Origin: a virus
IMG/VR virus record: IMGVR_UViG_3300001683_000001
Span: 16,647-80,646 of that record
Direction: 5' to 3' (one strand)
Length of the DNA stretch: 64,000 nucleotides
Shown here: positions 1-64,000 of the stretch, in pieces
How the letters are laid out: every line of letters begins with the position of its first letter
Numbering within the stretch: position 1 is the first letter of the stretch
Translations under genes and position numbers: made by a program
The notes under the pieces: model-generated
Databases searched by the model: none
What the model saw: the letters and a program-made list of their open reading frames with translations, nothing else
Told to the model about the DNA's origin: nothing

Positions 1-1
1 T

Positions 2-1189
2 TGGGAGGAATACCGGAAGAACCCCGTCATCCTCTACAACCACTCCAAGACCTACGGAGTCATAGGCAAGATGGAGAGGGTCAAGATTGGCGAGTTCAAC
101 GAGATGCAGGTCCCGATAGGAACCGCCATCATTGACGGTGGCGAGAAGGACATCGTGAGGAAGATTCGCAAGGGCTTCCTCAAGGCGTTCTCCATCGGCT
201 TCATCGCTCGCGGGATGGTCAAGGTCTGCGACGACGACGACGAGTGCTATCTCAGATTCACCGACATTGATTGGCTTGAAACTTCAATCGTAGATGTTCC
301 GGCAAGTCCTGACGCACTATTCTCGGTCGAGAAGTCAGTTCATCAGGTGAATGTTCCACAGAACATGAACGACGAATGTGGATGTGGAAACGAATGTTGC
401 GATGGAAAAGAGAAGGAGATGATTGCGCCCGATGTCTTCACCAGCGAGGAAGAAGCCCTTGCGCGAGCAGGGGAGATTGGATGTGCAGGTGTTCATGGGA
501 TGGAAGACGAGGGTGGCTACACGGTTTTCATGCCCTGCTCTACACATGATGAATACGAATCTACGATTGCCTCGGCTAAGAGCGAGTCGAATAGCGCATC
601 GCTCAATAACCCCCTCGCAGCACCCGTTGAGTCAATGACCGCCGATGAGATGGAAATGGAAGTCGCCAATGAACAGGTGATTGAGATGTCTGAGGCTCCC
701 GTAGAGGAAGTCAAAGTGGACATGATAGAAGACACAATTGAAAGTAAGGCTGTCGTAGAGGACCCCGAAGAAATCGAGGCCCCTGAACTACCGAAGCCTC
801 TCGATGTTCTCTTGGATGTCGCAACATCTCTCAAGGCGATTGACGAGCGACTAACCGCCGTCGAGTCATCTATCACACCACCGGCAGACGCGCCGGAGGT
901 TGCAGAACTCAAGGCCGCACTCGCTGAGAAGGATGATGCACTCGCTACCATCGCTCAGGAGAAGGCTACCCAAGATGCTCAGGACGCATACGAAGCAGAC
1001 ATAACTGCCCGCGTCCAAGAAGTCCTATCCTCCTACGGCGTAGAAGCATCGGCAGAGCGCAAGACCGCAACGCCCGATGAGAAAGCACCTTCCACAGACA
1101 TCACACGATTCGACCCACAACCCGAAACAAGCAAGGGCATGAACGGCCTTGCTAATTGGTTAGAGGCCAACCTAATCGCAAGAGGCTAA
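2..1189 (+). CDS. HK97-type prohead protease fused to a C-terminal scaffold region (5' end truncated by window)
   Basis: Frame is open from position 2 (WEEYRKNPVILYNH...). Protease motifs NPVILYNH, LKAFSIGF, LETSIVDVPA; acidic coiled-coil C-terminus; directly upstream of the capsid gene. Confidence 0.88.
   Translation, partial: WEEYRKNPVILYNHSKTYGVIGKMERVKIGEFNEMQVPIGTAIIDGGEKDIVRKIRKGFLKAFSIGFIARGMVKVCDDDDECYLRFTDIDWLETSIVDVPASPDALFSVEKSVHQVNVPQNMNDECGCGNECCDGKEKEMIAPDVFTSEEEALARAGEIGCAGVHGMEDEGGYTVFMPCSTHDEYESTIASAKSESNSASLNNPLAAPVESMTADEMEMEVANEQVIEMSEAPVEEVKVDMIEDTIESKAVVEDPEEIEAPELPKPLDVLLDVATSLKAIDERLTAVESSITPPADAPEVAELKAALAEKDDALATIAQEKATQDAQDAYEADITARVQEVLSSYGVEASAERKTATPDEKAPSTDITRFDPQPETSKGMNGLANWLEANLIARG
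351..366. promoter_or_regulatory. Palindrome box, inside the protease CDS
   Basis: ATGTTCCACAGAACAT. Confidence 0.75.
603..613 (+). promoter_or_regulatory. Class B (structural-gene) promoter motif, internal to the protease gene
   Basis: TCAATAACCCC; same or near-identical motif at 2337 and 4985, each 30-32 nt before an ATG. Confidence 0.6.
635..1189 (+). CDS. Putative scaffolding protein from an internal in-frame start in the protease gene
   Basis: ATG 635 is in frame (MTADEMEMEV...) and preceded at -32 by TCAATAACCCC, the motif found upstream of other structural genes. Confidence 0.6.
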   Translation: MTADEMEMEVANEQVIEMSEAPVEEVKVDMIEDTIESKAVVEDPEEIEAPELPKPLDVLLDVATSLKAIDERLTAVESSITPPADAPEVAELKAALAEKDDALATIAQEKATQDAQDAYEADITARVQEVLSSYGVEASAERKTATPDEKAPSTDITRFDPQPETSKGMNGLANWLEANLIARG

Positions 1190-1221
1190 TGGGAAGAACA
1201 CAAAAAAATAGAGGGAATAAA

Positions 1222-2268
1222 ATGACTGACGAACAATTTACAGATGTAGTAGAGCGAGTGAAAGCCGCATTGGGTGGAGCATCATCCAGCACAGGTGGAA
1301 CTATGCTACCGACTGAAACCGCAGACGAAATAATCCGCATCGTGTATGAGAGAAACTTCATGCGAAGTCTATTCCCCTCACTACCGATGGGAACACAGAC
1401 CGTGAATGTGCCGAGCCTCACAGGCTCCGTCACATTCCACGAACAGACGCTTTCCATGTCGGAGGCTGGAACCGCCGCAACCGAGTCGCGCAACGCGACC
1501 GGCGAATTGGTGCTGACCCTCAAGACCATGATAGCGAACTGCCCTGTTGGGAACTACCTGATTGCATACGGTGTTGAAGGATTACTCTCGGTCATCCGCG
1601 ACGACATCGGCTCTCGCCTTGCCTTCAACGAGGCAAGCCTATTCATCAACGGCGACACGACTACCACTTCATCCTACGCAGACAACATCAACGGACTCTA
1701 CAATGCCTCAACCAATGTGACCGGTGTGAGCGCAACCGTGAACGATTACCTACTGATGTTCAACGGCCTCCGCAAGCAAGCAGGGAAGACCGTCACAGTC
1801 GCAGGGACCTTTGGTCTTGATGACCTACGGACGGGCCTGAATGAATTGGGCGTGTATGCAGAGAACCGGGACGACCTCGCACTCATCGTGCCGAGGAACT
1901 TGGAAGTTCAGATTCTTGGAATCACCGAACTACAAACTGTGGACAAATATGGACCCAACGCGACTATCCTCAACGGAGAGGTCGGCAAGATTTACGGAAT
2001 CAGCGTCTTCGCTACTTCCGCTATCGCCACCAACCTCAACGCGACCGGTGTCTTCGACGGCATAACCACCAACAAGACGGTGGCTGTTCTGTGCAACAGG
2101 CGTTCCCCAATAATCGGGAACTCGACTGTGAGCGACCGCAGGTTCTCGATAGACTTCCACGACGAGCCAACGAAGGACCGATTCGTCTTGATTCCACGAC
2201 AGGACATAGCATTCGGTCTGCGCTACGCAGATGCCGTCTGCAAGATGGTCGGAATCACCACAGTCTGA
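1222..2268 (+). CDS. Major capsid protein (HK97 fold)
   Basis: 348 aa; GGTMLPTETADEII, EASLFINGD, GEVGKIYGISV, RQDIAFGLRY; follows the protease; GAGGG RBS before ATG 1222. Confidence 0.93.
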   Translation: MTDEQFTDVVERVKAALGGASSSTGGTMLPTETADEIIRIVYERNFMRSLFPSLPMGTQTVNVPSLTGSVTFHEQTLSMSEAGTAATESRNATGELVLTLKTMIANCPVGNYLIAYGVEGLLSVIRDDIGSRLAFNEASLFINGDTTTTSSYADNINGLYNASTNVTGVSATVNDYLLMFNGLRKQAGKTVTVAGTFGLDDLRTGLNELGVYAENRDDLALIVPRNLEVQILGITELQTVDKYGPNATILNGEVGKIYGISVFATSAIATNLNATGVFDGITTNKTVAVLCNRRSPIIGNSTVSDRRFSIDFHDEPTKDRFVLIPRQDIAFGLRYADAVCKMVGITTV

Positions 2269-2366
2269 GTCGGCTGACCGCTACTACTGACTGACTAACT
2301 ATCACCATTGAGGCCGCGCCTTGCGCGCCGCGACGGTGAATAACCCCAACAAGGGAGGAATAGGAC

Positions 2367-3047
2367 ATGGTGACGACAGGTATCACGATGGGGCCACTCA
2401 TCATTGATGAATCCACAGTCACCTATCTCGACTACTGCACTCTTGCTGATGTGGAGGCATACGCAGGGGTCAATTTCAGCGATGGGATTGGACCCACAGA
2501 TGCCGAGATTGGGACGATGATTACCAACGCTTCTCGACTCGTAGATACCTTCGCCGGAGTTCAGATTGCCGGAACTGTATCAGCCACCGAGTTTTTCGAC
2601 GCCAACATCTTCCAATCTCACCTCGTTCTCACTCGCAGACCCGTCGCCTCGGTGACGAACATTTGGGAGGTTGATGACGCCGGGAGTGAAACGGCGTTGG
2701 TGCAGGGCAGGGTTCGGAACACCTCCGACTATTTCCTCCACGACGGGGATGCGGGAATCGTTCGGTTCATGGGGAACCTTGAGAGGACCGCGAAGGAGTA
2801 TATCAAAGTCCAATACATCTCAGGCAACACCACTCCACCACCCGAAGCCAAGATGGCTACAATCATGCTCGTAGTTCGCAACGCCGCGCGCGCCGCACTC
2901 AACGACGAGAACTGCATGGACCGCATCAAGGAGATGTGGTCGCGCTTGCTCAGGTCAGCCGACGATGATGTGAGTGATATGCTCGCTCTCGTCAAGAATA
3001 ACGCCCCCGTTGCGGTGGCGACTTTCGGGCTGGATGGGGCATACTGA
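2367..3047 (+). CDS. Head-tail connector/adaptor protein
   Basis: YCTLADVEAY...ASRLVD...YISG pattern typical of gp6/gp15-like adaptors; position after the capsid gene. Confidence 0.75.
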   Translation: MVTTGITMGPLIIDESTVTYLDYCTLADVEAYAGVNFSDGIGPTDAEIGTMITNASRLVDTFAGVQIAGTVSATEFFDANIFQSHLVLTRRPVASVTNIWEVDDAGSETALVQGRVRNTSDYFLHDGDAGIVRFMGNLERTAKEYIKVQYISGNTTPPPEAKMATIMLVVRNAARAALNDENCMDRIKEMWSRLLRSADDDVSDMLALVKNNAPVAVATFGLDGAY

Positions 3048-3565
3048 TGGCTATCACAGACGCAGGTGTCCCGGCCATTGACCCTCACACGATGCTGACG
3101 AGTCTGCTGACGAGCAACATGACCTCACCGGATGGAGTATGGACTCCGACCGTCAATGCAGAATGGCTTGAGTTCAAGAAGCAGAAGACCTACCAAATCG
3201 CCATCACACCTCTCTACTCAGCCTCCACCGAGTTCAACCTCACAGGAGGCAACAGCACAGCCGAGCCACGCATCTCCACAGCATACTACTCCATCACCCT
3301 GTTCGCTCCCACTCGCATCAAGGTGTGGGGCCTCTATCAGAAGGCGATGCTCGTTCTCAACAATCAGACCTTGACCTCTCCGCAATCGGGTGGGACCTAC
3401 GCTGGTGTGGCCTCGACAGACTACCACTTCGTCAGAGTCATCCGAACCGAGGAATCGAAAGCCGTCCGCATCTCCGACCCTGACTGTGGTCCGGGCAAGA
3501 CCAATGATTCTGATTGTGTAGGCTACCGTGTGGAAATCACAGTAGCCTGTCGCTGGAATGAGTGA
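3047..3565 (+). CDS. Putative tail terminator/completion protein
   Basis: 172 aa, coupled to the adaptor gene; call rests mainly on synteny. Confidence 0.5.
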   Translation: MAITDAGVPAIDPHTMLTSLLTSNMTSPDGVWTPTVNAEWLEFKKQKTYQIAITPLYSASTEFNLTGGNSTAEPRISTAYYSITLFAPTRIKVWGLYQKAMLVLNNQTLTSPQSGGTYAGVASTDYHFVRVIRTEESKAVRISDPDCGPGKTNDSDCVGYRVEITVACRWNE

Positions 3566-3610
3566 GTAGGCTCAACGGTTAAAAGCCCCGAAGATGGGGA
3601 GGTTCAAACA

Positions 3611-4027
3611 ATGGGTCTTGCAGATTTACTCAAGGACGAATTGAAAGCATTGTGTGTGGAACACGAACTCGCCACAGACGGAACGAAGTCTGACTTGGTG
3701 GCTCGCTTAGAGCCGGTGTTGTCGTGGGACAACGAGAACGATGGAAATGAGGCCGAGGAAGGCCCCATAGAGGCCGAGGAAGCATCTGAGGGTGGTAATA
3801 CCGCATCTGAGGGTGACGATGACTCAGAACAGCCTCAATCAGATGACGCTCAATTCATCCACGACACCTACATGAAAGTGCTTGGTCATGGACCGGACGA
3901 GGGTCACATGAATCATTACTGCAAGATGTTGCTCTACGGGAATATGTCGCGCGATGATGTGACTTATGGAATCGAGAATTGTATGGAAGCCCTACGACTC
4001 AACGCAGAACTTTCGGAAGATGAGTAA
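3611..4027 (+). CDS. SAP-domain protein with acidic linker and DUF4214-like C-terminus
   Basis: LKDELKALC..ELATDGTKSDLVARL (SAP); FIHDTYMKVLGHGPDEGH..HY (DUF4214-like). Confidence 0.7.
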   Translation: MGLADLLKDELKALCVEHELATDGTKSDLVARLEPVLSWDNENDGNEAEEGPIEAEEASEGGNTASEGDDDSEQPQSDDAQFIHDTYMKVLGHGPDEGHMNHYCKMLLYGNMSRDDVTYGIENCMEALRLNAELSEDE

Positions 4028-4413
4028 TGCCCTATAAGGACCCGGTAAAACGCCGGGAATACAACCGTCGCTATCAGAAGGCATACTACCGCAAGCATAT
4101 CGTTGTGATGCGTCAGAGGGTCAAGAACCGCAAGCGTGAGATTAGACGCTGGTTTGAGGAATACAAACAGGGGTTTGAGTGCGAAGTCTGCGGCTTCTCC
4201 GGTGAGGAATGTGCGTGGTCACTTGAGTTCCATCATAAGGACCCATCGGAGAAGGACAACATCATCGCCTACATGGTCGGCAACGCCTACTCCAAGAAGC
4301 GCATCCAAGCGGAGATAGCGAAGTGTTCTGTCCTCTGCGCCAACCACCATCGTCAATTGCATTTCGATGAGCGTCAGGCTCGGCTGGCTCAGGAAGATGA
4401 CGAGCAAGAATGA
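4027..4413 (+). CDS. HNH endonuclease
   Basis: CEVCG...LEFHHKDP...CSVLCANHH; basic N-terminus. Confidence 0.88.
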   Translation: MPYKDPVKRREYNRRYQKAYYRKHIVVMRQRVKNRKREIRRWFEEYKQGFECEVCGFSGEECAWSLEFHHKDPSEKDNIIAYMVGNAYSKKRIQAEIAKCSVLCANHHRQLHFDERQARLAQEDDEQE

Positions 4414-4455
4414 GCCGCCTTCGGCAGACTTGCCAGCAGGTCCAACCGACCCGAA

Positions 4456-4471
4456 ATGTTCTGTGGAACAT
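4456..4471. promoter_or_regulatory. Palindrome box + CG tract
   Basis: ATGTTCTGTGGAACAT followed by cgcgtgcgcgtgcgcgcg. Confidence 0.85.
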
Positions 4472-4600
4472 CGCCCTCGCGTGCGCGTGCGCGCGAGCGC
4501 GTGAGGCCAAACTTCGATTCCAGCCTGATTTCGACGATTCGCCTCGCAGGTGTGTGGGGGCGCGGGCGCGTGTGTGCGCGCGGGCGCGAGGAACGGCGAG

Positions 4601-4614
4601 TTCAAGACGGTGGG
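4601..4614 (+). promoter_or_regulatory. Class A promoter motif
   Basis: TTCAAGACGGTGGG, ATG at +31. Confidence 0.75.
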
Positions 4615-4631
4615 GATTCGTGGCGGGAATC

Positions 4632-4991
4632 ATGGCGAAGAAGGGCGTTGTCCTGTGTGGTAGGAAGTGGAAGGGTCGCTGTGATATTCACGACCGGAAG
4701 TGTTCCATCCCTGTCGAGTTCCCATCAGGAGATTCTCGGTTGGATTTCGTAGCCAAGATGAGGCGCATGGGAGGGCAGAGTCACTCGGCTGATTCTGACC
4801 ATCGCTGTGACCTATGCGAGCGCGAGCGTCAGGAAGGAAGGCACGCTGGTTGGTATCGAACTGACCCGAAGGATGGAAAGGTCAAACCGACGGCTCTCGT
4901 TGAGAGGTTGGAGAAGGAGCGGCGAGAGAAGCGCGAGAGGATTGAGAAGGAGAAGCGCAAGAGAGCCAAACGACACCGCGACAGTCAATAA
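4632..4991 (+). CDS. Hypothetical basic Cys/His protein
   Basis: Start set at ATG 4632 (class A promoter motif at -31); C/H pairs and a K/R-rich tail. Confidence 0.6.
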   Translation: MAKKGVVLCGRKWKGRCDIHDRKCSIPVEFPSGDSRLDFVAKMRRMGGQSHSADSDHRCDLCERERQEGRHAGWYRTDPKDGKVKPTALVERLEKERREKRERIEKEKRKRAKRHRDSQ

Positions 4992-5014
4992 CCCCTTCAT
5001 GTGAGTCGTATGGC

Positions 5015-5410
5015 ATGGCTGTCCATGCTTTCACCGGAGTCACCGGAAAAATTACCACTAACGGCACTCTTGTTGGATATGTGAGTGGCGACTTCACACT
5101 CGCTACTGCAACCGGCAAGTATGTGACTCTTGGAAGCAACAGCGCGACCGCAAATACTCGCGGTCTGAACTCGGCAAGTGGAACTCTCAAGAAGGCTTGG
5201 GGTCTTGACGACGACGAATTGTATATTTGGTTCAATGGTGATTCGGAATACGACATCATCTTCGATGCTGATTCGGCAGGGACTCACTCCTACACGATTT
5301 CATCTTGCGTCATCACAGATTTTGCGATTGAGGGCCTTGAGGCAGGGAGCGAGGGCGCGTTAATGGTCAATGCTTCCTTTGAGGGCCTCACATGGACCCG
5401 CGATGTTTGA
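5015..5410 (+). CDS. Major tail (tube) protein
   Basis: 131 aa, beta-rich, T/G/S-rich; lies upstream of chaperone and tape measure genes. Confidence 0.72.
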   Translation: MAVHAFTGVTGKITTNGTLVGYVSGDFTLATATGKYVTLGSNSATANTRGLNSASGTLKKAWGLDDDELYIWFNGDSEYDIIFDADSAGTHSYTISSCVITDFAIEGLEAGSEGALMVNASFEGLTWTRDV

Positions 5411-5468
5411 GAGTGACCCCTCCCATTGATAACGGTGGGGATTGCTGGTTAATTCCGAGGACGATAAG

Positions 5469-5807
5469 ATGTCGTGGATTGATGGCGCAATTGAATCGGG
5501 GAATGCTCCGATTGATGTGGATGTATCAGACCTCGACCTTGATGTGGATGTTATCCAAGTCAAACCAATCTCAGCCAATGAATATAACCTACTCAAACAG
5601 GACCCCGAAGTCACCAAGATTACCGATGAGCAAGACCGCTTGGAAATCTTGGGGATGCTCACCGTTTGCACGATGCTCAAGAAGTGCGACAATACTATCT
5701 CATGGGGCAAGTTCAGACAGATGCCTCTCACTCTCATCTCCAAACTCGCAACACTATGCACCGAAGCCGTCGGAACCGATGGTGGTGGTGGTGTCTTGGG
5801 GGAATAG
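5469..5807 (+). CDS. Tail assembly chaperone (gpG-like)
   Basis: Between tube and tape measure genes; ends TTG GGG GAA TAG. Confidence 0.7.
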   Translation: MSWIDGAIESGNAPIDVDVSDLDLDVDVIQVKPISANEYNLLKQDPEVTKITDEQDRLEILGMLTVCTMLKKCDNTISWGKFRQMPLTLISKLATLCTEAVGTDGGGGVLGE

Positions 5808-5968
5808 CGACAGCATCTCAATCGCCGGACGGTCAATACCTGTTCGCTCTGCTCACTACAATCGGAATCACGCTCGACGAGTGGCGCGACCTCGACCCGC
5901 GAGATTCGGTGTTCTACTCAGCCGCATTCTCGGAGCAGAATCGACAGAAAAACAAGACTCGCAGATAG
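5798..5968 (+). CDS. -1 frameshift extension of the tail chaperone (gpGT-like)
   Basis: The -1 frame (GGIATASQSPDGQYLFALL...DEWRDLDPRD) stays open to 5968; G-run at 5798-5802. Confidence 0.6.
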   Translation, partial: GGIATASQSPDGQYLFALLTTIGITLDEWRDLDPRDSVFYSAAFSEQNRQKNKTRR

Positions 5969-5980
5969 AGGTGATGACCT

Positions 5981-8188
5981 GTGGCTGATGACGCCAAACT
6001 CAAGGTCATCATCGAAGGCGATTCAAAGGCTCTCATCGCCGCTGTTGGGGCGGCATCAGCCGCGACGGCATCAGGCGGCAAGGACATCAAAGGCTCTCTC
6101 GCTTCGATAGGGAAGGCATTCACCGTAATGGGAATCGCGGCGGTGGCGGCAGGGACGGCAATCACAATCGGATTCGTGAAGAAGTCGGTGAATGCGTTCA
6201 TCGAGTTTGAGCAAAGCCTGACCCGCATCAACGCTGTGATGACCGAACTCGATGCAACCCAACGACAGACTCTCCAACAGAGCATCCGCGACATCGCCGC
6301 CGAATCACAATTCACAGCCCGACAGGTCACGGACGCGGCGACCCAATTGGTCTTCGCAGGTATGGCCTATGACGACCTCATCGGTGACGAGGACAAAGGC
6401 ATCACAGGTGCAGTATCAGCCCTCGTTGATTTCGCCATCGCCGCTGGAACCCCGGTCGAAACAGCCGCCGAGATTTCGATGGCCGCGCTGAGTGGATTCG
6501 GCTTGGAAGTCAAGGAGATGACGAGGGTCATGGATGTGATGATGACCACCTACACCTCCGCCTTCGTGACGCTTGAGGAACTCGGTCAGACGATGAAGTT
6601 CCTCGCACCCACAGCGAGGGCCGCTGGTATCTCAATCGAGGAAGCCGCAGCAGCAGCGGGCGCACTCGGAAATGCGGGCCTAAAAGGGACTATTGCAGGG
6701 ACCGGGTTGCGTATGTCTATCAACAAATTACTCTCTCCGACTGACGATGCCCGGAAGGTCATGGACGAACTCGGACTCTCCTTCTTCACACTCACTCCGC
6801 GAGGCGAAACAGCGCAAGTCGCGTTGCAGGGATTGTCCGGTTCCTTGCGCCAATCCACACGCGAATTAGAGGCCACCAAGTTTGCCGTCGAAGCACTCAA
6901 CAACGAACTCTCAGACCTTTCAATCGAACAGCAGAGGAACAGCCTCGCCATCGCTGAGATTCGACAGCGAGCCGCGCGTCAGGGTAGAACCTTGACTGAC
7001 CAAGAAATCAAGACGGTCGAGAGGCTCCAAATGGCGAATGAGGACTTGAGCATCCAACAGCAACGACTCGGTATAGAGCAAGCGGTAGCGACGAAGGCAC
7101 AGGAGAAGAACTCTAAAACGGTGGCTGACCAAAAGCGGCTATATGGTAGCCTCAATCGAGAGGTTCAGATGCAGACCACAGGACTAACAAGCCTCGTTGA
7201 TGTGATTAACCAATTGGAGGCGGCAGGTGCTACCACATCACAGGTCTTGGAGATATTCTCTGTGCGCGGTGGAACCGCCATCATGGCTCTCTTGGGACAG
7301 GCTGATGCCTTCCGAGATTTGACCGAGGCTAACTACGAATCACAGGGAGCGTTGGCGGCATTCATTGAGGAAATCAAGACCTCGGTAGCCTTCGCTATGA
7401 TGCAAGTCAAATCGAACTTTGAAGAAACCCAATTGGTCATCGGTGAAATCTTCGCAGACCTACTCACGATGGATGGTGGGGTTGCCGAGGCGATGAACGG
7501 AATCGCGGAGAGTATTCGCGCTAACAAGGAGGATTGGAAGGACTTGGCTAAATCAATAGGCGACACCATCGTCCCGTTGCTTTTCGCAATACCCGCCCTC
7601 ATCGACGGCATCACACGCGCATTCGCAAACATGAGGCCATTCCTCAATGTAATCGTAGGGCTGTTCAAACTTCTCGGAATCATTCTATGGCCCGTCTTCA
7701 AACTCCTTGAGGGAATCGCATGGGTAGTGGAAAAACTCACCGGCTCAGGCAAAGCAGGTAGCGTGGCTGCTTCGGCAGGTGCGGGGGTGGCAACAGGAGC
7801 CGCTATCGGTAGTATCATTCCGGGTGTCGGCACAGCCGTCGGAGCCGTTGTTGGAGGTGTTGCCGGAACCATCGGAGCGTTGCACGAAGGCGGAGTCACG
7901 ACGGGGCCAAGTGTGAATCTCATTGGAGAGGCTGGCCCGGAGGCCATTATCCCACTCGACAAACTTCCCCGAATTATCGCAGATGCCGGATATGTTCCAC
8001 AGAACATGGCCGCATCCCCGCGCGGGGGGCCAGCGCAATCGGCAGGTGGATTAACCATCAATTTCGGAAGCATCTCTATCTCAGGTGGAACCAACATGAC
8101 GAGTGCATCAATTCGTGAAATCATGCGAACCGAGATGCCGAAAATCGTGAAGGACTCCTACGCAAGTGGAGCAAGGGGAGTGGTCTGA
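5981..8188 (+). CDS. Tail tape measure protein (TP901-like)
   Basis: FEQSL...SQFTARQV..A...GNAGLKGTIAGTGLR; C-terminal LHEGGV..IGEAGPEAIIPL. Confidence 0.93.
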   Translation: MADDAKLKVIIEGDSKALIAAVGAASAATASGGKDIKGSLASIGKAFTVMGIAAVAAGTAITIGFVKKSVNAFIEFEQSLTRINAVMTELDATQRQTLQQSIRDIAAESQFTARQVTDAATQLVFAGMAYDDLIGDEDKGITGAVSALVDFAIAAGTPVETAAEISMAALSGFGLEVKEMTRVMDVMMTTYTSAFVTLEELGQTMKFLAPTARAAGISIEEAAAAAGALGNAGLKGTIAGTGLRMSINKLLSPTDDARKVMDELGLSFFTLTPRGETAQVALQGLSGSLRQSTRELEATKFAVEALNNELSDLSIEQQRNSLAIAEIRQRAARQGRTLTDQEIKTVERLQMANEDLSIQQQRLGIEQAVATKAQEKNSKTVADQKRLYGSLNREVQMQTTGLTSLVDVINQLEAAGATTSQVLEIFSVRGGTAIMALLGQADAFRDLTEANYESQGALAAFIEEIKTSVAFAMMQVKSNFEETQLVIGEIFADLLTMDGGVAEAMNGIAESIRANKEDWKDLAKSIGDTIVPLLFAIPALIDGITRAFANMRPFLNVIVGLFKLLGIILWPVFKLLEGIAWVVEKLTGSGKAGSVAASAGAGVATGAAIGSIIPGVGTAVGAVVGGVAGTIGALHEGGVTTGPSVNLIGEAGPEAIIPLDKLPRIIADAGYVPQNMAASPRGGPAQSAGGLTINFGSISISGGTNMTSASIREIMRTEMPKIVKDSYASGARGVV
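7992..8007. promoter_or_regulatory. Palindrome box, inside the tape measure CDS
   Basis: ATGTTCCACAGAACAT. Confidence 0.75.
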
Positions 8189-11100
8189 TGGCTTCTATCA
8201 AACAGGAGATTACCAAGCCGTTCTCGCGGATGCAGAATGGCCTTGTCGAAATCCAACGATGGTGGCCCGCCTATGTGAAGAACGACGGGGTGGGTGGCTT
8301 GACGGTCAGTCCGACTCTCTACGCCACGAACTTCGGCCCCAAGACCAACGCTGATGAGGGTGGTCTGAACGACGAATCAAACACACCGGGAGTCAGGGTC
8401 GAGGTCATTGACGACGACGGCACAACGACCGCTGGAACCTACACCCTGACCATCTCCGGCTCAGGGACCATGAACCCTCGCGTGACCGTCAATTACAATG
8501 GCGTCACCTACGCTTGGATGCTCGTTGCTCCGAGTGCAGAGGGAGTCAGCACCACCGTAGTTCAAACGACATACGAGGTGGACCCCATAGGAGGGAATGA
8601 CGAAGTAGCCACCGCTGGCTCTCCGTCGAAGAAGCCGACCAATTACACCGGACCATTCCCGGTCTTCCAAACCATCCAAGAGTTCGCTGAGATGCTCGAC
8701 ACCTACCGGCACATCGCCGTAGGAGGCGGGACTGTGACTGACGACAGGAAGAAGGCGTGGCTTCCACATGGTCTGATTGGTCGAGATGGAGTGTCGTCTG
8801 CGGCTGTTTTACCCGACATGGATGCCGACCCCCGAATCACTTCCGCCGAGTATGACGACACGATGAAAATCCGAGCGACGGTCTTCATGCCGATGATGCT
8901 CGACAACAACCAATTCGACAAGCGAATCACCGGTGCAGATGTGTCGTTCGCTTGGCCTGAGAATCCTCTTGATACACTTTGGGATGGCCTCAAGCAACAG
9001 GGCATCACTCGCTACGATGCTGACCCTACGGGAGCCGACAAGACCACTATCCGCTACAAAGAGTGCGGGTATTCCGGCGACCACCTTCTCGGAGCCGTTG
9101 GAGCGTGGTCATACTACCAAAATGCCGCGACCTACAAATCCACAGGTGGAAGCACGACAACCAACATGGGATTCGGGAACCCCGACATCTCTCTCGACAC
9201 GACCGCCTCCATAGGTCCGAAGTATCGGATGAGGATGGCTCTCGCTTGCTTCCTCAAGGACGGCACATACACACTCAACGACGGGGGCGACATCATCCCC
9301 TACATCTACGACCCGGACCGCACCATTGGAGGCACGAATACGGACACCCTCTATGCGGTGTGGGACGGCAAGAAGGGCTACGGCACATCTCAGCCTATCA
9401 AGGACGATTGCTCGGCTCAGATTTACCCCATGTTCGACTTCGTGCAGGGGCCACTCACACCAGCATCTCAGGGCAACAATTTCGATTCATCGGTGGTGGA
9501 ACAGGAGGCTATGTGGTGGCCCGCCATCAAGACCTCTCAAGCCCTCAACACTACTCAGATAATCAACCCTCGACAGTTCCTCGTCAGGCCCAATCCTAAA
9601 CGCACCAAAATACTCGCAATCGAGAAGAGCAATACGGGTTCCATCAAAGTCTATATCGACGCGAACTCGACGGATGGAGTGACCTTCACCGGAGGTCCTC
9701 AGATGCCGGTGTTCATCAGCGGAATGACCGGTTCCCTCGGCACAGATGCCGACAACGCAAGCACCCGCTGGAACGCCAATGACGATGGGGATAGGGGAAC
9801 CGCTGCTTGGTGGGCGTGGGGGATTGAGAATAAGATTGACCATAACGGGTGGTGGCTGATGAATGCGGTGAGTGCTGTGACGACAGGCAATTTTGGAATC
9901 GGCACGAAGACCTACCAAAGCATCGAGATTCTCTTAGCAAATGATGTGTGGTCAAGCACCGCCACATCTCTCTACTCGCTGGTGTCGTCAGACGCCTACA
10001 TCACACAGGGTCGGTTGGGAGGGCCGCGCGATGACCGAGGCTACAATGGAATCCAAATGCAGATGACGGCGGGAATTGGTTCAGGGGCTTTCGATGGTCT
10101 GAGAGGGACATCAACAGGGTTCTTCGCAGGGTGTGGTCAGCCTGATAGTTCGGCTCCGGTCGGAGGTTCCACAGACACAACCTATCCGGGTCGTCCGACG
10201 CTGTATGAACCCGAACAGACGAACTCTGATGGACAGGTCGTGAGCGCGACGAACTTCACGGCTCGGAGCATCAGTATCAGAGCCGCCGATGACCTACGAT
10301 TTGCTACTGCTCCCACCGTGTCTTCGTTAGGTGGCGGGGTCCTTCGACTACCGCCTCCGATTGGTTGGGATATTGCGAAATTATACTACACCGGCAACAA
10401 CAGCATAGCCGTGTCCACATACAGGGATTATCTCACTCAAGCATCCGGCGGAATCACAACCAAAGGTGCGCTCAATTCACGGTGGTCTGCGCGAGGTATT
10501 CACATTCCGTTTTGGTCATACATCAACGAGGATGGTCGCCATGCTTGGGACCACACCAAACCCGGAACAGGAGGGGGAACATGGCTCTATGGTCGCAACC
10601 GTCCCTTCCCTCCGAGTGAGAGGGTCGGAACCCGATGTGCCTACTCGCCCTCGCTACTGCCTGACGCGACGACCGCAGGTGGCTATACAGCAACCGCAAC
10701 CGGGAACTATCTCGGTGCTGGTGTCGAGTCCACGAAGTATGGATTGACCGAGATGGGTTGCTCTCCGGTATGGCTGGACATGGAGATGCGCGCCTTCGTG
10801 CCTGTGCGTGACCAACGCCTTGTCCTCATCGAGTTCGACAACGGGGTATCGTATGGGAGGACAGGCAGACACTCGATGTTCACACAGGGAGGGACCGAGA
10901 ACTCCCTGTTCGGTCATGGCTTCTATCCCGTATGGGATGGGACCGGCATGGGAACCGGGTCTTTTGCGGATAACTACCCTATGGTGAAGACGACCTACGA
11001 TTTTAATCACATTATGGGAACAGCGGCGGAAATCAACCTCGGCTCCAATCCTCCTGATATGTCGCATAACCTCCCGACCTACACGACCAACCGTCCCGCG

Positions 11101-12891
11101 CTGTGGGTGTGGGGCGCGGGGGGGAACTTCTTCACCTCTGATTGGTCGGAGGATTTAGCAGACCGATTCCCCATCACAGGGGCCGGTGGAAATCATGGTT
11201 GGGGAGGTCTTGGGAATGGCTACGGCTACGGCACTCCAACCTCTATTGTAGAGGGAACCCATTTGATGAGAGTCGTCTTCACCGAAGGGGGCATGAAGTA
11301 TATCCTCGATGGGTCGAACATGGGAACCGATGTGACCAGCGCACAGCCCGTTTGGGGCATGACTGTGAAGGTCGCTGATGCTTGCGTATTCGACCAAGAG
11401 GGAACTCTGAATAACGAGCAAGGCACATCGAACTCACCCATCCGTCCGAACATGAATATGAGTCACAGCGATTTGCAGATTGACGCCCTCACGCTCAGGC
11501 AGATACCGACGCCAGCGATGGTTCCATTCAAGGTTGATAGCATGAAACAACAGCCATCCAATGTGGCGCGATTCACCTCCCTAACGATGGAGGTGGAAAA
11601 TGTGAGCGCGTCGAAGGGCATGGACATCACGGCGACACTCCTTGAACCACCAACGACTCTCAATGGAATGCAGACAGAGGCATCCACCGTCATCACCGGA
11701 TTCGATGATGTGAGTCTTGGAATCGCCGGAGGATATGGCTCACTCGATTTGACGGGTCTGCCGACCTCGGCCATCACCAATGGGTTCGTCATCAGGTGGA
11801 ACTTCTACATCCCCCATTCCAACCAGCCGGACTACCATCCGATTGATTGGAACGCGACTCCAATAATCAGGTCTTGGGAGGTCATTTACGACATCACACC
11901 GACATCGGCTCTGACCTGCATTGGGAACACCTTCAACGGCGACACGACACCACCCATAGACAGCAAGGTCGGCAACATGGTGTCGTTCCGAGGAACAGGA
12001 ACCACCACCGATGCCGACCTCAAGATAGCGAAGGTCAAGTTCGACTTCGGTGATGGTGTGGTGACGGGCTGGATTCCCTTCGCTGACCTCACTCTCGCCA
12101 CCACTACCTACGATGCCGCCCATGTCTATACGAAGGCAGGGACCTTCTCTGCCGTTGCATACGCGATGGACGACTCAGACAACGAGAGCGTGGCTTCCAC
12201 AGCCATCTCCGTCGTTGTCGCAGAGGGGTTGCCGGTTGCAGTTCTCAGAGCAACGCCCGGACGCATCTATAAGACGAACGACATCACCCTCGATGGCTCG
12301 TCTTCCTACATCATATCGAGTGATGCGAGCCGGACCATTTCTCAGTATGTCTTCACGCCGGGTGACGGGTCCTCCGCTACTACCCAATCGGGTTCCTCTC
12401 TCACCCACACCTACAACACCGCAGGGGAATACACCGCGACCCTCACGGTCAAGGACAACGCAACACCTCAGAATACCTCTATCGCCGCCTCGGTCATAGT
12501 GGAGATTCTTGCGGCAGACACGGCTGTTGATTTGCTGGCTCAATTGAATACTCGACCTGCCGCATTCCAAGAGCAACAAAGTGCATCTCTTGGAATTACT
12601 CCGGTTCTCGATACAGCCTATCCCGAAGTGTCCGATACCGGCCAACGCACAGACGAGTTCCTCTTGACCGGTTCGTTCCTCAAAGGCACATCCACAGCAG
12701 ACATCACAATCATGCAGGGCTACCTCGCTGACGGGACTCTCCTTGCGATAGAATGGGAAACTACCGATTGGTCAGGCAACGCATCAGTCAAGACCTTCAC
12801 AGGGAGGATGATGTCCTTCGACTTCGATAGGGAAGGTGGAAGTCATGGTGAAACACCCTACTCTGCAACATTCGTCCGAGATACTGCGTGA
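8188..12891 (+). CDS. Large tail tip / adhesin protein with two C-terminal PKD domains
   Basis: 1567 aa, G/T/S-rich; FDFGDG..HVYTKAGTF and FTPGDG..HTYNTAGEYTATLTV; directly after the tape measure gene. Confidence 0.75.
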   Translation: MASIKQEITKPFSRMQNGLVEIQRWWPAYVKNDGVGGLTVSPTLYATNFGPKTNADEGGLNDESNTPGVRVEVIDDDGTTTAGTYTLTISGSGTMNPRVTVNYNGVTYAWMLVAPSAEGVSTTVVQTTYEVDPIGGNDEVATAGSPSKKPTNYTGPFPVFQTIQEFAEMLDTYRHIAVGGGTVTDDRKKAWLPHGLIGRDGVSSAAVLPDMDADPRITSAEYDDTMKIRATVFMPMMLDNNQFDKRITGADVSFAWPENPLDTLWDGLKQQGITRYDADPTGADKTTIRYKECGYSGDHLLGAVGAWSYYQNAATYKSTGGSTTTNMGFGNPDISLDTTASIGPKYRMRMALACFLKDGTYTLNDGGDIIPYIYDPDRTIGGTNTDTLYAVWDGKKGYGTSQPIKDDCSAQIYPMFDFVQGPLTPASQGNNFDSSVVEQEAMWWPAIKTSQALNTTQIINPRQFLVRPNPKRTKILAIEKSNTGSIKVYIDANSTDGVTFTGGPQMPVFISGMTGSLGTDADNASTRWNANDDGDRGTAAWWAWGIENKIDHNGWWLMNAVSAVTTGNFGIGTKTYQSIEILLANDVWSSTATSLYSLVSSDAYITQGRLGGPRDDRGYNGIQMQMTAGIGSGAFDGLRGTSTGFFAGCGQPDSSAPVGGSTDTTYPGRPTLYEPEQTNSDGQVVSATNFTARSISIRAADDLRFATAPTVSSLGGGVLRLPPPIGWDIAKLYYTGNNSIAVSTYRDYLTQASGGITTKGALNSRWSARGIHIPFWSYINEDGRHAWDHTKPGTGGGTWLYGRNRPFPPSERVGTRCAYSPSLLPDATTAGGYTATATGNYLGAGVESTKYGLTEMGCSPVWLDMEMRAFVPVRDQRLVLIEFDNGVSYGRTGRHSMFTQGGTENSLFGHGFYPVWDGTGMGTGSFADNYPMVKTTYDFNHIMGTAAEINLGSNPPDMSHNLPTYTTNRPALWVWGAGGNFFTSDWSEDLADRFPITGAGGNHGWGGLGNGYGYGTPTSIVEGTHLMRVVFTEGGMKYILDGSNMGTDVTSAQPVWGMTVKVADACVFDQEGTLNNEQGTSNSPIRPNMNMSHSDLQIDALTLRQIPTPAMVPFKVDSMKQQPSNVARFTSLTMEVENVSASKGMDITATLLEPPTTLNGMQTEASTVITGFDDVSLGIAGGYGSLDLTGLPTSAITNGFVIRWNFYIPHSNQPDYHPIDWNATPIIRSWEVIYDITPTSALTCIGNTFNGDTTPPIDSKVGNMVSFRGTGTTTDADLKIAKVKFDFGDGVVTGWIPFADLTLATTTYDAAHVYTKAGTFSAVAYAMDDSDNESVASTAISVVVAEGLPVAVLRATPGRIYKTNDITLDGSSSYIISSDASRTISQYVFTPGDGSSATTQSGSSLTHTYNTAGEYTATLTVKDNATPQNTSIAASVIVEILAADTAVDLLAQLNTRPAAFQEQQSASLGITPVLDTAYPEVSDTGQRTDEFLLTGSFLKGTSTADITIMQGYLADGTLLAIEWETTDWSGNASVKTFTGRMMSFDFDREGGSHGETPYSATFVRDTA

Positions 12892-12934
12892 GAGGGGTAG
12901 GGATTCATAACGAGAATCGAAGGCGGTGTGGTTG

Positions 12935-13243
12935 ATGGATGAAGAATACGATGAAGATGAAATTGCAGAAGCGATGAAGAATATGCACTCTCAGAACCAG
13001 CGAGTAGAGGTCATCATCAGTCAGACCATGATGGAGATTGAGATTGAACTCTCGGAGATGGAGATACAGTTCTCCGACCTCCCTGTTCAGGATGCCGAGA
13101 TTGCAGGTCGAGAAGCATACAGGATTGCGGAGGAACAGGGATTGCTCGACCCCGAAGATTTGGAACTGTTCTCGTTGATGTTCAGAGAGGCTCTGTTTAA
13201 CGGCATCCGACTCAACCGAACCTTCATTGAAGCATGGTCTTGA
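12935..13243 (+). CDS. Hypothetical acidic protein
   Basis: About 102 aa; TTCATAACG motif 31 nt upstream of the ATG. Confidence 0.6.
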   Translation: MDEEYDEDEIAEAMKNMHSQNQRVEVIISQTMMEIEIELSEMEIQFSDLPVQDAEIAGREAYRIAEEQGLLDPEDLELFSLMFREALFNGIRLNRTFIEAWS

Positions 13244-13254
13244 GAAGACGCGCG

Positions 13255-13346
13255 TAGAGCGTGTCGAGGCCATCTGCGGTCAATTGGGGCCTCTAACCGA
13301 CTCGACACGCTCTATGGGGCCTCTATTGGTTCAGAATCGGCAAGAA
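13255..13346 (-). repeat. ~90-bp dispersed repeat copy
   Basis: 14-bp stem TAGAGCGTGTCGAG/CTCGACACGCTCTA plus GGGGCCTCTATTGGTTCAGAATCGGCAAGAA. Confidence 0.8.
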
Positions 13347-13401
13347 TCTGCTCATGTGGGTTCCCGAATCGTGATGAACCGTGAGAATCAGGTCAGAGGG
13401 T

Positions 13402-14466
13402 ATGGCGAACTCGATAGTCGTGACCATCAACAATAGCACAGCCCTGAGTGGAGTCCGTCGCGTGAGGATGCGGCGAACCATGAACGCACCATCTTCGGCT
13501 ACGGTTGAAATCAACAATGTCGCAAATGTCCGAGGCTTCTCTGCCGACAGAGGTGATACCATCAAGATTCAGGCCAGCCCACGCGGTCCTCGCTCTCTCG
13601 TCCCGACCGTGTTCTACGGGACAATCACAGACATCGAAACCACATCCTCGACATTCACCATCACGGCTCTCGACACCCTCGGCCTTCTCGGCAACGAAAT
13701 CATCCTGACCAATCCTTCATCCATAGCCACACAGGAAGATGCGGCAACGGTGGTGAAGCAGATTGTCGCTGATTCCAATTACGACCTCTCACTCGATGGG
13801 ATGATTGGCGAAACCAATGTTGTCCTATCAGCGGGACTCAACCTCGTAGGGAAGACTCGATTGGCGGGAGTGCAGAGTGTCCTCTCGTTGGTGAATTGCA
13901 TCCCGGCTAAGTTCGTTATCGAGGCCGACATGGACAAGGCTGGAATTAGGTTGCTCCAATTACATGAGGTGGAAGACACATCAGTCACTCCCTACACCGC
14001 TGGAAGTCTTCCGCGAACGAGCGACCCCCTCGACCTCTATCCCACCATGATAGAACGGAATGAGGACGAGGTGGATTTGGTCAATTTAGTGACGGTCAAA
14101 AACACCTCGCTGAACATCCAAGTCACAGAGCCAATTACTGTTCCAACCAATCCAATCCACAGGCTCTACGAAGAAAACTCAATCACGGATGAAACCCAAG
14201 CCCGGTTGTTTGCTCGACAGACCCTCCAACAGCAGGGTCGCACGAAGGCCCGATGGGATGTGGAAGCACAGCCTGAGAGATTCGACATCAAGGCTGGCGA
14301 CATCATTAGTTTTGCATCGGTGGATGGTGGTCTTGCAGGGAGGCAGAGAGTGTTCGATGTCCGTTGGACTTTCCAACCATCAGGCTCATCCACATTCCTC
14401 TCCGTCGGACGGCAAGAACCTGACTTCCTCTCGGCTCTCAGATTCGCCTCCAATCTCTCGACCTGA
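13402..14466 (+). CDS. Baseplate hub / minor tail protein
   Basis: VFYGTITDI..TITALDTLGLL and IKAGDII..RVFDVRW patterns of hub-like proteins. Confidence 0.65.
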   Translation: MANSIVVTINNSTALSGVRRVRMRRTMNAPSSATVEINNVANVRGFSADRGDTIKIQASPRGPRSLVPTVFYGTITDIETTSSTFTITALDTLGLLGNEIILTNPSSIATQEDAATVVKQIVADSNYDLSLDGMIGETNVVLSAGLNLVGKTRLAGVQSVLSLVNCIPAKFVIEADMDKAGIRLLQLHEVEDTSVTPYTAGSLPRTSDPLDLYPTMIERNEDEVDLVNLVTVKNTSLNIQVTEPITVPTNPIHRLYEENSITDETQARLFARQTLQQQGRTKARWDVEAQPERFDIKAGDIISFASVDGGLAGRQRVFDVRWTFQPSGSSTFLSVGRQEPDFLSALRFASNLST

Positions 14467-14529
14467 GAAATCAGGCTGGAATCGCACTTTCCTCGCGTGT
14501 GCGCGCACACCTGCGCGCGAGAGTCGCTC

Positions 14530-14545
14530 ATGTTCTGCGGAACAT
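14530..14545. promoter_or_regulatory. Palindrome box + CG tract
   Basis: ATGTTCTGCGGAACAT. Confidence 0.85.
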
Positions 14546-14690
14546 TTTAATCAAAACACAAGAACGGGAGGTCGCCTTGACGGCAAACAGGGACAGCCGA
14601 GGCTATGTCCCGAATCATATCGGAGCCGAGCCGAGCCTCGCGCGCGTGAGCGCGCGTGCGCTTATGCCCGCGTAGTTCGCGCGATGCCGA

Positions 14691-14788
14691 AAGGGACCGT
14701 CGGCGTGGTCAGAAAATGCGATATTGAGGTCGAAACCTATTGATTTGCCCTATCTATTGATATAGGGGAGGCCGACGCAGGTCATTAC
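14691..14788 (+). promoter_or_regulatory. Class C extended promoter
   Basis: ~100-bp block homologous to 20922-21018; TTGATATAGGGG at -32. Confidence 0.7.
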
Positions 14789-15562
14789 ATGACCTGCGAA
14801 ATGAAGCCGAACAACACTCCAACCAGCCGAGGTTCCGTCGGAGTATGCTACGCTGCCGACCGCACCGACATCCAAGTCACTCACAGCCTTGAGAGCAACG
14901 GATGGAAGCCATGCAAGATGGGAGTCCTTGCGAACTTCTCAGTAGCGGCCCTCAAGGAACTCGGCCTCTCGACCTACCGCATCAACAGAATCGCAATCAA
15001 GTATGTCTTCGTCGAGGCTGGAACACAGACCCGATACGACGAGATTCGGAATGAGCCATCTTGGCTCGGCCTCTGCATGAATGAGGGCAAGTCACAACAC
15101 GGCGGGATGGATTGGCATGGGAACAAAATCCCTCAAACTCACTACTTCACCATCTATGTCCTCACCACCAAGAGGGTCAGGGGAGAGGTCATTCGCCGCC
15201 CTCTCAACGAGGTCATGCAGACTATCACTCACGAACTCGTCCATGTGGCTCAGGGAGCCGAGGACCGCCTTCACTACACCTACTACAACAAGGGCTGGAA
15301 GGTTCGCTACACGACCCCATCGGGAACCAGCATGACCTACTATCAGGGAGAGGACGAACTCTCATGGGAAGACCGAGGCCATGAGTGGGAGGCCGTCAGC
15401 CACCAGCGCGTGACCCTCGCCAACATCCTCAACCCGGACCACGATTCCCTCACCGTTCGCATCAAGGGCCTCAACCATGAGGACGCAAACAACGGCTGGA
15501 ATGTTCGCTACAATGAGATGGAGATGTCCTTCAATTACACCGAGATGGAGATGTCGGCATGA
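14789..15562 (+). CDS. Zincin-like metallopeptidase (HExxH), paralog 1
   Basis: TITHELVHVAQ...WEDRGHEWEA. Confidence 0.75.
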   Translation: MTCEMKPNNTPTSRGSVGVCYAADRTDIQVTHSLESNGWKPCKMGVLANFSVAALKELGLSTYRINRIAIKYVFVEAGTQTRYDEIRNEPSWLGLCMNEGKSQHGGMDWHGNKIPQTHYFTIYVLTTKRVRGEVIRRPLNEVMQTITHELVHVAQGAEDRLHYTYYNKGWKVRYTTPSGTSMTYYQGEDELSWEDRGHEWEAVSHQRVTLANILNPDHDSLTVRIKGLNHEDANNGWNVRYNEMEMSFNYTEMEMSA

Positions 15563-15848
15563 AGACCGAGAGATTCCTCGACGACCTGACGGCCGAAATC
15601 TTCGGGGGGTCGAACTGAGATGAGCGTGCAGATTCCCGCATGGTCTTTCGGCCTCATGGTGGTTGTGAGTATGCCCTTCGGAATGCTTCTCGTATGGGCC
15701 TTCGCTTCCGGCAAAATTACCCTCCGTCAATAGACGCATTCGACGCGCTCTATTGGCCTCTTTTCGACGAGGGTGAAATGGGTGTTTTCGGGAGGTCCTT
15801 CGCGCGTGCGCGCGCGTGGGGGTGCGCGAGCGCACGCGAGATTCGCCC

Positions 15849-15864
15849 ATGTTCCATAGAACAT
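15849..15864. promoter_or_regulatory. Palindrome box + CG tract
   Basis: ATGTTCCATAGAACAT. Confidence 0.85.
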
Positions 15865-15932
15865 TAGTCCGCACTCGGAACCGAAATCACAGCCCAAATG
15901 GTGATGACCCTCCGATATTGAGAAGTGAGTGA

Positions 15933-17450
15933 ATGGGCGATTCACTATCCACTCGACTCTCGATGGAGCAAGCGAAGGAGATAGCCCTCTATCCCGATAG
16001 GTGGGCTTGCTTCTTCCGCACCATTGACGGCAAGGAGTTCAGTCTTGCCGAGCGACCCTACCTCATTGAGATTTATCGGCACTTCACACCCAAGATGAAA
16101 AACAACAAGGCGAAGATAATCCTGTTGAAATGTTCGCGCAAAGTGGAGAAGACCGAAACCCTCTGCAACATCCTGATGTATGGCCTCCTGAACATCCCCT
16201 ACTTCAACGCCGTCTATACGGCTCCACGACAGCCGCAGGTCACACGCTTCGTGGAGGAACGACTCAACGGCGCGCTCATGTCCAGCATCAACGATGGGTG
16301 TCTGATGCGACCTCGCATCAAGCAATCTGTGAGCCATCAGACCTTTGATGTCGGAGCGCGGAACTACAACCACTTCTACGCCTACTCCAATTGGGGTGAT
16401 GCACACGCTCTGCTCGGCATCGAGGGCGACCTCTGTTGCATAGACGAATATCAGGACTCAGGTGCGGATGTTCTGCCGATGCTGTTGGAGATATTGGCGA
16501 TGTCTGATTTCAAGTGGGTGTTGATTAGCGGAACGGCGCGAGAACAGGGGTCGTCATTTTGGAAATTATGGGAGCAATCCACGAAGGGAGAGTGGGATGG
16601 AGAGAAGTGGAGTCACGGTGAGAGCGAGGACGACATCATGGGCTATCACATCAACCAATTGATGCACCCCGACATCACACAGGAAGACCTCGATATGAAG
16701 AAGCGAACCTACACTCCACGCCGATTCGCTAACGAGGTCATGGGCGAGTTCTTCGCGGGAGCCACGAAGCCCCTGACCTTCGACGAAGTTCTCGGAACAT
16801 TGGACAAAGAGCGAGAGGTAGTCAAAGGTGTGAAGCCTCCTGATGAAACCGTGATGGGAGTGGATTGGGGCAATCAGACAACGGTGATGATAATGAACGC
16901 CGAGGGAGATATTCTCAACGCGGTCAAATTAGACAGTCGTGCTGACCATGATGATGACGAGGTGGAGAGAATCAAGGAACTCATCCTCCGCTACAATTGC
17001 ACTCAGGTTGTGTGCGACATTGGCTTCGGCGCGAGGCAGGTCAAGGAACTCCAACGAGAGTTCGGGGAGAGGGTCAAGTCGTGCTACTACTCAAGCCGTC
17101 CAATGACCCCCTTTGAATATAAAAAACGGGATAATAATCGGAACCTCATCTTCATGTGCGTCGTGGACAGAACATCCTACATCGAGGACACCATCGAGGC
17201 CATCAAGAATGGGGAAGTCACAATCCCATACGCTACGACAGAATTGGAGTGGGTCATCCATGAGTGGACAGCCCTGAACTCGTCAGCGGAGAACGACTTG
17301 CTCAACACGCGCCCTGTGCGTGGTCAGACCTTGACTAAGTTCGGCAGGGACGGGGATGACCACGCCTTCCATGCGTTGCTCTATGCGAGGCTCGCGTTGG
17401 GCTTCGTCATGGACTCAGGTCTTCCGCAGATACGAGTCTTCGGAGAATAG
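15933..17450 (+). CDS. terL: Terminase large subunit (lambda GpA-like)
   Basis: RPYLIEIY, KCSRKVEKTE (variant Walker A), CIDEYQD (Walker B), MGVDWG and DDHAFHAL (nuclease domain). Confidence 0.88.
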   Translation: MGDSLSTRLSMEQAKEIALYPDRWACFFRTIDGKEFSLAERPYLIEIYRHFTPKMKNNKAKIILLKCSRKVEKTETLCNILMYGLLNIPYFNAVYTAPRQPQVTRFVEERLNGALMSSINDGCLMRPRIKQSVSHQTFDVGARNYNHFYAYSNWGDAHALLGIEGDLCCIDEYQDSGADVLPMLLEILAMSDFKWVLISGTAREQGSSFWKLWEQSTKGEWDGEKWSHGESEDDIMGYHINQLMHPDITQEDLDMKKRTYTPRRFANEVMGEFFAGATKPLTFDEVLGTLDKEREVVKGVKPPDETVMGVDWGNQTTVMIMNAEGDILNAVKLDSRADHDDDEVERIKELILRYNCTQVVCDIGFGARQVKELQREFGERVKSCYYSSRPMTPFEYKKRDNNRNLIFMCVVDRTSYIEDTIEAIKNGEVTIPYATTELEWVIHEWTALNSSAENDLLNTRPVRGQTLTKFGRDGDDHAFHALLYARLALGFVMDSGLPQIRVFGE

Positions 17451-17547
17451 ACGAATCTGACCCGATTAGAAGCCCATAGAGCGCGTCGGAGATGCTCAGG
17501 GGGTATCGGGAGGGGCAAGAGCGACAACAACCTCTACGACCCCTTCA

Positions 17548-17561
17548 TTGAAGACGGTGGG
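17548..17561 (+). promoter_or_regulatory. Class A promoter motif (XPD helicase)
   Basis: TTGAAGACGGTGGG, ATG at +31. Confidence 0.75.
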
Positions 17562-17578
17562 GCATTTCCTCCCTGTTC

Positions 17579-19318
17579 ATGCCGTTGGTGAAGATTACCA
17601 TCCCGTCGAAGTCCAATCTACCTGACCTGTGGGAAGACATCCAACCGGACTTCCCCATGCCGTCACCACGACCATACCAAGCAGAATCACTCTCGGTCAT
17701 TAAGTGGGCGTTGGACAACGACGACTTCGACAACATCGTCGTCCAAGCACCGACCGGCATCGGGAAGTCGGCCATCGCCATGACGATGCAGAAGTGGTTC
17801 CAATCGGCATACCTGCTCACTCCGACGCTCGGCCTGACTCAGCAGTATCGTCGTGACTATGGGAACATGATGAAGGAGGTCAAGGGACGAGCGAACTTCC
17901 CCTGTTGGGTGCGAACCGGCGATGCCGCCAACGCTCCCTGTTGGACGAGCAGGGGAGTCTGTCCTCACACCAAGCGGGATGACCCATGTCCCTACTACGA
18001 GCAGAAGTATGAGGCGGCTGACGCGAGGCTCACCCTGTCGAACCCTGCCTACCTGTTCCGAGTGATTCAGGGCGACACCCTGTTCGACCAGCGGGACTTC
18101 GCCATCATTGACGAGGCTCACAACATGGAGCCGTTCCTACTCGACTTGTTTGAGGTTCGCATAACCCTCAAGGACTACACGATGGTCTTCGGTCCTCGCG
18201 CGAACTTCCCCATGCACTACCACCCTGCTGATTGGGTCGAGCCTCTCACCGAGATGAGGAAGTCAGCGGAGTTCGGGATAGCGGCGGCAGAGGACAGCGG
18301 CGATGATGTCGCGCTCGACAAGTTCCGCGCTCTGCTCGACAAGACCTCGGTTGCGATTGAACTGCTCAGGAACCCGAACCAAGTGGTCGTCGAGAACGAG
18401 AGCGACAGGGCTGGTCGCTATCTGAAAATCAAACCAATCCGAGTCAAGGAAATCGCCGCTGAACGGTTGGAGCAAATCTCTCGGAAGCGCATCTTCCTAT
18501 CAGCCACCATCCTCGACATAGACACCTTCCTGAATAACCTCGGATTGGAGTCCCAACGAACCCTCTATGTGAACATCACACAGTCACCCTTCCCACCTCA
18601 GAACTTCAACATCCACATCGCTCCCTGCGGTTCGATGTCCTACGCCAAGCGAGCCAAATCTCTGCCTCGCCAAATCAACGCCATCGCCGCCATCATGGAA
18701 CGGTTCCCACACAAACGCGGGGTCATCCTCCCACACAGCCACGCCATCCGCACAGAGATAGTGGAGAGCCTCAAGGAGAGGGGCTATGGAGATAGGGTCA
18801 TCACTCACGGCTCAGACCCCAAAGGTCGCAAGGCCGCGCTCCGAGAGTTCTTTGAGAATCCGGCTGACGACCTCGTTCTCATCAGCACCTATGTCGGGGA
18901 GGGATTCGACTTCAAGGGAAGGCTGGCGGAGTGGCTGGTCATCTGCAAGATTCCCTACCTCCCAATCAAGGGCGATGCCGTCATCGAGATGCGGATGCAA
19001 GAGGACGAGCATGAGTGGCGAGCCAAGCATGAAGGCTCTCCCAAGTGTCCCTACGAGCCTCCATCGAAATACTCCAACGGCCTCTGTGGTTCCTTCTCCT
19101 GTCCGGCTCCCTGCAAGGCGTGGTATCGTCTGCAAACCGCCCTCAAGTTAGTGCAGGGTGCTGGTCGGATTATCCGAAGCCCGACCGACCGAGGACACCT
19201 GTTCATCCTCGATGGTTCTTGGGAGCGATTCGCCCGTCAGAATACGCACCTGTTCCCGGCGTGGTTCCGCAACGGTATCACCGATTGCCCGGTGTGGTTG
19301 AAGCGGCACACGGTTTAG
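17579..19318 (+). CDS. XPD/Rad3/DinG-family SF2 helicase with Fe-S cluster
   Basis: PRPYQ, APTGIGKS, four Cys after motif Ia, IIDEAH, LSAT, EGFDF, QGAGRIIRSPTDRG. Confidence 0.93.
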   Translation: MPLVKITIPSKSNLPDLWEDIQPDFPMPSPRPYQAESLSVIKWALDNDDFDNIVVQAPTGIGKSAIAMTMQKWFQSAYLLTPTLGLTQQYRRDYGNMMKEVKGRANFPCWVRTGDAANAPCWTSRGVCPHTKRDDPCPYYEQKYEAADARLTLSNPAYLFRVIQGDTLFDQRDFAIIDEAHNMEPFLLDLFEVRITLKDYTMVFGPRANFPMHYHPADWVEPLTEMRKSAEFGIAAAEDSGDDVALDKFRALLDKTSVAIELLRNPNQVVVENESDRAGRYLKIKPIRVKEIAAERLEQISRKRIFLSATILDIDTFLNNLGLESQRTLYVNITQSPFPPQNFNIHIAPCGSMSYAKRAKSLPRQINAIAAIMERFPHKRGVILPHSHAIRTEIVESLKERGYGDRVITHGSDPKGRKAALREFFENPADDLVLISTYVGEGFDFKGRLAEWLVICKIPYLPIKGDAVIEMRMQEDEHEWRAKHEGSPKCPYEPPSKYSNGLCGSFSCPAPCKAWYRLQTALKLVQGAGRIIRSPTDRGHLFILDGSWERFARQNTHLFPAWFRNGITDCPVWLKRHTV

Positions 19319-19323
19319 CACAG

Positions 19324-19337
19324 TTCAAGACGGTGGG
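19324..19337 (+). promoter_or_regulatory. Class A promoter motif
   Basis: TTCAAGACGGTGGG, ATG at +30. Confidence 0.75.
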
Positions 19338-19353
19338 GATTGACCATACTTGC

Positions 19354-20511
19354 ATGAATGCGGGAGTCCTCCAACGACAGGCGGCTCGATGGAAGCGTCA
19401 GGCGGATGCTGGCGAAATGCCTGAGGAACTATTCCGAGTCATCGCCAAAGGAACCAGCGGGACTGAGAAGCGACAGGTGACTAACCTCGCTCGCGTGTCG
19501 AGAATCGTCGCATCCAATGGAACCATCAGACCCTACGACGAGTTCAAGCACGATTGGAATTATGAACGCTCCTTTTACGGGACTCACGACACATGCGAAC
19601 TATGCGGGAAGAACCCCATCGTAGAGAATTGTGTCTTGCTCGACATGGAGGCCGACAATCGAATCATCATCGGGAATGTATGCGTCTATCGCTACATGGA
19701 AATTGAGGTGGACGGAATCACACTCAAGGGAGAGGACAAAGAGAAGTTTTTGCGAGAGAACATGAACAGGGCGAAGACCGACCATCGCCGCGCTCAGTTC
19801 GCCTCCAATTGGCCCACCATGCTCACCGACCTCAAACGATACGAGGACTTGATGACGAGCCGGTATTGGAGCAACGGTAGAAAGACCCCCAAGAGCAAGG
19901 AGTGGGAGTCCCTCCATAGGTGTGCTGTGAATCGCATGGCGAAACATGGGTATCTCGGTCCCAAGATGATAGGGCGATGGGAAGTCTTCATGGAAAATGC
20001 CGAGGTCAATCTCAGAGCGTGGAACGAGGAACAGGAAGTGCTGGCCGAGGAACGAAGGATTCGACATGAGCAAGACCAGCAGAGGCGGAAAAAATTGGCT
20101 CAGGAACTCAACCAAAAGCGGAACGAATGGAACGCGCTGGCGGATGAGTGGAACGAGAAGGCTCAGGGGGTCGAGCGTGGCTTCAACGATTGGGAGCGAC
20201 GAATGGTTCCGAAGGTGGTTCAGATGATTCGATATACAGGTCCCGCTACTCTCCGGGGAGGGTATCTGACTTTCCATGATGAAGTCGTGGCGAAGACCTC
20301 ACTTCAATCAGGGTCTTACGACAGTTCAAATCCACAGGTCAAGGAACTCCAAGAGTGGAGTCAAGAGGCTGGCTTCCTCAACGCATGGGAGGCATTGTTC
20401 ATCGAGTCGGTGACGGTGCGATTGATGTGTGGGCGAGTCCTGTCTGAGAAGCAAGAGGAAATCGTCAGTAGAATCCGAGCCAAGTGGAAGCATCGGGTGA
20501 CTCCGGCATGA
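19354..20511 (+). CDS. Hypothetical protein with Zn finger and coiled coil
   Basis: CELCGK...C...GNVC; start placed 30 nt after the class A promoter motif. Confidence 0.7.
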   Translation: MNAGVLQRQAARWKRQADAGEMPEELFRVIAKGTSGTEKRQVTNLARVSRIVASNGTIRPYDEFKHDWNYERSFYGTHDTCELCGKNPIVENCVLLDMEADNRIIIGNVCVYRYMEIEVDGITLKGEDKEKFLRENMNRAKTDHRRAQFASNWPTMLTDLKRYEDLMTSRYWSNGRKTPKSKEWESLHRCAVNRMAKHGYLGPKMIGRWEVFMENAEVNLRAWNEEQEVLAEERRIRHEQDQQRRKKLAQELNQKRNEWNALADEWNEKAQGVERGFNDWERRMVPKVVQMIRYTGPATLRGGYLTFHDEVVAKTSLQSGSYDSSNPQVKELQEWSQEAGFLNAWEALFIESVTVRLMCGRVLSEKQEEIVSRIRAKWKHRVTPA

Positions 20512-20798
20512 CGAGATTCCTTCTCGACAAGGACATCCCGAAGGCGGTCCTGACTCCACACAATCGCAATCTCGGTCAGGTCGCACGCGAGGCTCCTGTC
20601 TATGGGATTGCAGTTCTCGATGTCTGTCCCAATCCAAACTGCCGCCGAGATGGTCCGATGGACGCTCTCATGCTCGGACCTCTGAACCTGTGGCCGAACA
20701 TGGCGGTGGTCTGTGGCGACGAGGGATGTGGAGTTCATTGGGTGATGGTCGGAGTGCCGCCTGAGAAGACCCAATGGATTCTGTCCGAAAACGAATGA
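20508..20798 (+). CDS. Small Zn-finger protein
   Basis: CPNPNC...CGDEGC; ATGA overlap with the upstream gene. Confidence 0.65.
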   Translation: MTRFLLDKDIPKAVLTPHNRNLGQVAREAPVYGIAVLDVCPNPNCRRDGPMDALMLGPLNLWPNMAVVCGDEGCGVHWVMVGVPPEKTQWILSENE

Positions 20799-20863
20799 CC
20801 GTCCGGTGTGCCGACCTCTCAGCGTCACCGGTGACGAGAACTCGGTTCCATACCGATTTGGGA

Positions 20864-20879
20864 ATGTTCTGTGGAACAT
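20864..20879. promoter_or_regulatory. Palindrome box + CG tract
   Basis: ATGTTCTGTGGAACAT. Confidence 0.85.
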
Positions 20880-20921
20880 GCCCGGTCCTCGCGTGAGCGC
20901 ATGCGCGCGCGCGTGAGGCGC

Positions 20922-21018
20922 AAGGGACCTCGGTGTAGTCAGAAATCGGGTTTTCAGGCTCCAAAACCATTGATTTACCCTATTCATTGATAAGGGAGAG
21001 GCCCCCCCTGCTCTCGCT
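20922..21018 (+). promoter_or_regulatory. Class C extended promoter
   Basis: TTGATAAGGGAG at -32; homologous to 14691-14788. Confidence 0.7.
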
Positions 21019-21414
21019 ATGCGAGAGCAGATTTCAACCCACGCCCTACAAAGAGCAGACAGCAGACTCGTCGGTGACGAGGCTGAAATCGTGCGCCAAG
21101 CGGTGCGCGACGCCATCCGCCGCTACCCCGGCAAGTCCGTCGGAGTCATCGCTCACCGACTGAACTCACAGCGCAACGAGGCATGGGGTCAGACCAGCAA
21201 CGGAGATTGCGTCGTAGCCATCGTCCGAGGCGGCTCGGTGAAGACAATCTACCTGCGCCGAGCCACACAGACCTTCGACCTCTCCGTCAGCCGCACCGAT
21301 GTCTTGGTGGATATGACCGGGACTGTCCTCTCCAAGCCCATCGTTGGGCGCGGCCACCAGCCTCGCCGCAACGACGAGCCAAAGAACATCTTCATCATGA
21401 ACAGGAGGAACTGA
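21019..21414 (+). CDS. Hypothetical protein, possible RelE/DUF4258-like RNase fold
   Basis: ISTHALQRADSRL N-terminus and a VVAIVR..VKTIY strand. Confidence 0.5.
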   Translation: MREQISTHALQRADSRLVGDEAEIVRQAVRDAIRRYPGKSVGVIAHRLNSQRNEAWGQTSNGDCVVAIVRGGSVKTIYLRRATQTFDLSVSRTDVLVDMTGTVLSKPIVGRGHQPRRNDEPKNIFIMNRRN

Positions 21415-21416
21415 AC

Positions 21417-22235
21417 ATGAGCAACACAAACCCCCTCTGCACCTACAACGACATGGGTGACTTCGGCAAGCGGGACTACGGCTCGGTGGATGAATACGAA
21501 GCCAGCGATTCTTGCCTGACGGTCATTCACAATAGGACGACCTCGACCGGCGACCAACCTGCTAACATCGGAGTCCTTGCAGACTACTGTGTGGAGGCGT
21601 TCAGGAACCTCGGAATGTCCGAGCGCAGAATCGACGAGCAAGTGATTCGCCTCACCTTCCTCCGACAAGCCGACCAAGAGGACTTCAACGAGGAAGCGAA
21701 CACGGCTGGCGACGAATGGTGTGGGGTGTGTAATTCTTCCCAATTAGGAAGCATGACCTTTGAACACCACATCTTCCTAATCACCAACGGAGGTCACGAA
21801 GCCAACGACGACGAGATAAACTTGGAAGAAGTCATGCGGTGCTTGACTCACGAACTTGTTCATGCCGCACAGGCCGCGAAGGACACCCTCCACTACACAT
21901 GGTTCCCTGTGAGGGGAGTGTGCAAGATTCGCTTCATGGACGGCAACGGGATTCAGAAGGCTTGGGACGATGGCGTGGGAAGCCTCGACTACTACGACAG
22001 AGCATGGGAGTGGGAGGCATACGCCAAGCAGACCAACCTGATGCTGACCATCTTCGACACGACCTCTATCCGAATCACGAATCTCGTCGTGGAAAACATC
22101 CGCCCCGAAACCCGCGAGGATATGTTCGTGGGAGCATGGAACGCCTTCATCGGAGGCGAGGTAGTCAGCCAAGCATCTGAGCAGGGACAGTTCCTCCGAA
22201 CGGCCCTATGCTCCCGCCGCGCCCGTTCTTGCTGA
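21417..22235 (+). CDS. Zincin-like metallopeptidase (HExxH), paralog 2
   Basis: LTHELVHAAQ..LHYT..YYDRAWEWEA; AGGAGG RBS before ATG 21417. Confidence 0.75.
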   Translation: MSNTNPLCTYNDMGDFGKRDYGSVDEYEASDSCLTVIHNRTTSTGDQPANIGVLADYCVEAFRNLGMSERRIDEQVIRLTFLRQADQEDFNEEANTAGDEWCGVCNSSQLGSMTFEHHIFLITNGGHEANDDEINLEEVMRCLTHELVHAAQAAKDTLHYTWFPVRGVCKIRFMDGNGIQKAWDDGVGSLDYYDRAWEWEAYAKQTNLMLTIFDTTSIRITNLVVENIRPETREDMFVGAWNAFIGGEVVSQASEQGQFLRTALCSRRARSC

Positions 22236-22316
22236 TTCCGGGTCAATAGAGGCCCCATAGAGGCCGTCTGACGCTCAGGACGCCCCGATACAGCCCTAAT
22301 GCCCTCAACGCGCTCT
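22226..22316 (+). repeat. ~90-bp dispersed repeat copy
   Basis: TTCTTGCTGATTCCGGGTCAATAGAGGCCCCATAGAGGCC...CCCGATACAGCCC...ACGCGCTCT. Confidence 0.8.
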
Positions 22317-22433
22317 GCACCCGCTCCCTCGCACTCGCCTCTGCGAGCGCACATCTGCGCCCACCCGCCCCTACGCGAGCGCATACCCGCGCGTGCGCGC
22401 CCACGCTCGCGCGCACACGCGAGAGAATCGCTC

Positions 22434-22449
22434 ATGTTCCACAGAACAC
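22434..22449. promoter_or_regulatory. Palindrome box + CG tract
   Basis: ATGTTCCACAGAACAC. Confidence 0.85.
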
Positions 22450-22506
22450 GACCGGTTCCGTCACCGGTGACTTTCGGAACCACTCACAACAGACATCGCC
22501 CTCTCC

Positions 22507-22520
22507 TTCAAGACGGTGGG
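22507..22520 (+). promoter_or_regulatory. Class A promoter motif (MCM-like ATPase)
   Basis: TTCAAGACGGTGGG, ATG at +32. Confidence 0.75.
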
Positions 22521-22538
22521 AGTCACACGCTGGTTGGT

Positions 22539-24536
22539 ATGGCCGATGAGGAAGGTGATGGAATCGAGGTCATCCAATCCACCGATAGCGCAAGCAAGTT
22601 CTCGGTGGTGGTGACGGACAATGAAGTCGTTCTCATCTTCCTCTCGTCCACGAAAGGTCGCATGGACTTCTCGGTCGAGATTGACGGCACTCCACACGGC
22701 AAGGTCAATCTCCTTTCACAGCACAGCATCGCGCGGCTCGCGGGAGCCGTCGGCATCAGCCCGAAGGTGAAGGATGAGTTCAAGACGACGATGCTCAAAG
22801 TCGGAGTAGTCCTTCGTGATGGAACCTACACACCCGCACCGGAATCACAGGCCGAGAACGAGATGGAATCCTTCATCGGGGAGGACTCGACATTAGGAGC
22901 AATCCAACCGAAGACGATTGATGAGTTCCTCGGCTCCAATCTCCTAATTGACCGCATCAACAAGATACTCCACCAATCCCGAACCAGCCCCTTCATCGGT
23001 GACGATGCGAACCTCATGCTGACCTTCTTCGTCATCGTATCGTGCAAGACCGCCAGCCCTCTCAATCTTGAGATGGTCGCGGTGTCGGCGGCGGGGAAGA
23101 CCTACATGGTTCTCACCGCACGCAACGGAGTTCCCAAGTCTATGTGCATGGTGCTGGCTGGCGCGTCCCGCGAGGCTCTGAAATACGACTACGATGAAGT
23201 AGATGAGCAAGGGAACTTCATCATCAATGTGGATGGGAAGTGTATCATCATCTTGGAGAAGGATGAGTCGTCAGCATTCGTGCGGAAGATGAAGCCGTTG
23301 ATGAGTGGTGACGACGATGAACTAATTTGGAAAACCCCGATGAAGAACGACCTCACCGGCGAGATAGAAACGCGGGACTTCATCATCCGAGGCCAGCCCT
23401 CGTTCATCACCCTGACCACGCGCAATCCCCGCGAGCAAGAGCAGGTCACTCGACAATTGCTGATGACTCCTGATACTACACAGGGCAAGGTGAAGGCTGT
23501 CGTCGGGAACTCCCTACTTGCGAAGGCTCGCCCCGAAGACTTCTCTGTCCACCCTGACCTGAAACTACTCCAAGCCTCGATGCTGTCGTTGGGGAAGTAT
23601 CGAATCCGCAACATCTTCGCTCCCCTCATGGCTGAGTTCTTCCCCTCCAAAAGCGCGCAGCACCAGCGCGACATCAACAAGGTGCTGTCCATCATAGATT
23701 CCATCACTCTCATCCATCAGAAGCAACGCCCCATCGAGAGCGATGCTAATGGCGACTTCCTCCTATCTTCGGTCGAGGACAATGTGATTGGATTGATGTT
23801 CGCTGACCTCGTTCTGAGAGCCAGCCTATCCGGTGTTCCTGACGACTCATGGATGATATTCCAGCAGATGCAAGAGATGGTCGAAGCCAAGAAGTCGCTG
23901 ACGATTGATGGGATGCTCCAATGGCTCCACATCAACGCCGTCAATGTGTCTAAGAACGGACTCAAGGAGAAGCATCTCCCAACGCTTGAGGACATTGGCT
24001 TAATCGAAGTGGCTCGTCGAGGTGGAGGTAGGGGTGGAGGACGCAAGACCTACCGAATCGTGAAGACGCGAGAGGCCATGTCCAGCAGGTATGCACTCGC
24101 GCCTCTATTCATTGAGGGTGTGCGTCGGGCGTTGCCTAACCTAATGGAAGATTTTGACGACATCCTCGCCCGGTGTGACCCTCCCAATACCGGAAGGAAT
24201 CTTGCCTATGGAGAAGCCAAGATTCTGAAATCTCTCGGCTGTTCCAACAAGGACCAATCGCGGGTCATGCGTGCGCTCGTTCTACCAAGCTATCTCAGAC
24301 CTACGAACACCGATACGATGCTATGGGATGCTATGAAAGATGCCAAGTTCCGTGACCTCTGCTTCTCCGGCAAATCATGGCTCGACGATGGTCTGACCGA
24401 CGATGCGACTGAGGCATTGGCGAGTCGTAGAGAAATCGAGAGCGACATCCAAGAAGCGAGTCGTGATGAAAGTCTGAGTATTGATGCCGACCTGTGGGAG
24501 AACATCGCAGAGGCTCACTATTCCGATACCGAATAA
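22539..24536 (+). CDS. MCM-like AAA+ ATPase, putative replicative helicase
   Basis: Walker A VSAAGKT, SREALKY, Walker-B-like IILEKDE, ITLTT, HQKQR, C-terminal wHTH-like segment; start after class A promoter motif. Confidence 0.65.
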   Translation: MADEEGDGIEVIQSTDSASKFSVVVTDNEVVLIFLSSTKGRMDFSVEIDGTPHGKVNLLSQHSIARLAGAVGISPKVKDEFKTTMLKVGVVLRDGTYTPAPESQAENEMESFIGEDSTLGAIQPKTIDEFLGSNLLIDRINKILHQSRTSPFIGDDANLMLTFFVIVSCKTASPLNLEMVAVSAAGKTYMVLTARNGVPKSMCMVLAGASREALKYDYDEVDEQGNFIINVDGKCIIILEKDESSAFVRKMKPLMSGDDDELIWKTPMKNDLTGEIETRDFIIRGQPSFITLTTRNPREQEQVTRQLLMTPDTTQGKVKAVVGNSLLAKARPEDFSVHPDLKLLQASMLSLGKYRIRNIFAPLMAEFFPSKSAQHQRDINKVLSIIDSITLIHQKQRPIESDANGDFLLSSVEDNVIGLMFADLVLRASLSGVPDDSWMIFQQMQEMVEAKKSLTIDGMLQWLHINAVNVSKNGLKEKHLPTLEDIGLIEVARRGGGRGGGRKTYRIVKTREAMSSRYALAPLFIEGVRRALPNLMEDFDDILARCDPPNTGRNLAYGEAKILKSLGCSNKDQSRVMRALVLPSYLRPTNTDTMLWDAMKDAKFRDLCFSGKSWLDDGLTDDATEALASRREIESDIQEASRDESLSIDADLWENIAEAHYSDTE

Positions 24537-24550
24537 GCAAGCCCGCTTTG

Positions 24551-24564
24551 TTCATAACGGTGGG
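24551..24564 (+). promoter_or_regulatory. Class A promoter motif (SSB operon)
   Basis: TTCATAACGGTGGG, ATG at +32. Confidence 0.75.
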
Positions 24565-24582
24565 AGTCTGTGGTCGATAGTC

Positions 24583-25830
<1,248 letters not shown>

Positions 25831-25832
25831 GC

Positions 25833-26720
25833 ATGGCGAAGAAGCGCAAGAATTACGACGCGATAATCGAGTCCTGTGATACGGGAACTTCGATGGCGAA
25901 TCAACCACCTCTCTATCACATCAAGTTCCAAGCGTTCTCAGGCGGGGGCAAGACCCACCAATCTCTTGCGAACTTCAACCACTTCTGCAAGGGTAGGAAG
26001 CCTGAAGAATGTCTGATGACCGTCATTGATTGTGACTTGGAAGGACAGGCTTCGCTCATTCGTCGCACAGACATTCTCAGTCCTGAACTTAGACCCCGTT
26101 TATTCCGCAAGGTTTGTAGTAATCCCGATGAGGTGAATGAGGTCACGCTGGCCTTCATTGACCTGCATAGGAAGCATTACGAAAAATACCCTGAGGGAGT
26201 GCGTGTAATGATGTTCGACAACGAGGCCGCATACTACCTGTCGTGCCGTGACTTCTACGCACAGGAAGTGCATGGTCAATCGGAGGCTGACCTACTCCTG
26301 TCCCGACAGGCTCAAGCCATCTCTGAAGGCAAGAAGACCCTCCCTGCATTTGCGGAGGGACAGATGCACTCCTACAAAGTAATCAACAGAGTGTTCTACA
26401 CGCCCTTCCAACGGCTCAAGATGGCCGCTGAGATGTTCCACTTCCACTTCTTCCTGACGACCCTGCTCAGGGAATACACCGAGAACTACGGACAGGCCAA
26501 CGAGAAGAAGGTCGTCGCGTCTGCTGGTCGTGCCGATATGACCGACCCCCTATTTGAGTGGATTATTGAACTCGATGTCCAGCAGAGGACGAAGCGTGGT
26601 AATTTGCAGACGCGCTACCGCGCCATCACGCGCAAGAGCCGAAATTGTAAGCCATTCCAAATGGTCAATCCCACTCCTGAGAAGTGGTGGAAGGCCGTCG
26701 AGGATAACACCTTCCGGTGA
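25833..26720 (+). CDS. RecA-fold ATPase (RadB/Sak4-like)
   Basis: AFSGGGKTH, VIDCD, MMFDNE, C-terminal KSR. Confidence 0.7.
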   Translation: MAKKRKNYDAIIESCDTGTSMANQPPLYHIKFQAFSGGGKTHQSLANFNHFCKGRKPEECLMTVIDCDLEGQASLIRRTDILSPELRPRLFRKVCSNPDEVNEVTLAFIDLHRKHYEKYPEGVRVMMFDNEAAYYLSCRDFYAQEVHGQSEADLLLSRQAQAISEGKKTLPAFAEGQMHSYKVINRVFYTPFQRLKMAAEMFHFHFFLTTLLREYTENYGQANEKKVVASAGRADMTDPLFEWIIELDVQQRTKRGNLQTRYRAITRKSRNCKPFQMVNPTPEKWWKAVEDNTFR

Positions 26721-27925
26721 TGATGATGAAGGTCCCATACTTGTCGGCTTCTCGATTGAAACTTGCACAGGATTGCACCTTTGCCTACGCTGAGAAATAC
26801 GGCTCAGGGTCGAAGGATGCTTTCACGGCTAAGATGGTCGGTGAGCATCGCAACAATATGCAAGCGGCGAGGAACGGAACCAATCTCCATAACGCCCTTG
26901 AGGAATGGCGGCGACCCAACCCCAAGACGGGTAGAGTTCGTCGCCCCCTGTTCAAAAAACTCGTAGAACTCTACGACAAGGAGTGCGCTCGGAACGAGGT
27001 GGATTTCAATGTCTATGAAGACGGCAAAGAGATGCTCACACGATGGTTCGCCAAGCGAGGTGTGACCACCGTCAAGATTCTCGATGTGGAGCAATCGTTA
27101 GGCACTCACAGCGCACCCTTCATCCTCCCCCTCGGCACACCAATCTTCGGCTTCATTGACCTCATTGTCGAGCATGACGATGGGACCATCGAACTGATTG
27201 ACTACAAATCGCAGAGGAAGCCAATCAAGCAAGAGGAAGCAGACTCCGATATACAGGCAGGTATCTATCTCGCTGTGGCGTCTGAGATATGGCCTGACCG
27301 ACCTCTACGATTCACCTTCGACCTGCTCAGATACGGAACCATGACGACCGTGTGGAGTGACTCCAAAATCAAGTCGTTCAAGACATGGCTTCATGGTCAA
27401 TACGAATGGCTATCCAATCTGACCGACCCTCAACCCACCATCGGGAACGGATGCAAGTGGTGTCCCTATGTCGAACTATGTCCAACAGCCCAAGACCTGA
27501 TTCAGAATGGCTCTTGGGATTTGGTCGTGGGGGATGACCCTACGAGCCTCGATAGGGATGCGATGCTCTCGACCCTTGCCGCCGTCAAAGCGGCGAAGTC
27601 AATCCTCGACAAGAAGCAGAGAGAGATGACTCAGAACATCAAGGATGAGTGGTTCGACTCCTTCGCAAGTGGAGAGGTGATTACCACCGACAATTGGAAG
27701 GTGTCTTTCGATGATAGGAAGCGCACCGAGTTCATCCCTTCCGAGGTTCAACGCTTGGTCCCTCCGGGCGTCTTCGGGCAGATGGTGGGATTGACTAAGA
27801 CCGCTGTTGAACGGGTGTTGCCGATACTCCCCGAAGATGTAGCGGAGCAGGTTCGTGCGAGCGCAATAGTGAAGCCCTACCGCGCTCTGACTATACAGCG
27901 TAGTAGCGATGCCGACACCCAATGA
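26717..27925 (+). CDS. PD-(D/E)XK exonuclease (RecB/Cas4-like)
   Basis: LSASRL, GTNLHNALE, GFIDLI..LIDYKS, QAGIY, CKWCPYVELC. Confidence 0.88.
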   Translation: MMMMKVPYLSASRLKLAQDCTFAYAEKYGSGSKDAFTAKMVGEHRNNMQAARNGTNLHNALEEWRRPNPKTGRVRRPLFKKLVELYDKECARNEVDFNVYEDGKEMLTRWFAKRGVTTVKILDVEQSLGTHSAPFILPLGTPIFGFIDLIVEHDDGTIELIDYKSQRKPIKQEEADSDIQAGIYLAVASEIWPDRPLRFTFDLLRYGTMTTVWSDSKIKSFKTWLHGQYEWLSNLTDPQPTIGNGCKWCPYVELCPTAQDLIQNGSWDLVVGDDPTSLDRDAMLSTLAAVKAAKSILDKKQREMTQNIKDEWFDSFASGEVITTDNWKVSFDDRKRTEFIPSEVQRLVPPGVFGQMVGLTKTAVERVLPILPEDVAEQVRASAIVKPYRALTIQRSSDADTQ

Positions 27926-28301
27926 AGACTCTGAACAGGACTCATCTGAAGACTCTGAACAGGACTCATCGAAAGGGCCGCGTCGAGTGCCTTCATCGAA
28001 ATACGGAACCCGCCGATTCGGACGCATGGGGAAGACCGACGGTCGGAATGTGAAGCGACTGTGGAAGGCCATGATTATTGCTGGTGCGGTGTTCCCAAAT
28101 GGAGGGCCTCTGACGACGAGTCAGATAGTCGAACTACCCAACCAGCCATTTGAGATTCACAGGCTCACCAACCACCTCGCAAAGAAGCCTCACCTGTTCA
28201 TGTGCGCCGGGACTGAACGAGTAGCCGGACTCGATGGTCGAACTCGCTACCCGCAGAAGACATGGCTGGCCCATCCCGAAGCCTACGACGACACCTCCTG
28301 A
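27909..28301 (+). CDS. Winged-helix protein (DUF3860-like)
   Basis: LTTSQIVE...LTNHLAKKPHLF..G..RV....W pattern shared with other small genes in the window. Confidence 0.55.
   Translation: MPTPNEDSEQDSSEDSEQDSSKGPRRVPSSKYGTRRFGRMGKTDGRNVKRLWKAMIIAGAVFPNGGPLTTSQIVELPNQPFEIHRLTNHLAKKPHLFMCAGTERVAGLDGRTRYPQKTWLAHPEAYDDTS
27924..27970 (+). repeat. 24-bp tandem duplication
   Basis: gaagactctgaacaggactcatc occurs twice (encodes EDSEQDSS twice). Confidence 0.8.
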
Positions 28302-28420
28302 GGCCGATTCGGACGACGCTCGACCTCGCGCGCCCTCGCGTGCGCGAGGCAAACCTCGATTTCAGCCCAATTTCGCAAGTCCCTCACGCGCGCGCGCATG
28401 CGCTCACGCGAGGACCGGGC

Positions 28421-28457
28421 ATGTTCCACAGAACATTTCCCCTGTTCGGGGGAACAC
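28421..28457. promoter_or_regulatory. Tandem palindrome boxes + CG tract
   Basis: ATGTTCCACAGAACAT (28421) and CTGTTCGGGGGAACAC (28442). Confidence 0.85.
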
Positions 28458-28495
28458 GGACTTGAACCGGAGGCTGTTTTCGACTTCCCGTTTGA

Positions 28496-28509
28496 TTCAA
28501 GACGGTGGG
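28496..28509 (+). promoter_or_regulatory. Class A promoter motif (rfcS)
   Basis: TTCAAGACGGTGGG, ATG at +30. Confidence 0.75.
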
Positions 28510-28525
28510 AGATTGCCGGGTGGTT

Positions 28526-29554
28526 ATGTGGTCCGAAACTTATCGTCCAAACAGCCTCGATGAAATCATTGGACAAGACCACATCATCCCCCGCCTCCGC
28601 TACATGGTCGAGCGACTACATCAGGAGGGTGATGATGGAGCGTTCCCACATCTGATGTTCGCCGGTCAGGCTGGCGTGGGGAAGACCGCCACAGCCATCG
28701 CTCTGATGAAAGACCTATTCGGTGAGGATTGGAAGATGAACTTCATCGAACTCAATGCGAGCGACTCTCGTAGCATCTCCGACATCCGCACGACAGTCAA
28801 GGACTTCTCTCGTCGAGGCGTCATTGGTTCATACACTTTCGATGGGAAGCAACAGGAGTTCCCCTTCAATGTCGTCTTCCTCGATGAGTGTGACCATCTC
28901 ACCCCTGACGCACAGGCCGCGTTGAGGCGAATCATGGAGAGGTTCGCCAAGCAGACTCGATTCATCCTCTCCTGTAATTATCCACACCGAATCATCGGAC
29001 CCATCAAGGACAGGTGTGCCTTCGCTGACTCAAGGTTCCATCCTATCCCATCTAAGGCCATTTGCGAGGCTCTCAGGGCCGTTGCGGACCGTGAGGGCCT
29101 CGATATAACACCGGAGGCTCTGACGGTCTTAGGACACGCCTCTCGCGGCTCGATGCGAAAGGCGTTGAATCTGCTATTCACAGCCACTCGCGTTCCGAGT
29201 CGAGTGGAGAAGGAGGATGTCCGTCTGATAGTCAATCAGATGAACCCCAAAAAGATGCGGGAACTACTTGGCTTGGCGATAGAGGCGAACCGCCATCAGG
29301 ACCCGATTGAGAATCAGCGGATTCACAGACGCATTGACTCGCTCATCGAGAGGTTCGGTGAGCGTGGTCTGAGTGGGGCTGAGATTCTCGACGAACTCTA
29401 TCGCGTGGTAGCCGAGGACGAGGCTGTTCCACTCCCTCTCCGACGACGCATCTTGGAGAGCATGGGGGAGGCCCTCCATTACAGTTCAACATCACAGGAC
29501 GACCTACTGTCTGTGAAGACCTTCATCAGACGAGTATGCACAGGAGGCGAGTAG
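28526..29554 (+). CDS. rfcS: Replication factor C small subunit (clamp loader)
   Basis: WSETYRP, GQAGVGKT, FIELNASD, VFLDECDHLT, FILSCNY, DRC, GSMRKA. Confidence 0.95.
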   Translation: MWSETYRPNSLDEIIGQDHIIPRLRYMVERLHQEGDDGAFPHLMFAGQAGVGKTATAIALMKDLFGEDWKMNFIELNASDSRSISDIRTTVKDFSRRGVIGSYTFDGKQQEFPFNVVFLDECDHLTPDAQAALRRIMERFAKQTRFILSCNYPHRIIGPIKDRCAFADSRFHPIPSKAICEALRAVADREGLDITPEALTVLGHASRGSMRKALNLLFTATRVPSRVEKEDVRLIVNQMNPKKMRELLGLAIEANRHQDPIENQRIHRRIDSLIERFGERGLSGAEILDELYRVVAEDEAVPLPLRRRILESMGEALHYSSTSQDDLLSVKTFIRRVCTGGE

Positions 29555-29839
29555 ATGAAAAGCGACGAGATAGACAACGGCGACAACGAGGAAATCATGG
29601 AACTCATCAGAGGACGATTGGCGATAGGTATCGAACGGTATGGACATGGAGTCCGAGCCGAGGAAGACACTCGCCACTTCGGAACTGAGAAGGACACTTG
29701 GGTCGAGATGGCTCTTGAGGAAGTCCTCGACAATCTCATCTACATCACCGCTGAGATAATTCGCATCCAGCGTCGAGCAGAACGGATTAGAACCCCGACC
29801 GACGAGAACGACTCGGACATAATGGGTTTGGCTGATTGA
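29555..29839 (+). CDS. All-alpha NTP pyrophosphohydrolase-like protein
   Basis: R...GIERYG...W..MALEEVLDNLIY motif. Confidence 0.55.
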   Translation: MKSDEIDNGDNEEIMELIRGRLAIGIERYGHGVRAEEDTRHFGTEKDTWVEMALEEVLDNLIYITAEIIRIQRRAERIRTPTDENDSDIMGLAD

Positions 29840-29936
29840 TGCGGGGGTAGAATAGACATGATTAGCCAGCCCAATCCGACCCAAATCTCTCTCGGTTCCA
29901 CTTGACCGTTGCATGAAGTCGGATGGTGTCCATCCA

Positions 29937-29950
29937 TTCAAGACGGTGGG
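29937..29950 (+). promoter_or_regulatory. Class A promoter motif (polB)
   Basis: TTCAAGACGGTGGG, ATG at +31. Confidence 0.75.
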
Positions 29951-29967
29951 AGTTCCTCGTTGTTCGT

Positions 29968-32634
29968 ATGACGCGCGTCCCGTTCCTGATTGTGTCCATA
30001 GACTACACCGAGGACCCGACCTTCCTCACGCACCTGCGGGTGAAAGGACTCGATGGTCAGAACCATGTTTTGACGGTCGAGAATTGTGTCCCTCGGTTTT
30101 GGACTGAGAAGAACCCGTCCAGCATTCCGAACCTCCCTCCGTTGGTGAAGTCATGGAAGCCGTCCGGGTTGCGGAGCGTCACCGGCGCAGAACTGTTTGA
30201 GGTTCGTGTGGAGAACCTCTCAGACCGGCGTGAGATGAAGGAGTTCTTCTACCCCCATTACTCAGCAGATGTAGCATGGCGGTCGCTGGTCAGATGGATT
30301 TACGATTGGACCGCTGTGATTGATGTGGATGAGGCCGCACTCAAGGGTCCCAACAATCTCCGTCCTCTGCACATCACACCGAGCGAAACTGACTACTCGG
30401 AGTTCACTCTCGATGTCCTGTGGTTCGACATCGAAACCGAGGATTCTCTCGACATGAAGACCTCACCCAAGCGAGTCGTCAGCATCGCCATCTTGGACAG
30501 CGTGACGGGCATTCACGAAATCGGCACGACCTGTCCCACCAGCGAACGACAGGTGCAGAGATTCCTCGCATCTCAAGAGGCATTGGAGTCTATCGTAGAA
30601 CACACGGCCCCTATCCCTCCCATCCCTACCGACAAGGTGGTTGTGAAGTCGTTCTCCTTCGATGACCCCGACACCAACGAGGCGGCTCTCCTATGGTGGT
30701 TCAAGGAGAGGGTCGAGGCATTGGACAGGGACCTACTTGGAGGACAGAACATCCTCGGCTACGACATCCCCTATCTCAAGAACAGGAGCCGGAGAATGCG
30801 ACGGGAGATGAGTCGTCGCTACTACGATTCTGTGCCTGTCTTTCACCGGTTCCCGAATCTCGATTCGATTACTCGACGACCCTTATTCGATTCTAAGCGA
30901 GCGTATGCCGAGCAGGTGCGTGGGGAACTCACATCAGGTTCTCTCGTTTGGATGTCTGAGCAGGTGCTTGGCTATGGCAAGGTTCCGAGGACTCGCATCA
31001 CCGAACTCATGGTGCGCGACCCCATGATGCTCGCCATCTACAACGCTTGGGATAATGTCTGCGTTGCTCGGTGTATGGACGAACTGAATCTCATCCCATT
31101 CTACCTCGCCAAAGCCGCCTTCAACAGTTCCCTGATTCAGAACATCCACTCCAACATGATGCTCATCGAGGACACGATGGGACACCTGCTGATGAGGCAG
31201 AACATGGTGATGCCTTCCCTCGATGTCGTGCGCGACCGGATGGAGGTCGCAGAGGTAGAGGGAGGCTTCGTCATGGAGAACCCAAGCGGGGTCTTTCTGA
31301 ACGCCTTTGAACTCGACAACGCGACCGAATATCCGGCGCAGATAATCAACGGCAATTTCTGTCCCTCTACCATCGTCAGTAAGGACGACTACCCCGACGG
31401 GTTCCCCTTCCCTGTGACCAGCACTCCATCAGGTCGCTACTACCGTCGTGACCGTGACGGAATCATCCCCGGAGTCCTGAGGACCCTGACGGCTCAACGC
31501 CGACAGACTCAGAGCGAGATGAGGAAGGCCCTCGCTGACGATGATGATGAGATGGCGAACATCCTCGACATGAAGCAGAGGGTGATGAAGGAATCGAGTA
31601 ATTCGTTCTACGGCGTCATGGCGTCCGGTTCGACCGAGAAGACGAGGGGCCGACCCTTCCGGCTCGTCAATCCCGCCATCGCCTCGGACATCACCGAAGG
31701 GGCGCGACTTCACAACGAGTGGAATCGGAAGAAAATCGAATCAACGATTCTACTGTTCTCAGCCGAAGGAATCGAGCCGAATGTTCCACAGAACATGCCC
31801 GACCTCGCGGGCGCGCACGCGAGGCTCGACGGATTTCCACTTGAGTTCCGAGTGATTGGACAGGACACAGATTCGTGCAAGGTGTTCATCTCCAACCAGC
31901 CCGAAGCCGAGGAAGCGATTCGTCCATTCACCGAGTCCGACATCACATCTTCGGCCAACCTATTATGCCTCATACTGAACGGAACCTACGACGAGTTCGT
32001 GCAGACCACATACGGCATCGAACGCAACGAGATGTTGATGGTCAAGCCGGACGCATACTACGAGAGATATTTCGCATGGGGAGTGAAGAAGCGATATGCC
32101 TATCGAGAGTTCAACGGCAAGGATGGATTCCGGGGAGTCGAGATACGCCGGTCGTCTGTTCCACAGGTAGTGAAGACAGCCCAACACCGAGTATTCAAAT
32201 CAATCCTGAATGGATGCGACAAGCGGGAACTCAACGAGATTCTCAGGGACATCCACGATACCATCCTCGATGTAGAGAAGACACCCAATATCCACTTCGG
32301 ACAACCGTTCGGAATCAAGACGGCAGGGACCCAAGCACACAAAGCCGCGATGTGGTCGAACGACCATCTCGACACCGACTTCGACATAGGCGACAAGCCG
32401 ACGCTGTATGTCGCCAAGTCTGCTTCGACATCCCTTCCCTCTAACCGAGTAGTCGCTATCGTGTTTGGGGAGGACCCGTCGTCGTTCGGAATCATGGTAG
32501 ATAGAGAGAAGTCGTTCGCCAAACATTTCACGAACTCACAATCTTGGTCAGGCATCCTCGGTGCATTCAACACCTCATGGGAATCTGCGCTTGCAGGTAT
32601 GAGCCAATCCTCCCTCGTAGAGTGGTTCACATGA
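29968..32634 (+). CDS. polB: Family B DNA polymerase
   Basis: ExoI FDIET, ExoII NILGYDIPYL, ExoIII YNAWD, motif A DNATEYP, motif B KESSNSFYG, motif C GQDTDS, KKRY, C-terminal PIP box QSSLVEWF. Confidence 0.95.
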   Translation: MTRVPFLIVSIDYTEDPTFLTHLRVKGLDGQNHVLTVENCVPRFWTEKNPSSIPNLPPLVKSWKPSGLRSVTGAELFEVRVENLSDRREMKEFFYPHYSADVAWRSLVRWIYDWTAVIDVDEAALKGPNNLRPLHITPSETDYSEFTLDVLWFDIETEDSLDMKTSPKRVVSIAILDSVTGIHEIGTTCPTSERQVQRFLASQEALESIVEHTAPIPPIPTDKVVVKSFSFDDPDTNEAALLWWFKERVEALDRDLLGGQNILGYDIPYLKNRSRRMRREMSRRYYDSVPVFHRFPNLDSITRRPLFDSKRAYAEQVRGELTSGSLVWMSEQVLGYGKVPRTRITELMVRDPMMLAIYNAWDNVCVARCMDELNLIPFYLAKAAFNSSLIQNIHSNMMLIEDTMGHLLMRQNMVMPSLDVVRDRMEVAEVEGGFVMENPSGVFLNAFELDNATEYPAQIINGNFCPSTIVSKDDYPDGFPFPVTSTPSGRYYRRDRDGIIPGVLRTLTAQRRQTQSEMRKALADDDDEMANILDMKQRVMKESSNSFYGVMASGSTEKTRGRPFRLVNPAIASDITEGARLHNEWNRKKIESTILLFSAEGIEPNVPQNMPDLAGAHARLDGFPLEFRVIGQDTDSCKVFISNQPEAEEAIRPFTESDITSSANLLCLILNGTYDEFVQTTYGIERNEMLMVKPDAYYERYFAWGVKKRYAYREFNGKDGFRGVEIRRSSVPQVVKTAQHRVFKSILNGCDKRELNEILRDIHDTILDVEKTPNIHFGQPFGIKTAGTQAHKAAMWSNDHLDTDFDIGDKPTLYVAKSASTSLPSNRVVAIVFGEDPSSFGIMVDREKSFAKHFTNSQSWSGILGAFNTSWESALAGMSQSSLVEWFT
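31781..31796. promoter_or_regulatory. Palindrome box + CG tract, inside polB
   Basis: ATGTTCCACAGAACAT followed by gcccgacctcgcgggcgcgcacgcgagg. Confidence 0.8.
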
Positions 32635-32765
32635 ACGGTGACGACATAGACGATTGGTCGGATAAGCACATCGGCAGTTTGGGATTGATGAGGACGGTTA
32701 TCGGGTTCGTCAATCTTATCATCGGGCTGGTCATCATGTCGAAACTATTCGGGTGGTTGGGATGA
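32631..32765 (+). CDS. Small single-pass membrane protein
   Basis: 44 aa with hydrophobic VIGFVNLIIGLVIM; ATGA overlaps at both ends. Confidence 0.55.
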   Translation: MNGDDIDDWSDKHIGSLGLMRTVIGFVNLIIGLVIMSKLFGWLG

Positions 32766-33241
32766 ATCCCTCCACTCCCTCACGACGCACCCAAGTCTAT
32801 CGCCTTCTTCGGAATGAGTGTGGCTTCACGCACCATCAGGCGCGCCATCTCATCATGCGTCACTTGAGCAATCTCGGTGACTTCCGCAACATCTTCTACA
32901 AAGGACTCAAGGCTGACCGAGAGGTGTGGTTAGAGGCTGCTCAACCGATAGCAAGTTTGAGTCTGCGAGATGACGCGCTTGAGGCAGGGCGTTCCATCCT
33001 GAATCAATGCTGGCCTTCCTACCGCCTCACAGGGGCCACAGGACCGGGGCCTGAGATGCCTTTCACCTGTGCCTCCTTTGCGGCGAGGATGGTGAAAGAG
33101 ATTCAGGGGTTCAACCCCACTCAGGGGCGAATCCTGTGGAGTCAGATTGAACTCATCCTCAGGCGTGAAGAACGGGATGCAGAAGCCGCTTGGATAGACA
33201 GGATGATTCCGACCTATCTGAAAGTCAAGGGGGTGCTGTGA
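32762..33241 (+). CDS. Hypothetical protein
   Basis: 159-aa coupled ORF. Confidence 0.6.
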   Translation: MNPSTPSRRTQVYRLLRNECGFTHHQARHLIMRHLSNLGDFRNIFYKGLKADREVWLEAAQPIASLSLRDDALEAGRSILNQCWPSYRLTGATGPGPEMPFTCASFAARMVKEIQGFNPTQGRILWSQIELILRREERDAEAAWIDRMIPTYLKVKGVL

Positions 33242-33257
33242 GTGTTCGTTGGAACAT
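33242..33257. promoter_or_regulatory. Palindrome box
   Basis: GTGTTCGTTGGAACAT. Confidence 0.7.
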
Positions 33258-33432
33258 CGGTGAAACCGGAGCAACACCACGATTCTCGCACTCCCTACGG
33301 GGCCTTTACGAATCTGAATATCTCAATTCCCTCAATGGGACCCTTCATAGGTGGGGCCGTAGTCGAGCGGAGTGCCGCGAGAGAGGCGGCAGAACCAAAA
33401 CCGAATGAAAAACCAATAAGGAGAATGAAAAT

Positions 33433-34662
33433 ATGAACGAAGATGAGAACAGAACAGGAGCGCAACAGAGAATGCGAGATGCTGTCGAACTTCTCGGTGG
33501 AAGGGCGTCGAAAGACGACTACATCGCAGAGGTTCATCGGCTCTCGGTGGAGGACGGGGGTTCTCCACGAATTGATGTCTTGGAGAAGACGGCCCTGAGG
33601 GGTCCAGCACTCCAAGCCGCCGGACTTGCTAAGGTCAAGGTCAATGTGGGAGGCGACGAGGAATACCAAGTATGGCTCCAAGAGGACGCCCAAGCACTAC
33701 TCGACACAGTAGGTCGAGTCACCGTAGGGGGAGGCACAGGAGCCACAGGAGGCTCTACCATCCTAACACAAACCACCACCACCACCACCACCAGCACGAA
33801 GGTTGCCGGAGATGTGTGGTTCGGATTGACCCGCCGCGACCCAAGCGACTACCCCGACACCGAGCAGGTGCAGATGATTAACAACCCAACAGGATTCGTA
33901 GATGGCCTCGACTTCATGGAACTCATGGCTATCGCCTTCAAGAAGGGCTACCACCACATCTCAGAGGGACCAACCGGATGCGGCAAGACAATGGCCGAGA
34001 AGGAGTTCTGCTACCAAATGGGAATCCCCCTCTACCGGATTAACTGCAAGGACGGCCTGACTTGGGATGACCTAATTGGCTACATGACCGCAGACGAGAA
34101 AGGGACCACCTTCATTGATGGTCTTCTGACCCGCGCTGTCCGCTACGGCGGCATCATGTATGTGGACGAGATGACCTCCGCACTACCGGCAGTAATGACC
34201 GGCCTCAACGCGGTCTTAGACAGCGGCAAACTCGTTGTCCCAATGACCGGCGAAACCCTGACCGCCCACGACGATTTCCGTGTGGCTGGTTCGTTCAACC
34301 CCGGCTACGCTGGAACCAACGAATTGAATCAGGCTACCGCCCGCCGCTTTGCTGGTCGCTTCATCTTCGACTACCTTGAGGCAGATGTCGAGGTCAAGGT
34401 CATCCAGCAACAGTCAGGAGTAGGCAACCCTGAGGTGGCGCGCGAACTCGTCACCCTCGCCAACGACCTGAGGACCCTGCAAACACAGAACGACATCGAG
34501 ATGGACTGTGGGACAGCCACCCTCGTCAATTGCATGGGCTGGCTGACCGACATCTCGCTGACCCGCGCTGTCGAAATCTGCATCATCGGACAGGCAATCC
34601 CTGACGACCGCCAGCAAGTTAGGCTGGCGTGCCGCCAGCGGTTGTCGAACTTCGACTCTTGA
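33433..34662 (+). CDS. MoxR/CbbQ/CobS-like AAA+ ATPase
   Basis: GPTGCGKT, DGLLTRAVRYG, YVDE, NPGYAGTNELNQATARRF. Confidence 0.92.
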   Translation: MNEDENRTGAQQRMRDAVELLGGRASKDDYIAEVHRLSVEDGGSPRIDVLEKTALRGPALQAAGLAKVKVNVGGDEEYQVWLQEDAQALLDTVGRVTVGGGTGATGGSTILTQTTTTTTTSTKVAGDVWFGLTRRDPSDYPDTEQVQMINNPTGFVDGLDFMELMAIAFKKGYHHISEGPTGCGKTMAEKEFCYQMGIPLYRINCKDGLTWDDLIGYMTADEKGTTFIDGLLTRAVRYGGIMYVDEMTSALPAVMTGLNAVLDSGKLVVPMTGETLTAHDDFRVAGSFNPGYAGTNELNQATARRFAGRFIFDYLEADVEVKVIQQQSGVGNPEVARELVTLANDLRTLQTQNDIEMDCGTATLVNCMGWLTDISLTRAVEICIIGQAIPDDRQQVRLACRQRLSNFDS

Positions 34663-34667
34663 ATACG

Positions 34668-34699
34668 AAAAAGGCGGGGGGGCCACGCGCTCCCCCGCC
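34668..34699. terminator. GC hairpin after the MoxR gene
   Basis: GGCGGGGG (34673-80) pairs with CCCCCGCC (34692-99); preceded by A5 (T5 on the minus strand). Confidence 0.45.
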
Positions 34700-34811
34700 C
34701 ACTACTCACACTCTTGCTCCCATCGCAGGGAGGGGGGCGCGGCGTTGGGAGCCGTTCGATTCTCACGCCCCCCTTCCAAACTCAATTTCACAGGCTCACA
34801 GGCGGCGCGCG

Positions 34812-34902
34812 TAGAGCGCGTCTGTGATGCGTGGTCTGTATCGGGACTCCTGAGGACTTCAACGCGCTCTATGACCCCTTCATTGACCCGTATTCGGCAA
34901 GG
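34812..34902 (-). repeat. ~90-bp dispersed repeat copy
   Basis: TAGAGCGCGT...CTGTATCGGGAC...ACGCGCTCTATGACCCC. Confidence 0.75.
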
Positions 34903-34919
34903 GTGGTGGGTCCCTCTCC

Positions 34920-34933
34920 TTCAAGACGGTGGG
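34920..34933 (+). promoter_or_regulatory. Class A promoter motif
   Basis: TTCAAGACGGTGGG, ATG at +30. Confidence 0.75.
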
Positions 34934-34949
34934 AGGGATAGCGTGAGGT

Positions 34950-35174
34950 ATGACCGACAGAGATGGTGAGCGAATGGATGTAATCGAGCAGCGACTCGGA
35001 GAGGTCTTGGAGAGGCTCCGAGATTTGGAGCGACGGCTCACCTCGATAGCATCTGCCGCGAACCCTACTGTCGTCAGCATTCGACATCCAAACCAGCGGA
35101 CACTATGGTCGCCTCATCAGGAGCGAACCGTAGGCGAGGAAGTTCTCAAGGGTGAGGACGATGAAGCCTTCTGA
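34950..35174 (+). CDS. Small coiled-coil protein
   Basis: 74 aa, heptad Leu pattern; class A promoter motif at -30. Confidence 0.6.
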   Translation: MTDRDGERMDVIEQRLGEVLERLRDLERRLTSIASAANPTVVSIRHPNQRTLWSPHQERTVGEEVLKGEDDEAF

Positions 35175-36051
35175 CCTGTTGGGAAGCAAGGCCACCCACC
35201 AACCTCTCCGAGCGTGGTTGAAGACATGGAGCAACGGCGTGAGGCCAACACCGAATATCGTGATAGTCACAGGTGCGAGTGGGGTAGGCAAGACGACGCT
35301 CGTCACCACGCTATCTGAGGCGGTTGGACTTCACCCGCAGATGTGCGAGGTCGGGAACCTCAAGGCATCACTCGCCCAAGCCAATACACCCACCTTCCTC
35401 GGTCAGCGTAGGTTGGCTATCTTGGATGACTCGTCGTTCCTCTCCCGCCGTGAGTGGAAGGACTTGGAGAAGACCCTCTCCCTCAACCCCATCCCACTCG
35501 TCCTCATCGCTGAGAGCGAGCGCGATGTGGCGTGGCCCATACGCAGGGGTGCGCTGGTGATTCGGACACCACCCCCGACCCGACAGAACCTCATCGAACT
35601 GCTGGCTCTCCACACCGACCGACTCGGCCTTCCACACGACGAGGCTGATTGGAATCAGATTGCTGATGTCGCCTCGACTTGGCGAGCCGCGATTCTGAGG
35701 CTTCGGACTTCCCCACACACAGGCGGGCGCGCCATCGCGCGCGAGGGAGCGCGATGTTCTGCGGAACATTCGCACGATGCTGGAACCACCGAGGAACGGA
35801 GAATCCTCGCTGGTCATCACGCTGGTCGAACCATCTCGGTTCACCCGATGGCTATCCTCTCAGCCGCCGAGTTCAACGGGGCGAATCCGAATCATGTGGA
35901 AGTCGGGAATCGCCTCCACTCTTGGTCGTGGGAGTCGGACGACCTGACGAGGGTCGCCCACGACTACCTGACCACTCTGCGAGCCTCGACCCAAGACCGA
36001 GTTCCATTCCGTCAGCGAACCCTGCGTGGTTCCGTGAAGCGACTCAGGTGA
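35161..36051 (+). CDS. Divergent RFC large subunit-like AAA+ protein
   Basis: GASGVGKTT, AILDD; N-terminal KPSDLLG; immediately upstream of the clamp gene. Confidence 0.7.
   Translation: MKPSDLLGSKATHQPLRAWLKTWSNGVRPTPNIVIVTGASGVGKTTLVTTLSEAVGLHPQMCEVGNLKASLAQANTPTFLGQRRLAILDDSSFLSRREWKDLEKTLSLNPIPLVLIAESERDVAWPIRRGALVIRTPPPTRQNLIELLALHTDRLGLPHDEADWNQIADVASTWRAAILRLRTSPHTGGRAIAREGARCSAEHSHDAGTTEERRILAGHHAGRTISVHPMAILSAAEFNGANPNHVEVGNRLHSWSWESDDLTRVAHDYLTTLRASTQDRVPFRQRTLRGSVKRLR
35754..35769. promoter_or_regulatory. Palindrome box + CG tract, inside the RFC-L-like CDS
   Basis: ATGTTCTGCGGAACAT. Confidence 0.8.
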
Positions 36052-36052
36052 A

Positions 36053-36142
36053 TCCTTGCTGATTCTGAGCCAATAGAGGGGCCATAGAGGCCGTTGAACC
36101 CCTCAGAGGTCCCGATACGGAACTTTGGCCCTCCATGCGCTC
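36053..36142 (+). repeat. ~90-bp dispersed repeat copy
   Basis: TCCTTGCTGATTCTGAGCCAATAGAGGGGCCATAGAGGCCGTTGAA...CCCGATAC. Confidence 0.8.
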
Positions 36143-36247
36143 AGGCACGCTCGCCTCCGCACTCGCCTCCGCACTCGCACTCGCCCTCGCGCGCTCCCTC
36201 GCCCTCGCGTGCGCGCGTGGGCGCGCACCCACACGCGAGAACCGGGC

Positions 36248-36263
36248 GTGTTCCACAGAACAT
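36248..36263. promoter_or_regulatory. Palindrome box + CG tract
   Basis: GTGTTCCACAGAACAT. Confidence 0.85.
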
Positions 36264-36324
36264 TTCCAATCTCGTTTGAGAAAGTCGCTTAGGCTCCACA
36301 GGACCTACGGGACCAACCTGTTCA

Positions 36325-36338
36325 TTCAAGACGGTGGG
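36325..36338 (+). promoter_or_regulatory. Class A promoter motif (clamp/primase operon)
   Basis: TTCAAGACGGTGGG, ATG at +30. Confidence 0.75.
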
Positions 36339-36354
36339 GAATGTTCGACGACTC

Positions 36355-37149
36355 ATGCTCACACCCAACAGCGAAGTATCGAGGACCGCCTCGATAAGAA
36401 TCTCAGCCAACGAATGCGCCGGAACTCTGAGGCGAGTCGTTCTCAACAAACCCTCCAATCCGGTGAGAGTCCTGTTCACGGACGAGGGCATGAGCGTATG
36501 GACACACGACCTCGCCAAGACCATTCAGGTTCTCATCACCAAAGCCAATGTCGCGCTCAAGGTGAAGGAGCCATGCGTGTTGCTCATTGACCCGTTGCCG
36601 TTCGCCAATCTACTCGACAATAAGTTCAGCGGAGAGATGGTTCAGATAACGACGAAGGCCAACCGGCCAATCGTCATCAAGAACCGAGTCGGAGCCAAGT
36701 CGGTCTTCCATCCAGCCGACGAGGATGATTGCTTCCTGATTCCCGATAGGTGGTTGCTTCCCAAGAACTCAGATGGGTGGTTCACTCTCCCCATGAAGGA
36801 CAACGAGGTCTGCACCACGAAGGTCACGATTGACCGAGGCGAACTCTCAGGTGGGCTGACCGACATGAAGGTCGCCAATGCTCCCTATGTGGTGTTCAAT
36901 TTCAACCCCTCCAAATCTTCCTGTTCCTCAGGTCATTGGGGAACCAAGACTAACCAATCTCACACCAACATCAAGGCGACCGTCGAGGGGGATGCGGCAG
37001 AGGTCGTCTTCACCGAATCGCTTGGAGTCATCCTCTCGCACATGGACGAGGACACCTTCGTCATCTACAAACATAAGGACATCCCGTTCGTGGTAATAGA
37101 AAATGGCGACACGACCATCATAGCCACCGAAGCACAGAGGGAATCCTGA
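36355..37149 (+). CDS. Sliding clamp (PCNA-like)
   Basis: 264 aa with a two-domain alpha/beta pattern; context of RFC genes and a PIP box in PolB. Confidence 0.65.
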   Translation: MLTPNSEVSRTASIRISANECAGTLRRVVLNKPSNPVRVLFTDEGMSVWTHDLAKTIQVLITKANVALKVKEPCVLLIDPLPFANLLDNKFSGEMVQITTKANRPIVIKNRVGAKSVFHPADEDDCFLIPDRWLLPKNSDGWFTLPMKDNEVCTTKVTIDRGELSGGLTDMKVANAPYVVFNFNPSKSSCSSGHWGTKTNQSHTNIKATVEGDAAEVVFTESLGVILSHMDEDTFVIYKHKDIPFVVIENGDTTIIATEAQRES

Positions 37150-37406
37150 TGTCTGACCGAGGCAACCTCTACGACCCCAAGCGGGGGAAGTTCGACATCA
37201 GGGAAGCAGAGAAGTCACTTGGCCTCCATGATAGCGACGACCGGAAGGAGATGATTCGCCTGTCTGTCGTGACTGACCTCCTATGCGCTCATGCAGGTAT
37301 CACGGACGAACAGGTGCAGATGGCCTATGAGCAACGCATCAAGACCTATGTCGCTGAAACGGTAGCGACCTTGCGTTCTATCGTTGGAGATGACCCGAAT
37401 GAGTGA
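37149..37406 (+). CDS. Hypothetical protein
   Basis: 85-aa coupled ORF. Confidence 0.6.
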   Translation: MSDRGNLYDPKRGKFDIREAEKSLGLHDSDDRKEMIRLSVVTDLLCAHAGITDEQVQMAYEQRIKTYVAETVATLRSIVGDDPNE

Positions 37407-38623
37407 TGACCATGCAGTTCAGTATCGAAGACTTCGATGATGTATGCAACCACTTCGGATTCGACACCTATCCACGCACAGTCGGCAACCCTCGGCAGAG
37501 CCTCGTCTATGCGAGTGAAGAAGCCTACCTCAAGTTCTCCAAATGGAACGGGAACTCCCCCTGCTTCATCAGCACCGGGGGCTACTCCAACATCCAATTC
37601 GACATAGGCGGCAAGCAATCTCCGAGGACAATCCACCACACTCTGACCTTCTTCGACTTCGACCACGAAACGAAGCCTGAGAATGCCTTCGCGGATGCAC
37701 AGCGATTGTCTGAGTTCCTTCGGGAGATGGACATCGCTCATTGGGTGCAATACTCAGGGTCGAAGGGCTACCACCTGTTCATCATCCATGCTCCGACCAA
37801 GTTCAAGTTCGACTATCGAGATGGGAGCAACGAGGCTCTCAAGCGGATTCTCCATCAGACCCAAGACTACCTCCGTCAGACCATCGGCCTCAACACCCTC
37901 GACGAGCAGACGATGGGCGACCCCAAGCGACTGTGCCGATTCCCATACTCACTCCATGTGGATAGACATGGGAAGGCATCGGGTCATCATGCACTTCCGG
38001 TTCCGGTTGAGGAACTCGATGTGGTGAATCACGACGACATCGTGATGCGCGCATGTTCTGTGGAACATCCCGAATTGCCTGAGATTATCGGACGACGACT
38101 GACCCTCCGAGAGTTCATCTCAGAATTGGGCATCCGACTCGACGCACCCGAAACAAAGATTCGGCCTGTCGTCGGAGGTGACTTCGACTTCGGGGATTCT
38201 GATAAGGAGGCGTTCCGATTCATCGCGTCACTTGAGCATAGGTGCATGGGCGTGGTGAATGAACTCAGACGACGCAACCCACCACACAAAGCGAGAGTCT
38301 TCGCCGCCCTGTTCGCCAAGACACTCGGCCTTCCTCAATCGGCGTTTGAGAAGGTGTGGATGGAGATGGGAACCAGCATGGGATATGTGGACTTGCACAA
38401 CCACGAACACCGAGCCTATCAGATGGCGACCATCTTCGACAACCCGAACTACCATTCCTTCCCCACTTGCACCACCCTCAAGGCGAACGGATGCTGTGTG
38501 GGTGAGATATGCCCTCGCTATGCTGAGATGGAGCGCATCGACTATCAACCGAAGCAAGTGGAGCGCAAGTGGTCGAGCAAGAGTGGGAGCAACGAAGACG
38601 CCGAAATATGGGAAGATGTTTGA
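37403..38623 (+). CDS. Archaeo-eukaryotic primase: PriS catalytic domain fused to PriL-like Fe-S C-terminal domain
   Basis: FFDFD, YSGSKGYH, DPKRLCRFPYS; C-terminal RCM...PTC..LK..GCC...C. Confidence 0.88.
   Translation: MMTMQFSIEDFDDVCNHFGFDTYPRTVGNPRQSLVYASEEAYLKFSKWNGNSPCFISTGGYSNIQFDIGGKQSPRTIHHTLTFFDFDHETKPENAFADAQRLSEFLREMDIAHWVQYSGSKGYHLFIIHAPTKFKFDYRDGSNEALKRILHQTQDYLRQTIGLNTLDEQTMGDPKRLCRFPYSLHVDRHGKASGHHALPVPVEELDVVNHDDIVMRACSVEHPELPEIIGRRLTLREFISELGIRLDAPETKIRPVVGGDFDFGDSDKEAFRFIASLEHRCMGVVNELRRRNPPHKARVFAALFAKTLGLPQSAFEKVWMEMGTSMGYVDLHNHEHRAYQMATIFDNPNYHSFPTCTTLKANGCCVGEICPRYAEMERIDYQPKQVERKWSSKSGSNEDAEIWEDV
38053..38068. promoter_or_regulatory. Palindrome box, inside the primase CDS
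   Basis: ATGTTCTGTGGAACAT preceded by atgcgcgc. Confidence 0.75.
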
Positions 38624-39425
38624 GAGCATCGAGCGCACACGCGCCTTCCTCGATGACGCATCGCTTGGTCAAATGCTCGGCTTCTATCGCTACCTCCACG
38701 ACCATCTTCAAACTGACCCAACAGACGACCTTTCGCCTATGGATGTCTATGACCTGCGTGAGCAGGTGGGAGGGATGATTCTGACTGAGATGATGGGGCG
38801 TCATAGGCGCATAGACCACCGCGAGCATTGGGTCATGGTGGAGTATCTCTCGCACCTCGGATTTGAGGTCGTTCATCTCAAGACAGGGGAGGGAGATATG
38901 AAGACTGAACGAGTCGCTATCGAGAGGAAGGAGGACGACTTCCTTCCCTCTCTATTTGACGGTCGAAGTCTGCGTCAATTGAGTGCGATGAGAGAGGCAT
39001 CTGAGTTCTCCTACCTATTGGTCACGAAGTCATTCCAGCAGGTCAAGGAGGGGGCGTTGAAGCAGGGTGTGAGCGAGGCCACACTCCTGTCGTTCGTTGC
39101 ATCCCTGTGCGCGGTAGGCTACCCTCCAATCTTCATCGAAGGCAAGCACGATGCGGCCTCCCTGATTCACCGCATCGTCGGCAAAATCGAGGACGATAAA
39201 CACCGTCTGTATGTGCCTCGACCAGCCTCTCCACAGGTGTTGGATTATCGCAACGCACTCATCGAAGGACTACCCAATATCGGTCCCAAATTGCGGCGTC
39301 GAATCATCGCGATTTACCCATCCATCTCATCTCTATGCGAGGCCACCATCGAGGATTTGACGAACATCGAAGGTGTCGGTAAAACCACCGCCGAACGCAT
39401 CATTTCGGTCCTCAATTCAGCCTGA
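38616..39425 (+). CDS. ERCC4/XPF-family structure-specific nuclease with (HhH)2
   Basis: IDHRE, GD..., IERK..DF..SLFDGR..Q; GLPNIG and IEGVGKTTA. Confidence 0.88.
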   Translation: MFESIERTRAFLDDASLGQMLGFYRYLHDHLQTDPTDDLSPMDVYDLREQVGGMILTEMMGRHRRIDHREHWVMVEYLSHLGFEVVHLKTGEGDMKTERVAIERKEDDFLPSLFDGRSLRQLSAMREASEFSYLLVTKSFQQVKEGALKQGVSEATLLSFVASLCAVGYPPIFIEGKHDAASLIHRIVGKIEDDKHRLYVPRPASPQVLDYRNALIEGLPNIGPKLRRRIIAIYPSISSLCEATIEDLTNIEGVGKTTAERIISVLNSA

Positions 39426-39462
39426 TTCTGAACTGTCGAAACTCAGGGAGGACCAGCGCGTC

Positions 39463-39478
39463 ATGTTCGCGGGAACAT
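39463..39478. promoter_or_regulatory. Palindrome box + CG tract
   Basis: ATGTTCGCGGGAACAT. Confidence 0.8.
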
Positions 39479-39628
39479 CCGCGCTCTCGCACGCGCACAC
39501 GCGAGGGAAAATCACCCCAATCAGGTTGGAATCAACGATTCCGCCACATCTACTCCACCCCCTACGAACCTGACTATCCAACCAAACTGAATACAACCGT
39601 TCATAAGGAACCTAATGACCCCGTAGGG

Positions 39629-41866
39629 GTGATGACGACCACGACGACAGCCCCGAATATGTTTAGCCGCCGACCAGCAACCGCTTTCCTCGACAGAGCG
39701 AAGACTCGCAGATTTTTCCGAGAAGCCCGACTGATGTCCGGCGAACTTCAAGGGAAGGGTTCCGCCGTGAAGCGCATCATCCTGAACGATGAGGACAAGG
39801 CTTGCACAGACGGCAAGAGCATTTGGATTCCGAGGACGATGCACGACGACGAGAGGACGAACGAGATTATGCAAGAAGCCATCTTGGCCCATGAGGTTGC
39901 AGGTCACATGCGATACACCGACTTCGCTGTGTGGGACAACCAAGTCGTCAAGGCCATCAAGGAGGGGAAGGCTGACTCCATGCTACATCAGTTCGTCAAT
40001 CTCTTGGAGGACGCTCGCATCAACCACCTACTCGGTCAGGACTTCAAGGGGTCGGGCAAGAGGCTCGACTTCACTCACGAAGTTTTCATGGAGAAGCACA
40101 AAAAGGAAGTCACCGATAAATCGCCACTCAAGCAACAGGCATTCGTGGCGATGATGACCGAGGCTATCGCTCACAAACCACATTGGTCAGGGCGGTCTGA
40201 GATTATCGAGTTCATGGATGAGAACAGGACCCTCCTGATGAGTGGGGTCAAGCAATCCTCGACAGCCACCATTGTCGTCCAAGCCAAGAAACTTCTCAAG
40301 GCATTCCGAGAGGCGTTCGATGACGACTCTGAGGAAGACCCTGAGATGGGAGATGTCGAGGGCATCGAGGGTGACGAGATGAGCGATGTTCAGGAGTCGG
40401 CTCAGGAGCAGAGGCGTCAGGGTCGCAAGCCCAAGCAAGTCAGCCGAACGAGGTTCAACGACATGAAGGAACCAAAGGAGTCCGACTGTGATGGCGATGG
40501 TCAGGGCGATGGCTCAGGCGATTGCGATGGCTCAGGCGAGGATGGCGAGGATGGTTCAGGCTCAGGCGAAGGCGAGGGCGATGGAGATTCAGACGGCGAT
40601 GGCGATGGCTCAGGAGAGGGCGATGGTCAGGGCGATGGCTCAGGCGATTGCGATGGAGATGGCGATGGCGATGGTCAGGGCGATGGCGATGGCGCAGGTC
40701 AGAAGTCATTTGAGCAAGGCCGCGACAACAGCGGCGACGAGAAGTCCGACTCAGGCTACACCGACGGCACAGGATTGGACGGCGACGAGGACGCTGGTCA
40801 CGGTGGCGGCTACGGCGGCTTCACCTCTGACGACAGCGGCTTCACCGAAACTTGGGCGTCCCTCCTTGATACAGCAGGGGCAGACCTTGAGAACGACATG
40901 GTAGAAGCCTTCGATGACGAGGCTGGCCTTGAGTCAGAGGTATCAGGAATTATCGAGGACGCTAACGAGGGCTGCTTTGAGTCCAACGACGGCTACCACA
41001 CCGTCAGCGTGACGGCCAGCGTCAGAGGTATCACCGACCGCTACCACGACGAGATGGATGCGACCGAACATGCCGAGGAATACGACCGAATAGCAAGGGA
41101 GAACCGAGGCAACATCCGCCGCATCACGAAGGAGATTACCCGCCGCATCAAGGGTAGCGACCCACGAATGCTGACTGAGCAGACGAGTGGGCGCGTCAAT
41201 GCACGACAGGCATTCAAGACCACCTCGGCACTCAAGGGTCAATACGACACCCGCCGCATCTTCGCTCAGAAGATTGACCCGAAGGACCCCACCATGAACG
41301 CCATCATTCTGATTGACTCATCCGGCTCGATGGCGGGAGGCGCAGGTGGTTCCAACAAGACGCTCGCCAAGTGCGCGGCAGAGGCCGCTACTGTGATGTC
41401 CGAGGTCTTCAACGGCCTGAGGTTCAATTACGAGATTTGCGACTTCGCCTCAAGTCACGGAACGACCATGAGAGTCCGCAAGCCAATGACCACCAAACTC
41501 ACCTCTCAGAGCAAGGCTACCATCGCCATGCCGACAGCAGGTGGAAGCAACGCCGACGGCTATGCGGTCGAGTGGTGCTTGGACAGGCTGGCACAGTTCC
41601 CCGGCAATAGGATGCTCGTCGTCATCTCCGACGGTCGCCCTGCGGGAGCCTCGCCACCGGGAATGGACGACGAGGCACACCTCATCTCTGTGGTCAAGAA
41701 CGCTCCGAAGGGAGTGGGCGTCTTCTCCATCGGCATCGGTGGCTACGACACCTCCGAGTTCTACGAGAACAGCGCGAAGGTCACGGACACCAGCAGGTTC
41801 GCTGAACAGGCAATCCCAATCCTCCGCCGCGCACTCAAGAAGGTCATCCCGTCGAGGAATGGTTGA
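39629..41866 (+). CDS. CobT-like vWA protein with N-terminal HExxH-like domain and G/D-rich linker
   Basis: ACTDG, AHEVAGH, NLLEDARI; MIDAS motif IDSSGSM, ISDG. Confidence 0.88.
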   Translation: MMTTTTTAPNMFSRRPATAFLDRAKTRRFFREARLMSGELQGKGSAVKRIILNDEDKACTDGKSIWIPRTMHDDERTNEIMQEAILAHEVAGHMRYTDFAVWDNQVVKAIKEGKADSMLHQFVNLLEDARINHLLGQDFKGSGKRLDFTHEVFMEKHKKEVTDKSPLKQQAFVAMMTEAIAHKPHWSGRSEIIEFMDENRTLLMSGVKQSSTATIVVQAKKLLKAFREAFDDDSEEDPEMGDVEGIEGDEMSDVQESAQEQRRQGRKPKQVSRTRFNDMKEPKESDCDGDGQGDGSGDCDGSGEDGEDGSGSGEGEGDGDSDGDGDGSGEGDGQGDGSGDCDGDGDGDGQGDGDGAGQKSFEQGRDNSGDEKSDSGYTDGTGLDGDEDAGHGGGYGGFTSDDSGFTETWASLLDTAGADLENDMVEAFDDEAGLESEVSGIIEDANEGCFESNDGYHTVSVTASVRGITDRYHDEMDATEHAEEYDRIARENRGNIRRITKEITRRIKGSDPRMLTEQTSGRVNARQAFKTTSALKGQYDTRRIFAQKIDPKDPTMNAIILIDSSGSMAGGAGGSNKTLAKCAAEAATVMSEVFNGLRFNYEICDFASSHGTTMRVRKPMTTKLTSQSKATIAMPTAGGSNADGYAVEWCLDRLAQFPGNRMLVVISDGRPAGASPPGMDDEAHLISVVKNAPKGVGVFSIGIGGYDTSEFYENSAKVTDTSRFAEQAIPILRRALKKVIPSRNG
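40488..40695 (+). repeat. GATGGC-type low-complexity repeat encoding the DG/GS linker
   Basis: Repeated gatggc units and two copies of gatggtcagggcgatggctcaggcgattgcgatgg. Confidence 0.8.
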
Positions 41867-41959
41867 GGATGGAATCCTCCCCTCGCGGGGCGTGCATGAC
41901 CGCGCTCTCGCTCACACACACGGACACACCCGCGAGAGCGAGCGCAGGGAGCGCGCAGG

Positions 41960-42040
41960 GAGCGCGTCAATCTCCCATCGGGGCCTCTAACCCATTCAAC
42001 GGCCTCTATGGCCCCTCTATTGGTTCAGAAACACCAAGAA
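41960..42040 (-). repeat. ~90-bp dispersed repeat copy
   Basis: TTCAACGGCCTCTATGGCCCCTCTATTGGTTCAGAA. Confidence 0.8.
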
Positions 42041-42062
42041 CTTCGTCTGTGAGAGATAGACC

Positions 42063-43814
42063 ATGAGTAGAGCCGACCCGCCTCGGATGGGATGGTGGGT
42101 GAATGACGGGAAGCATCGTAGTCGTCATCAGAATAATACTGAAGATTTTCCACTCAGTCTTGCAGACCTTCACAATGACGGCTGCACCTCCATCATTACT
42201 GACGGGTTAGACAAGTTCAGCAGGTTCGCTGGAACCAATTTCAGTTCCCAATCGCTCGTCACGCTTGAGGACCGTGACTACGAACTCGGACATTCTATAC
42301 CTCACAGAATCGAGCCGGGTGGTGGGTCTGCGTTCGTATGGGGATGGTCGGACCACGACGGGGAAGGGCAGAATAACATGGCTCAGACGGAGCCGCTTTC
42401 GCAGGGGCGCGAAGGTGCGTATGTGAGGCCGGAACTCCGCTACATCTCTTGCTCCGACGCGCTTCACAACGCCGCTGACTTCCGCGCATGGCTCGCGCGA
42501 TTGGGCGATACCCCCTCAGGAATTGGGAACCGACAGGAGATGATTGGACACATCCAACGACACGCCTCCGCGCTTGTTGATAATCTCCCTAAACTCGGTC
42601 CGTCCAGCGGAGGGTCATGGCCGGATAGAATCAAACTCAATGTCGCACATCATCAGGGTGTCCTGTTCAACGACATCTCGATTGAAACGGGTGGTGATAA
42701 AATATGGTCGCCGGAAGGGAATTGGAACTCCGACATCTCGTTCGGTGAGGACGGCAAGGTCGTAGTCCTAACTACGGACCGCAACACCAAAAAAGCGAGG
42801 TTTGGATTCCCTGCTGACTACGAGGCCGAGAGGCAATTGGCGAACTACTGTGCTAAGGAAACTCACAACCTAATGGAACGCTCCCCAATGCACCTATCAA
42901 GGACGGGAACTTGGCGTTGCACTCAGCAAGCATTCAGAGAGGTTGCTATGACGAGTCGAATGATGCAAATCCTCGCCTCTCCCGACCGAGGTGGGAGGGC
43001 GGATATACAGAAGGCCAATGTCCATCCTCGCCCTCACATATCCACGGTTGGCGCACTCATGCACATCTACGAGATGATGAGGATAGTCCATGTCGAGAAG
43101 TCCGCCGACGGAACCGGAGCGACCGCCTACCTCGCGTCTTCGATGGGTGAGTTCATCAGCCCCGCTATGGAGCCGGATGGGTTCGGTGGAGAAGCGTATG
43201 GTCAGAGCCTCCCGCTATTCTGCATCCCGGTGAATATGGTAGGGGGCCGAGATGACTTGACCTTCGGAGATTGGATAGTCGTCGGGACCCATGCTATTCC
43301 ATCAGGCTCACACGCGGTCGAGATTCTGACCGCTGTGCATGGAGAGAACGGAGTCTATGATGTGATGAAGCCCAACGGGACACATAGGACGAACACCGTC
43401 CTCGTCGGTATTCGTGATAGGGTCATCAACCTCCCCGACAGGACCCTCACCAAGCACTACTTCTCACCGCCGGAATTGATGCACATGGCTGTCGCCTCTG
43501 AGCGAGTCGTCACCACTCATACTGTTGATGAAACTCAAGTCAAAATGGATGCGAGGAATATGAGAAAGAAGTGGGTTCCGACATGGAAGGATAACCGAGG
43601 GAGGAAAACCCTCAATCTCGCAGGGAGGAAGAAGGTCAGGCTTCACGATGTCGTGCGTTGCTCGACCTGCAACGGGAAGGTCGAAATCAAGGCCGACATC
43701 GGGAACACCGCCATCGTCGGCAAGTGTCCTCATTGTAGCGAGGACTCCGTTCACTTCCCTCACCTCGTCATGGGTGCAGACATTCCCAAATCGCTACCGG
43801 CCCGTTCTCAATAA
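42063..43814 (+). CDS. Hypothetical protein with C-terminal Zn ribbon
   Basis: 583 aa; CSTC...CPHC. Confidence 0.75.
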   Translation: MSRADPPRMGWWVNDGKHRSRHQNNTEDFPLSLADLHNDGCTSIITDGLDKFSRFAGTNFSSQSLVTLEDRDYELGHSIPHRIEPGGGSAFVWGWSDHDGEGQNNMAQTEPLSQGREGAYVRPELRYISCSDALHNAADFRAWLARLGDTPSGIGNRQEMIGHIQRHASALVDNLPKLGPSSGGSWPDRIKLNVAHHQGVLFNDISIETGGDKIWSPEGNWNSDISFGEDGKVVVLTTDRNTKKARFGFPADYEAERQLANYCAKETHNLMERSPMHLSRTGTWRCTQQAFREVAMTSRMMQILASPDRGGRADIQKANVHPRPHISTVGALMHIYEMMRIVHVEKSADGTGATAYLASSMGEFISPAMEPDGFGGEAYGQSLPLFCIPVNMVGGRDDLTFGDWIVVGTHAIPSGSHAVEILTAVHGENGVYDVMKPNGTHRTNTVLVGIRDRVINLPDRTLTKHYFSPPELMHMAVASERVVTTHTVDETQVKMDARNMRKKWVPTWKDNRGRKTLNLAGRKKVRLHDVVRCSTCNGKVEIKADIGNTAIVGKCPHCSEDSVHFPHLVMGADIPKSLPARSQ

Positions 43815-43855
43815 CCATAATCATCAAGGACTGTGGAACTTCCGATTGGAAGTCC

Positions 43856-44221
43856 ATGCCGCCGAAACGAATCCCGAAGCCACTCAAGAAGGCCATCCTC
43901 GGTTCGCTATTTTCCAGCACTATGAATGACTCCCTTCCCTCTGCTGCCGTAGCCGACCGAGTGAATAACAACCCACAAGTTCCAGCGAGGATGATGAAGA
44001 CCCCGAAGCAAATGGCGTATCTACTCAATCAGATGATACGGGAATATCCCGGCATCATCGAAACTCAGTTCCTCAATCGGAACGGAATGAGCCGACATGG
44101 AGTCAGGAGATTCCGCAAGGGCTACCTCCCAATCAAGGGCGTCACACTTGCCGAAGCCGAGCAAGCCGTAGGGGTCACTCGGAAGAAGCAGAATCAGGCC
44201 AAGAACCCCGATTCAGAATAA
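43856..44221 (+). CDS. Basic winged-helix-like protein
   Basis: AILGSL...SAAVADRV...TPKQMAYLL pattern. Confidence 0.5.
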   Translation: MPPKRIPKPLKKAILGSLFSSTMNDSLPSAAVADRVNNNPQVPARMMKTPKQMAYLLNQMIREYPGIIETQFLNRNGMSRHGVRRFRKGYLPIKGVTLAEAEQAVGVTRKKQNQAKNPDSE

Positions 44222-44228
44222 ACGCCCG

Positions 44229-44288
44229 TAGAGCGCGTCGAGGGTATTTGGGCTGTATGGGGGCCTCGGAGGGCATAGACGCGCTCTA
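44229..44288 (-). repeat. Dispersed repeat copy (stem part)
   Basis: TAGAGCGCGTC...GGGCTGTATGGGGGCC...GACGCGCTCTA. Confidence 0.7.
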
Positions 44289-44387
44289 TCACGCCGTAGG
44301 GAGGGTGTATGGGGCTGTTCAACGCCGCCTCCTACCCATCGAATCTCACAGAATGGTGAATAGCCTCAAGAGTCCCTCAACAATCCA

Positions 44388-44687
44388 ATGGACACCATGA
44401 TGGATTACAGCATCGTTTGGACAACGGCAGGGAAGGAGATGGTCGGCCACGACATTCACGGTGACGAACTCATCAAGGTCACTACGGGTGGAACCCATTG
44501 GGATTTCATCTTCATTCGTCATGGAGGATTTGGGAAGGTCAGAGTAGGAGCAGGTTGTCGCTACAACCCTCTCGCTATGATTGAGCAGATGCACACCCAT
44601 CTATTGAACGAGGACAGCATTGAAAACGACATCGAGATGAGCGACATCATTGACTTCTCAAAATCCCTCAGACGCAGGTGGGGATGA
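44388..44687 (+). CDS. Hypothetical protein
   Basis: 99 aa; TGAATAGCC motif at -31. Confidence 0.6.
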   Translation: MDTMMDYSIVWTTAGKEMVGHDIHGDELIKVTTGGTHWDFIFIRHGGFGKVRVGAGCRYNPLAMIEQMHTHLLNEDSIENDIEMSDIIDFSKSLRRRWG

Positions 44688-44965
44688 TGCTCACTTGGGT
44701 CAGAGCAATTGGAGCCGCGACCCATCTATTCGCATACGGCTTGAATATGGAACTCCTTGCTCATCTCGTTGAGCATGAAGACAGGTGGGTGATGAACGCT
44801 GGCGGGAGGCAATTCACGGTAGCAGGGAATGGCTGTGCCGACCCTGTTGCATTCATCGAGCAGATGGTATCTCCGACTTTGCCGAAGACCATTCACATCG
44901 AGGATTCGTGGATAGTTCAGTTCTACCCTCCCAATGGTGAATCGTGGGAAGTTTGGGGCGAGTGA
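44684..44965 (+). CDS. Hypothetical protein, weak paralog of the upstream gene
   Basis: Shared G.C..P.A.IEQM motif; ATGA overlap. Confidence 0.55.
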   Translation: MMLTWVRAIGAATHLFAYGLNMELLAHLVEHEDRWVMNAGGRQFTVAGNGCADPVAFIEQMVSPTLPKTIHIEDSWIVQFYPPNGESWEVWGE

Positions 44966-45010
44966 TTTCGCTTCCTAACATCGGCCTGATAACGGTGGGA
45001 TTTCAACAAA

Positions 45011-45026
45011 ATGTTCTGTGGAACAT
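45011..45026. promoter_or_regulatory. Palindrome box + CG tract
   Basis: ATGTTCTGTGGAACAT. Confidence 0.85.
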
Positions 45027-45182
45027 GCCCGTCCCTCGCGGGCGCAGGTGCGCCCCCGCGTGCGCGCGCGCGCGTAGGCGCATGTCCGAGCGGATGCCCG
45101 CCCACGCACGCAGGGCGCGAGCGCGAGGTTCCCGACACCGTGAAAACCCGCCAATCGTCAGACTATTGGTTGAGGTCAGGCT

Positions 45183-53693
<8,511 letters not shown>

Positions 53694-53705
53694 GGAGAAT
53701 AGAAG

Positions 53706-53987
53706 ATGGCGATACCAGCGAAACACAGCATAACGATACAGAAGAATGGAGAGCCGAATGAGGTCATCGAGTTCAACATGTCTTGGAACGACATCCGAGG
53801 TCTGCGAGATTCGTGGCTGATGGACTCAGACCTATGGATGCTCGCAGACCGATACGCATCTCTGACGGCGCACCAACAGGAGGAACTCACAACCTACCGT
53901 GAGGCACTTCGGAATCTTCCTGATTCAACAGCAACAGGGCTGGCTTCTGACTGTCTTCTACCCGGCAAACCAGCATGGATGGATTGA
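53706..53987 (+). CDS. Tail fibre assembly chaperone
   Basis: IRGLRDSWLMDSD.W..AD...YREALRNLP...P.KP motif; follows the fibre gene. Confidence 0.8.
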   Translation: MAIPAKHSITIQKNGEPNEVIEFNMSWNDIRGLRDSWLMDSDLWMLADRYASLTAHQQEELTTYREALRNLPDSTATGLASDCLLPGKPAWMD

Positions 53988-54034
53988 CCAATCCCTCGCG
54001 CGCCCTCGCGCGTGCGCCCACGCCCGCGAGGCCA

Positions 54035-54050
54035 ATGTTCCACAGAACAC
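54035..54050. promoter_or_regulatory. Palindrome box + CG tract
   Basis: ATGTTCCACAGAACAC; partial second copy ending CCACAGAACAT at 54090. Confidence 0.85.
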
Positions 54051-54175
54051 CGATTTTAGCCCGGAATCAACGATAATTCCCACAGAACATTCATCGTCGA
54101 GGCTCGACGGCGTGATAAGGCGTTTGAAAATGCGTTCATACGCCGTCTTATCATGCTCCGACATCAGCCCGATTC

Positions 54176-56233
54176 ATGCCTGAGGCGAACGGAGTTTGGA
54201 CATTGGAAGAAGCGCGGTCGAGTCACCTACACAGCCCCGCCCTCGCGGAAGCACTAACTCAACATCTCCCCGTTGCTCAACCTGTCGTGGATTTGGGATG
54301 TGGGATGGGCTACTATGCACTCGCGCTCCAACAGGCGGGGTGGAAGGTCAGAGCCTTCGACGGCACACCCGACCTCGACTCGATAGGAGTCTTCCGAGGC
54401 ATTGAGGAACTCGACCTATCTCAGCCATTCACCACCTCTGCTCAGTCGAGCGTCATCTGTCTTGAGGTGGGTGAGCATATCCCTCTTGAATGCGAGCAGA
54501 CCTTCCTCGACAATCTCGCCGCCAACACCAAGCGTCGGCTCATCCTATCGTGGGCCATTCCGAATCAAGGAGGCAAGGGACATATCAACGAACGACCCAA
54601 TGACTACATCATCAACGAAATGGGGAAGCGTGGGTTCGTCTTCAAGCCCGAACCGACGAACTCGTTGCGGAGCGTCACGGAGGATAATGTGTGGTGGTTC
54701 AAGGACTCGCTCATGGTGTTCGACCGATTGAAGGTCGGCCTCGCCGTGATAGCCAAGAACGAGAGAAAAAATATCGGGCGCGCGATAGACAGCGTGATTG
54801 ACTTCGTGGACGAGTTTTGCTTCGACCTGTCGGGAACCACAGACGACACCGAGGCTGTGGCGACCAAGCACCTCGGACCTCTCGCTGGTTCGTTCTTCCA
54901 TGACGAATGGTTGGGACCCGCAGAGTCGCTCAACAGGTGCATCAGGAATCTCGATGAGAGAGGATGCGATTGGATTATCAGATTGGATGCCGACACGACG
55001 ATGGAAGGTGAACTCCCTGACCTCGCCACTCTGCCCTCGGACATCGAGGGAGTGTCCATCCCAATCACCAACGATGACGGGTGGAGGGTCTGCTATCGTG
55101 CATGGGTGTTCAGACCGACAGCCCACTACAAAGGAGTGAGGCATGAGGGGCTGTGGGTATCGAAGACTATCTCATGGGATGACCTGCGTGTCGTCCATCA
55201 TCGGGACAGCGGCGCGCGTCCACGCGAGGCGGCGACCTACCTCGCAGATGCAGAGGCCATGCTTGAGGCTCTCAAGACCGAGGAAGACGAGGGACTCAGA
55301 ACTCGGTATGTCTTCTACATAGCAAAGGCATACAGGGATGCGGATGAACCACTCCAAGCACTTGCCTACTATCGTCAGCGAGTCACGATGGGAGGCTACT
55401 ATCAGGAGGTCGGATTCGCTCTGCGCGAAATAGCGATTCTAAGCGAGTCGAAGGCCGATTGGGCCAATGCTCTATCCACCACTCCCGAACGCGCAGACAC
55501 AGCCTTCTATGCTCTACAATCAGCACTCTCGCTCGATGACCCTGAGTGGCTTGCAGAAGTGGTCGCCCTGACTGAGCATCAAGAGTGGGATGAGCGTTCC
55601 ATGTTTGCGGACCCATCTTATCACACTCAAGCACGCGCGCTACTTTCAGAGGCGGGGTCGGGGCTGAATCCAAATCCCATGATTCCCTACCCGCTGTGGC
55701 TGATGTGGGAGGAAGCCATTTCACCTGAGGTCTGCGACGAGTGGTTGGAGTCATGCAGACGGCTCCCGACGCAAGATGCTGTGACCTTCGGAGGTCATGG
55801 CGACACCCACCGCAAGACCAACATCAGATGGGTGAATCCCGAAGGCGATAGCGCGCCTATACTCGATGCCCTGTGGGAGTATGTCCAACGAGCCAACGAG
55901 GTGTTCAATCTCGATGTGACTCACCTACCCCCACTCCAATTCACAGAGTATGCCGAGGCGGGTCATCACTACTCCACTCACCACGACATCAATTGGAATC
56001 GAGAGGACGGTCTGCATCGGAAGATTTCAATCACCGTCCAATTGTCCGACTCGGACGATTACACCGGCGGTGAGTTCAGTTTTAACACGACCGAGAATCC
56101 TGACCCGACCGCCGTTAGGAAGAAGGGAACCATCCTATGCTTCCTCTCCTATCTCGACCACATGGTATCGCCCATCGAATCCGGGTCGAGGACATCACTC
56201 GTTGGTTGGGCCGAGGGACCTCGTTGGAGATAG
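54176..56233 (+). CDS. SAM methyltransferase + GT2 glycosyltransferase/TPR + 2OG-Fe(II) oxygenase fusion
   Basis: VDLGCGMG..CLEVGEHI; IAKNE..LDAD..VRHE..RYVFYIA; HYSTHHD..RKISITVQLS..GGEF..H.V.P...G.R.SLVGW. Confidence 0.88.
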   Translation: MPEANGVWTLEEARSSHLHSPALAEALTQHLPVAQPVVDLGCGMGYYALALQQAGWKVRAFDGTPDLDSIGVFRGIEELDLSQPFTTSAQSSVICLEVGEHIPLECEQTFLDNLAANTKRRLILSWAIPNQGGKGHINERPNDYIINEMGKRGFVFKPEPTNSLRSVTEDNVWWFKDSLMVFDRLKVGLAVIAKNERKNIGRAIDSVIDFVDEFCFDLSGTTDDTEAVATKHLGPLAGSFFHDEWLGPAESLNRCIRNLDERGCDWIIRLDADTTMEGELPDLATLPSDIEGVSIPITNDDGWRVCYRAWVFRPTAHYKGVRHEGLWVSKTISWDDLRVVHHRDSGARPREAATYLADAEAMLEALKTEEDEGLRTRYVFYIAKAYRDADEPLQALAYYRQRVTMGGYYQEVGFALREIAILSESKADWANALSTTPERADTAFYALQSALSLDDPEWLAEVVALTEHQEWDERSMFADPSYHTQARALLSEAGSGLNPNPMIPYPLWLMWEEAISPEVCDEWLESCRRLPTQDAVTFGGHGDTHRKTNIRWVNPEGDSAPILDALWEYVQRANEVFNLDVTHLPPLQFTEYAEAGHHYSTHHDINWNREDGLHRKISITVQLSDSDDYTGGEFSFNTTENPDPTAVRKKGTILCFLSYLDHMVSPIESGSRTSLVGWAEGPRWR

Positions 56234-56566
56234 GACCTTCTCAATGTGAGCCTCATGCTTTTGGTTGAGTCCACTCCGCGACATGTAGTCGTAGAATGCG
56301 TCAGGTTTAGCGAGTCGGTATGTGACCGTCTTTGAGTTCCCCATCTTGCGCTGTTCAATACCATCTGTGATTCGGCACAGCGTTGAGATTTGGTTGGCGT
56401 TGATGAACGACCAACCTTCATCAAGGAAGTAGTTCATTATCTCTCTCGCGGACCGCCATTGACCGTCGGACATAACTGTCGCTATCCGCATCCTGATGAG
56501 ATGATTCCTCCGTCCCATGAATCCATCACAGTCATGTCGGGGTTCTTCACTATTCTGATTCGTCAT
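56195..56566 (-). CDS. Winged-helix protein
   Basis: IATVMSDGQWRSAREIMNYF...NANQISTLC; start position uncertain. Confidence 0.55.
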   Translation of the reverse strand: MTNQNSEEPRHDCDGFMGRRNHLIRMRIATVMSDGQWRSAREIMNYFLDEGWSFINANQISTLCRITDGIEQRKMGNSKTVTYRLAKPDAFYDYMSRSGLNQKHEAHIEKVLSPTRSLGPTNE

Positions 56567-56619
56567 AACGGGAATATCTAACCTCCAATTTTTGTTCAAG
56601 GCTCACAGTCTTAGACAGC

Positions 56620-56635
56620 ATGTTCTGTGGAACAC
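56620..56635. promoter_or_regulatory. Palindrome box between divergent genes
   Basis: ATGTTCTGTGGAACAC. Confidence 0.8.
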
Positions 56636-56639
56636 TCGT

Positions 56640-56783
56640 ATGACCGTAGAGGATTCTCTCGACCAACCCAACCCCGACCCTAAACCGAAGCCGACCGTAT
56701 GGACTGACCATGCAAGCGAAGTAGCGCGTATCACCGCTCTGATGAGCCGGTCCATCATGCGCGAGATGGACGAGGAAGAATAG
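56640..56783 (+). CDS. Small hypothetical protein
   Basis: 47-aa ORF starting just after a palindrome box. Confidence 0.35.
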   Translation: MTVEDSLDQPNPDPKPKPTVWTDHASEVARITALMSRSIMREMDEEE

Positions 56784-56785
56784 GT

Positions 56786-56869
56786 GAATCCGAGCCGAGG
56801 AAGGTCGTATAGAGCGCATCGAGTGGATTAGAAGTCCCGATACAGCCCTGACTACCTTGACGCGCTGTA
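56786..56869 (+). repeat. ~90-bp dispersed repeat copy
   Basis: ATAGAGCGCATCGA...TTAGAAGTCCCGATACAGCCC...TTGACGCGCT. Confidence 0.7.
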
Positions 56870-56934
56870 TGCACGCTCCCTCGCCTGAGCGCGCTGGTGC
56901 ATGTGCGAGAGGGTTGCGGAGCGTCACCCTCAGA

Positions 56935-56948
56935 TTCAAGACGGTGGG
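56935..56948 (+). promoter_or_regulatory. Class A promoter motif
   Basis: TTCAAGACGGTGGG, ATG at +30. Confidence 0.75.
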
Positions 56949-56964
56949 AGGACATCATTTGCTC

Positions 56965-57420
56965 ATGGGACTAATCCGAAAGTGGTGGAGCCGATTCCGA
57001 CAGCATCGTTGGGAGAGGCACACCGTCAAGCGACTCACTCGGTTGATGGCGTGTCCCGGCTGTGGCTTCAACACCACCATCATTGGGATGTGGGGTCACA
57101 TCCTCATAGACAAGAAGGAGGACTGTGAGTTCGTTGCGGAGCATGATGACTCCAAGAGGTTTGAGATGCTGGTGATGATGATGGCTCTCAACATTCCAAT
57201 GAGTCCTGATATAATCCTCCAAGTCATGTCTGACCTTGATGGAGAAGCGATGATGGGTGATGACCACATGATGAACTTGGCCGGGGCAATAATATCAGGT
57301 GCAAGTAGCATGGTGGAGAATCGTCAAGAACCCCAAACAAGTCGTGATGGAACCCCGCCTTTAGCAGAGTGGACGGAATGGGACAACGATGACGATTCAA
57401 CCGGCCTACGACGCAATTGA
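56965..57420 (+). CDS. Hypothetical protein with CxxC...H motif
   Basis: Class A promoter motif at -30. Confidence 0.6.
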   Translation: MGLIRKWWSRFRQHRWERHTVKRLTRLMACPGCGFNTTIIGMWGHILIDKKEDCEFVAEHDDSKRFEMLVMMMALNIPMSPDIILQVMSDLDGEAMMGDDHMMNLAGAIISGASSMVENRQEPQTSRDGTPPLAEWTEWDNDDDSTGLRRN

Positions 57421-57571
57421 TAGCATGGAGTGGGAGTGTCCCTACTGCGCCGAGATTCTGATTCGCTACGACCTGCGTCATCATCATTTTATTTGGGAGT
57501 GCCATGCCTACCCCGACAAACTACGCAGACTCCACTTCATTGATAACGGTGGGAGTTCGACCACACAGTAA
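57389..57571 (+). CDS. Small Zn-finger protein
   Basis: CPYC...HH...C. Confidence 0.45.
   Translation: MTIQPAYDAIDSMEWECPYCAEILIRYDLRHHHFIWECHAYPDKLRRLHFIDNGGSSTTQ
57540..57553 (+). promoter_or_regulatory. Class A promoter motif
   Basis: TTGATAACGGTGGG, ATG at +31. Confidence 0.7.
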
Positions 57572-57936
57572 TGGATGAGGACCCGCCTGAACCTGACCCT
57601 GTTGGAGATGCCTCCGACTATCACGATGCAGACATGATGGAAGCCATCGCTGAATCGGAAGCGACGCGCGTTATCATACCTCGATTCGCACGATTCCCTG
57701 AACACCTCTTTTGGGTCCGAGAACATATCGAGAGAGAAGGCGACTCAGAGTATCTGAAAGGCGAGGTCAAACGGATGCAGATATTGGTGGATGAGTTCGG
57801 TCAATTCTACGACTCAGCGGTCAAGCACTTGAAGACTCCAATGGCGGTCGGGGCGATGACTATCGTGTGTCGGAGTTTGGATGATATTCAGCGCATCATA
57901 GACATCGCATTCCAAGAACTGAATATGAGGGATTGA
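57571..57936 (+). CDS. Hypothetical protein
   Basis: 121 aa; class A promoter motif at -31. Confidence 0.65.
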   Translation: MDEDPPEPDPVGDASDYHDADMMEAIAESEATRVIIPRFARFPEHLFWVREHIEREGDSEYLKGEVKRMQILVDEFGQFYDSAVKHLKTPMAVGAMTIVCRSLDDIQRIIDIAFQELNMRD

Positions 57937-58217
57937 GAGTGGGAAGAAGGCGCAAGTGTGACCGAGGTCATCCAAGAGCAGAGGCCATCATCACCTACTT
58001 GGTCAAGTTCCCCAAAGCCACCGCCAATCAGGTAGTCGAAGGTGCGCGATTTCGGAACGGCAAACTCCTACGCTCACACGGTCGGCTCGGTATGACTACG
58101 AGGGAGATGACGGCCATGTTGATGAGCAACCCCAAACTGTTCAGACGCGAGGTCAATCCTATGCGTGGTTCAGGTGGCCTCAAGTGGTCTGTGCGAGAAG
58201 GCGTGGGGCCTGAATGA
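57933..58217 (+). CDS. Winged-helix protein (DUF3860-like)
   Basis: AIITYL...ATANQV...TTREMTAML...F......W. Confidence 0.55.
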   Translation: MRVGRRRKCDRGHPRAEAIITYLVKFPKATANQVVEGARFRNGKLLRSHGRLGMTTREMTAMLMSNPKLFRREVNPMRGSGGLKWSVREGVGPE

Positions 58218-58297
58218 ATGATGACTCCAACCCTCTGCGGATGTGACCATTGTAGCCGACAGACGAGCCTGTTGGTATGGATAGGCTGTGAGAGAAA

Positions 58298-58588
58298 ATG
58301 ACTGACGACCCTGACGACCCCTTGCTCGACCTGATGGAAGTGACGACAAGTCACTACAACAATGGGGAGTATGAGAAGGCGGCGGTGTCCATCAACAAGG
58401 TATGGGTTGGGACCTACGAGGCTGTCCATGTGGCTCACGACATGATACCTCTCATAGCACACCATCTGCTTGAGCGAGTCGAGTTATTCCCGACGGTGAC
58501 TCATTCTGAAAAGTGGTGGTCCGATTCATTCACATCCTCGCTCAATGCAATCTCATCTCTGTGCCAAGAAGCACTCGACAGATTGTGA
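58298..58588 (+). CDS. Hypothetical protein
   Basis: 96-aa ORF. Confidence 0.55.
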   Translation: MTDDPDDPLLDLMEVTTSHYNNGEYEKAAVSINKVWVGTYEAVHVAHDMIPLIAHHLLERVELFPTVTHSEKWWSDSFTSSLNAISSLCQEALDRL

Positions 58589-58752
58589 GATTTCGCCTCG
58601 CCCCGCGCTCAGTCATGTTCGTGCTTCAACGAGTGGTTTGAGGACTGAGCGTTCTGAGTCACTATACGAGCGTCAGGGAGCGCGCTCAGGCGTGAAGGAG
58701 GTAATCGGATGGGCCAACCCGCACCCTATCGCTTAGAGTCGCTCAGATTGGC

Positions 58753-59301
58753 TTAGAATGAATCCCATACTGTGCCGACTACATCGTCGTTCCACAGGAT
58801 AATCTCAGCAACCCGGTCAGCCTCGATGGCCTCGCGTGTGCGTGTGCGAAGGGCCTTCACCCTCTCAAGTATCTCAGCGAGGTCGGATGCGAGGTCGGGC
58901 CATTGAGCAGAGAGGGTAGTGATGACCCTCGTTGGAGGCATCCCGAATTGGTAGGACTCACCGAAGGGGATGCCCCTCTCCTTGAGAATCCACCCGCCGT
59001 TCCACTCGCCCTTCCACAGACCGAGTGTTGTGAGCCTCTCCATGTGGCTCAGTTCGCCTCGGAGTTCGGCTCGCCGGTATTGTGCGCGGTCGGAGGTATC
59101 ACCCTCGATGCACCGGAACCCTCCGATGGTAATCTGCATCTTGCACCTCCAAGAGTCGAGGGTGATGTTGGCTATCCTGATACCCTCCGCTACCTCGGCC
59201 TCACACCACTCCCGACCGCTGTATGGATTCTGCTGTGTGAGCAGGGCCAAGTGGCTCAGGGAAGATGGTGTCCAATTGTGTGCTTTCATGAACCCGGCCA
59301 T
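58753..59301 (-). CDS. Hypothetical protein
   Basis: Last gene of the minus-strand operon; GGAGG before ATG 59301. Confidence 0.6.
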   Translation of the reverse strand: MAGFMKAHNWTPSSLSHLALLTQQNPYSGREWCEAEVAEGIRIANITLDSWRCKMQITIGGFRCIEGDTSDRAQYRRAELRGELSHMERLTTLGLWKGEWNGGWILKERGIPFGESYQFGMPPTRVITTLSAQWPDLASDLAEILERVKALRTRTREAIEADRVAEIILWNDDVVGTVWDSF

Positions 59302-59302
59302 C

Positions 59303-59524
59303 TCAGTTCGCCTCCTGAATCCAGCGGCCATGATGGACATTCCATATCTTGCCGCTGACGGCCTTGTTGGTGAAGGTCTTGCAGCGGGGGCAGACGAACT
59401 CACCTGTCCGGCACATCTCTGTGCGCTCTGCGCTGGTGAAGGGAATCCTGTCCTCCCACGCCATGTCCTTGTTAGGGCAAATCGGCACTCTTGTCTTGAG
59501 GCTGACTACCTTCTTCTCGCTCAT
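59303..59524 (-). CDS. Small Zn-ribbon protein
   Basis: CPRC..H; 1-nt gaps to both neighbours. Confidence 0.55.
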   Translation of the reverse strand: MSEKKVVSLKTRVPICPNKDMAWEDRIPFTSAERTEMCRTGEFVCPRCKTFTNKAVSGKIWNVHHGRWIQEAN

Positions 59525-59525
59525 C

Positions 59526-59948
59526 TCAATCCCTCCTGACCATGTTGACCAAATCCAATATCTTCACCCTCGTCCATGAGTCACGCCCATCGTAGCGTGT
59601 CGAACAATGGTCATACCCCGAATCTGTGCTGTCGAAGGCGACACTATCCCCTGCGTATCGGACATTCGCCACATACTTGCTTGAGTCGTAGTCCACATCA
59701 ATGATGTCGTAGTGGATGTCGCAGATGATGTCGTTCACAACAACCCACCAATGGTCATCCCCTGTGTCGTTGGTTCCGTTGACCAAAGTGAAGGCGTGGC
59801 GCACCGACTTAGGGAAGGCCAAGATGACCCTCGCAGCGGTGTTCCAGCATCGCCCGTCAGCGGCGTGGATGTTCTTCTTTGCACACCTCATATCAACATC
59901 CCAATCGGTGATGTCGCGGGTATCGCTTCGATGGTTCGTGAAGGACAT
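59526..59948 (-). CDS. Transglutaminase/papain-fold Cys-His-Asp protein
   Basis: GRCWNTA...DHWWVVVNDIICD. Confidence 0.55.
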   Translation of the reverse strand: MSFTNHRSDTRDITDWDVDMRCAKKNIHAADGRCWNTAARVILAFPKSVRHAFTLVNGTNDTGDDHWWVVVNDIICDIHYDIIDVDYDSSKYVANVRYAGDSVAFDSTDSGYDHCSTRYDGRDSWTRVKILDLVNMVRRD

Positions 59949-59949
59949 T

Positions 59950-60366
59950 TCAGTTCCCCCTGAACACTTGCTGGATTGAATCCATGAATGCCTTCTTGCC
60001 ACCCTGAGGCTTGAGGCAAGAGCAGACCTTTACACAACCTGCGACTCGTAGGGTTGCTTCTTCTTCAGTCATCTTATCCCAATACATCAGGTCGCCAATG
60101 TGGTCGCCAAGATAACGCATGACGAGGTTGTATGGATGTCCTATGAGAGTCGTCTGTTCAACGGTCATGTTATCGTAGTTCGTCTTGTTGTGTCGAGCGA
60201 CTCTGCGAGTGATGTCGCCGCATCCTATTCTGTGGGCTACACCATACTGCTGAGTCTTTGGAAGTTCGATGCCATTTTGCCCCATCATTTGCACTTGCAT
60301 TCCGTCTGTTGATGTCGGTAATTGTCCGATTGCGCCGTCGGCGTTTCGCTGATTCTCGCGGGTCAT
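59950..60366 (-). CDS. Hypothetical protein, first gene of the minus-strand operon
   Basis: H..GC..I...C.C motif; class C promoter motif at -32. Confidence 0.65.
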   Translation of the reverse strand: MTRENQRNADGAIGQLPTSTDGMQVQMMGQNGIELPKTQQYGVAHRIGCGDITRRVARHNKTNYDNMTVEQTTLIGHPYNLVMRYLGDHIGDLMYWDKMTEEEATLRVAGCVKVCSCLKPQGGKKAFMDSIQQVFRGN

Positions 60367-60455
60367 AGACCCGCAAGGGAGGGCTTCCCCCTTATCAATA
60401 CCAATGCTATCTGACTACTCCTGAGGTTCAGAATGGTGTTTTTCGACCACGCCGA
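60367..60455 (-). promoter_or_regulatory. Class C extended promoter (minus-strand operon)
   Basis: TTGATAAGGGGG at -32 and upstream TCGGCGTGGTC as at 14700. Confidence 0.65.
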
Positions 60456-60539
60456 ATGGACTTGCATTCGTTGGTGGTCTTCCTACGAAGCCGCACTTGC
60501 GTCCTACGAAGGCAGACCGATGACCGATGCAGGTTAGAG

Positions 60540-60794
60540 ATGAACGACGACACTATCAGAATGCTGAACGAATATGAACGAGAACGATGTCTTCGACAGA
60601 GGGTCGGTTCAGGCTGGAACTCACGAATGGAAAAGGAGGTGAACAGACACATGACCACATCATGCGCTACCTGCGACGAACGGGCGAGCCGACGGGCCAC
60701 AGCAAAGGCTTGGACACTCCGCCTTGCGGGAGGATTGCTATACGCTTCCTTTCATGTCGGCGCAACAGTCGCTATTGTAGTGACCCTTGCGTGA
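60540..60794 (+). CDS. Small protein with CxxC and a C-terminal TM helix
   Basis: CATC; hydrophobic C-terminus. Confidence 0.45.
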   Translation: MNDDTIRMLNEYERERCLRQRVGSGWNSRMEKEVNRHMTTSCATCDERASRRATAKAWTLRLAGGLLYASFHVGATVAIVVTLA

Positions 60795-60924
60795 GCCACG
60801 CTGAGTAGGGACATGGGGGATTGCCTACCCGACGCCCTTGCATACGCCTGAGCGCATTCCCTGATGTTCGCATGGGCTGGTTGCGGAGCGTCACCTCATA
60901 ACCCTCTGAGCGCAGGGCCTCTCA

Positions 60925-61236
60925 ATGGGTTCTGCACGGAGAAAGTCAGGAGATAAATACTCACCGCGAATCCTCAAATGGACTATCGAATATCTCGGCC
61001 ATGAACGGAAGGCAACCTGTCGTGAAATTATGGACTTCCTAATCGTCCGAACCAAGCAGGTCCCGACCACTCCACAGTTAGCCAACATCCTATGCAAGTC
61101 AGGCTACTTCATCAAGGAAGCAGACATCACCGTTAGGCGTGGGCCGGACAACCGAGGACCGAAGGCATCGAGGGTCGCTGAATGGTCTGTGAATACGGAC
61201 AAAGCGATGGAGCGTGGATGGCTCAAGCCCGAATAG
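60925..61236 (+). CDS. Winged-helix protein (DUF3860-like)
   Basis: IEYL...TCREIMDFL...PTTPQLANILCK..F...VAEW. Confidence 0.65.
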   Translation: MGSARRKSGDKYSPRILKWTIEYLGHERKATCREIMDFLIVRTKQVPTTPQLANILCKSGYFIKEADITVRRGPDNRGPKASRVAEWSVNTDKAMERGWLKPE

Positions 61237-61293
61237 GATTGACCGGAACAGACAAGAACACCGTTGAGCCAAGCGGGGGTTAATGCAGGTGAG

Positions 61294-61866
61294 ATGCAAT
61301 TGACTGACGAAGAATTGGTAGTGACTGATGATGATGCGCTGGTCAGGTGGGTAGCGATACTGCTGGTGGAAGGAAAATCAGAGTCAGAGATACGGAGGAT
61401 GCTGACTCAGAATGCCGTCTTGGAGTCGCGCGCCTCTCCCGACCGGTGGTCCCGGCTTATGTTCGCTGGAACATTGGCGGCGGAGGGCATGCAATCACTC
61501 GCAATCTCTCGCGCTGAACTCGACAGCACCGACTATCTCCGACTCGACTCGTATGTGCGACGCAAGCAGAACATTGACCGGCTGGAACGACTCATCGAAA
61601 AGGCCGAGCCGATGGCCGACAGCGTGAGCAAACTCAACAGCGTGTCCTTCATGGTCGGTGGCATCAACAACGCACAGGACAAGATGGACAAGATGACGGG
61701 TGCGGCGGCGTCCCAACCACAGGTCGTGGTCAATGTGGGCTACGACCCACTCGACCAATTCAGAGCGGTCATCCAACAGGAGGCAGGTGAGCCTCATGTT
61801 ATCGAGGTCAGCGATGCTACAATCTCCACCGTTCAGTCAGGCTCGGATGAGTCAGAGGAAGAATGA
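61294..61866 (+). CDS. Putative terminase small subunit
   Basis: N-terminal HTH-like segment (GKSESEIRRML), helical middle, QVVVNV strand, acidic tail; AGGTGA RBS. Confidence 0.4.
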   Translation: MQLTDEELVVTDDDALVRWVAILLVEGKSESEIRRMLTQNAVLESRASPDRWSRLMFAGTLAAEGMQSLAISRAELDSTDYLRLDSYVRRKQNIDRLERLIEKAEPMADSVSKLNSVSFMVGGINNAQDKMDKMTGAAASQPQVVVNVGYDPLDQFRAVIQQEAGEPHVIEVSDATISTVQSGSDESEEE

Positions 61867-61922
61867 ACCGTCGAGTGTGATGGTTGCGGAGCGTCACCGG
61901 TGACGAACTGATGCTGGTGCAA

Positions 61923-61938
61923 ATGTTCCCACGAACAT
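61923..61938. promoter_or_regulatory. Palindrome box + CG tract
   Basis: ATGTTCCCACGAACAT. Confidence 0.8.
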
Positions 61939-62491
61939 GTGCGGTCGCTCACGCGGGCGCGCGCGCCCACGCACGCGAGAGCGCGCAGGTCTGTGTGCGA
62001 AAACAATCCCGCCGAAATGATGTCGGGGGTCTTGCCGGATTCCATGACTTGTCGAGAGCAAGTGCCGACTTGTTGGGAATGTGTCTGCATCATTGTTTTG
62101 AGGAACATGCCGATGGCTGTGATGTGGGAACCTTGCGTGACGCTCCGCAACGCTCACTTCTACCTCCTTCTTCTCTCTCTATCTGACTACTACTACCTAC
62201 AATTAAATCAATGAGAGAGGTAGTGGGACACACACACGACAGGGGGTCAAGGTGTGTGTGTGTCTGAGGCTGTCGGGGGTCCGCGTAATTGTTGCTCAAC
62301 GCTCTCTCGTTTGACCTCCTTTTCGTTCCTTCCGAGGCCCCCCCTAACCTCGGCCAGCACCATCTTTAATCTCCAATCCACACGCACACTCTCCGCGAAA
62401 ACGAGAAGCCAATTTTTACTATGTTGTAGTCAGATTTTTGTTTTTTTCAGACTCCAAGAGGGGTCAGTCTGATAGGGAGTGATGGGGTCGG

Positions 62492-63046
62492 ATGTATATG
62501 CCGAGGCCAATCCGCACCGAAGACGACATCGTGGGTTTGACTCTCTACATCAACGAGGTTTGGTTCCTCACACCCATGCAACAGGCGAAGCACGCATTCA
62601 TGCGTCATGTCGCTGTGCGAATCGTGCGTGTGACCACAGGCATAGACGGGCGTGTTGATTCTCTACATGTCGTCAAGGCCAATTGCTTCTCACCCAAGTC
62701 GAGCAAGAAGTCCGATTGGTTCAGGAAGCATTGGAGATTGCCGACAGAGGCATTCGTCAAACCCATCCGTCGCTACCGCTGGTATGACCAAGAGAAGTTC
62801 CGCTGGAAGGTTGCCTATGGCGACCCTGAGAAGCGGTGGGAGCCTGAAGTCGCTCGCCTTCGCGCGCGTGGAGGTGCGGGCTGGACTGACGGGCAGGGAC
62901 CGACTCTCGGATGGTGGCTCAACAACCCCAAACTCATCGAGCAAATTGTCCTGAGCAGATGGGATGAGAGGAAGCATGGAGCGAGCGGACCTCAGTATCA
63001 GCAAATGTTCCCACGAACACGCGAGGATAGCCACTCAGCACCTTGA
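62492..63046 (+). CDS. Hypothetical W/R-rich protein
   Basis: 184-aa ORF. Confidence 0.6.
   Translation: MYMPRPIRTEDDIVGLTLYINEVWFLTPMQQAKHAFMRHVAVRIVRVTTGIDGRVDSLHVVKANCFSPKSSKKSDWFRKHWRLPTEAFVKPIRRYRWYDQEKFRWKVAYGDPEKRWEPEVARLRARGGAGWTDGQGPTLGWWLNNPKLIEQIVLSRWDERKHGASGPQYQQMFPRTREDSHSAP
63005..63020. promoter_or_regulatory. Palindrome box, inside CDS 62492-63046
   Basis: ATGTTCCCACGAACAC. Confidence 0.75.
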
Positions 63047-63131
63047 TTTTCATAATCTCACTAAACCATCTCTCTGAATGGTTGATATAGGTGGGAGGTA
63101 GTGGCGGTAGTCACCGGAGAGTGATAATCAG

Positions 63132-63278
63132 ATGACTATACACGACCAAAGTGAAGAAGTAATGACGAATGAAGATGCAAAGGGGGTGGTTCACACCTGC
63201 TCCATCTGCACCCTGCCGATGAGGCATCCCTACATCGTGGATGACTACCTCGGCAACAACGCCGGGGGTGACGAATGA
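63132..63278 (+). CDS. Small CxxC protein (not in the ORF track)
   Basis: MTIHDQ...CSIC...; ATGA overlap with the next gene. Confidence 0.45.
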   Translation: MTIHDQSEEVMTNEDAKGVVHTCSICTLPMRHPYIVDDYLGNNAGGDE

Positions 63279-63787
63279 TGGCTCTCAAACAAGACCTGAA
63301 TCTAACCCGCGACGACCGCCGGGCGTTCATCATCCTCATGCGAGGATTGGGCTACCAATTGAAGGAGATTGCCGCGACTATCGGCAGCAGCACTTCACAG
63401 GTGTCCTACGACCTCAAACTCATCAGAGCAGAGGCCGAGGAAGACGGCATCGCCGTTGAGGTGGGTGAGAGTGCCGAGAGGATTCGCGCGACCAAGATAG
63501 AAGCCGAGTTCGACCGCATCAACAAGGCGAGAGCCGAGGCCGACGCTGAGATGGACGAACTCTGCGAGGCCACCGGTCTGAATACGGGAACGCTCGACAA
63601 GTGGTTCTCAGGTTTAGGGACGATAGCCCATCTGTCGGAGAGGACTCTCGACACACCCTCGGTATTGGAGGGATTACATGAGCCGGACCAAGACCCGCCG
63701 GTCTTGATGGACCACGCCTTCTTGGTTGATGCTGGATTCCCCCGACACACGATTGCTTCGGTGAAGGACCCACAGGAGGAAGAATGA
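63275..63787 (+). CDS. HTH DNA-binding protein
   Basis: GYQLKEIAATIGSSTSQVSYDL. Confidence 0.7.
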   Translation: MMALKQDLNLTRDDRRAFIILMRGLGYQLKEIAATIGSSTSQVSYDLKLIRAEAEEDGIAVEVGESAERIRATKIEAEFDRINKARAEADAEMDELCEATGLNTGTLDKWFSGLGTIAHLSERTLDTPSVLEGLHEPDQDPPVLMDHAFLVDAGFPRHTIASVKDPQEEE

Positions 63788-64000
63788 ATGTCCGATGAGT
63801 TCCATGACTACGAACTTGAATTGGTTCGCAAGAACTCCGAGAAGACGGAGGACTTCAACATCCTACACGGCAAGGGCAAACTCCTGACCTGCGCTCTCTG
63901 CGAGGTCGAGTTCGTGGGATGGGGCCACATGCTCTCGCAAGGTGGAGTGTGCTGTGACGAGTGCAATTGGACTAAGGTTCTCCCGGCGAGAATGAAGGGG
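63788..64000 (+). CDS. Zn-finger protein (3' truncated)
   Basis: CALC...CCDECN..V.PAR; GGAGG RBS. Confidence 0.6.
   Translation, partial: MSDEFHDYELELVRKNSEKTEDFNILHGKGKLLTCALCEVEFVGWGHMLSQGGVCCDECNWTKVLPARMKG

Follow-up and report, generated by a model that had tools for sequence, protein, structure and literature searches.

Dispersed palindromic boxes in a marine archaeal-type tailed virus: one dialect of a putative clade-wide family of docking sites

Palindromic boxes and their positions

The window analyzed here (the whole 64-kb stretch of DNA) belongs to the 80-kb (80,646-bp) genome of a marine archaeal-type tailed virus, referred to below as G000. It carries genes for a prohead protease, a tape measure protein, terL, PolB, an AAA-type ATPase, and a primase-polymerase, and a palindromic box lies repeatedly within and between its genes. 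The 14-bp core, TGTTC-N4-GAACA, was found 21 times in the window (0.04 expected) and 27 times genome-wide (~0.04 expected). A palindrome box of about 20 copies had been reported in an earlier note on this DNA, and the repeat is real: the form RTGTTC-N4-GAACAY had 20 exact matches in the window, compared with 0.00 in 100 dinucleotide shuffles. All of the box coordinates listed in that note are correct, although the copy at 61459 was missed and the one at 28442 fits the 14-bp core only. Its description of the spacer as usually CACA or TGTG also stands (12 of the 21 window copies).

In the 16-bp form, which often reads ATGTTC-N4-GAACAT, 17 of the 27 G000 copies are exact and 10 have one mismatch, nearly all of these mismatches being at the outermost base. 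Copies with two or three mismatches occur at chance level (4 seen versus 3.2 expected for the two-mismatch class), and the "degenerate copy" previously proposed at 62093, which has two mismatches, falls into this background. The arms are invariant and the 4-nt spacer is free to vary. Copy quality is all-or-none, without a tail of decayed copies. Box spacing was slightly more regular than random, a weak effect (p = 0.08 in G000 and p = 0.007 in the relative L251).

The G000 boxes were sorted into ~16 intergenic composites, in which a box is paired with a hairpin tract, 3 in-frame composites, plus 8 boxes that stand alone or are secondary, including at least 3 inside conserved genes. Boxes were seen both between and inside genes, as had been claimed. 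The solo box at 351..366 (ATGTTCCACAGAACAT) lies in the linker of the prohead protease, where it encodes NVPQNM. Two others are located in the primase-polymerase gene (38053..38068, encoding ACSVEH) and in a conserved 200-aa gene (61459..61474, encoding LMFAGT); the length difference from relatives is at most one residue for the former, and there is no indel at the box in the latter. The box at 33242..33257 directly follows the stop codon of the ORF at 32753-33241, the box at 56620..56635 falls in a nonconserved stretch between gene blocks, and the box at 63005..63020 is near the 3' end of the ORF at 62492-63046.

Composite modules and rearrangement junctions

The coupling of boxes to CG/CA/TG tracts that had been noted earlier holds. 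Defining tracts as alternating purine-pyrimidine runs of ≥13 nt and "near" as ≤45 nt from a box, we found 13 of 16 tracts near a box, against a random mean of 0.6 and a maximum of 5 (2000 trials); such a tract is near 18 of the 27 G000 boxes. It forms an inverted repeat, CTCGCG...CGCGAG, whose interior varies and which a semiconserved linker of mostly 8 to 9 nt connects to the box. Its length ranges from 12 to ~56 nt across copies and its interior differs greatly, while the box stays invariant. Both orientations occur, 11 copies having the tract on the 5' side of the box and 8 on the 3' side.

Composites occupy control regions, synteny breaks, and variable protein loops. At 4456..4506, an intergenic site within a false 5' ORF extension, the box (4456-4471) has the CG hairpin tract (4472-4506) on its 3' side. 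The composite at 14491..14545 (hairpin tract 14491-14521, 9-nt linker, box 14530-14545) lies between genes where synteny breaks ahead of the zincin cassette, and that at 15799..15864 (hairpin tract 15799-15840, 9-nt linker, box 15849-15864) precedes terL, a gene relocated compared with relatives, by 69 nt. Core promoters follow three composites: one at 22375..22449 (tract 22375-22423, linker, box 22434-22449) is 59 nt upstream of the promoter at 22508; another at 28382..28457 (tract 28382-28413) has its box at 28421-28436 and a second box at 28442-28457, with the promoter at 28497 located 61 and 40 nt downstream, respectively, and coincides with the junction of a transposed replication block; the third, at 36204..36263 (tract 36204-36239, 9-nt linker, box 36248-36263), precedes the promoter at 36326 by 63 nt. 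This last one occupies the ancestral control region ahead of the 271-aa gene, where relatives have retained their own type of box. The composite at 39463..39505 (box 39463-39478, linker, hairpin 39486-39505) lies in the intergenic stretch that follows the ERCC4-HhH2 nuclease gene, where synteny is also broken. Those at 45011..45090 (box 45011-45026, 9-nt linker, long tract 45035-45090) and 53994..54050 (tract 53994-54031, 4-nt linker, box 54035-54050) lie upstream of a 2836-aa collagen-like gene and a three-enzyme fusion gene, respectively. A further composite was found at 61923..61981 (box 61923-61938, 10-nt linker, hairpin 61948-61981).

Three composites are carried in frame. In the tape measure protein gene, a box (7992-8007) plus short palindrome CCCCGCGCGGGG (8016-8027) spans 7992..8027 in a variable C-terminal stretch; ~20 aa are missing at the matching stretch of the protein of the relative G004. 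In PolB, the composite (31781..31824) is translated as NVPQNMPDLAGAHARL, part of a hypervariable loop that separates motif B from DTDS; a PolB of 98% identity (P0001) retains it, and those of ≤65% identity lack it. In the AAA-type ATPase gene (35152-36051), the composite at 35715..35769 accounts for ~14 to 16 aa that relatives lack.

The composite at 20864..20917 (box 20864-20879, 9-nt linker, hairpin 20888-20917) is identical over 56 bp (100%) to the copy at 28382-28437, in the opposite orientation. In a Tara contig (L243; 84 to 90% identical), the box of this composite is kept and the adjoining tract has a 17-nt indel. The identical pair, the semiconserved linker, and the in-frame carriage in three proteins show that tract, linker, and box form a duplicated module, which carries most G000 boxes. 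Boxes were present at 9 of 12 synteny breaks in G000 relative to G001 but at only 4 of 20 collinear junctions (Fisher p = 0.0035), with the longer gaps at breaks as a confounder. Boxes also mark rearrangement junctions. Recombination between module copies probably shuffled gene blocks, and the coincidence of box-bearing repeats with rearrangement junctions of replication and packaging modules bears on the mosaicism of these abundant viruses.

A selfish miniature mobile element (MITE-, REP-, or RPE-like) with no viral function, spread by transposition and sometimes landing in frame, would be compatible with the two orientations, the identical pair, the in-frame copies, and the copies at junctions. 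The exact word is also absent from relatives and public collections, and Rickettsia palindromic elements likewise land in frame in genes. However, the aligned flanks contain no terminal inverted repeats, shared ends, or target duplications, the tract varies widely around an invariant box, and solo boxes in conserved coding sequence change gene length by at most one residue. Transposase and recombinase domains (PF01797, PF07282, PF00589, and PF00239) had no match in the virus genome, in which no Y1, TnpB, integrase (Phage_integrase), or Resolvase domain was found. Relatives moreover carry corresponding boxes at orthologous in-gene positions with symmetric arm changes, which transposition cannot produce. 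A transposon does not fit these sites, and we regard a mobile element as an unlikely source of the array.

Dialects of the box in related viruses

Although the exact G000 word is absent from relatives, where the earlier note had looked to conservation as a decisive test, the system is conserved there as dialects at orthologous sites. The relatives share the 5+4+5 palindrome architecture with other arms (TGTTG, TGTCG, or TATTG), and each genome has one dialect: TGTTC in G000 (27 copies), TGTTG in G006 (34 copies) and G009 (32 copies), TGTCG in G010 (14 copies), and TATTG in G004, G007, and G008 (14 to 15 copies). Dialects other than a genome's own are absent or limited to 1 or 2 stray copies. 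Reversed-pattern controls for TRTYGA-N2-TCRAYA gave 0 matches in five relatives.

Sites were mapped between genomes by orthology. Between G006 and G009, both of the TGTTG dialect, 30 of 30 sites corresponded, and from G006 to G010 the TGTCG dialect was found at the aligned place in 8 of 11 mappable sites. When DNA was aligned within PolB and within the primase-polymerase gene, T>C in one arm was accompanied by A>G in the other. Because orthologous in-gene boxes change both arms symmetrically, a coevolving dimeric DNA reader is suggested. All four lineages compared retain 1 to 3 boxes in the orthologous control region flanked by the 130-aa and 271-aa genes. A TGTTG-dialect box of G006 (GVEANM) matches the G000 protease box (NVPQNM) codon by codon. 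Since this prohead protease box is the only one in G000 that shares its position with another dialect, the link of G000 to the clade is made mainly by the 5+4+5 architecture that they share and by a symmetric difference of one step.

Base pairing is preserved when one dialect changes into another, as would be expected if the palindromes were RNA or single-strand DNA hairpins serving as terminators, processing sites, or stabilizers of polycistronic transcripts. Folding of the CG tract gives a GC-rich stem, and the three composites 59 to 63 nt upstream of core promoters would be ends of upstream transcription units. Against this, the box stems are just 5 to 6 bp yet sequence-invariant within a genome, composites occur in both orientations, and ORFs contain most of the relatives' copies (12 of 14 in L251). 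Folding z-scores of composites are modest (−0.5 to −3.8), and Rfam 15 had no match in the window at the gathering score; no tRNA was found there either. In G008, 7 of 16 sites have mixed TATTG/TATCG arms, 3 of which would give C.A mismatches on the contig forward strand (the strand carrying PolB). These mixed arms suggest that half-sites are read independently and that no hairpin need be kept. The overall pattern of boxes and dialects does not fit an RNA hairpin and points to a dimeric reader of DNA; we hold the hairpin explanation to be improbable.

Proposed reader and comparison with known systems

Given 27 copies of a symmetric word and one-letter variants of it in relatives, sometimes at the same gene positions, TGTTC-N4-GAACA is probably the G000 dialect of a clade-wide family of dispersed, two-fold-symmetric putative docking sites for a dimeric DNA-binding protein. 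Such a reader is supported by the invariant arms, the free spacer, the lack of a decay tail, and the one-letter dialects at orthologous sites. In the earlier note's proposal of a dimeric protein, the two-fold-symmetric, genome-wide candidate sites that are not promoter operators stand, and the link to parS does not. One monomer would read each 5-bp arm, the arm centers being 9 bp apart. The array would act at the level of the whole genome, with one site per 1.5 to 5 kb, rather than as classical promoter operators. Reader and sites would coevolve, and the dialect would therefore work as a specificity label. Most old in-gene sites have probably been lost in the G000 lineage, in which new-dialect sites are mostly carried on a 45- to 80-bp module of tract, 8- to 9-nt linker, and box. 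The GC-rich CTCGCG...CGCGAG tract is predicted to be prone to Z-DNA and cruciform formation, and duplication has placed the module in control regions between genes and in variable loops of proteins.

The reader is probably virus encoded, but it may be host encoded. Comparison of ~75 G000 ORFs with Pfam and PHROGs yielded no HTH, RHH, or ParB match and no repressor-like HTH protein. One winged-helix-like candidate was rejected; it does not track dialect and also occurs in relatives without boxes. The failure to find a viral reader would suit a word kept abundant by host or viral DNA modification or repair, similar to HIP1, the methyltransferase-linked highly iterated palindrome of cyanobacteria, or a host-factor site that differs between host lineages. 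Palindromes iterated through coding sequence, where they alter encoded residues, would also suit it, and the dialects could mirror different hosts. However, ten specified base pairs are long for a modification site, and N6/N4, C5, and Dam-type DNA methyltransferase domains (PF01555, PF00145, and PF02086) were absent in a six-frame search of the virus. The closely related G006 and G010 also differ in dialect. When 185,579 species genomes were searched for the hairpin-end-plus-box pattern, the first 120 matches listed were scattered singles, with no multicopy host locus among them. We give little credence to these host- or modification-based explanations.

For the proposed docking sites, a tentative role is stoperator-like repression or insulation across the genome, which would also set immunity specificity. 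A more doubtful role is to bridge or partition the chromosome, along the lines of parS, matS, or KorB, and dispersed entry sites for replication or recombination, like baculovirus hrs, are somewhat less likely still. Speculatively, the boxes could form a fast-evolving "self-address" system of this marine archaeal virus clade, whose reader would mark or bridge the viral chromosome at dozens of points and in which one symmetric base change would be enough to yield a new, mutually incompatible dialect, leading to immunity or exclusion between coinfecting relatives. After such a switch, the hairpin-plus-box cassette would have reseeded the genome, and recombination between copies would have reshuffled the replication and packaging modules. 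The clade gives a concrete first entry point to the study of how uncultured marine archaeal viruses are controlled at the level of the genome.

Short dispersed palindromes that also lie in genes are known from parS/ParB, matS/MatP, NBS/Noc, and OB/KorB, whose dimeric readers bridge or spread along DNA. parS is a 16-bp palindrome of two conserved 8-bp half-sites (TGTTNCAC) and can lie in genes. The common G000 variant contains TGTTCCAC, one parS half-site, and on this basis the earlier note had linked the boxes to parS-type centromeres read by a ParB-family protein. In G000, however, only TGTTC and GAACA are conserved; the CAC of the half-site belongs to the 4-nt spacer, which varies, and parS is the longer site by 2 bp. 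The sister dialects (TGTTGA-N2-TCAACA and others) are unlike parS, and 27 to 34 copies per genome give a density far above known parS systems (10 to 20 times higher in G000 than in parS-type arrays). ParB_N (PF02195) had no match at E ≤ 1 in a six-frame search of the virus genome, whereas control genomes were positive. A parS identity is thus very improbable.

Baculovirus hrs are dispersed, species-specific palindromes bound by a viral dimer (IE-1) that act as enhancers and origins and mark sites of rearrangement and gene insertion. They are AT-rich palindromes of ~30 bp in large insect viruses, usually in tandem clusters and strictly intergenic, whereas the G000 units are single 14- to 16-bp sites, some of them in genes. 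Stoperators are oriented with transcription and lie mostly in short intergenic gaps of temperate phages with integrase or parABS; in Cluster A mycobacteriophages, their consensus reportedly differs between sublineages, coevolves with the reader, and sets immunity specificity. G000 resembles Cluster A (about 20 to 35 genome-wide sites, one virus protein) in its 27 dispersed copies and lineage-specific consensus, with orthologous sites switching dialect. Unlike stoperators, the G000 sites are palindromic and orientation-free (composites, 11 versus 8), and no Phage_integrase, Resolvase, ParB_N, or repressor-like HTH was found in G000. The Cluster A sites (L5 gp71-type repressor) are reported to be asymmetric and read by a monomer (PMC9283540). 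In the haloviruses HF1 and HF2, Class I and II repeats are intergenic and strategically placed relative to transcripts; they are long, AT-rich, and promoter-containing rather than short palindromes or in-gene sites (PMC7230728). Similarly, the distance to a core promoter is fixed for some G000 composites.

Among published arrays, the nearest is a 17-bp dyad repeat, 5'-TGTTCGG-N3-CCGAACA, found in Cluster O mycobacteriophages, with 34 copies in Corndog (PMC4351075); the earlier note's statement that no such system was known is too strong. This array is in a bacterial virus. Its arms are invariant and its spacer varies, with some sites in short intergenic regions and others in coding sequence; site-to-site recombination has been implicated in indels, and the authors inferred a dimeric binding protein, considered a transcriptional role unlikely, and left the function unexplained (PMC4351075). 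Dispersed dyad-symmetric words in tailed viruses have thus been reported but never explained. Taking a Cluster O-type array as at least ~30 copies with invariant arms and a variable spacer, we placed G000, with 27 copies, in this type; both arrays comprise dozens of copies in a tailed virus (Cluster O, ~70 kb), inside and between genes. The outer five bases (TGTTC...GAACA) agree, probably by coincidence, but the full words do not: Cluster O arms are 7 bp with a 3-bp spacer, and those of G000 are 5 to 6 bp with a 4-bp spacer. Neither an attached hairpin tract nor a dialect series with symmetric orthologous switches is reported for Cluster O (PMC4351075). What appears to be new here is the set of one-letter dialects, one per genome, with symmetric switches at orthologous sites. 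At least four dialects one symmetric base change apart, some at orthologous positions in essential genes, constitute a natural experiment, so the reader should be findable by association mapping and testable with cognate versus noncognate oligonucleotides.

A dispersed palindromic box in an archaeal-type tailed virus

The 16-bp palindrome RTGTTC-N4-GAACAY (the box) had 20 exact matches in the window, with 0 expected, and its 14-bp core (TGTTC-N4-GAACA) had 21, with 0.04 expected, in line with the roughly 20 copies listed in the earlier note. Of 27 core copies in the whole genome, 17 were perfect 16-mers and 10 carried one mismatch, nearly always in the outermost base. Boxes with 2 or 3 mismatches occurred at chance level (i.e., copy quality was all-or-none). 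The 4-nt spacer was variable, with CACA/TGTG most frequent, and boxes were found across all modules at a density of one site per 1.5 to 5 kb, with only weak regularity of spacing.

The viral record spans 80,646 bp, of which the window covers 16,647 to 80,646, with a 91-bp direct repeat at its termini that may be an assembly overlap. The start of this repeat, GTTCGTGGGA, looks like half of a box but is not a box. Nearly all long ORFs (called by ORF heuristics) were on the plus strand. They encode structural and packaging proteins (a large terminase, a tape measure protein, and a PKD-bearing tail protein), replication proteins (a family B DNA polymerase [PolB], an XPD-like helicase, an RFC-like clamp loader, and a primase-polymerase), and two nucleases of the ERCC4-HhH2 and PD-(D/E)XK types. 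The closest PolBs from cultured viruses are those of haloarchaeal tailed viruses (23 to 25% identity), and relatives were recovered from marine metagenomes, one of them as a Tara Oceans contig. Judged from sequence, the label of archaeal-type tailed virus is well supported by this gene set, the haloarchaeal virus PolBs, the marine relatives, and an archaeal-type promoter; the gene set matched the published description of magroviruses only partly.

This promoter, TCAAGACGGTGGG, occurred 11 times, with an ATG 16 to 18 nt further on (30 nt in one case). An invariant 13-mer, T(C/G)AAGA(C/G)GGTGGG, with this spacing to an ATG, is at 4602, 17549, 19325, 22508, 28497, 29938, 34921, 36326, and 56936 in the window and at genome positions 4930 and 5068. 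The 13-mer is probably a core promoter of leaderless mRNAs, composed of a TATA-like and a G-rich element, which fits an archaeal TATA-type promoter. Several gene starts shift with it; that of PolB would be near 29968, in agreement with the 888-aa length of a 98% identical homologue. A second promoter-like block, ATTGATTTRCCCTATNNATTGATA(W)RGGG, was followed by an ATG after approximately 24 nt. It was located at 14739 to 14762 and 20969 to 20992, preceding two cassette genes (a WLM/zincin-like gene at 14789 and a 131-aa ORF at 21019), and at about 7330 in the relative L251; it is nearly unchanged in a relative with a PolB that is ~62% identical, where it lies upstream of a 162-aa gene. The zincin-like gene (14789 to 15562), which lies in a box-flanked cassette, has a SprT/WLM-type paralogue that is a core gene (genome positions 5846 to 6397); language-model look-alike scores were 0.95 to 0.96, and the Pfam WLM match was weak. 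Two further genes are a 2,836-aa ORF with collagen-like Gly-X-Y tandem repeats (45183 to 53693) and, after it, a fusion gene (54176 to 56233) with methyltransferase, GT2 glycosyltransferase, and 2OG-Fe(II) oxygenase domains.

Coupling of boxes to hairpin tracts and a possible link to genome rearrangements

The proposed coupling of boxes to alternating CG/CA/TG tracts was borne out: 13 of the 16 tracts of at least 13 nt had a box no more than 45 nt away, compared with 0.6 expected, and an alternating tract was near 18 of the 27 boxes. Tracts are inverted repeats (CTCGCG...CGCGAG) whose interiors are highly variable (12 to about 56 nt), and a semiconserved linker, 8 to 9 nt long in most copies, connects tract and box. 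These composites were found in both orientations, with the tract 5' (n = 11) or 3' (n = 8) of the box. One pair in opposite orientations was 100% identical over 56 bp, and further pairs were 92 to 94% identical over 31 to 38 bp, showing that the module is duplicative. In a Tara relative with 84 to 90% DNA identity, the box was unchanged and the tract carried a 17-nt indel, so that the tract is the fastest-evolving part. Composite scans of IMG/VR, JGI/ENA metagenomes, and GTDB genomes (for GTDB, among the first 120 matches listed) yielded only chance single matches and one true relative (the Tara contig L243).

About 16 composites were intergenic, some of them within false 5' ORF extensions, and three were located 59 to 63 nt upstream of the core promoter. 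Three others were in frame: one in PolB (a hypervariable loop that separates motif B from DTDS), one in an AAA ATPase, where it adds ~14 to 16 aa, and one in the tape measure protein, at a variable stretch. The PolB element was retained in a 98% identical PolB from another sample and was missing from PolBs of ≤65% identity. Boxes without a tract were found within the prohead protease linker; two more, in the primase-polymerase gene and in a conserved gene of 200 aa, came with a length change of at most 1 residue.

Compared with the relative G001, boxes were present at 9 of 12 junctions with a synteny break and at 4 of 20 collinear junctions (Fisher P = 0.0035, with longer gaps at breaks as a confounder). 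Two replication blocks, neighbors in L251, occur here in swapped order, with composites at all three junctions (28421, 36248, and 39463). Composites also bracketed the relocated terminase gene (14530 and 15849) and flanked lineage-specific cassettes (20864/22434 and genome positions 8787/10104). The tract is prone to form Z-DNA and cruciforms, which, together with the junction association, fits dispersed recombination or replication entry sites. The ERCC4-HhH2 (XPF/Mus81-type) structure-specific nuclease gene (38259 to 39425) ends just ahead of the composite at 39463, and the PD-(D/E)XK nuclease gene (26717 to 27925) lies upstream of it; either enzyme could act on cruciforms of the palindromic modules.

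Other repeats were also seen. A perfect 12-bp palindrome, GTCACCGGTGAC, occurred three times (20824, 22460, and 61893), each copy 11 to 30 nt from a box on the side opposite the hairpin tract. A separate dispersed intergenic repeat of ~60 to 90 bp (...ATAGAGCGCGTC...CCCGATACAGCCC...), with internal inverted symmetry and unrelated to the box, was found at about 17451 to 17530, 22236 to 22298, 36060 to 36125, 44222 to 44330, and 56784 to 56856 and at genome positions of about 8650 and 11660; the copy at 44222 lies at a synteny break without a box. At genome positions 4722 to 4880, an A7 run and a pair of 6- to 7-nt T-runs (TTTTTTCTCG twice), the only such pair in the genome, lie between boxes, two of them exact and one with 2 mismatches, followed by a hairpin tract and the core promoter. 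T-runs also accompany boxes in the relatives' control region, and the stretch may serve as an origin-like site or combine an operon terminator with a control region. Since the genome has only five runs of at least 6 T, reading T-runs as terminators is uninformative.

Arm variants in related viruses

Conservation in related genomes, as raised in the earlier note, held for the architecture and not for the exact word, of which five relatives (terminases 70 to 76% identical) had zero copies or one stray. An initial reading of nonconservation was overturned by de novo palindrome counting, which revealed the same 5+4+5 palindrome with other arms in a subclade. The arm was TGTTG in G006 (34 copies in 65 kb examined) and G009 (32 in 58 kb), TGTCG in G010 (14 in 21 kb), and TATTG in G004, G007, and G008 (14 to 15 in 43 to 82 kb), compared with TGTTC in the genome studied here (27 in 81 kb); G001 to G003 had no copies in 58 to 83 kb. 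Each genome used one arm variant (dialect) exclusively, and each dialect differed from TGTTG-ANNT-CAACA by a single symmetric substitution. In the box-less G002 and G003 (loci L043 to L050), another palindrome, TATAAC-N6-GTTATA, had many copies exactly 24 nt upstream of an ATG, a position suggestive of a palindromic TATA box in promoters of leaderless genes.

Mapping of sites through translated alignments indicated that dialects switch in place. All 30 boxes were conserved between G006 and G009, which share a dialect, and 8 of 11 mappable sites had the other dialect at the aligned place between G006 and G010; DNA alignments of the PolB and primase-polymerase genes showed a T>C change in one arm mirrored by A>G in the other. 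The protease box studied here, aaT GTT CCA CAG AAC ATg (NVPQNM), aligned codon for codon with a G006 box that encodes GVEANM, and the orthologous intergenic control region that separates the 130-aa gene from the 271-aa gene had 1 to 3 boxes in all four lineages compared. Of the G006 in-gene sites mappable to our genome, only 1 of 16 still had a box; most boxes in our genome are instead carried by the hairpin-linker-box module. In L251, 12 of 14 boxes were in ORFs and shared one reading frame, because an alternative frame would create TGA.

These patterns bear on several alternative explanations. Variants of the dialect at orthologous positions inside genes cannot arise by transposition, and the genome encodes no integrase, resolvase, Y1 transposase, or TnpB. 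The half-site likeness to bacterial parS drawn in the earlier note did not survive: the matching "CAC" belongs to the variable spacer, the box is 2 bp too short, the sister dialects are unlike parS, and ParB_N is absent, so that boxes are excluded from the parS family. A role of the palindrome as an RNA hairpin is unlikely because sites are in genes and in both orientations, folding z-scores were modest, Rfam gave no match, and arms are mismatched in G008. There, a TATTG arm was paired with a TATCG arm in 7 of 16 sites, which implies that arms are read independently, with no hairpin to be preserved.

Candidate readers and known systems

Copies that are identical within a genome and shift jointly between genomes, some of them in place at an amino acid cost, are what the sites of a co-evolving reader (a box-binding protein) should look like. 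With 5-bp arms whose centers are 9 bp apart, the natural candidate would be a sequence-specific dimer. After the dialect change in this lineage, box sites would have been regained mainly by copying of the hairpin-box module, and recombination between module copies may have reshuffled gene blocks. A methyltransferase could also drive an iterated palindrome, an explanation opposed by the lack of a viral methyltransferase; a host enzyme or host reader acting on the boxes is possible.

Among about 75 ORFs, no members of the HTH, RHH, or ParB families were detected. The 130-aa winged-helix-like protein beside the control region was rejected as reader: genomes without boxes encode it too, and there is no correspondence between its variable residues and the dialect. 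Its AlphaFold model, with a pLDDT of 46, was not usable, and a PDB profile search gave no match. A 95-aa protein (44678 to 44965), detected only in box-bearing genomes, shows no features of DNA binding, and G001 may encode a weak homologue. Neither the 271-aa gene after the control region (sliding-clamp-like by eye, with no PDB sequence match for its product) nor a 183-aa gene (SprT-like by language-model look-alikes) is a good candidate.

The array is very similar to that of Cluster O mycobacteriophages, in which 34 copies of TGTTCGG-N3-CCGAACA with invariant arms occupy intergenic and in-gene sites; recombination between sites has been proposed, and the repeats are still unexplained (PMC4351075). 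In density, spread over all modules, tolerance in coding sequences, and dialect evolution, the array also resembles the stoperators of the Cluster A mycobacteriophage immunity repressor and chromosome-organizing palindrome arrays. By analogy, a stoperator-like function is a tentative possibility, a chromosome-organizing one appears doubtful, and dispersed recombination or replication entry sites resembling baculovirus hrs would be more doubtful still. Full-text literature searches found no description of such an array in magroviruses or Poseidoniales viruses. New relative to the known systems are the dialect series, in which orthologous sites switch symmetrically, the joining of box and hairpin tract, and the association with rearrangement of gene modules.

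Follow-up and report, generated by a model that had tools for sequence, protein, structure and literature searches.

Why should the gene for a family B DNA polymerase (polB) of an archaeal virus contain, in frame and shortly before the codons for a catalytic motif, a palindrome and a CG tract that recur elsewhere in the same genome? The window analyzed here comprises 64,000 nt of IMGVR_UViG_3300001683_000001, which represents the 80.6-kb genome of this virus (G000). The virus encodes a replisome and structure-specific nucleases of its own (PolB, an RFC-like ATPase, primase, an XPD-like helicase, ERCC4-HhH, and PD-(D/E)XK nucleases), and almost all of its genes share one strand. It was compared with the relatives G001, G003, G004, G005, G006, L045, L046, and L049, uncultured marine archaeal viruses of magrovirus-like type that originate from TARA and other ocean metagenomes. 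G006 is a 1.4-Mb metagenome-assembled genome (MAG) with three viral contigs, and its PolB is 60% identical to that of G000. Close strains (89-99% identity) were compared on protein clusters, i.e., at the peptide level. With a probability of roughly three in four, the polB segment is part of an array of selected sites that spans the genome and is read by a putative dimeric DNA-binding protein, and is not a parasite.

The box is a 16-bp palindrome, ATGTTC-N4-GAACAT, with the core TGTTC-N4-GAACA and usually flanked by A and T. Allowing at most one mismatch, 21 copies are found in the window against 0.16 expected, and the entire G000 genome holds 27 (approximately 0.2 expected). Approximately 25 to 50 palindrome copies exist per genome in the virus and its relatives, forming a virus-specific array with a density of approximately one site per 1.5-3 kb. 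Both orientations of the center (CACA and TGTG) are present on the coding strand; the site is dyad-symmetric and has no orientation. The accompanying CG tracts differ in length and sequence, scoring a mean of 10 (sd 3.2) over 26 nt in all-pairs comparison, and either the box or the tract may come first. A single pair of tracts is identical, that of the 20864 element and the element at 28380-28436. An exact-box scan of IMG/VR returned single chance matches only, and scans with a peptide-derived pattern and against Rfam gave no match. The main features are collected in Table 1.

Table 1. Coordinates in the window of polB, of the in-frame boxes, and of two representative elements.
Feature	Position	Strand	Remarks
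Family B DNA polymerase gene	29968-32634	+	Pfam DNA_pol_B; 888-aa product on record; start set by promoter motif at 29937
polB box, 16 bp, read N-V-P-Q-N-M	31781-31796		In frame
polB spacer (7 nt, 31797-31803) and CG tract (21 nt, 31804-31824; CTCGCG...CGCGAGG)	31797-31824		In frame; 12 codons, lineage-specific
Box only, NVPQNM, in Cys-rich linker of prohead protease ORF (550 aa)	351-366		G006 box 7 nt off, same register; G003 box 55 nt off
Box and atypical GC stretch, YVPQNM, near C-terminus of tape measure gene	7992-8036		G006 box 20 nt off
Box with one mismatch, in frame	22122		Pattern match
CG tract, 8-nt spacer, and box, RCSAEH, in variable linker of AAA+ ATPase gene (35161-36051; RFC-like)	35722-35769		Box at 35754
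Box only, ACSVEH, in primase-polymerase gene (37406-38623)	38053-38068		G001 and G006 boxes 2 nt off, same register
Box only, M-F-A-G-T, in ORF 61294-61866	61459-61474		G006 box at distance 0
Box with one mismatch, M-F-P-R-T, near end of ORF 62492-63046	63005-63020		Relatives without homologue
Intergenic full element, representative	45011-45078		Box, 7-nt spacer, and 45-nt CG tract (45034-45078), upstream of 2836-aa ORF
Tract-then-box element, representative	28380-28436		59 nt upstream of promoter motif 28496; exact inverted duplicate of 20864 element

In polB, the box, spacer, and tract (31781-31824) encode NVPQNMPDLAGAHARL, approximately 22 residues before QDTDS (motif C), which confirms the in-frame location given in a preliminary description. 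All relatives with 52-63% PolB identity show a 12-residue gap at the spacer and tract, and only these 12 codons are lineage-specific in polB. A lineage-specific loop insertion, for which the preliminary description proposed alignment with homologues, is seen at the polB spacer and tract but not at the box positions, which relatives occupy with boxes of their own; G001 and G006 each carry one in the same polB loop, 8-17 nt from the G000 box. In the PolB model, residues 608-619, located between two strands ahead of motif C, have pLDDT values under 50, and the insert is predicted to be a low-confidence, disordered surface loop. Among strains with 90-98% PolB identity, NVPQN is invariant and the length of the insertion is also fixed, while the tract peptide of the 90% strain is altered to residues typical of CG-tract codons. 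The close match that the preliminary description saw between the polB DNA and the intergenic copy at 45011 (given there as 45021) reduces to the family consensus of the spacer and the start of the tract. A recent origin of the polB element as a duplicate of that copy is not supported (score of 12 over 26 nt, against the all-pairs mean of 10), and no possible donor stands out as particularly similar to the polB copy.

Besides polB, seven in-frame boxes are found in other genes, and all three reading frames are used, the earlier description having noted that the frames differ. The additional copies reported earlier at 351, 7992, 35754, 38053, and 63005 all hold a box; among these, a true CG tract is present in the AAA+ ATPase gene only, the tape measure stretch being atypical and the remaining genes having the box only. 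The boxes at 61459 and 22122 add to that list. Intragenic copies sit in variable linkers or disordered loops. In the AAA+ ATPase gene, the G001 box is 18 nt off and is followed by a different in-frame hairpin, and the G006 box is 15 nt off. In the primase, the conserved AY[RW]P[QR]Y of the relatives (AYWPQY, AYRPRY) is encoded in two of them by their own boxes, and in G000 it is replaced by ACSVEH, the reading of the G000 box. CSVEH is kept in 89-99% strains, in which box peptides in general are retained and the tract peptide shifts to CG-codon residues.

The preliminary description had raised the possibility of a tiny mobile element, inserted in frame and tolerated in loops in the manner of Rickettsia palindromic elements; the GC clusters of yeast mitochondria would be a further parallel. 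The 12 extra polB codons, which coincide with the spacer and tract and are missing from every 52-63% relative, a 9-17 residue insertion at the tape measure copy compared with G003 and G005, the disordered loop, and the occurrence of both element orders would fit such an origin. However, the copies in the primase, the protease, and at 61459 involve a length change of 0-1 codon relative to relatives, most sites having arisen free of indels, there are no target duplications, and the tracts share no common master over their whole length. The lack of a close donor for polB and the fixed insertion length across 90-98% strains also count against mobility, as does the filling of ancestral positions by different boxes in relatives. 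For the box, the mobile-element reading is largely refuted, and for box and tract together it is very improbable.

Evidence for selection comes from the relatives, in which the ATGTTC box is absent and its place is taken by palindromes with other half-sites. Whereas G000 has TGTTC, the relatives have TATTG, TACTG, TACCG, or TGTTG: CTATTG-N4-CAATAG is the box of G003, G004, and G005, the TACTG type occurs in G001 and L045, the TGTTG type in L046 and L049, and the TACCG type in G006, where 54 of 57 box matches fall on the three viral contigs of the MAG. When G000 is compared with G006, 10 of 19 boxes lie within 100 nt of each other (P = 3e-5), and all six testable intragenic boxes agree to within 0-20 nt, with the codon register shared in four of the six. 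With G001, positions agree to within 64 nt for 7 of 11 boxes (P = 3.5e-6); for the 45011 element, G001 has a box with its own CG tract at a distance of 64 nt from the mapped position. Intragenic boxes occupy orthologous codons in 4 of 8 cases between G003 and G004 and in 7 of 10 between G003 and G005, where approximately 0.2 of 18 would be expected from 56% flank identity; the arms are 97% conserved, as compared with 56% in the flanks. Box positions in G000 agree only weakly with those in the G003 group, which is more distant. Taken together, these alignments show that the box positions are ancestral and that each site was rewritten in place when the half-site changed, the loop peptide changing along with it.

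The earlier claim that the constraint acts on DNA and not on peptide is therefore strongly supported, as orthologous sites hold different box sequences and the peptides follow the box. Peptides conserved in homologues that lack a box, which would have pointed the other way, were not found in the plain sense, with the caveat that the polB loop opens with an ancestral V-x-Q-N. A functionless mutational by-product, such as template switching that copies one arm of a palindrome onto the other, is barely credible: one specific sequence recurs 27 times, rather than many different palindromes, and selection is required because positions are conserved across lineages of 55-60% identity and the arms are so much better conserved than the flanks.

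Selection could also act on RNA, with the palindromes serving as hairpins in long transcripts for processing, stability, or ribosome pausing between protein domains. The location of intragenic copies in inter-domain linkers, the extension of many G001 boxes to a 9-bp stem, and the extra hairpin after the box in the AAA gene are compatible with this proposal. It is nevertheless improbable, since the arm sequence is identical across the copies of a genome and not merely co-varying, the 6-bp stem is weak, and neither the centers nor the one-mismatch variants show a strand bias despite nearly one-stranded genes. These variants are not biased towards wobble pairs either. Selection for hairpins in the CG tracts is likewise not supported, as the tracts fold no better than dinucleotide shuffles (z -1.7 to +1.1), and the lack of an Rfam match adds to the case against an RNA element.

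The earlier suggestion that sites are selected to be spread out even where no intergenic space exists is strongly supported by their ancestral positions and by their spacing, whose evenness exceeds random expectation across seven data sets (CV 0.49-0.73 compared with 0.89-0.95 simulated; P ≤0.01 in five of the seven). Sites show no clustering at an origin, centromere, or partition locus. A strict spacing rule is argued against by the 8.5-kb ORF 45183-53693, which has no box. The promoter-like motif, found in 13 copies 16-18 nt before ATG, is separate from the box. In three cases in G000, this motif lies 57-61 nt downstream of a box, and the intergenic box at 4456 is followed by a promoter motif and then by an ATG near 4637. 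Since a box precedes no more than 3 to 5 of the 13 promoter motifs, the box was rejected as an obligatory promoter element and a simple activator role is unlikely.

An array of this kind may instead consist of recognition sites that serve genome maintenance and not transcription, i.e., dispersed origins or enhancer-origins, for which baculovirus hr palindromes provide an example, or sites for centromere-like loading as at parS, compaction, or tagging of self against host DNA in replication, recombination, or packaging. Such a role would suit the even spread of the sites, their virus-specificity within the MAG, the virus-encoded replisome and structure-specific nucleases, and the disregard for gene boundaries in G003, where approximately 20 of 26 sites are intragenic at relative gene positions of 0.08-0.90, far from gene starts. 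It is still a rather doubtful explanation, given that the sites show no origin- or centromere-like clustering, that a Pfam scan of approximately 48 proteins, part of the ORF set, detected no ParB, initiator, or similar family, and that the fixed 57-61 nt between several G000 boxes and the promoter motif hints at a link to transcription.

That proteins have been bent to fit a DNA signal leads back to the preferred reading, in which a putative DNA-reading protein acts genome-wide. The geometry of the site is that expected for a dimer, with two half-sites of 5-6 bp placed one helical turn apart and a center that is not read. The boxes are most likely docking sites of a virus-encoded dimer that co-evolves with them, and the function of the array would require coverage of the entire genome. 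The CG tract, phased approximately 8 nt from the box, may be an optional companion motif of GC-rich lineages, and in polB it would have added 12 codons beside a pre-existing site. As to function, genome-wide transcription control by roadblock, silencing, or insulation, similar to that of stoperators, is tentatively placed slightly ahead of a genome-maintenance tag (for replication, partition, compaction, or packaging), with the remainder assigned to neither.

Three conserved small winged-helix-like proteins, encoded at 43856-44221, 56195-56599 (minus strand), and 60925-61236, are candidate readers. Pfam assigns no families to these small proteins, and no repressor family was found among the approximately 48 proteins scanned; atlas leads describe the 60925-61236 product as DUF3860-like and that of 43856-44221 as weakly HTH-like. 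The candidates diverge among the relatives, with no decisive pattern against the half-site drift.

The closest analogue of the box array is the mycobacteriophage stoperator. In cluster A mycobacteriophages, stoperators are bound by an L5 gp71-type repressor and are present in 20-30 copies genome-wide, most of them not at promoters; the 13-14 bp sites lack symmetry, follow the direction of transcription, and are recognized by a monomer, and from one sublineage to another motif and reader drift in step while syntenic places are kept (PMC6550527, PMC9283540). G000 similarly has tens of copies of one dispersed site, mostly off promoters, with drift between lineages and syntenic positions. In contrast to stoperators, its site is dyad-symmetric and unoriented, the host is archaeal, many copies occupy conserved codons within ORFs, and G000 showed no lysogeny genes.

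The class I and II repeats of halovirus HF2 are AT-rich, strictly confined to intergenic regions, and include both the TATA box and the start of transcription (PMC8707807). As with the HF2 repeats, the boxes recur in an archaeal tailed virus, keep their positions in its relatives, and are in part promoter-associated, but they stand apart from the promoter motif and also occur inside genes.

Among bacterial systems, parS sites are 16-bp palindromes read by ParB, often intragenic, few in number, and near the origin. The box resembles parS as a replicon-specific 16-bp palindrome that is often in genes and conserved in position, and differs in being spread evenly genome-wide, with no ParB-like protein among those scanned. 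Rickettsia palindromic elements are mobile copies of 100-150 bp that vary in presence and absence between orthologues; the polB tract shares with them the reading of palindromic DNA in frame as an extra surface loop, whereas the box sites are ancestral and rewritten in place. The DNA uptake sequence (DUS) dialects of Neisseriaceae and the USS of Pasteurellaceae are non-palindromic, number thousands of copies, and serve bacterial transformation. They, too, are DNA words carried within coding sequence in frames that tolerate them, have lineage variants, and act as self-marks that co-evolve with a receptor.

It can tentatively be proposed, at somewhat less than even odds, that this virus and its relatives possess a "genome address code", in which the co-evolution of a dimeric virus reader with 25-50 tags has passed through five or more half-site specificities, with positions kept and coding constraints overridden even in the replicative polymerase and primase. 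This would constitute a genome-wide switch for stoperator-like silencing and immunity or for self-recognition in replication or packaging; if real, it would have no previously described counterpart among archaeal viruses. The ocean is rich in viruses that infect marine group II archaea, and both viruses and hosts are uncultured; to our knowledge, the control and organization of their genomes are wholly undescribed, and the magrovirus literature examined makes no mention of such a motif. The position-conserved array provides a practical starting point for identifying the reader protein, and the five half-site variants offer a natural series for studying the joint change of a binding specificity and dozens of sites. 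The array is also a clear case of a DNA signal outranking the sequence of core replication proteins. In practice, the box may serve as a simple marker for sorting metagenomic viral contigs by lineage and for extracting viral contigs from host bins, as with the three contigs of G006.

Two further ideas were set aside. A halovirus or high-salt Z-DNA role was rejected in view of the ocean metagenome origin of the relatives and a proteome that is only mildly acidic. GGTCC-N4-GGACC palindromes in G004 were rejected as a site, being clustered in one stretch of approximately 6 kb (17.5-23.6 kb); in all likelihood they represent collagen-like Gly-Pro codon repeats.

The 16-bp palindrome ATGTTC-N4-GAACAT (the box) occurs 21 times in the window of the virus under study (G000) at up to one mismatch, against 0.16 copies expected, and 27 times in its whole genome at the same threshold. 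In 17 copies a CG-rich tract lies on one side, limited by CTCGCG and CGCGAG, and its near boundary is separated from the box by 8 nt in 10 of the 17 and by 7-10 nt in 15. Re-reading of the DNA agreed with the preliminary description of this element, including the use of different reading frames by copies inside genes, all three frames being found in use; the polB copy, described there as close to an intergenic copy, is no more similar to the 45011 copy than family members are generally. Shuffling the CG tracts leaves predicted folding just as good, and what stays constant in them is composition and a phased CTCGCG boundary rather than a selected stem. The box matched no known RNA family in Rfam. 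Box centres are oriented without strand bias, which argues for duplex DNA read by a symmetric reader over an RNA signal. Two full elements (box, spacer and tract) are exact inverted duplicates of ~55 nt on either side of a 7.5-kb replication gene block, and full elements also flank a minus-strand cassette, left of the window, that holds a Zeta-toxin/AAA_33-like kinase gene.

Positions of boxes, promoter-like motifs and associated features (window coordinates unless a sequence is named), and box types of related viruses
Feature	Location	Strand	Basis
Boxes inside ORFs (n = 8)	351, 7992, 22122, 31781, 35754, 38053, 61459, 63005		intragenic vs intergenic by codon-usage gene map and homology
polB box; spacer; CG tract	31781-31796; 31797-31803; 31804-31824
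Inverted duplicate elements	20864-20916, 28380-28436
Box-free ORF	45183-53693
Protease ORF, box and in-frame Met	351-430
Primase-polymerase ORF	37406-38623
ERCC4-HhH nuclease ORF	38259-39425
Kinase gene	L068 9393-9986	minus
AAA gene box and hairpin	G001 ~11835-11900; L045 11460 region
TTCAAGACGGTGGG motif	4601, 17548, 19324, 22507, 24551, 28496, 29937, 34920, 36325, 56935, and three left of window	plus, throughout
CTATTG-N4-CAATAG	G003 (26 copies), G004, G005		palindrome census
TACTG-type half-site	G001, L045		palindrome census
TGTTG-type half-site	L046, L049		palindrome census
TACCG-type half-site	virus binned in MAG G006		palindrome census

The ATGTTC box has zero copies in five related viral contigs, and a palindrome census of the relatives found the same architecture built from other half-sites (arms of the palindrome), one or two bases apart from each other between lineages. 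G006 is a 1.4-Mb MAG labelled Methanobacteriota archaeon, with ~79 kb of related virus on contigs C42, C43 and C146 (L069-L073). Of 57 hits in the MAG, 54 fall on three viral contigs, so the site marks the virus and not the remaining MAG; 53 boxes of the TACCG type (≤1 mismatch) make these contigs recognisable. In the AAA gene of the relative G001 the box is followed by an in-frame hairpin, T4G4 ... C4A4, with no CG tract; thus, a box paired with a self-complementary neighbour is seen again here, although the neighbour's sequence is unrelated.

Box positions are shared between lineages. In the relative G003, ~20 of 26 boxes are intragenic, at any relative position in the gene and distant from gene starts, and a box occupies identical codons for 4 of the 8 that can be mapped to G004 and for 7 of the 10 mappable to G005, where a flank identity of 56% leads to an expectation of ~0.2 in 18. 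For G000, a G001-type box lies within 64 nt of 7 of 11 mapped boxes (P = 3.5e-6), and 10 of 19 boxes lie within 100 nt of a counterpart in the G006 virus (P = 3e-5), as do all six testable intragenic boxes at 0-20 nt (protease 7, tape measure 20, polB 8, AAA 15, primase 2, ORF 61294 0). Codon register is the same as in relatives for four of six testable intragenic boxes. In the primase, the conserved Y-[RW]-P-[QR]-Y of the relatives is box-encoded in G001 and G006, and G000 has C-S-V-E-H at those codons, encoded by its own box. Since the relatives carry their own boxes at matching positions, the in-frame copies of the preliminary description are ancestral sites, rewritten in place once the half-site preference shifted. 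These comparisons indicate that box sites are under selection as DNA; the earlier proposal of a constraint on DNA rather than peptide is upheld by the matched positions with other half-sites and the replaced primase peptide.

That the boxes sit in lineage-specific loop insertions was borne out by alignment for the polB spacer and tract and for the tape measure (an insertion of 9-17 residues), and not for the protease, primase and 61459 copies, where length changes by 0-1 codon; the AAA gene copy sits in a variable linker. PolB of G000 is 12 residues longer than its 52-63% identical relatives precisely at the spacer and tract, within a loop that is hypervariable across the family (segment of 21 to 58 residues). 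The residues opening this loop, V-x-Q-N, are ancestral, so part of what the polB box encodes is an old peptide in new codons, and the addition is essentially the tract. In an AlphaFold2 model (mean pLDDT 88), residues 608-619 fall below 50, between two strands right before motif C, consistent with the suggested loop placement. Box peptides are identical in strains with 89-99% identical proteins. The peptide of the polB tract, by contrast, varies across these strains: MPDLAGAHA gives way to TASLTRARA, residues of the kind that CG-tract codons specify. In the protease ORF, an in-frame Met 53 nt past the box, conserved in G003 (EKEM), may serve as an internal start codon from which a scaffold-like C-terminal product is made.

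The boxes are also evenly spread. Across seven data sets the coefficient of variation of inter-box distance is 0.49-0.73, where randomly placed boxes give 0.89-0.95, with P ≤0.01 for evenness in five of the seven. The exception is a box-free ORF (8.5 kb, 2836 aa), the array's only 9-kb gap; the matching giant ORF of G003 has four boxes.

The best-supported reading is that the boxes form an array of putative sites at which a dimeric DNA-binding protein, encoded by the virus and co-evolving with the boxes, would dock; the sites would be put wherever the genome tolerates them, loops of core genes included. Candidate readers are three small proteins, winged-helix-like and conserved in every lineage, none singled out among them. 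By analogy with stoperators (PMC6550527), such an array may serve genome-wide transcription control; a role in genome maintenance or self-marking is almost as likely, each being given less than even odds, and a smaller share of probability goes to other functions. The intergenic repeats of HF2 carry promoters and are strictly intergenic (PMC8707807), whereas G000 boxes also lie inside genes and are distinct from the promoter motif. The box as promoter was ruled out, as the presumed promoter position is held by a separate 14-nt motif, TTCAAGACGGTGGG (13 copies at ≤2 mismatches), 16-18 nt ahead of ATG, which lies near a box, 57-61 nt downstream, in three cases only. A TATA box serving leaderless mRNAs would sit at this distance, and the motif is probably a virus-specific promoter for such transcripts; it sets several gene starts, among them polB at 29968. 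The intergenic 4456 copy has a promoter-like motif and then an ATG near 4637 downstream.

The whole record comprises 80,646 bp with a terminal overlap of 91 bp, the window being its bases 16647-80646. Encoded are a prohead protease, tape measure and large terminase; an XPD-like helicase, PD-(D/E)XK nuclease, RFC-like ATPase, family B polymerase, primase-polymerase and ERCC4-HhH nuclease; and MoxR-like and other AAA+ ATPases. PolB relatives sharing 50-63% identity were recovered in ocean metagenomes, TARA among them, and on a contig binned in an archaeal MAG, and the closest isolates, haloarchaeal tailed viruses, reach only 22-25%. Judged from these PolB relatives, G000 would be a magrovirus-like virus of marine archaea. 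The magrovirus papers examined for palindromes, repeats and promoters make no mention of them. The primase-polymerase and ERCC4-HhH nuclease ORFs overlap by ~365 nt in different frames, as they also do in G001, which would be explained either by a later nuclease start or by a frameshift or nested arrangement.
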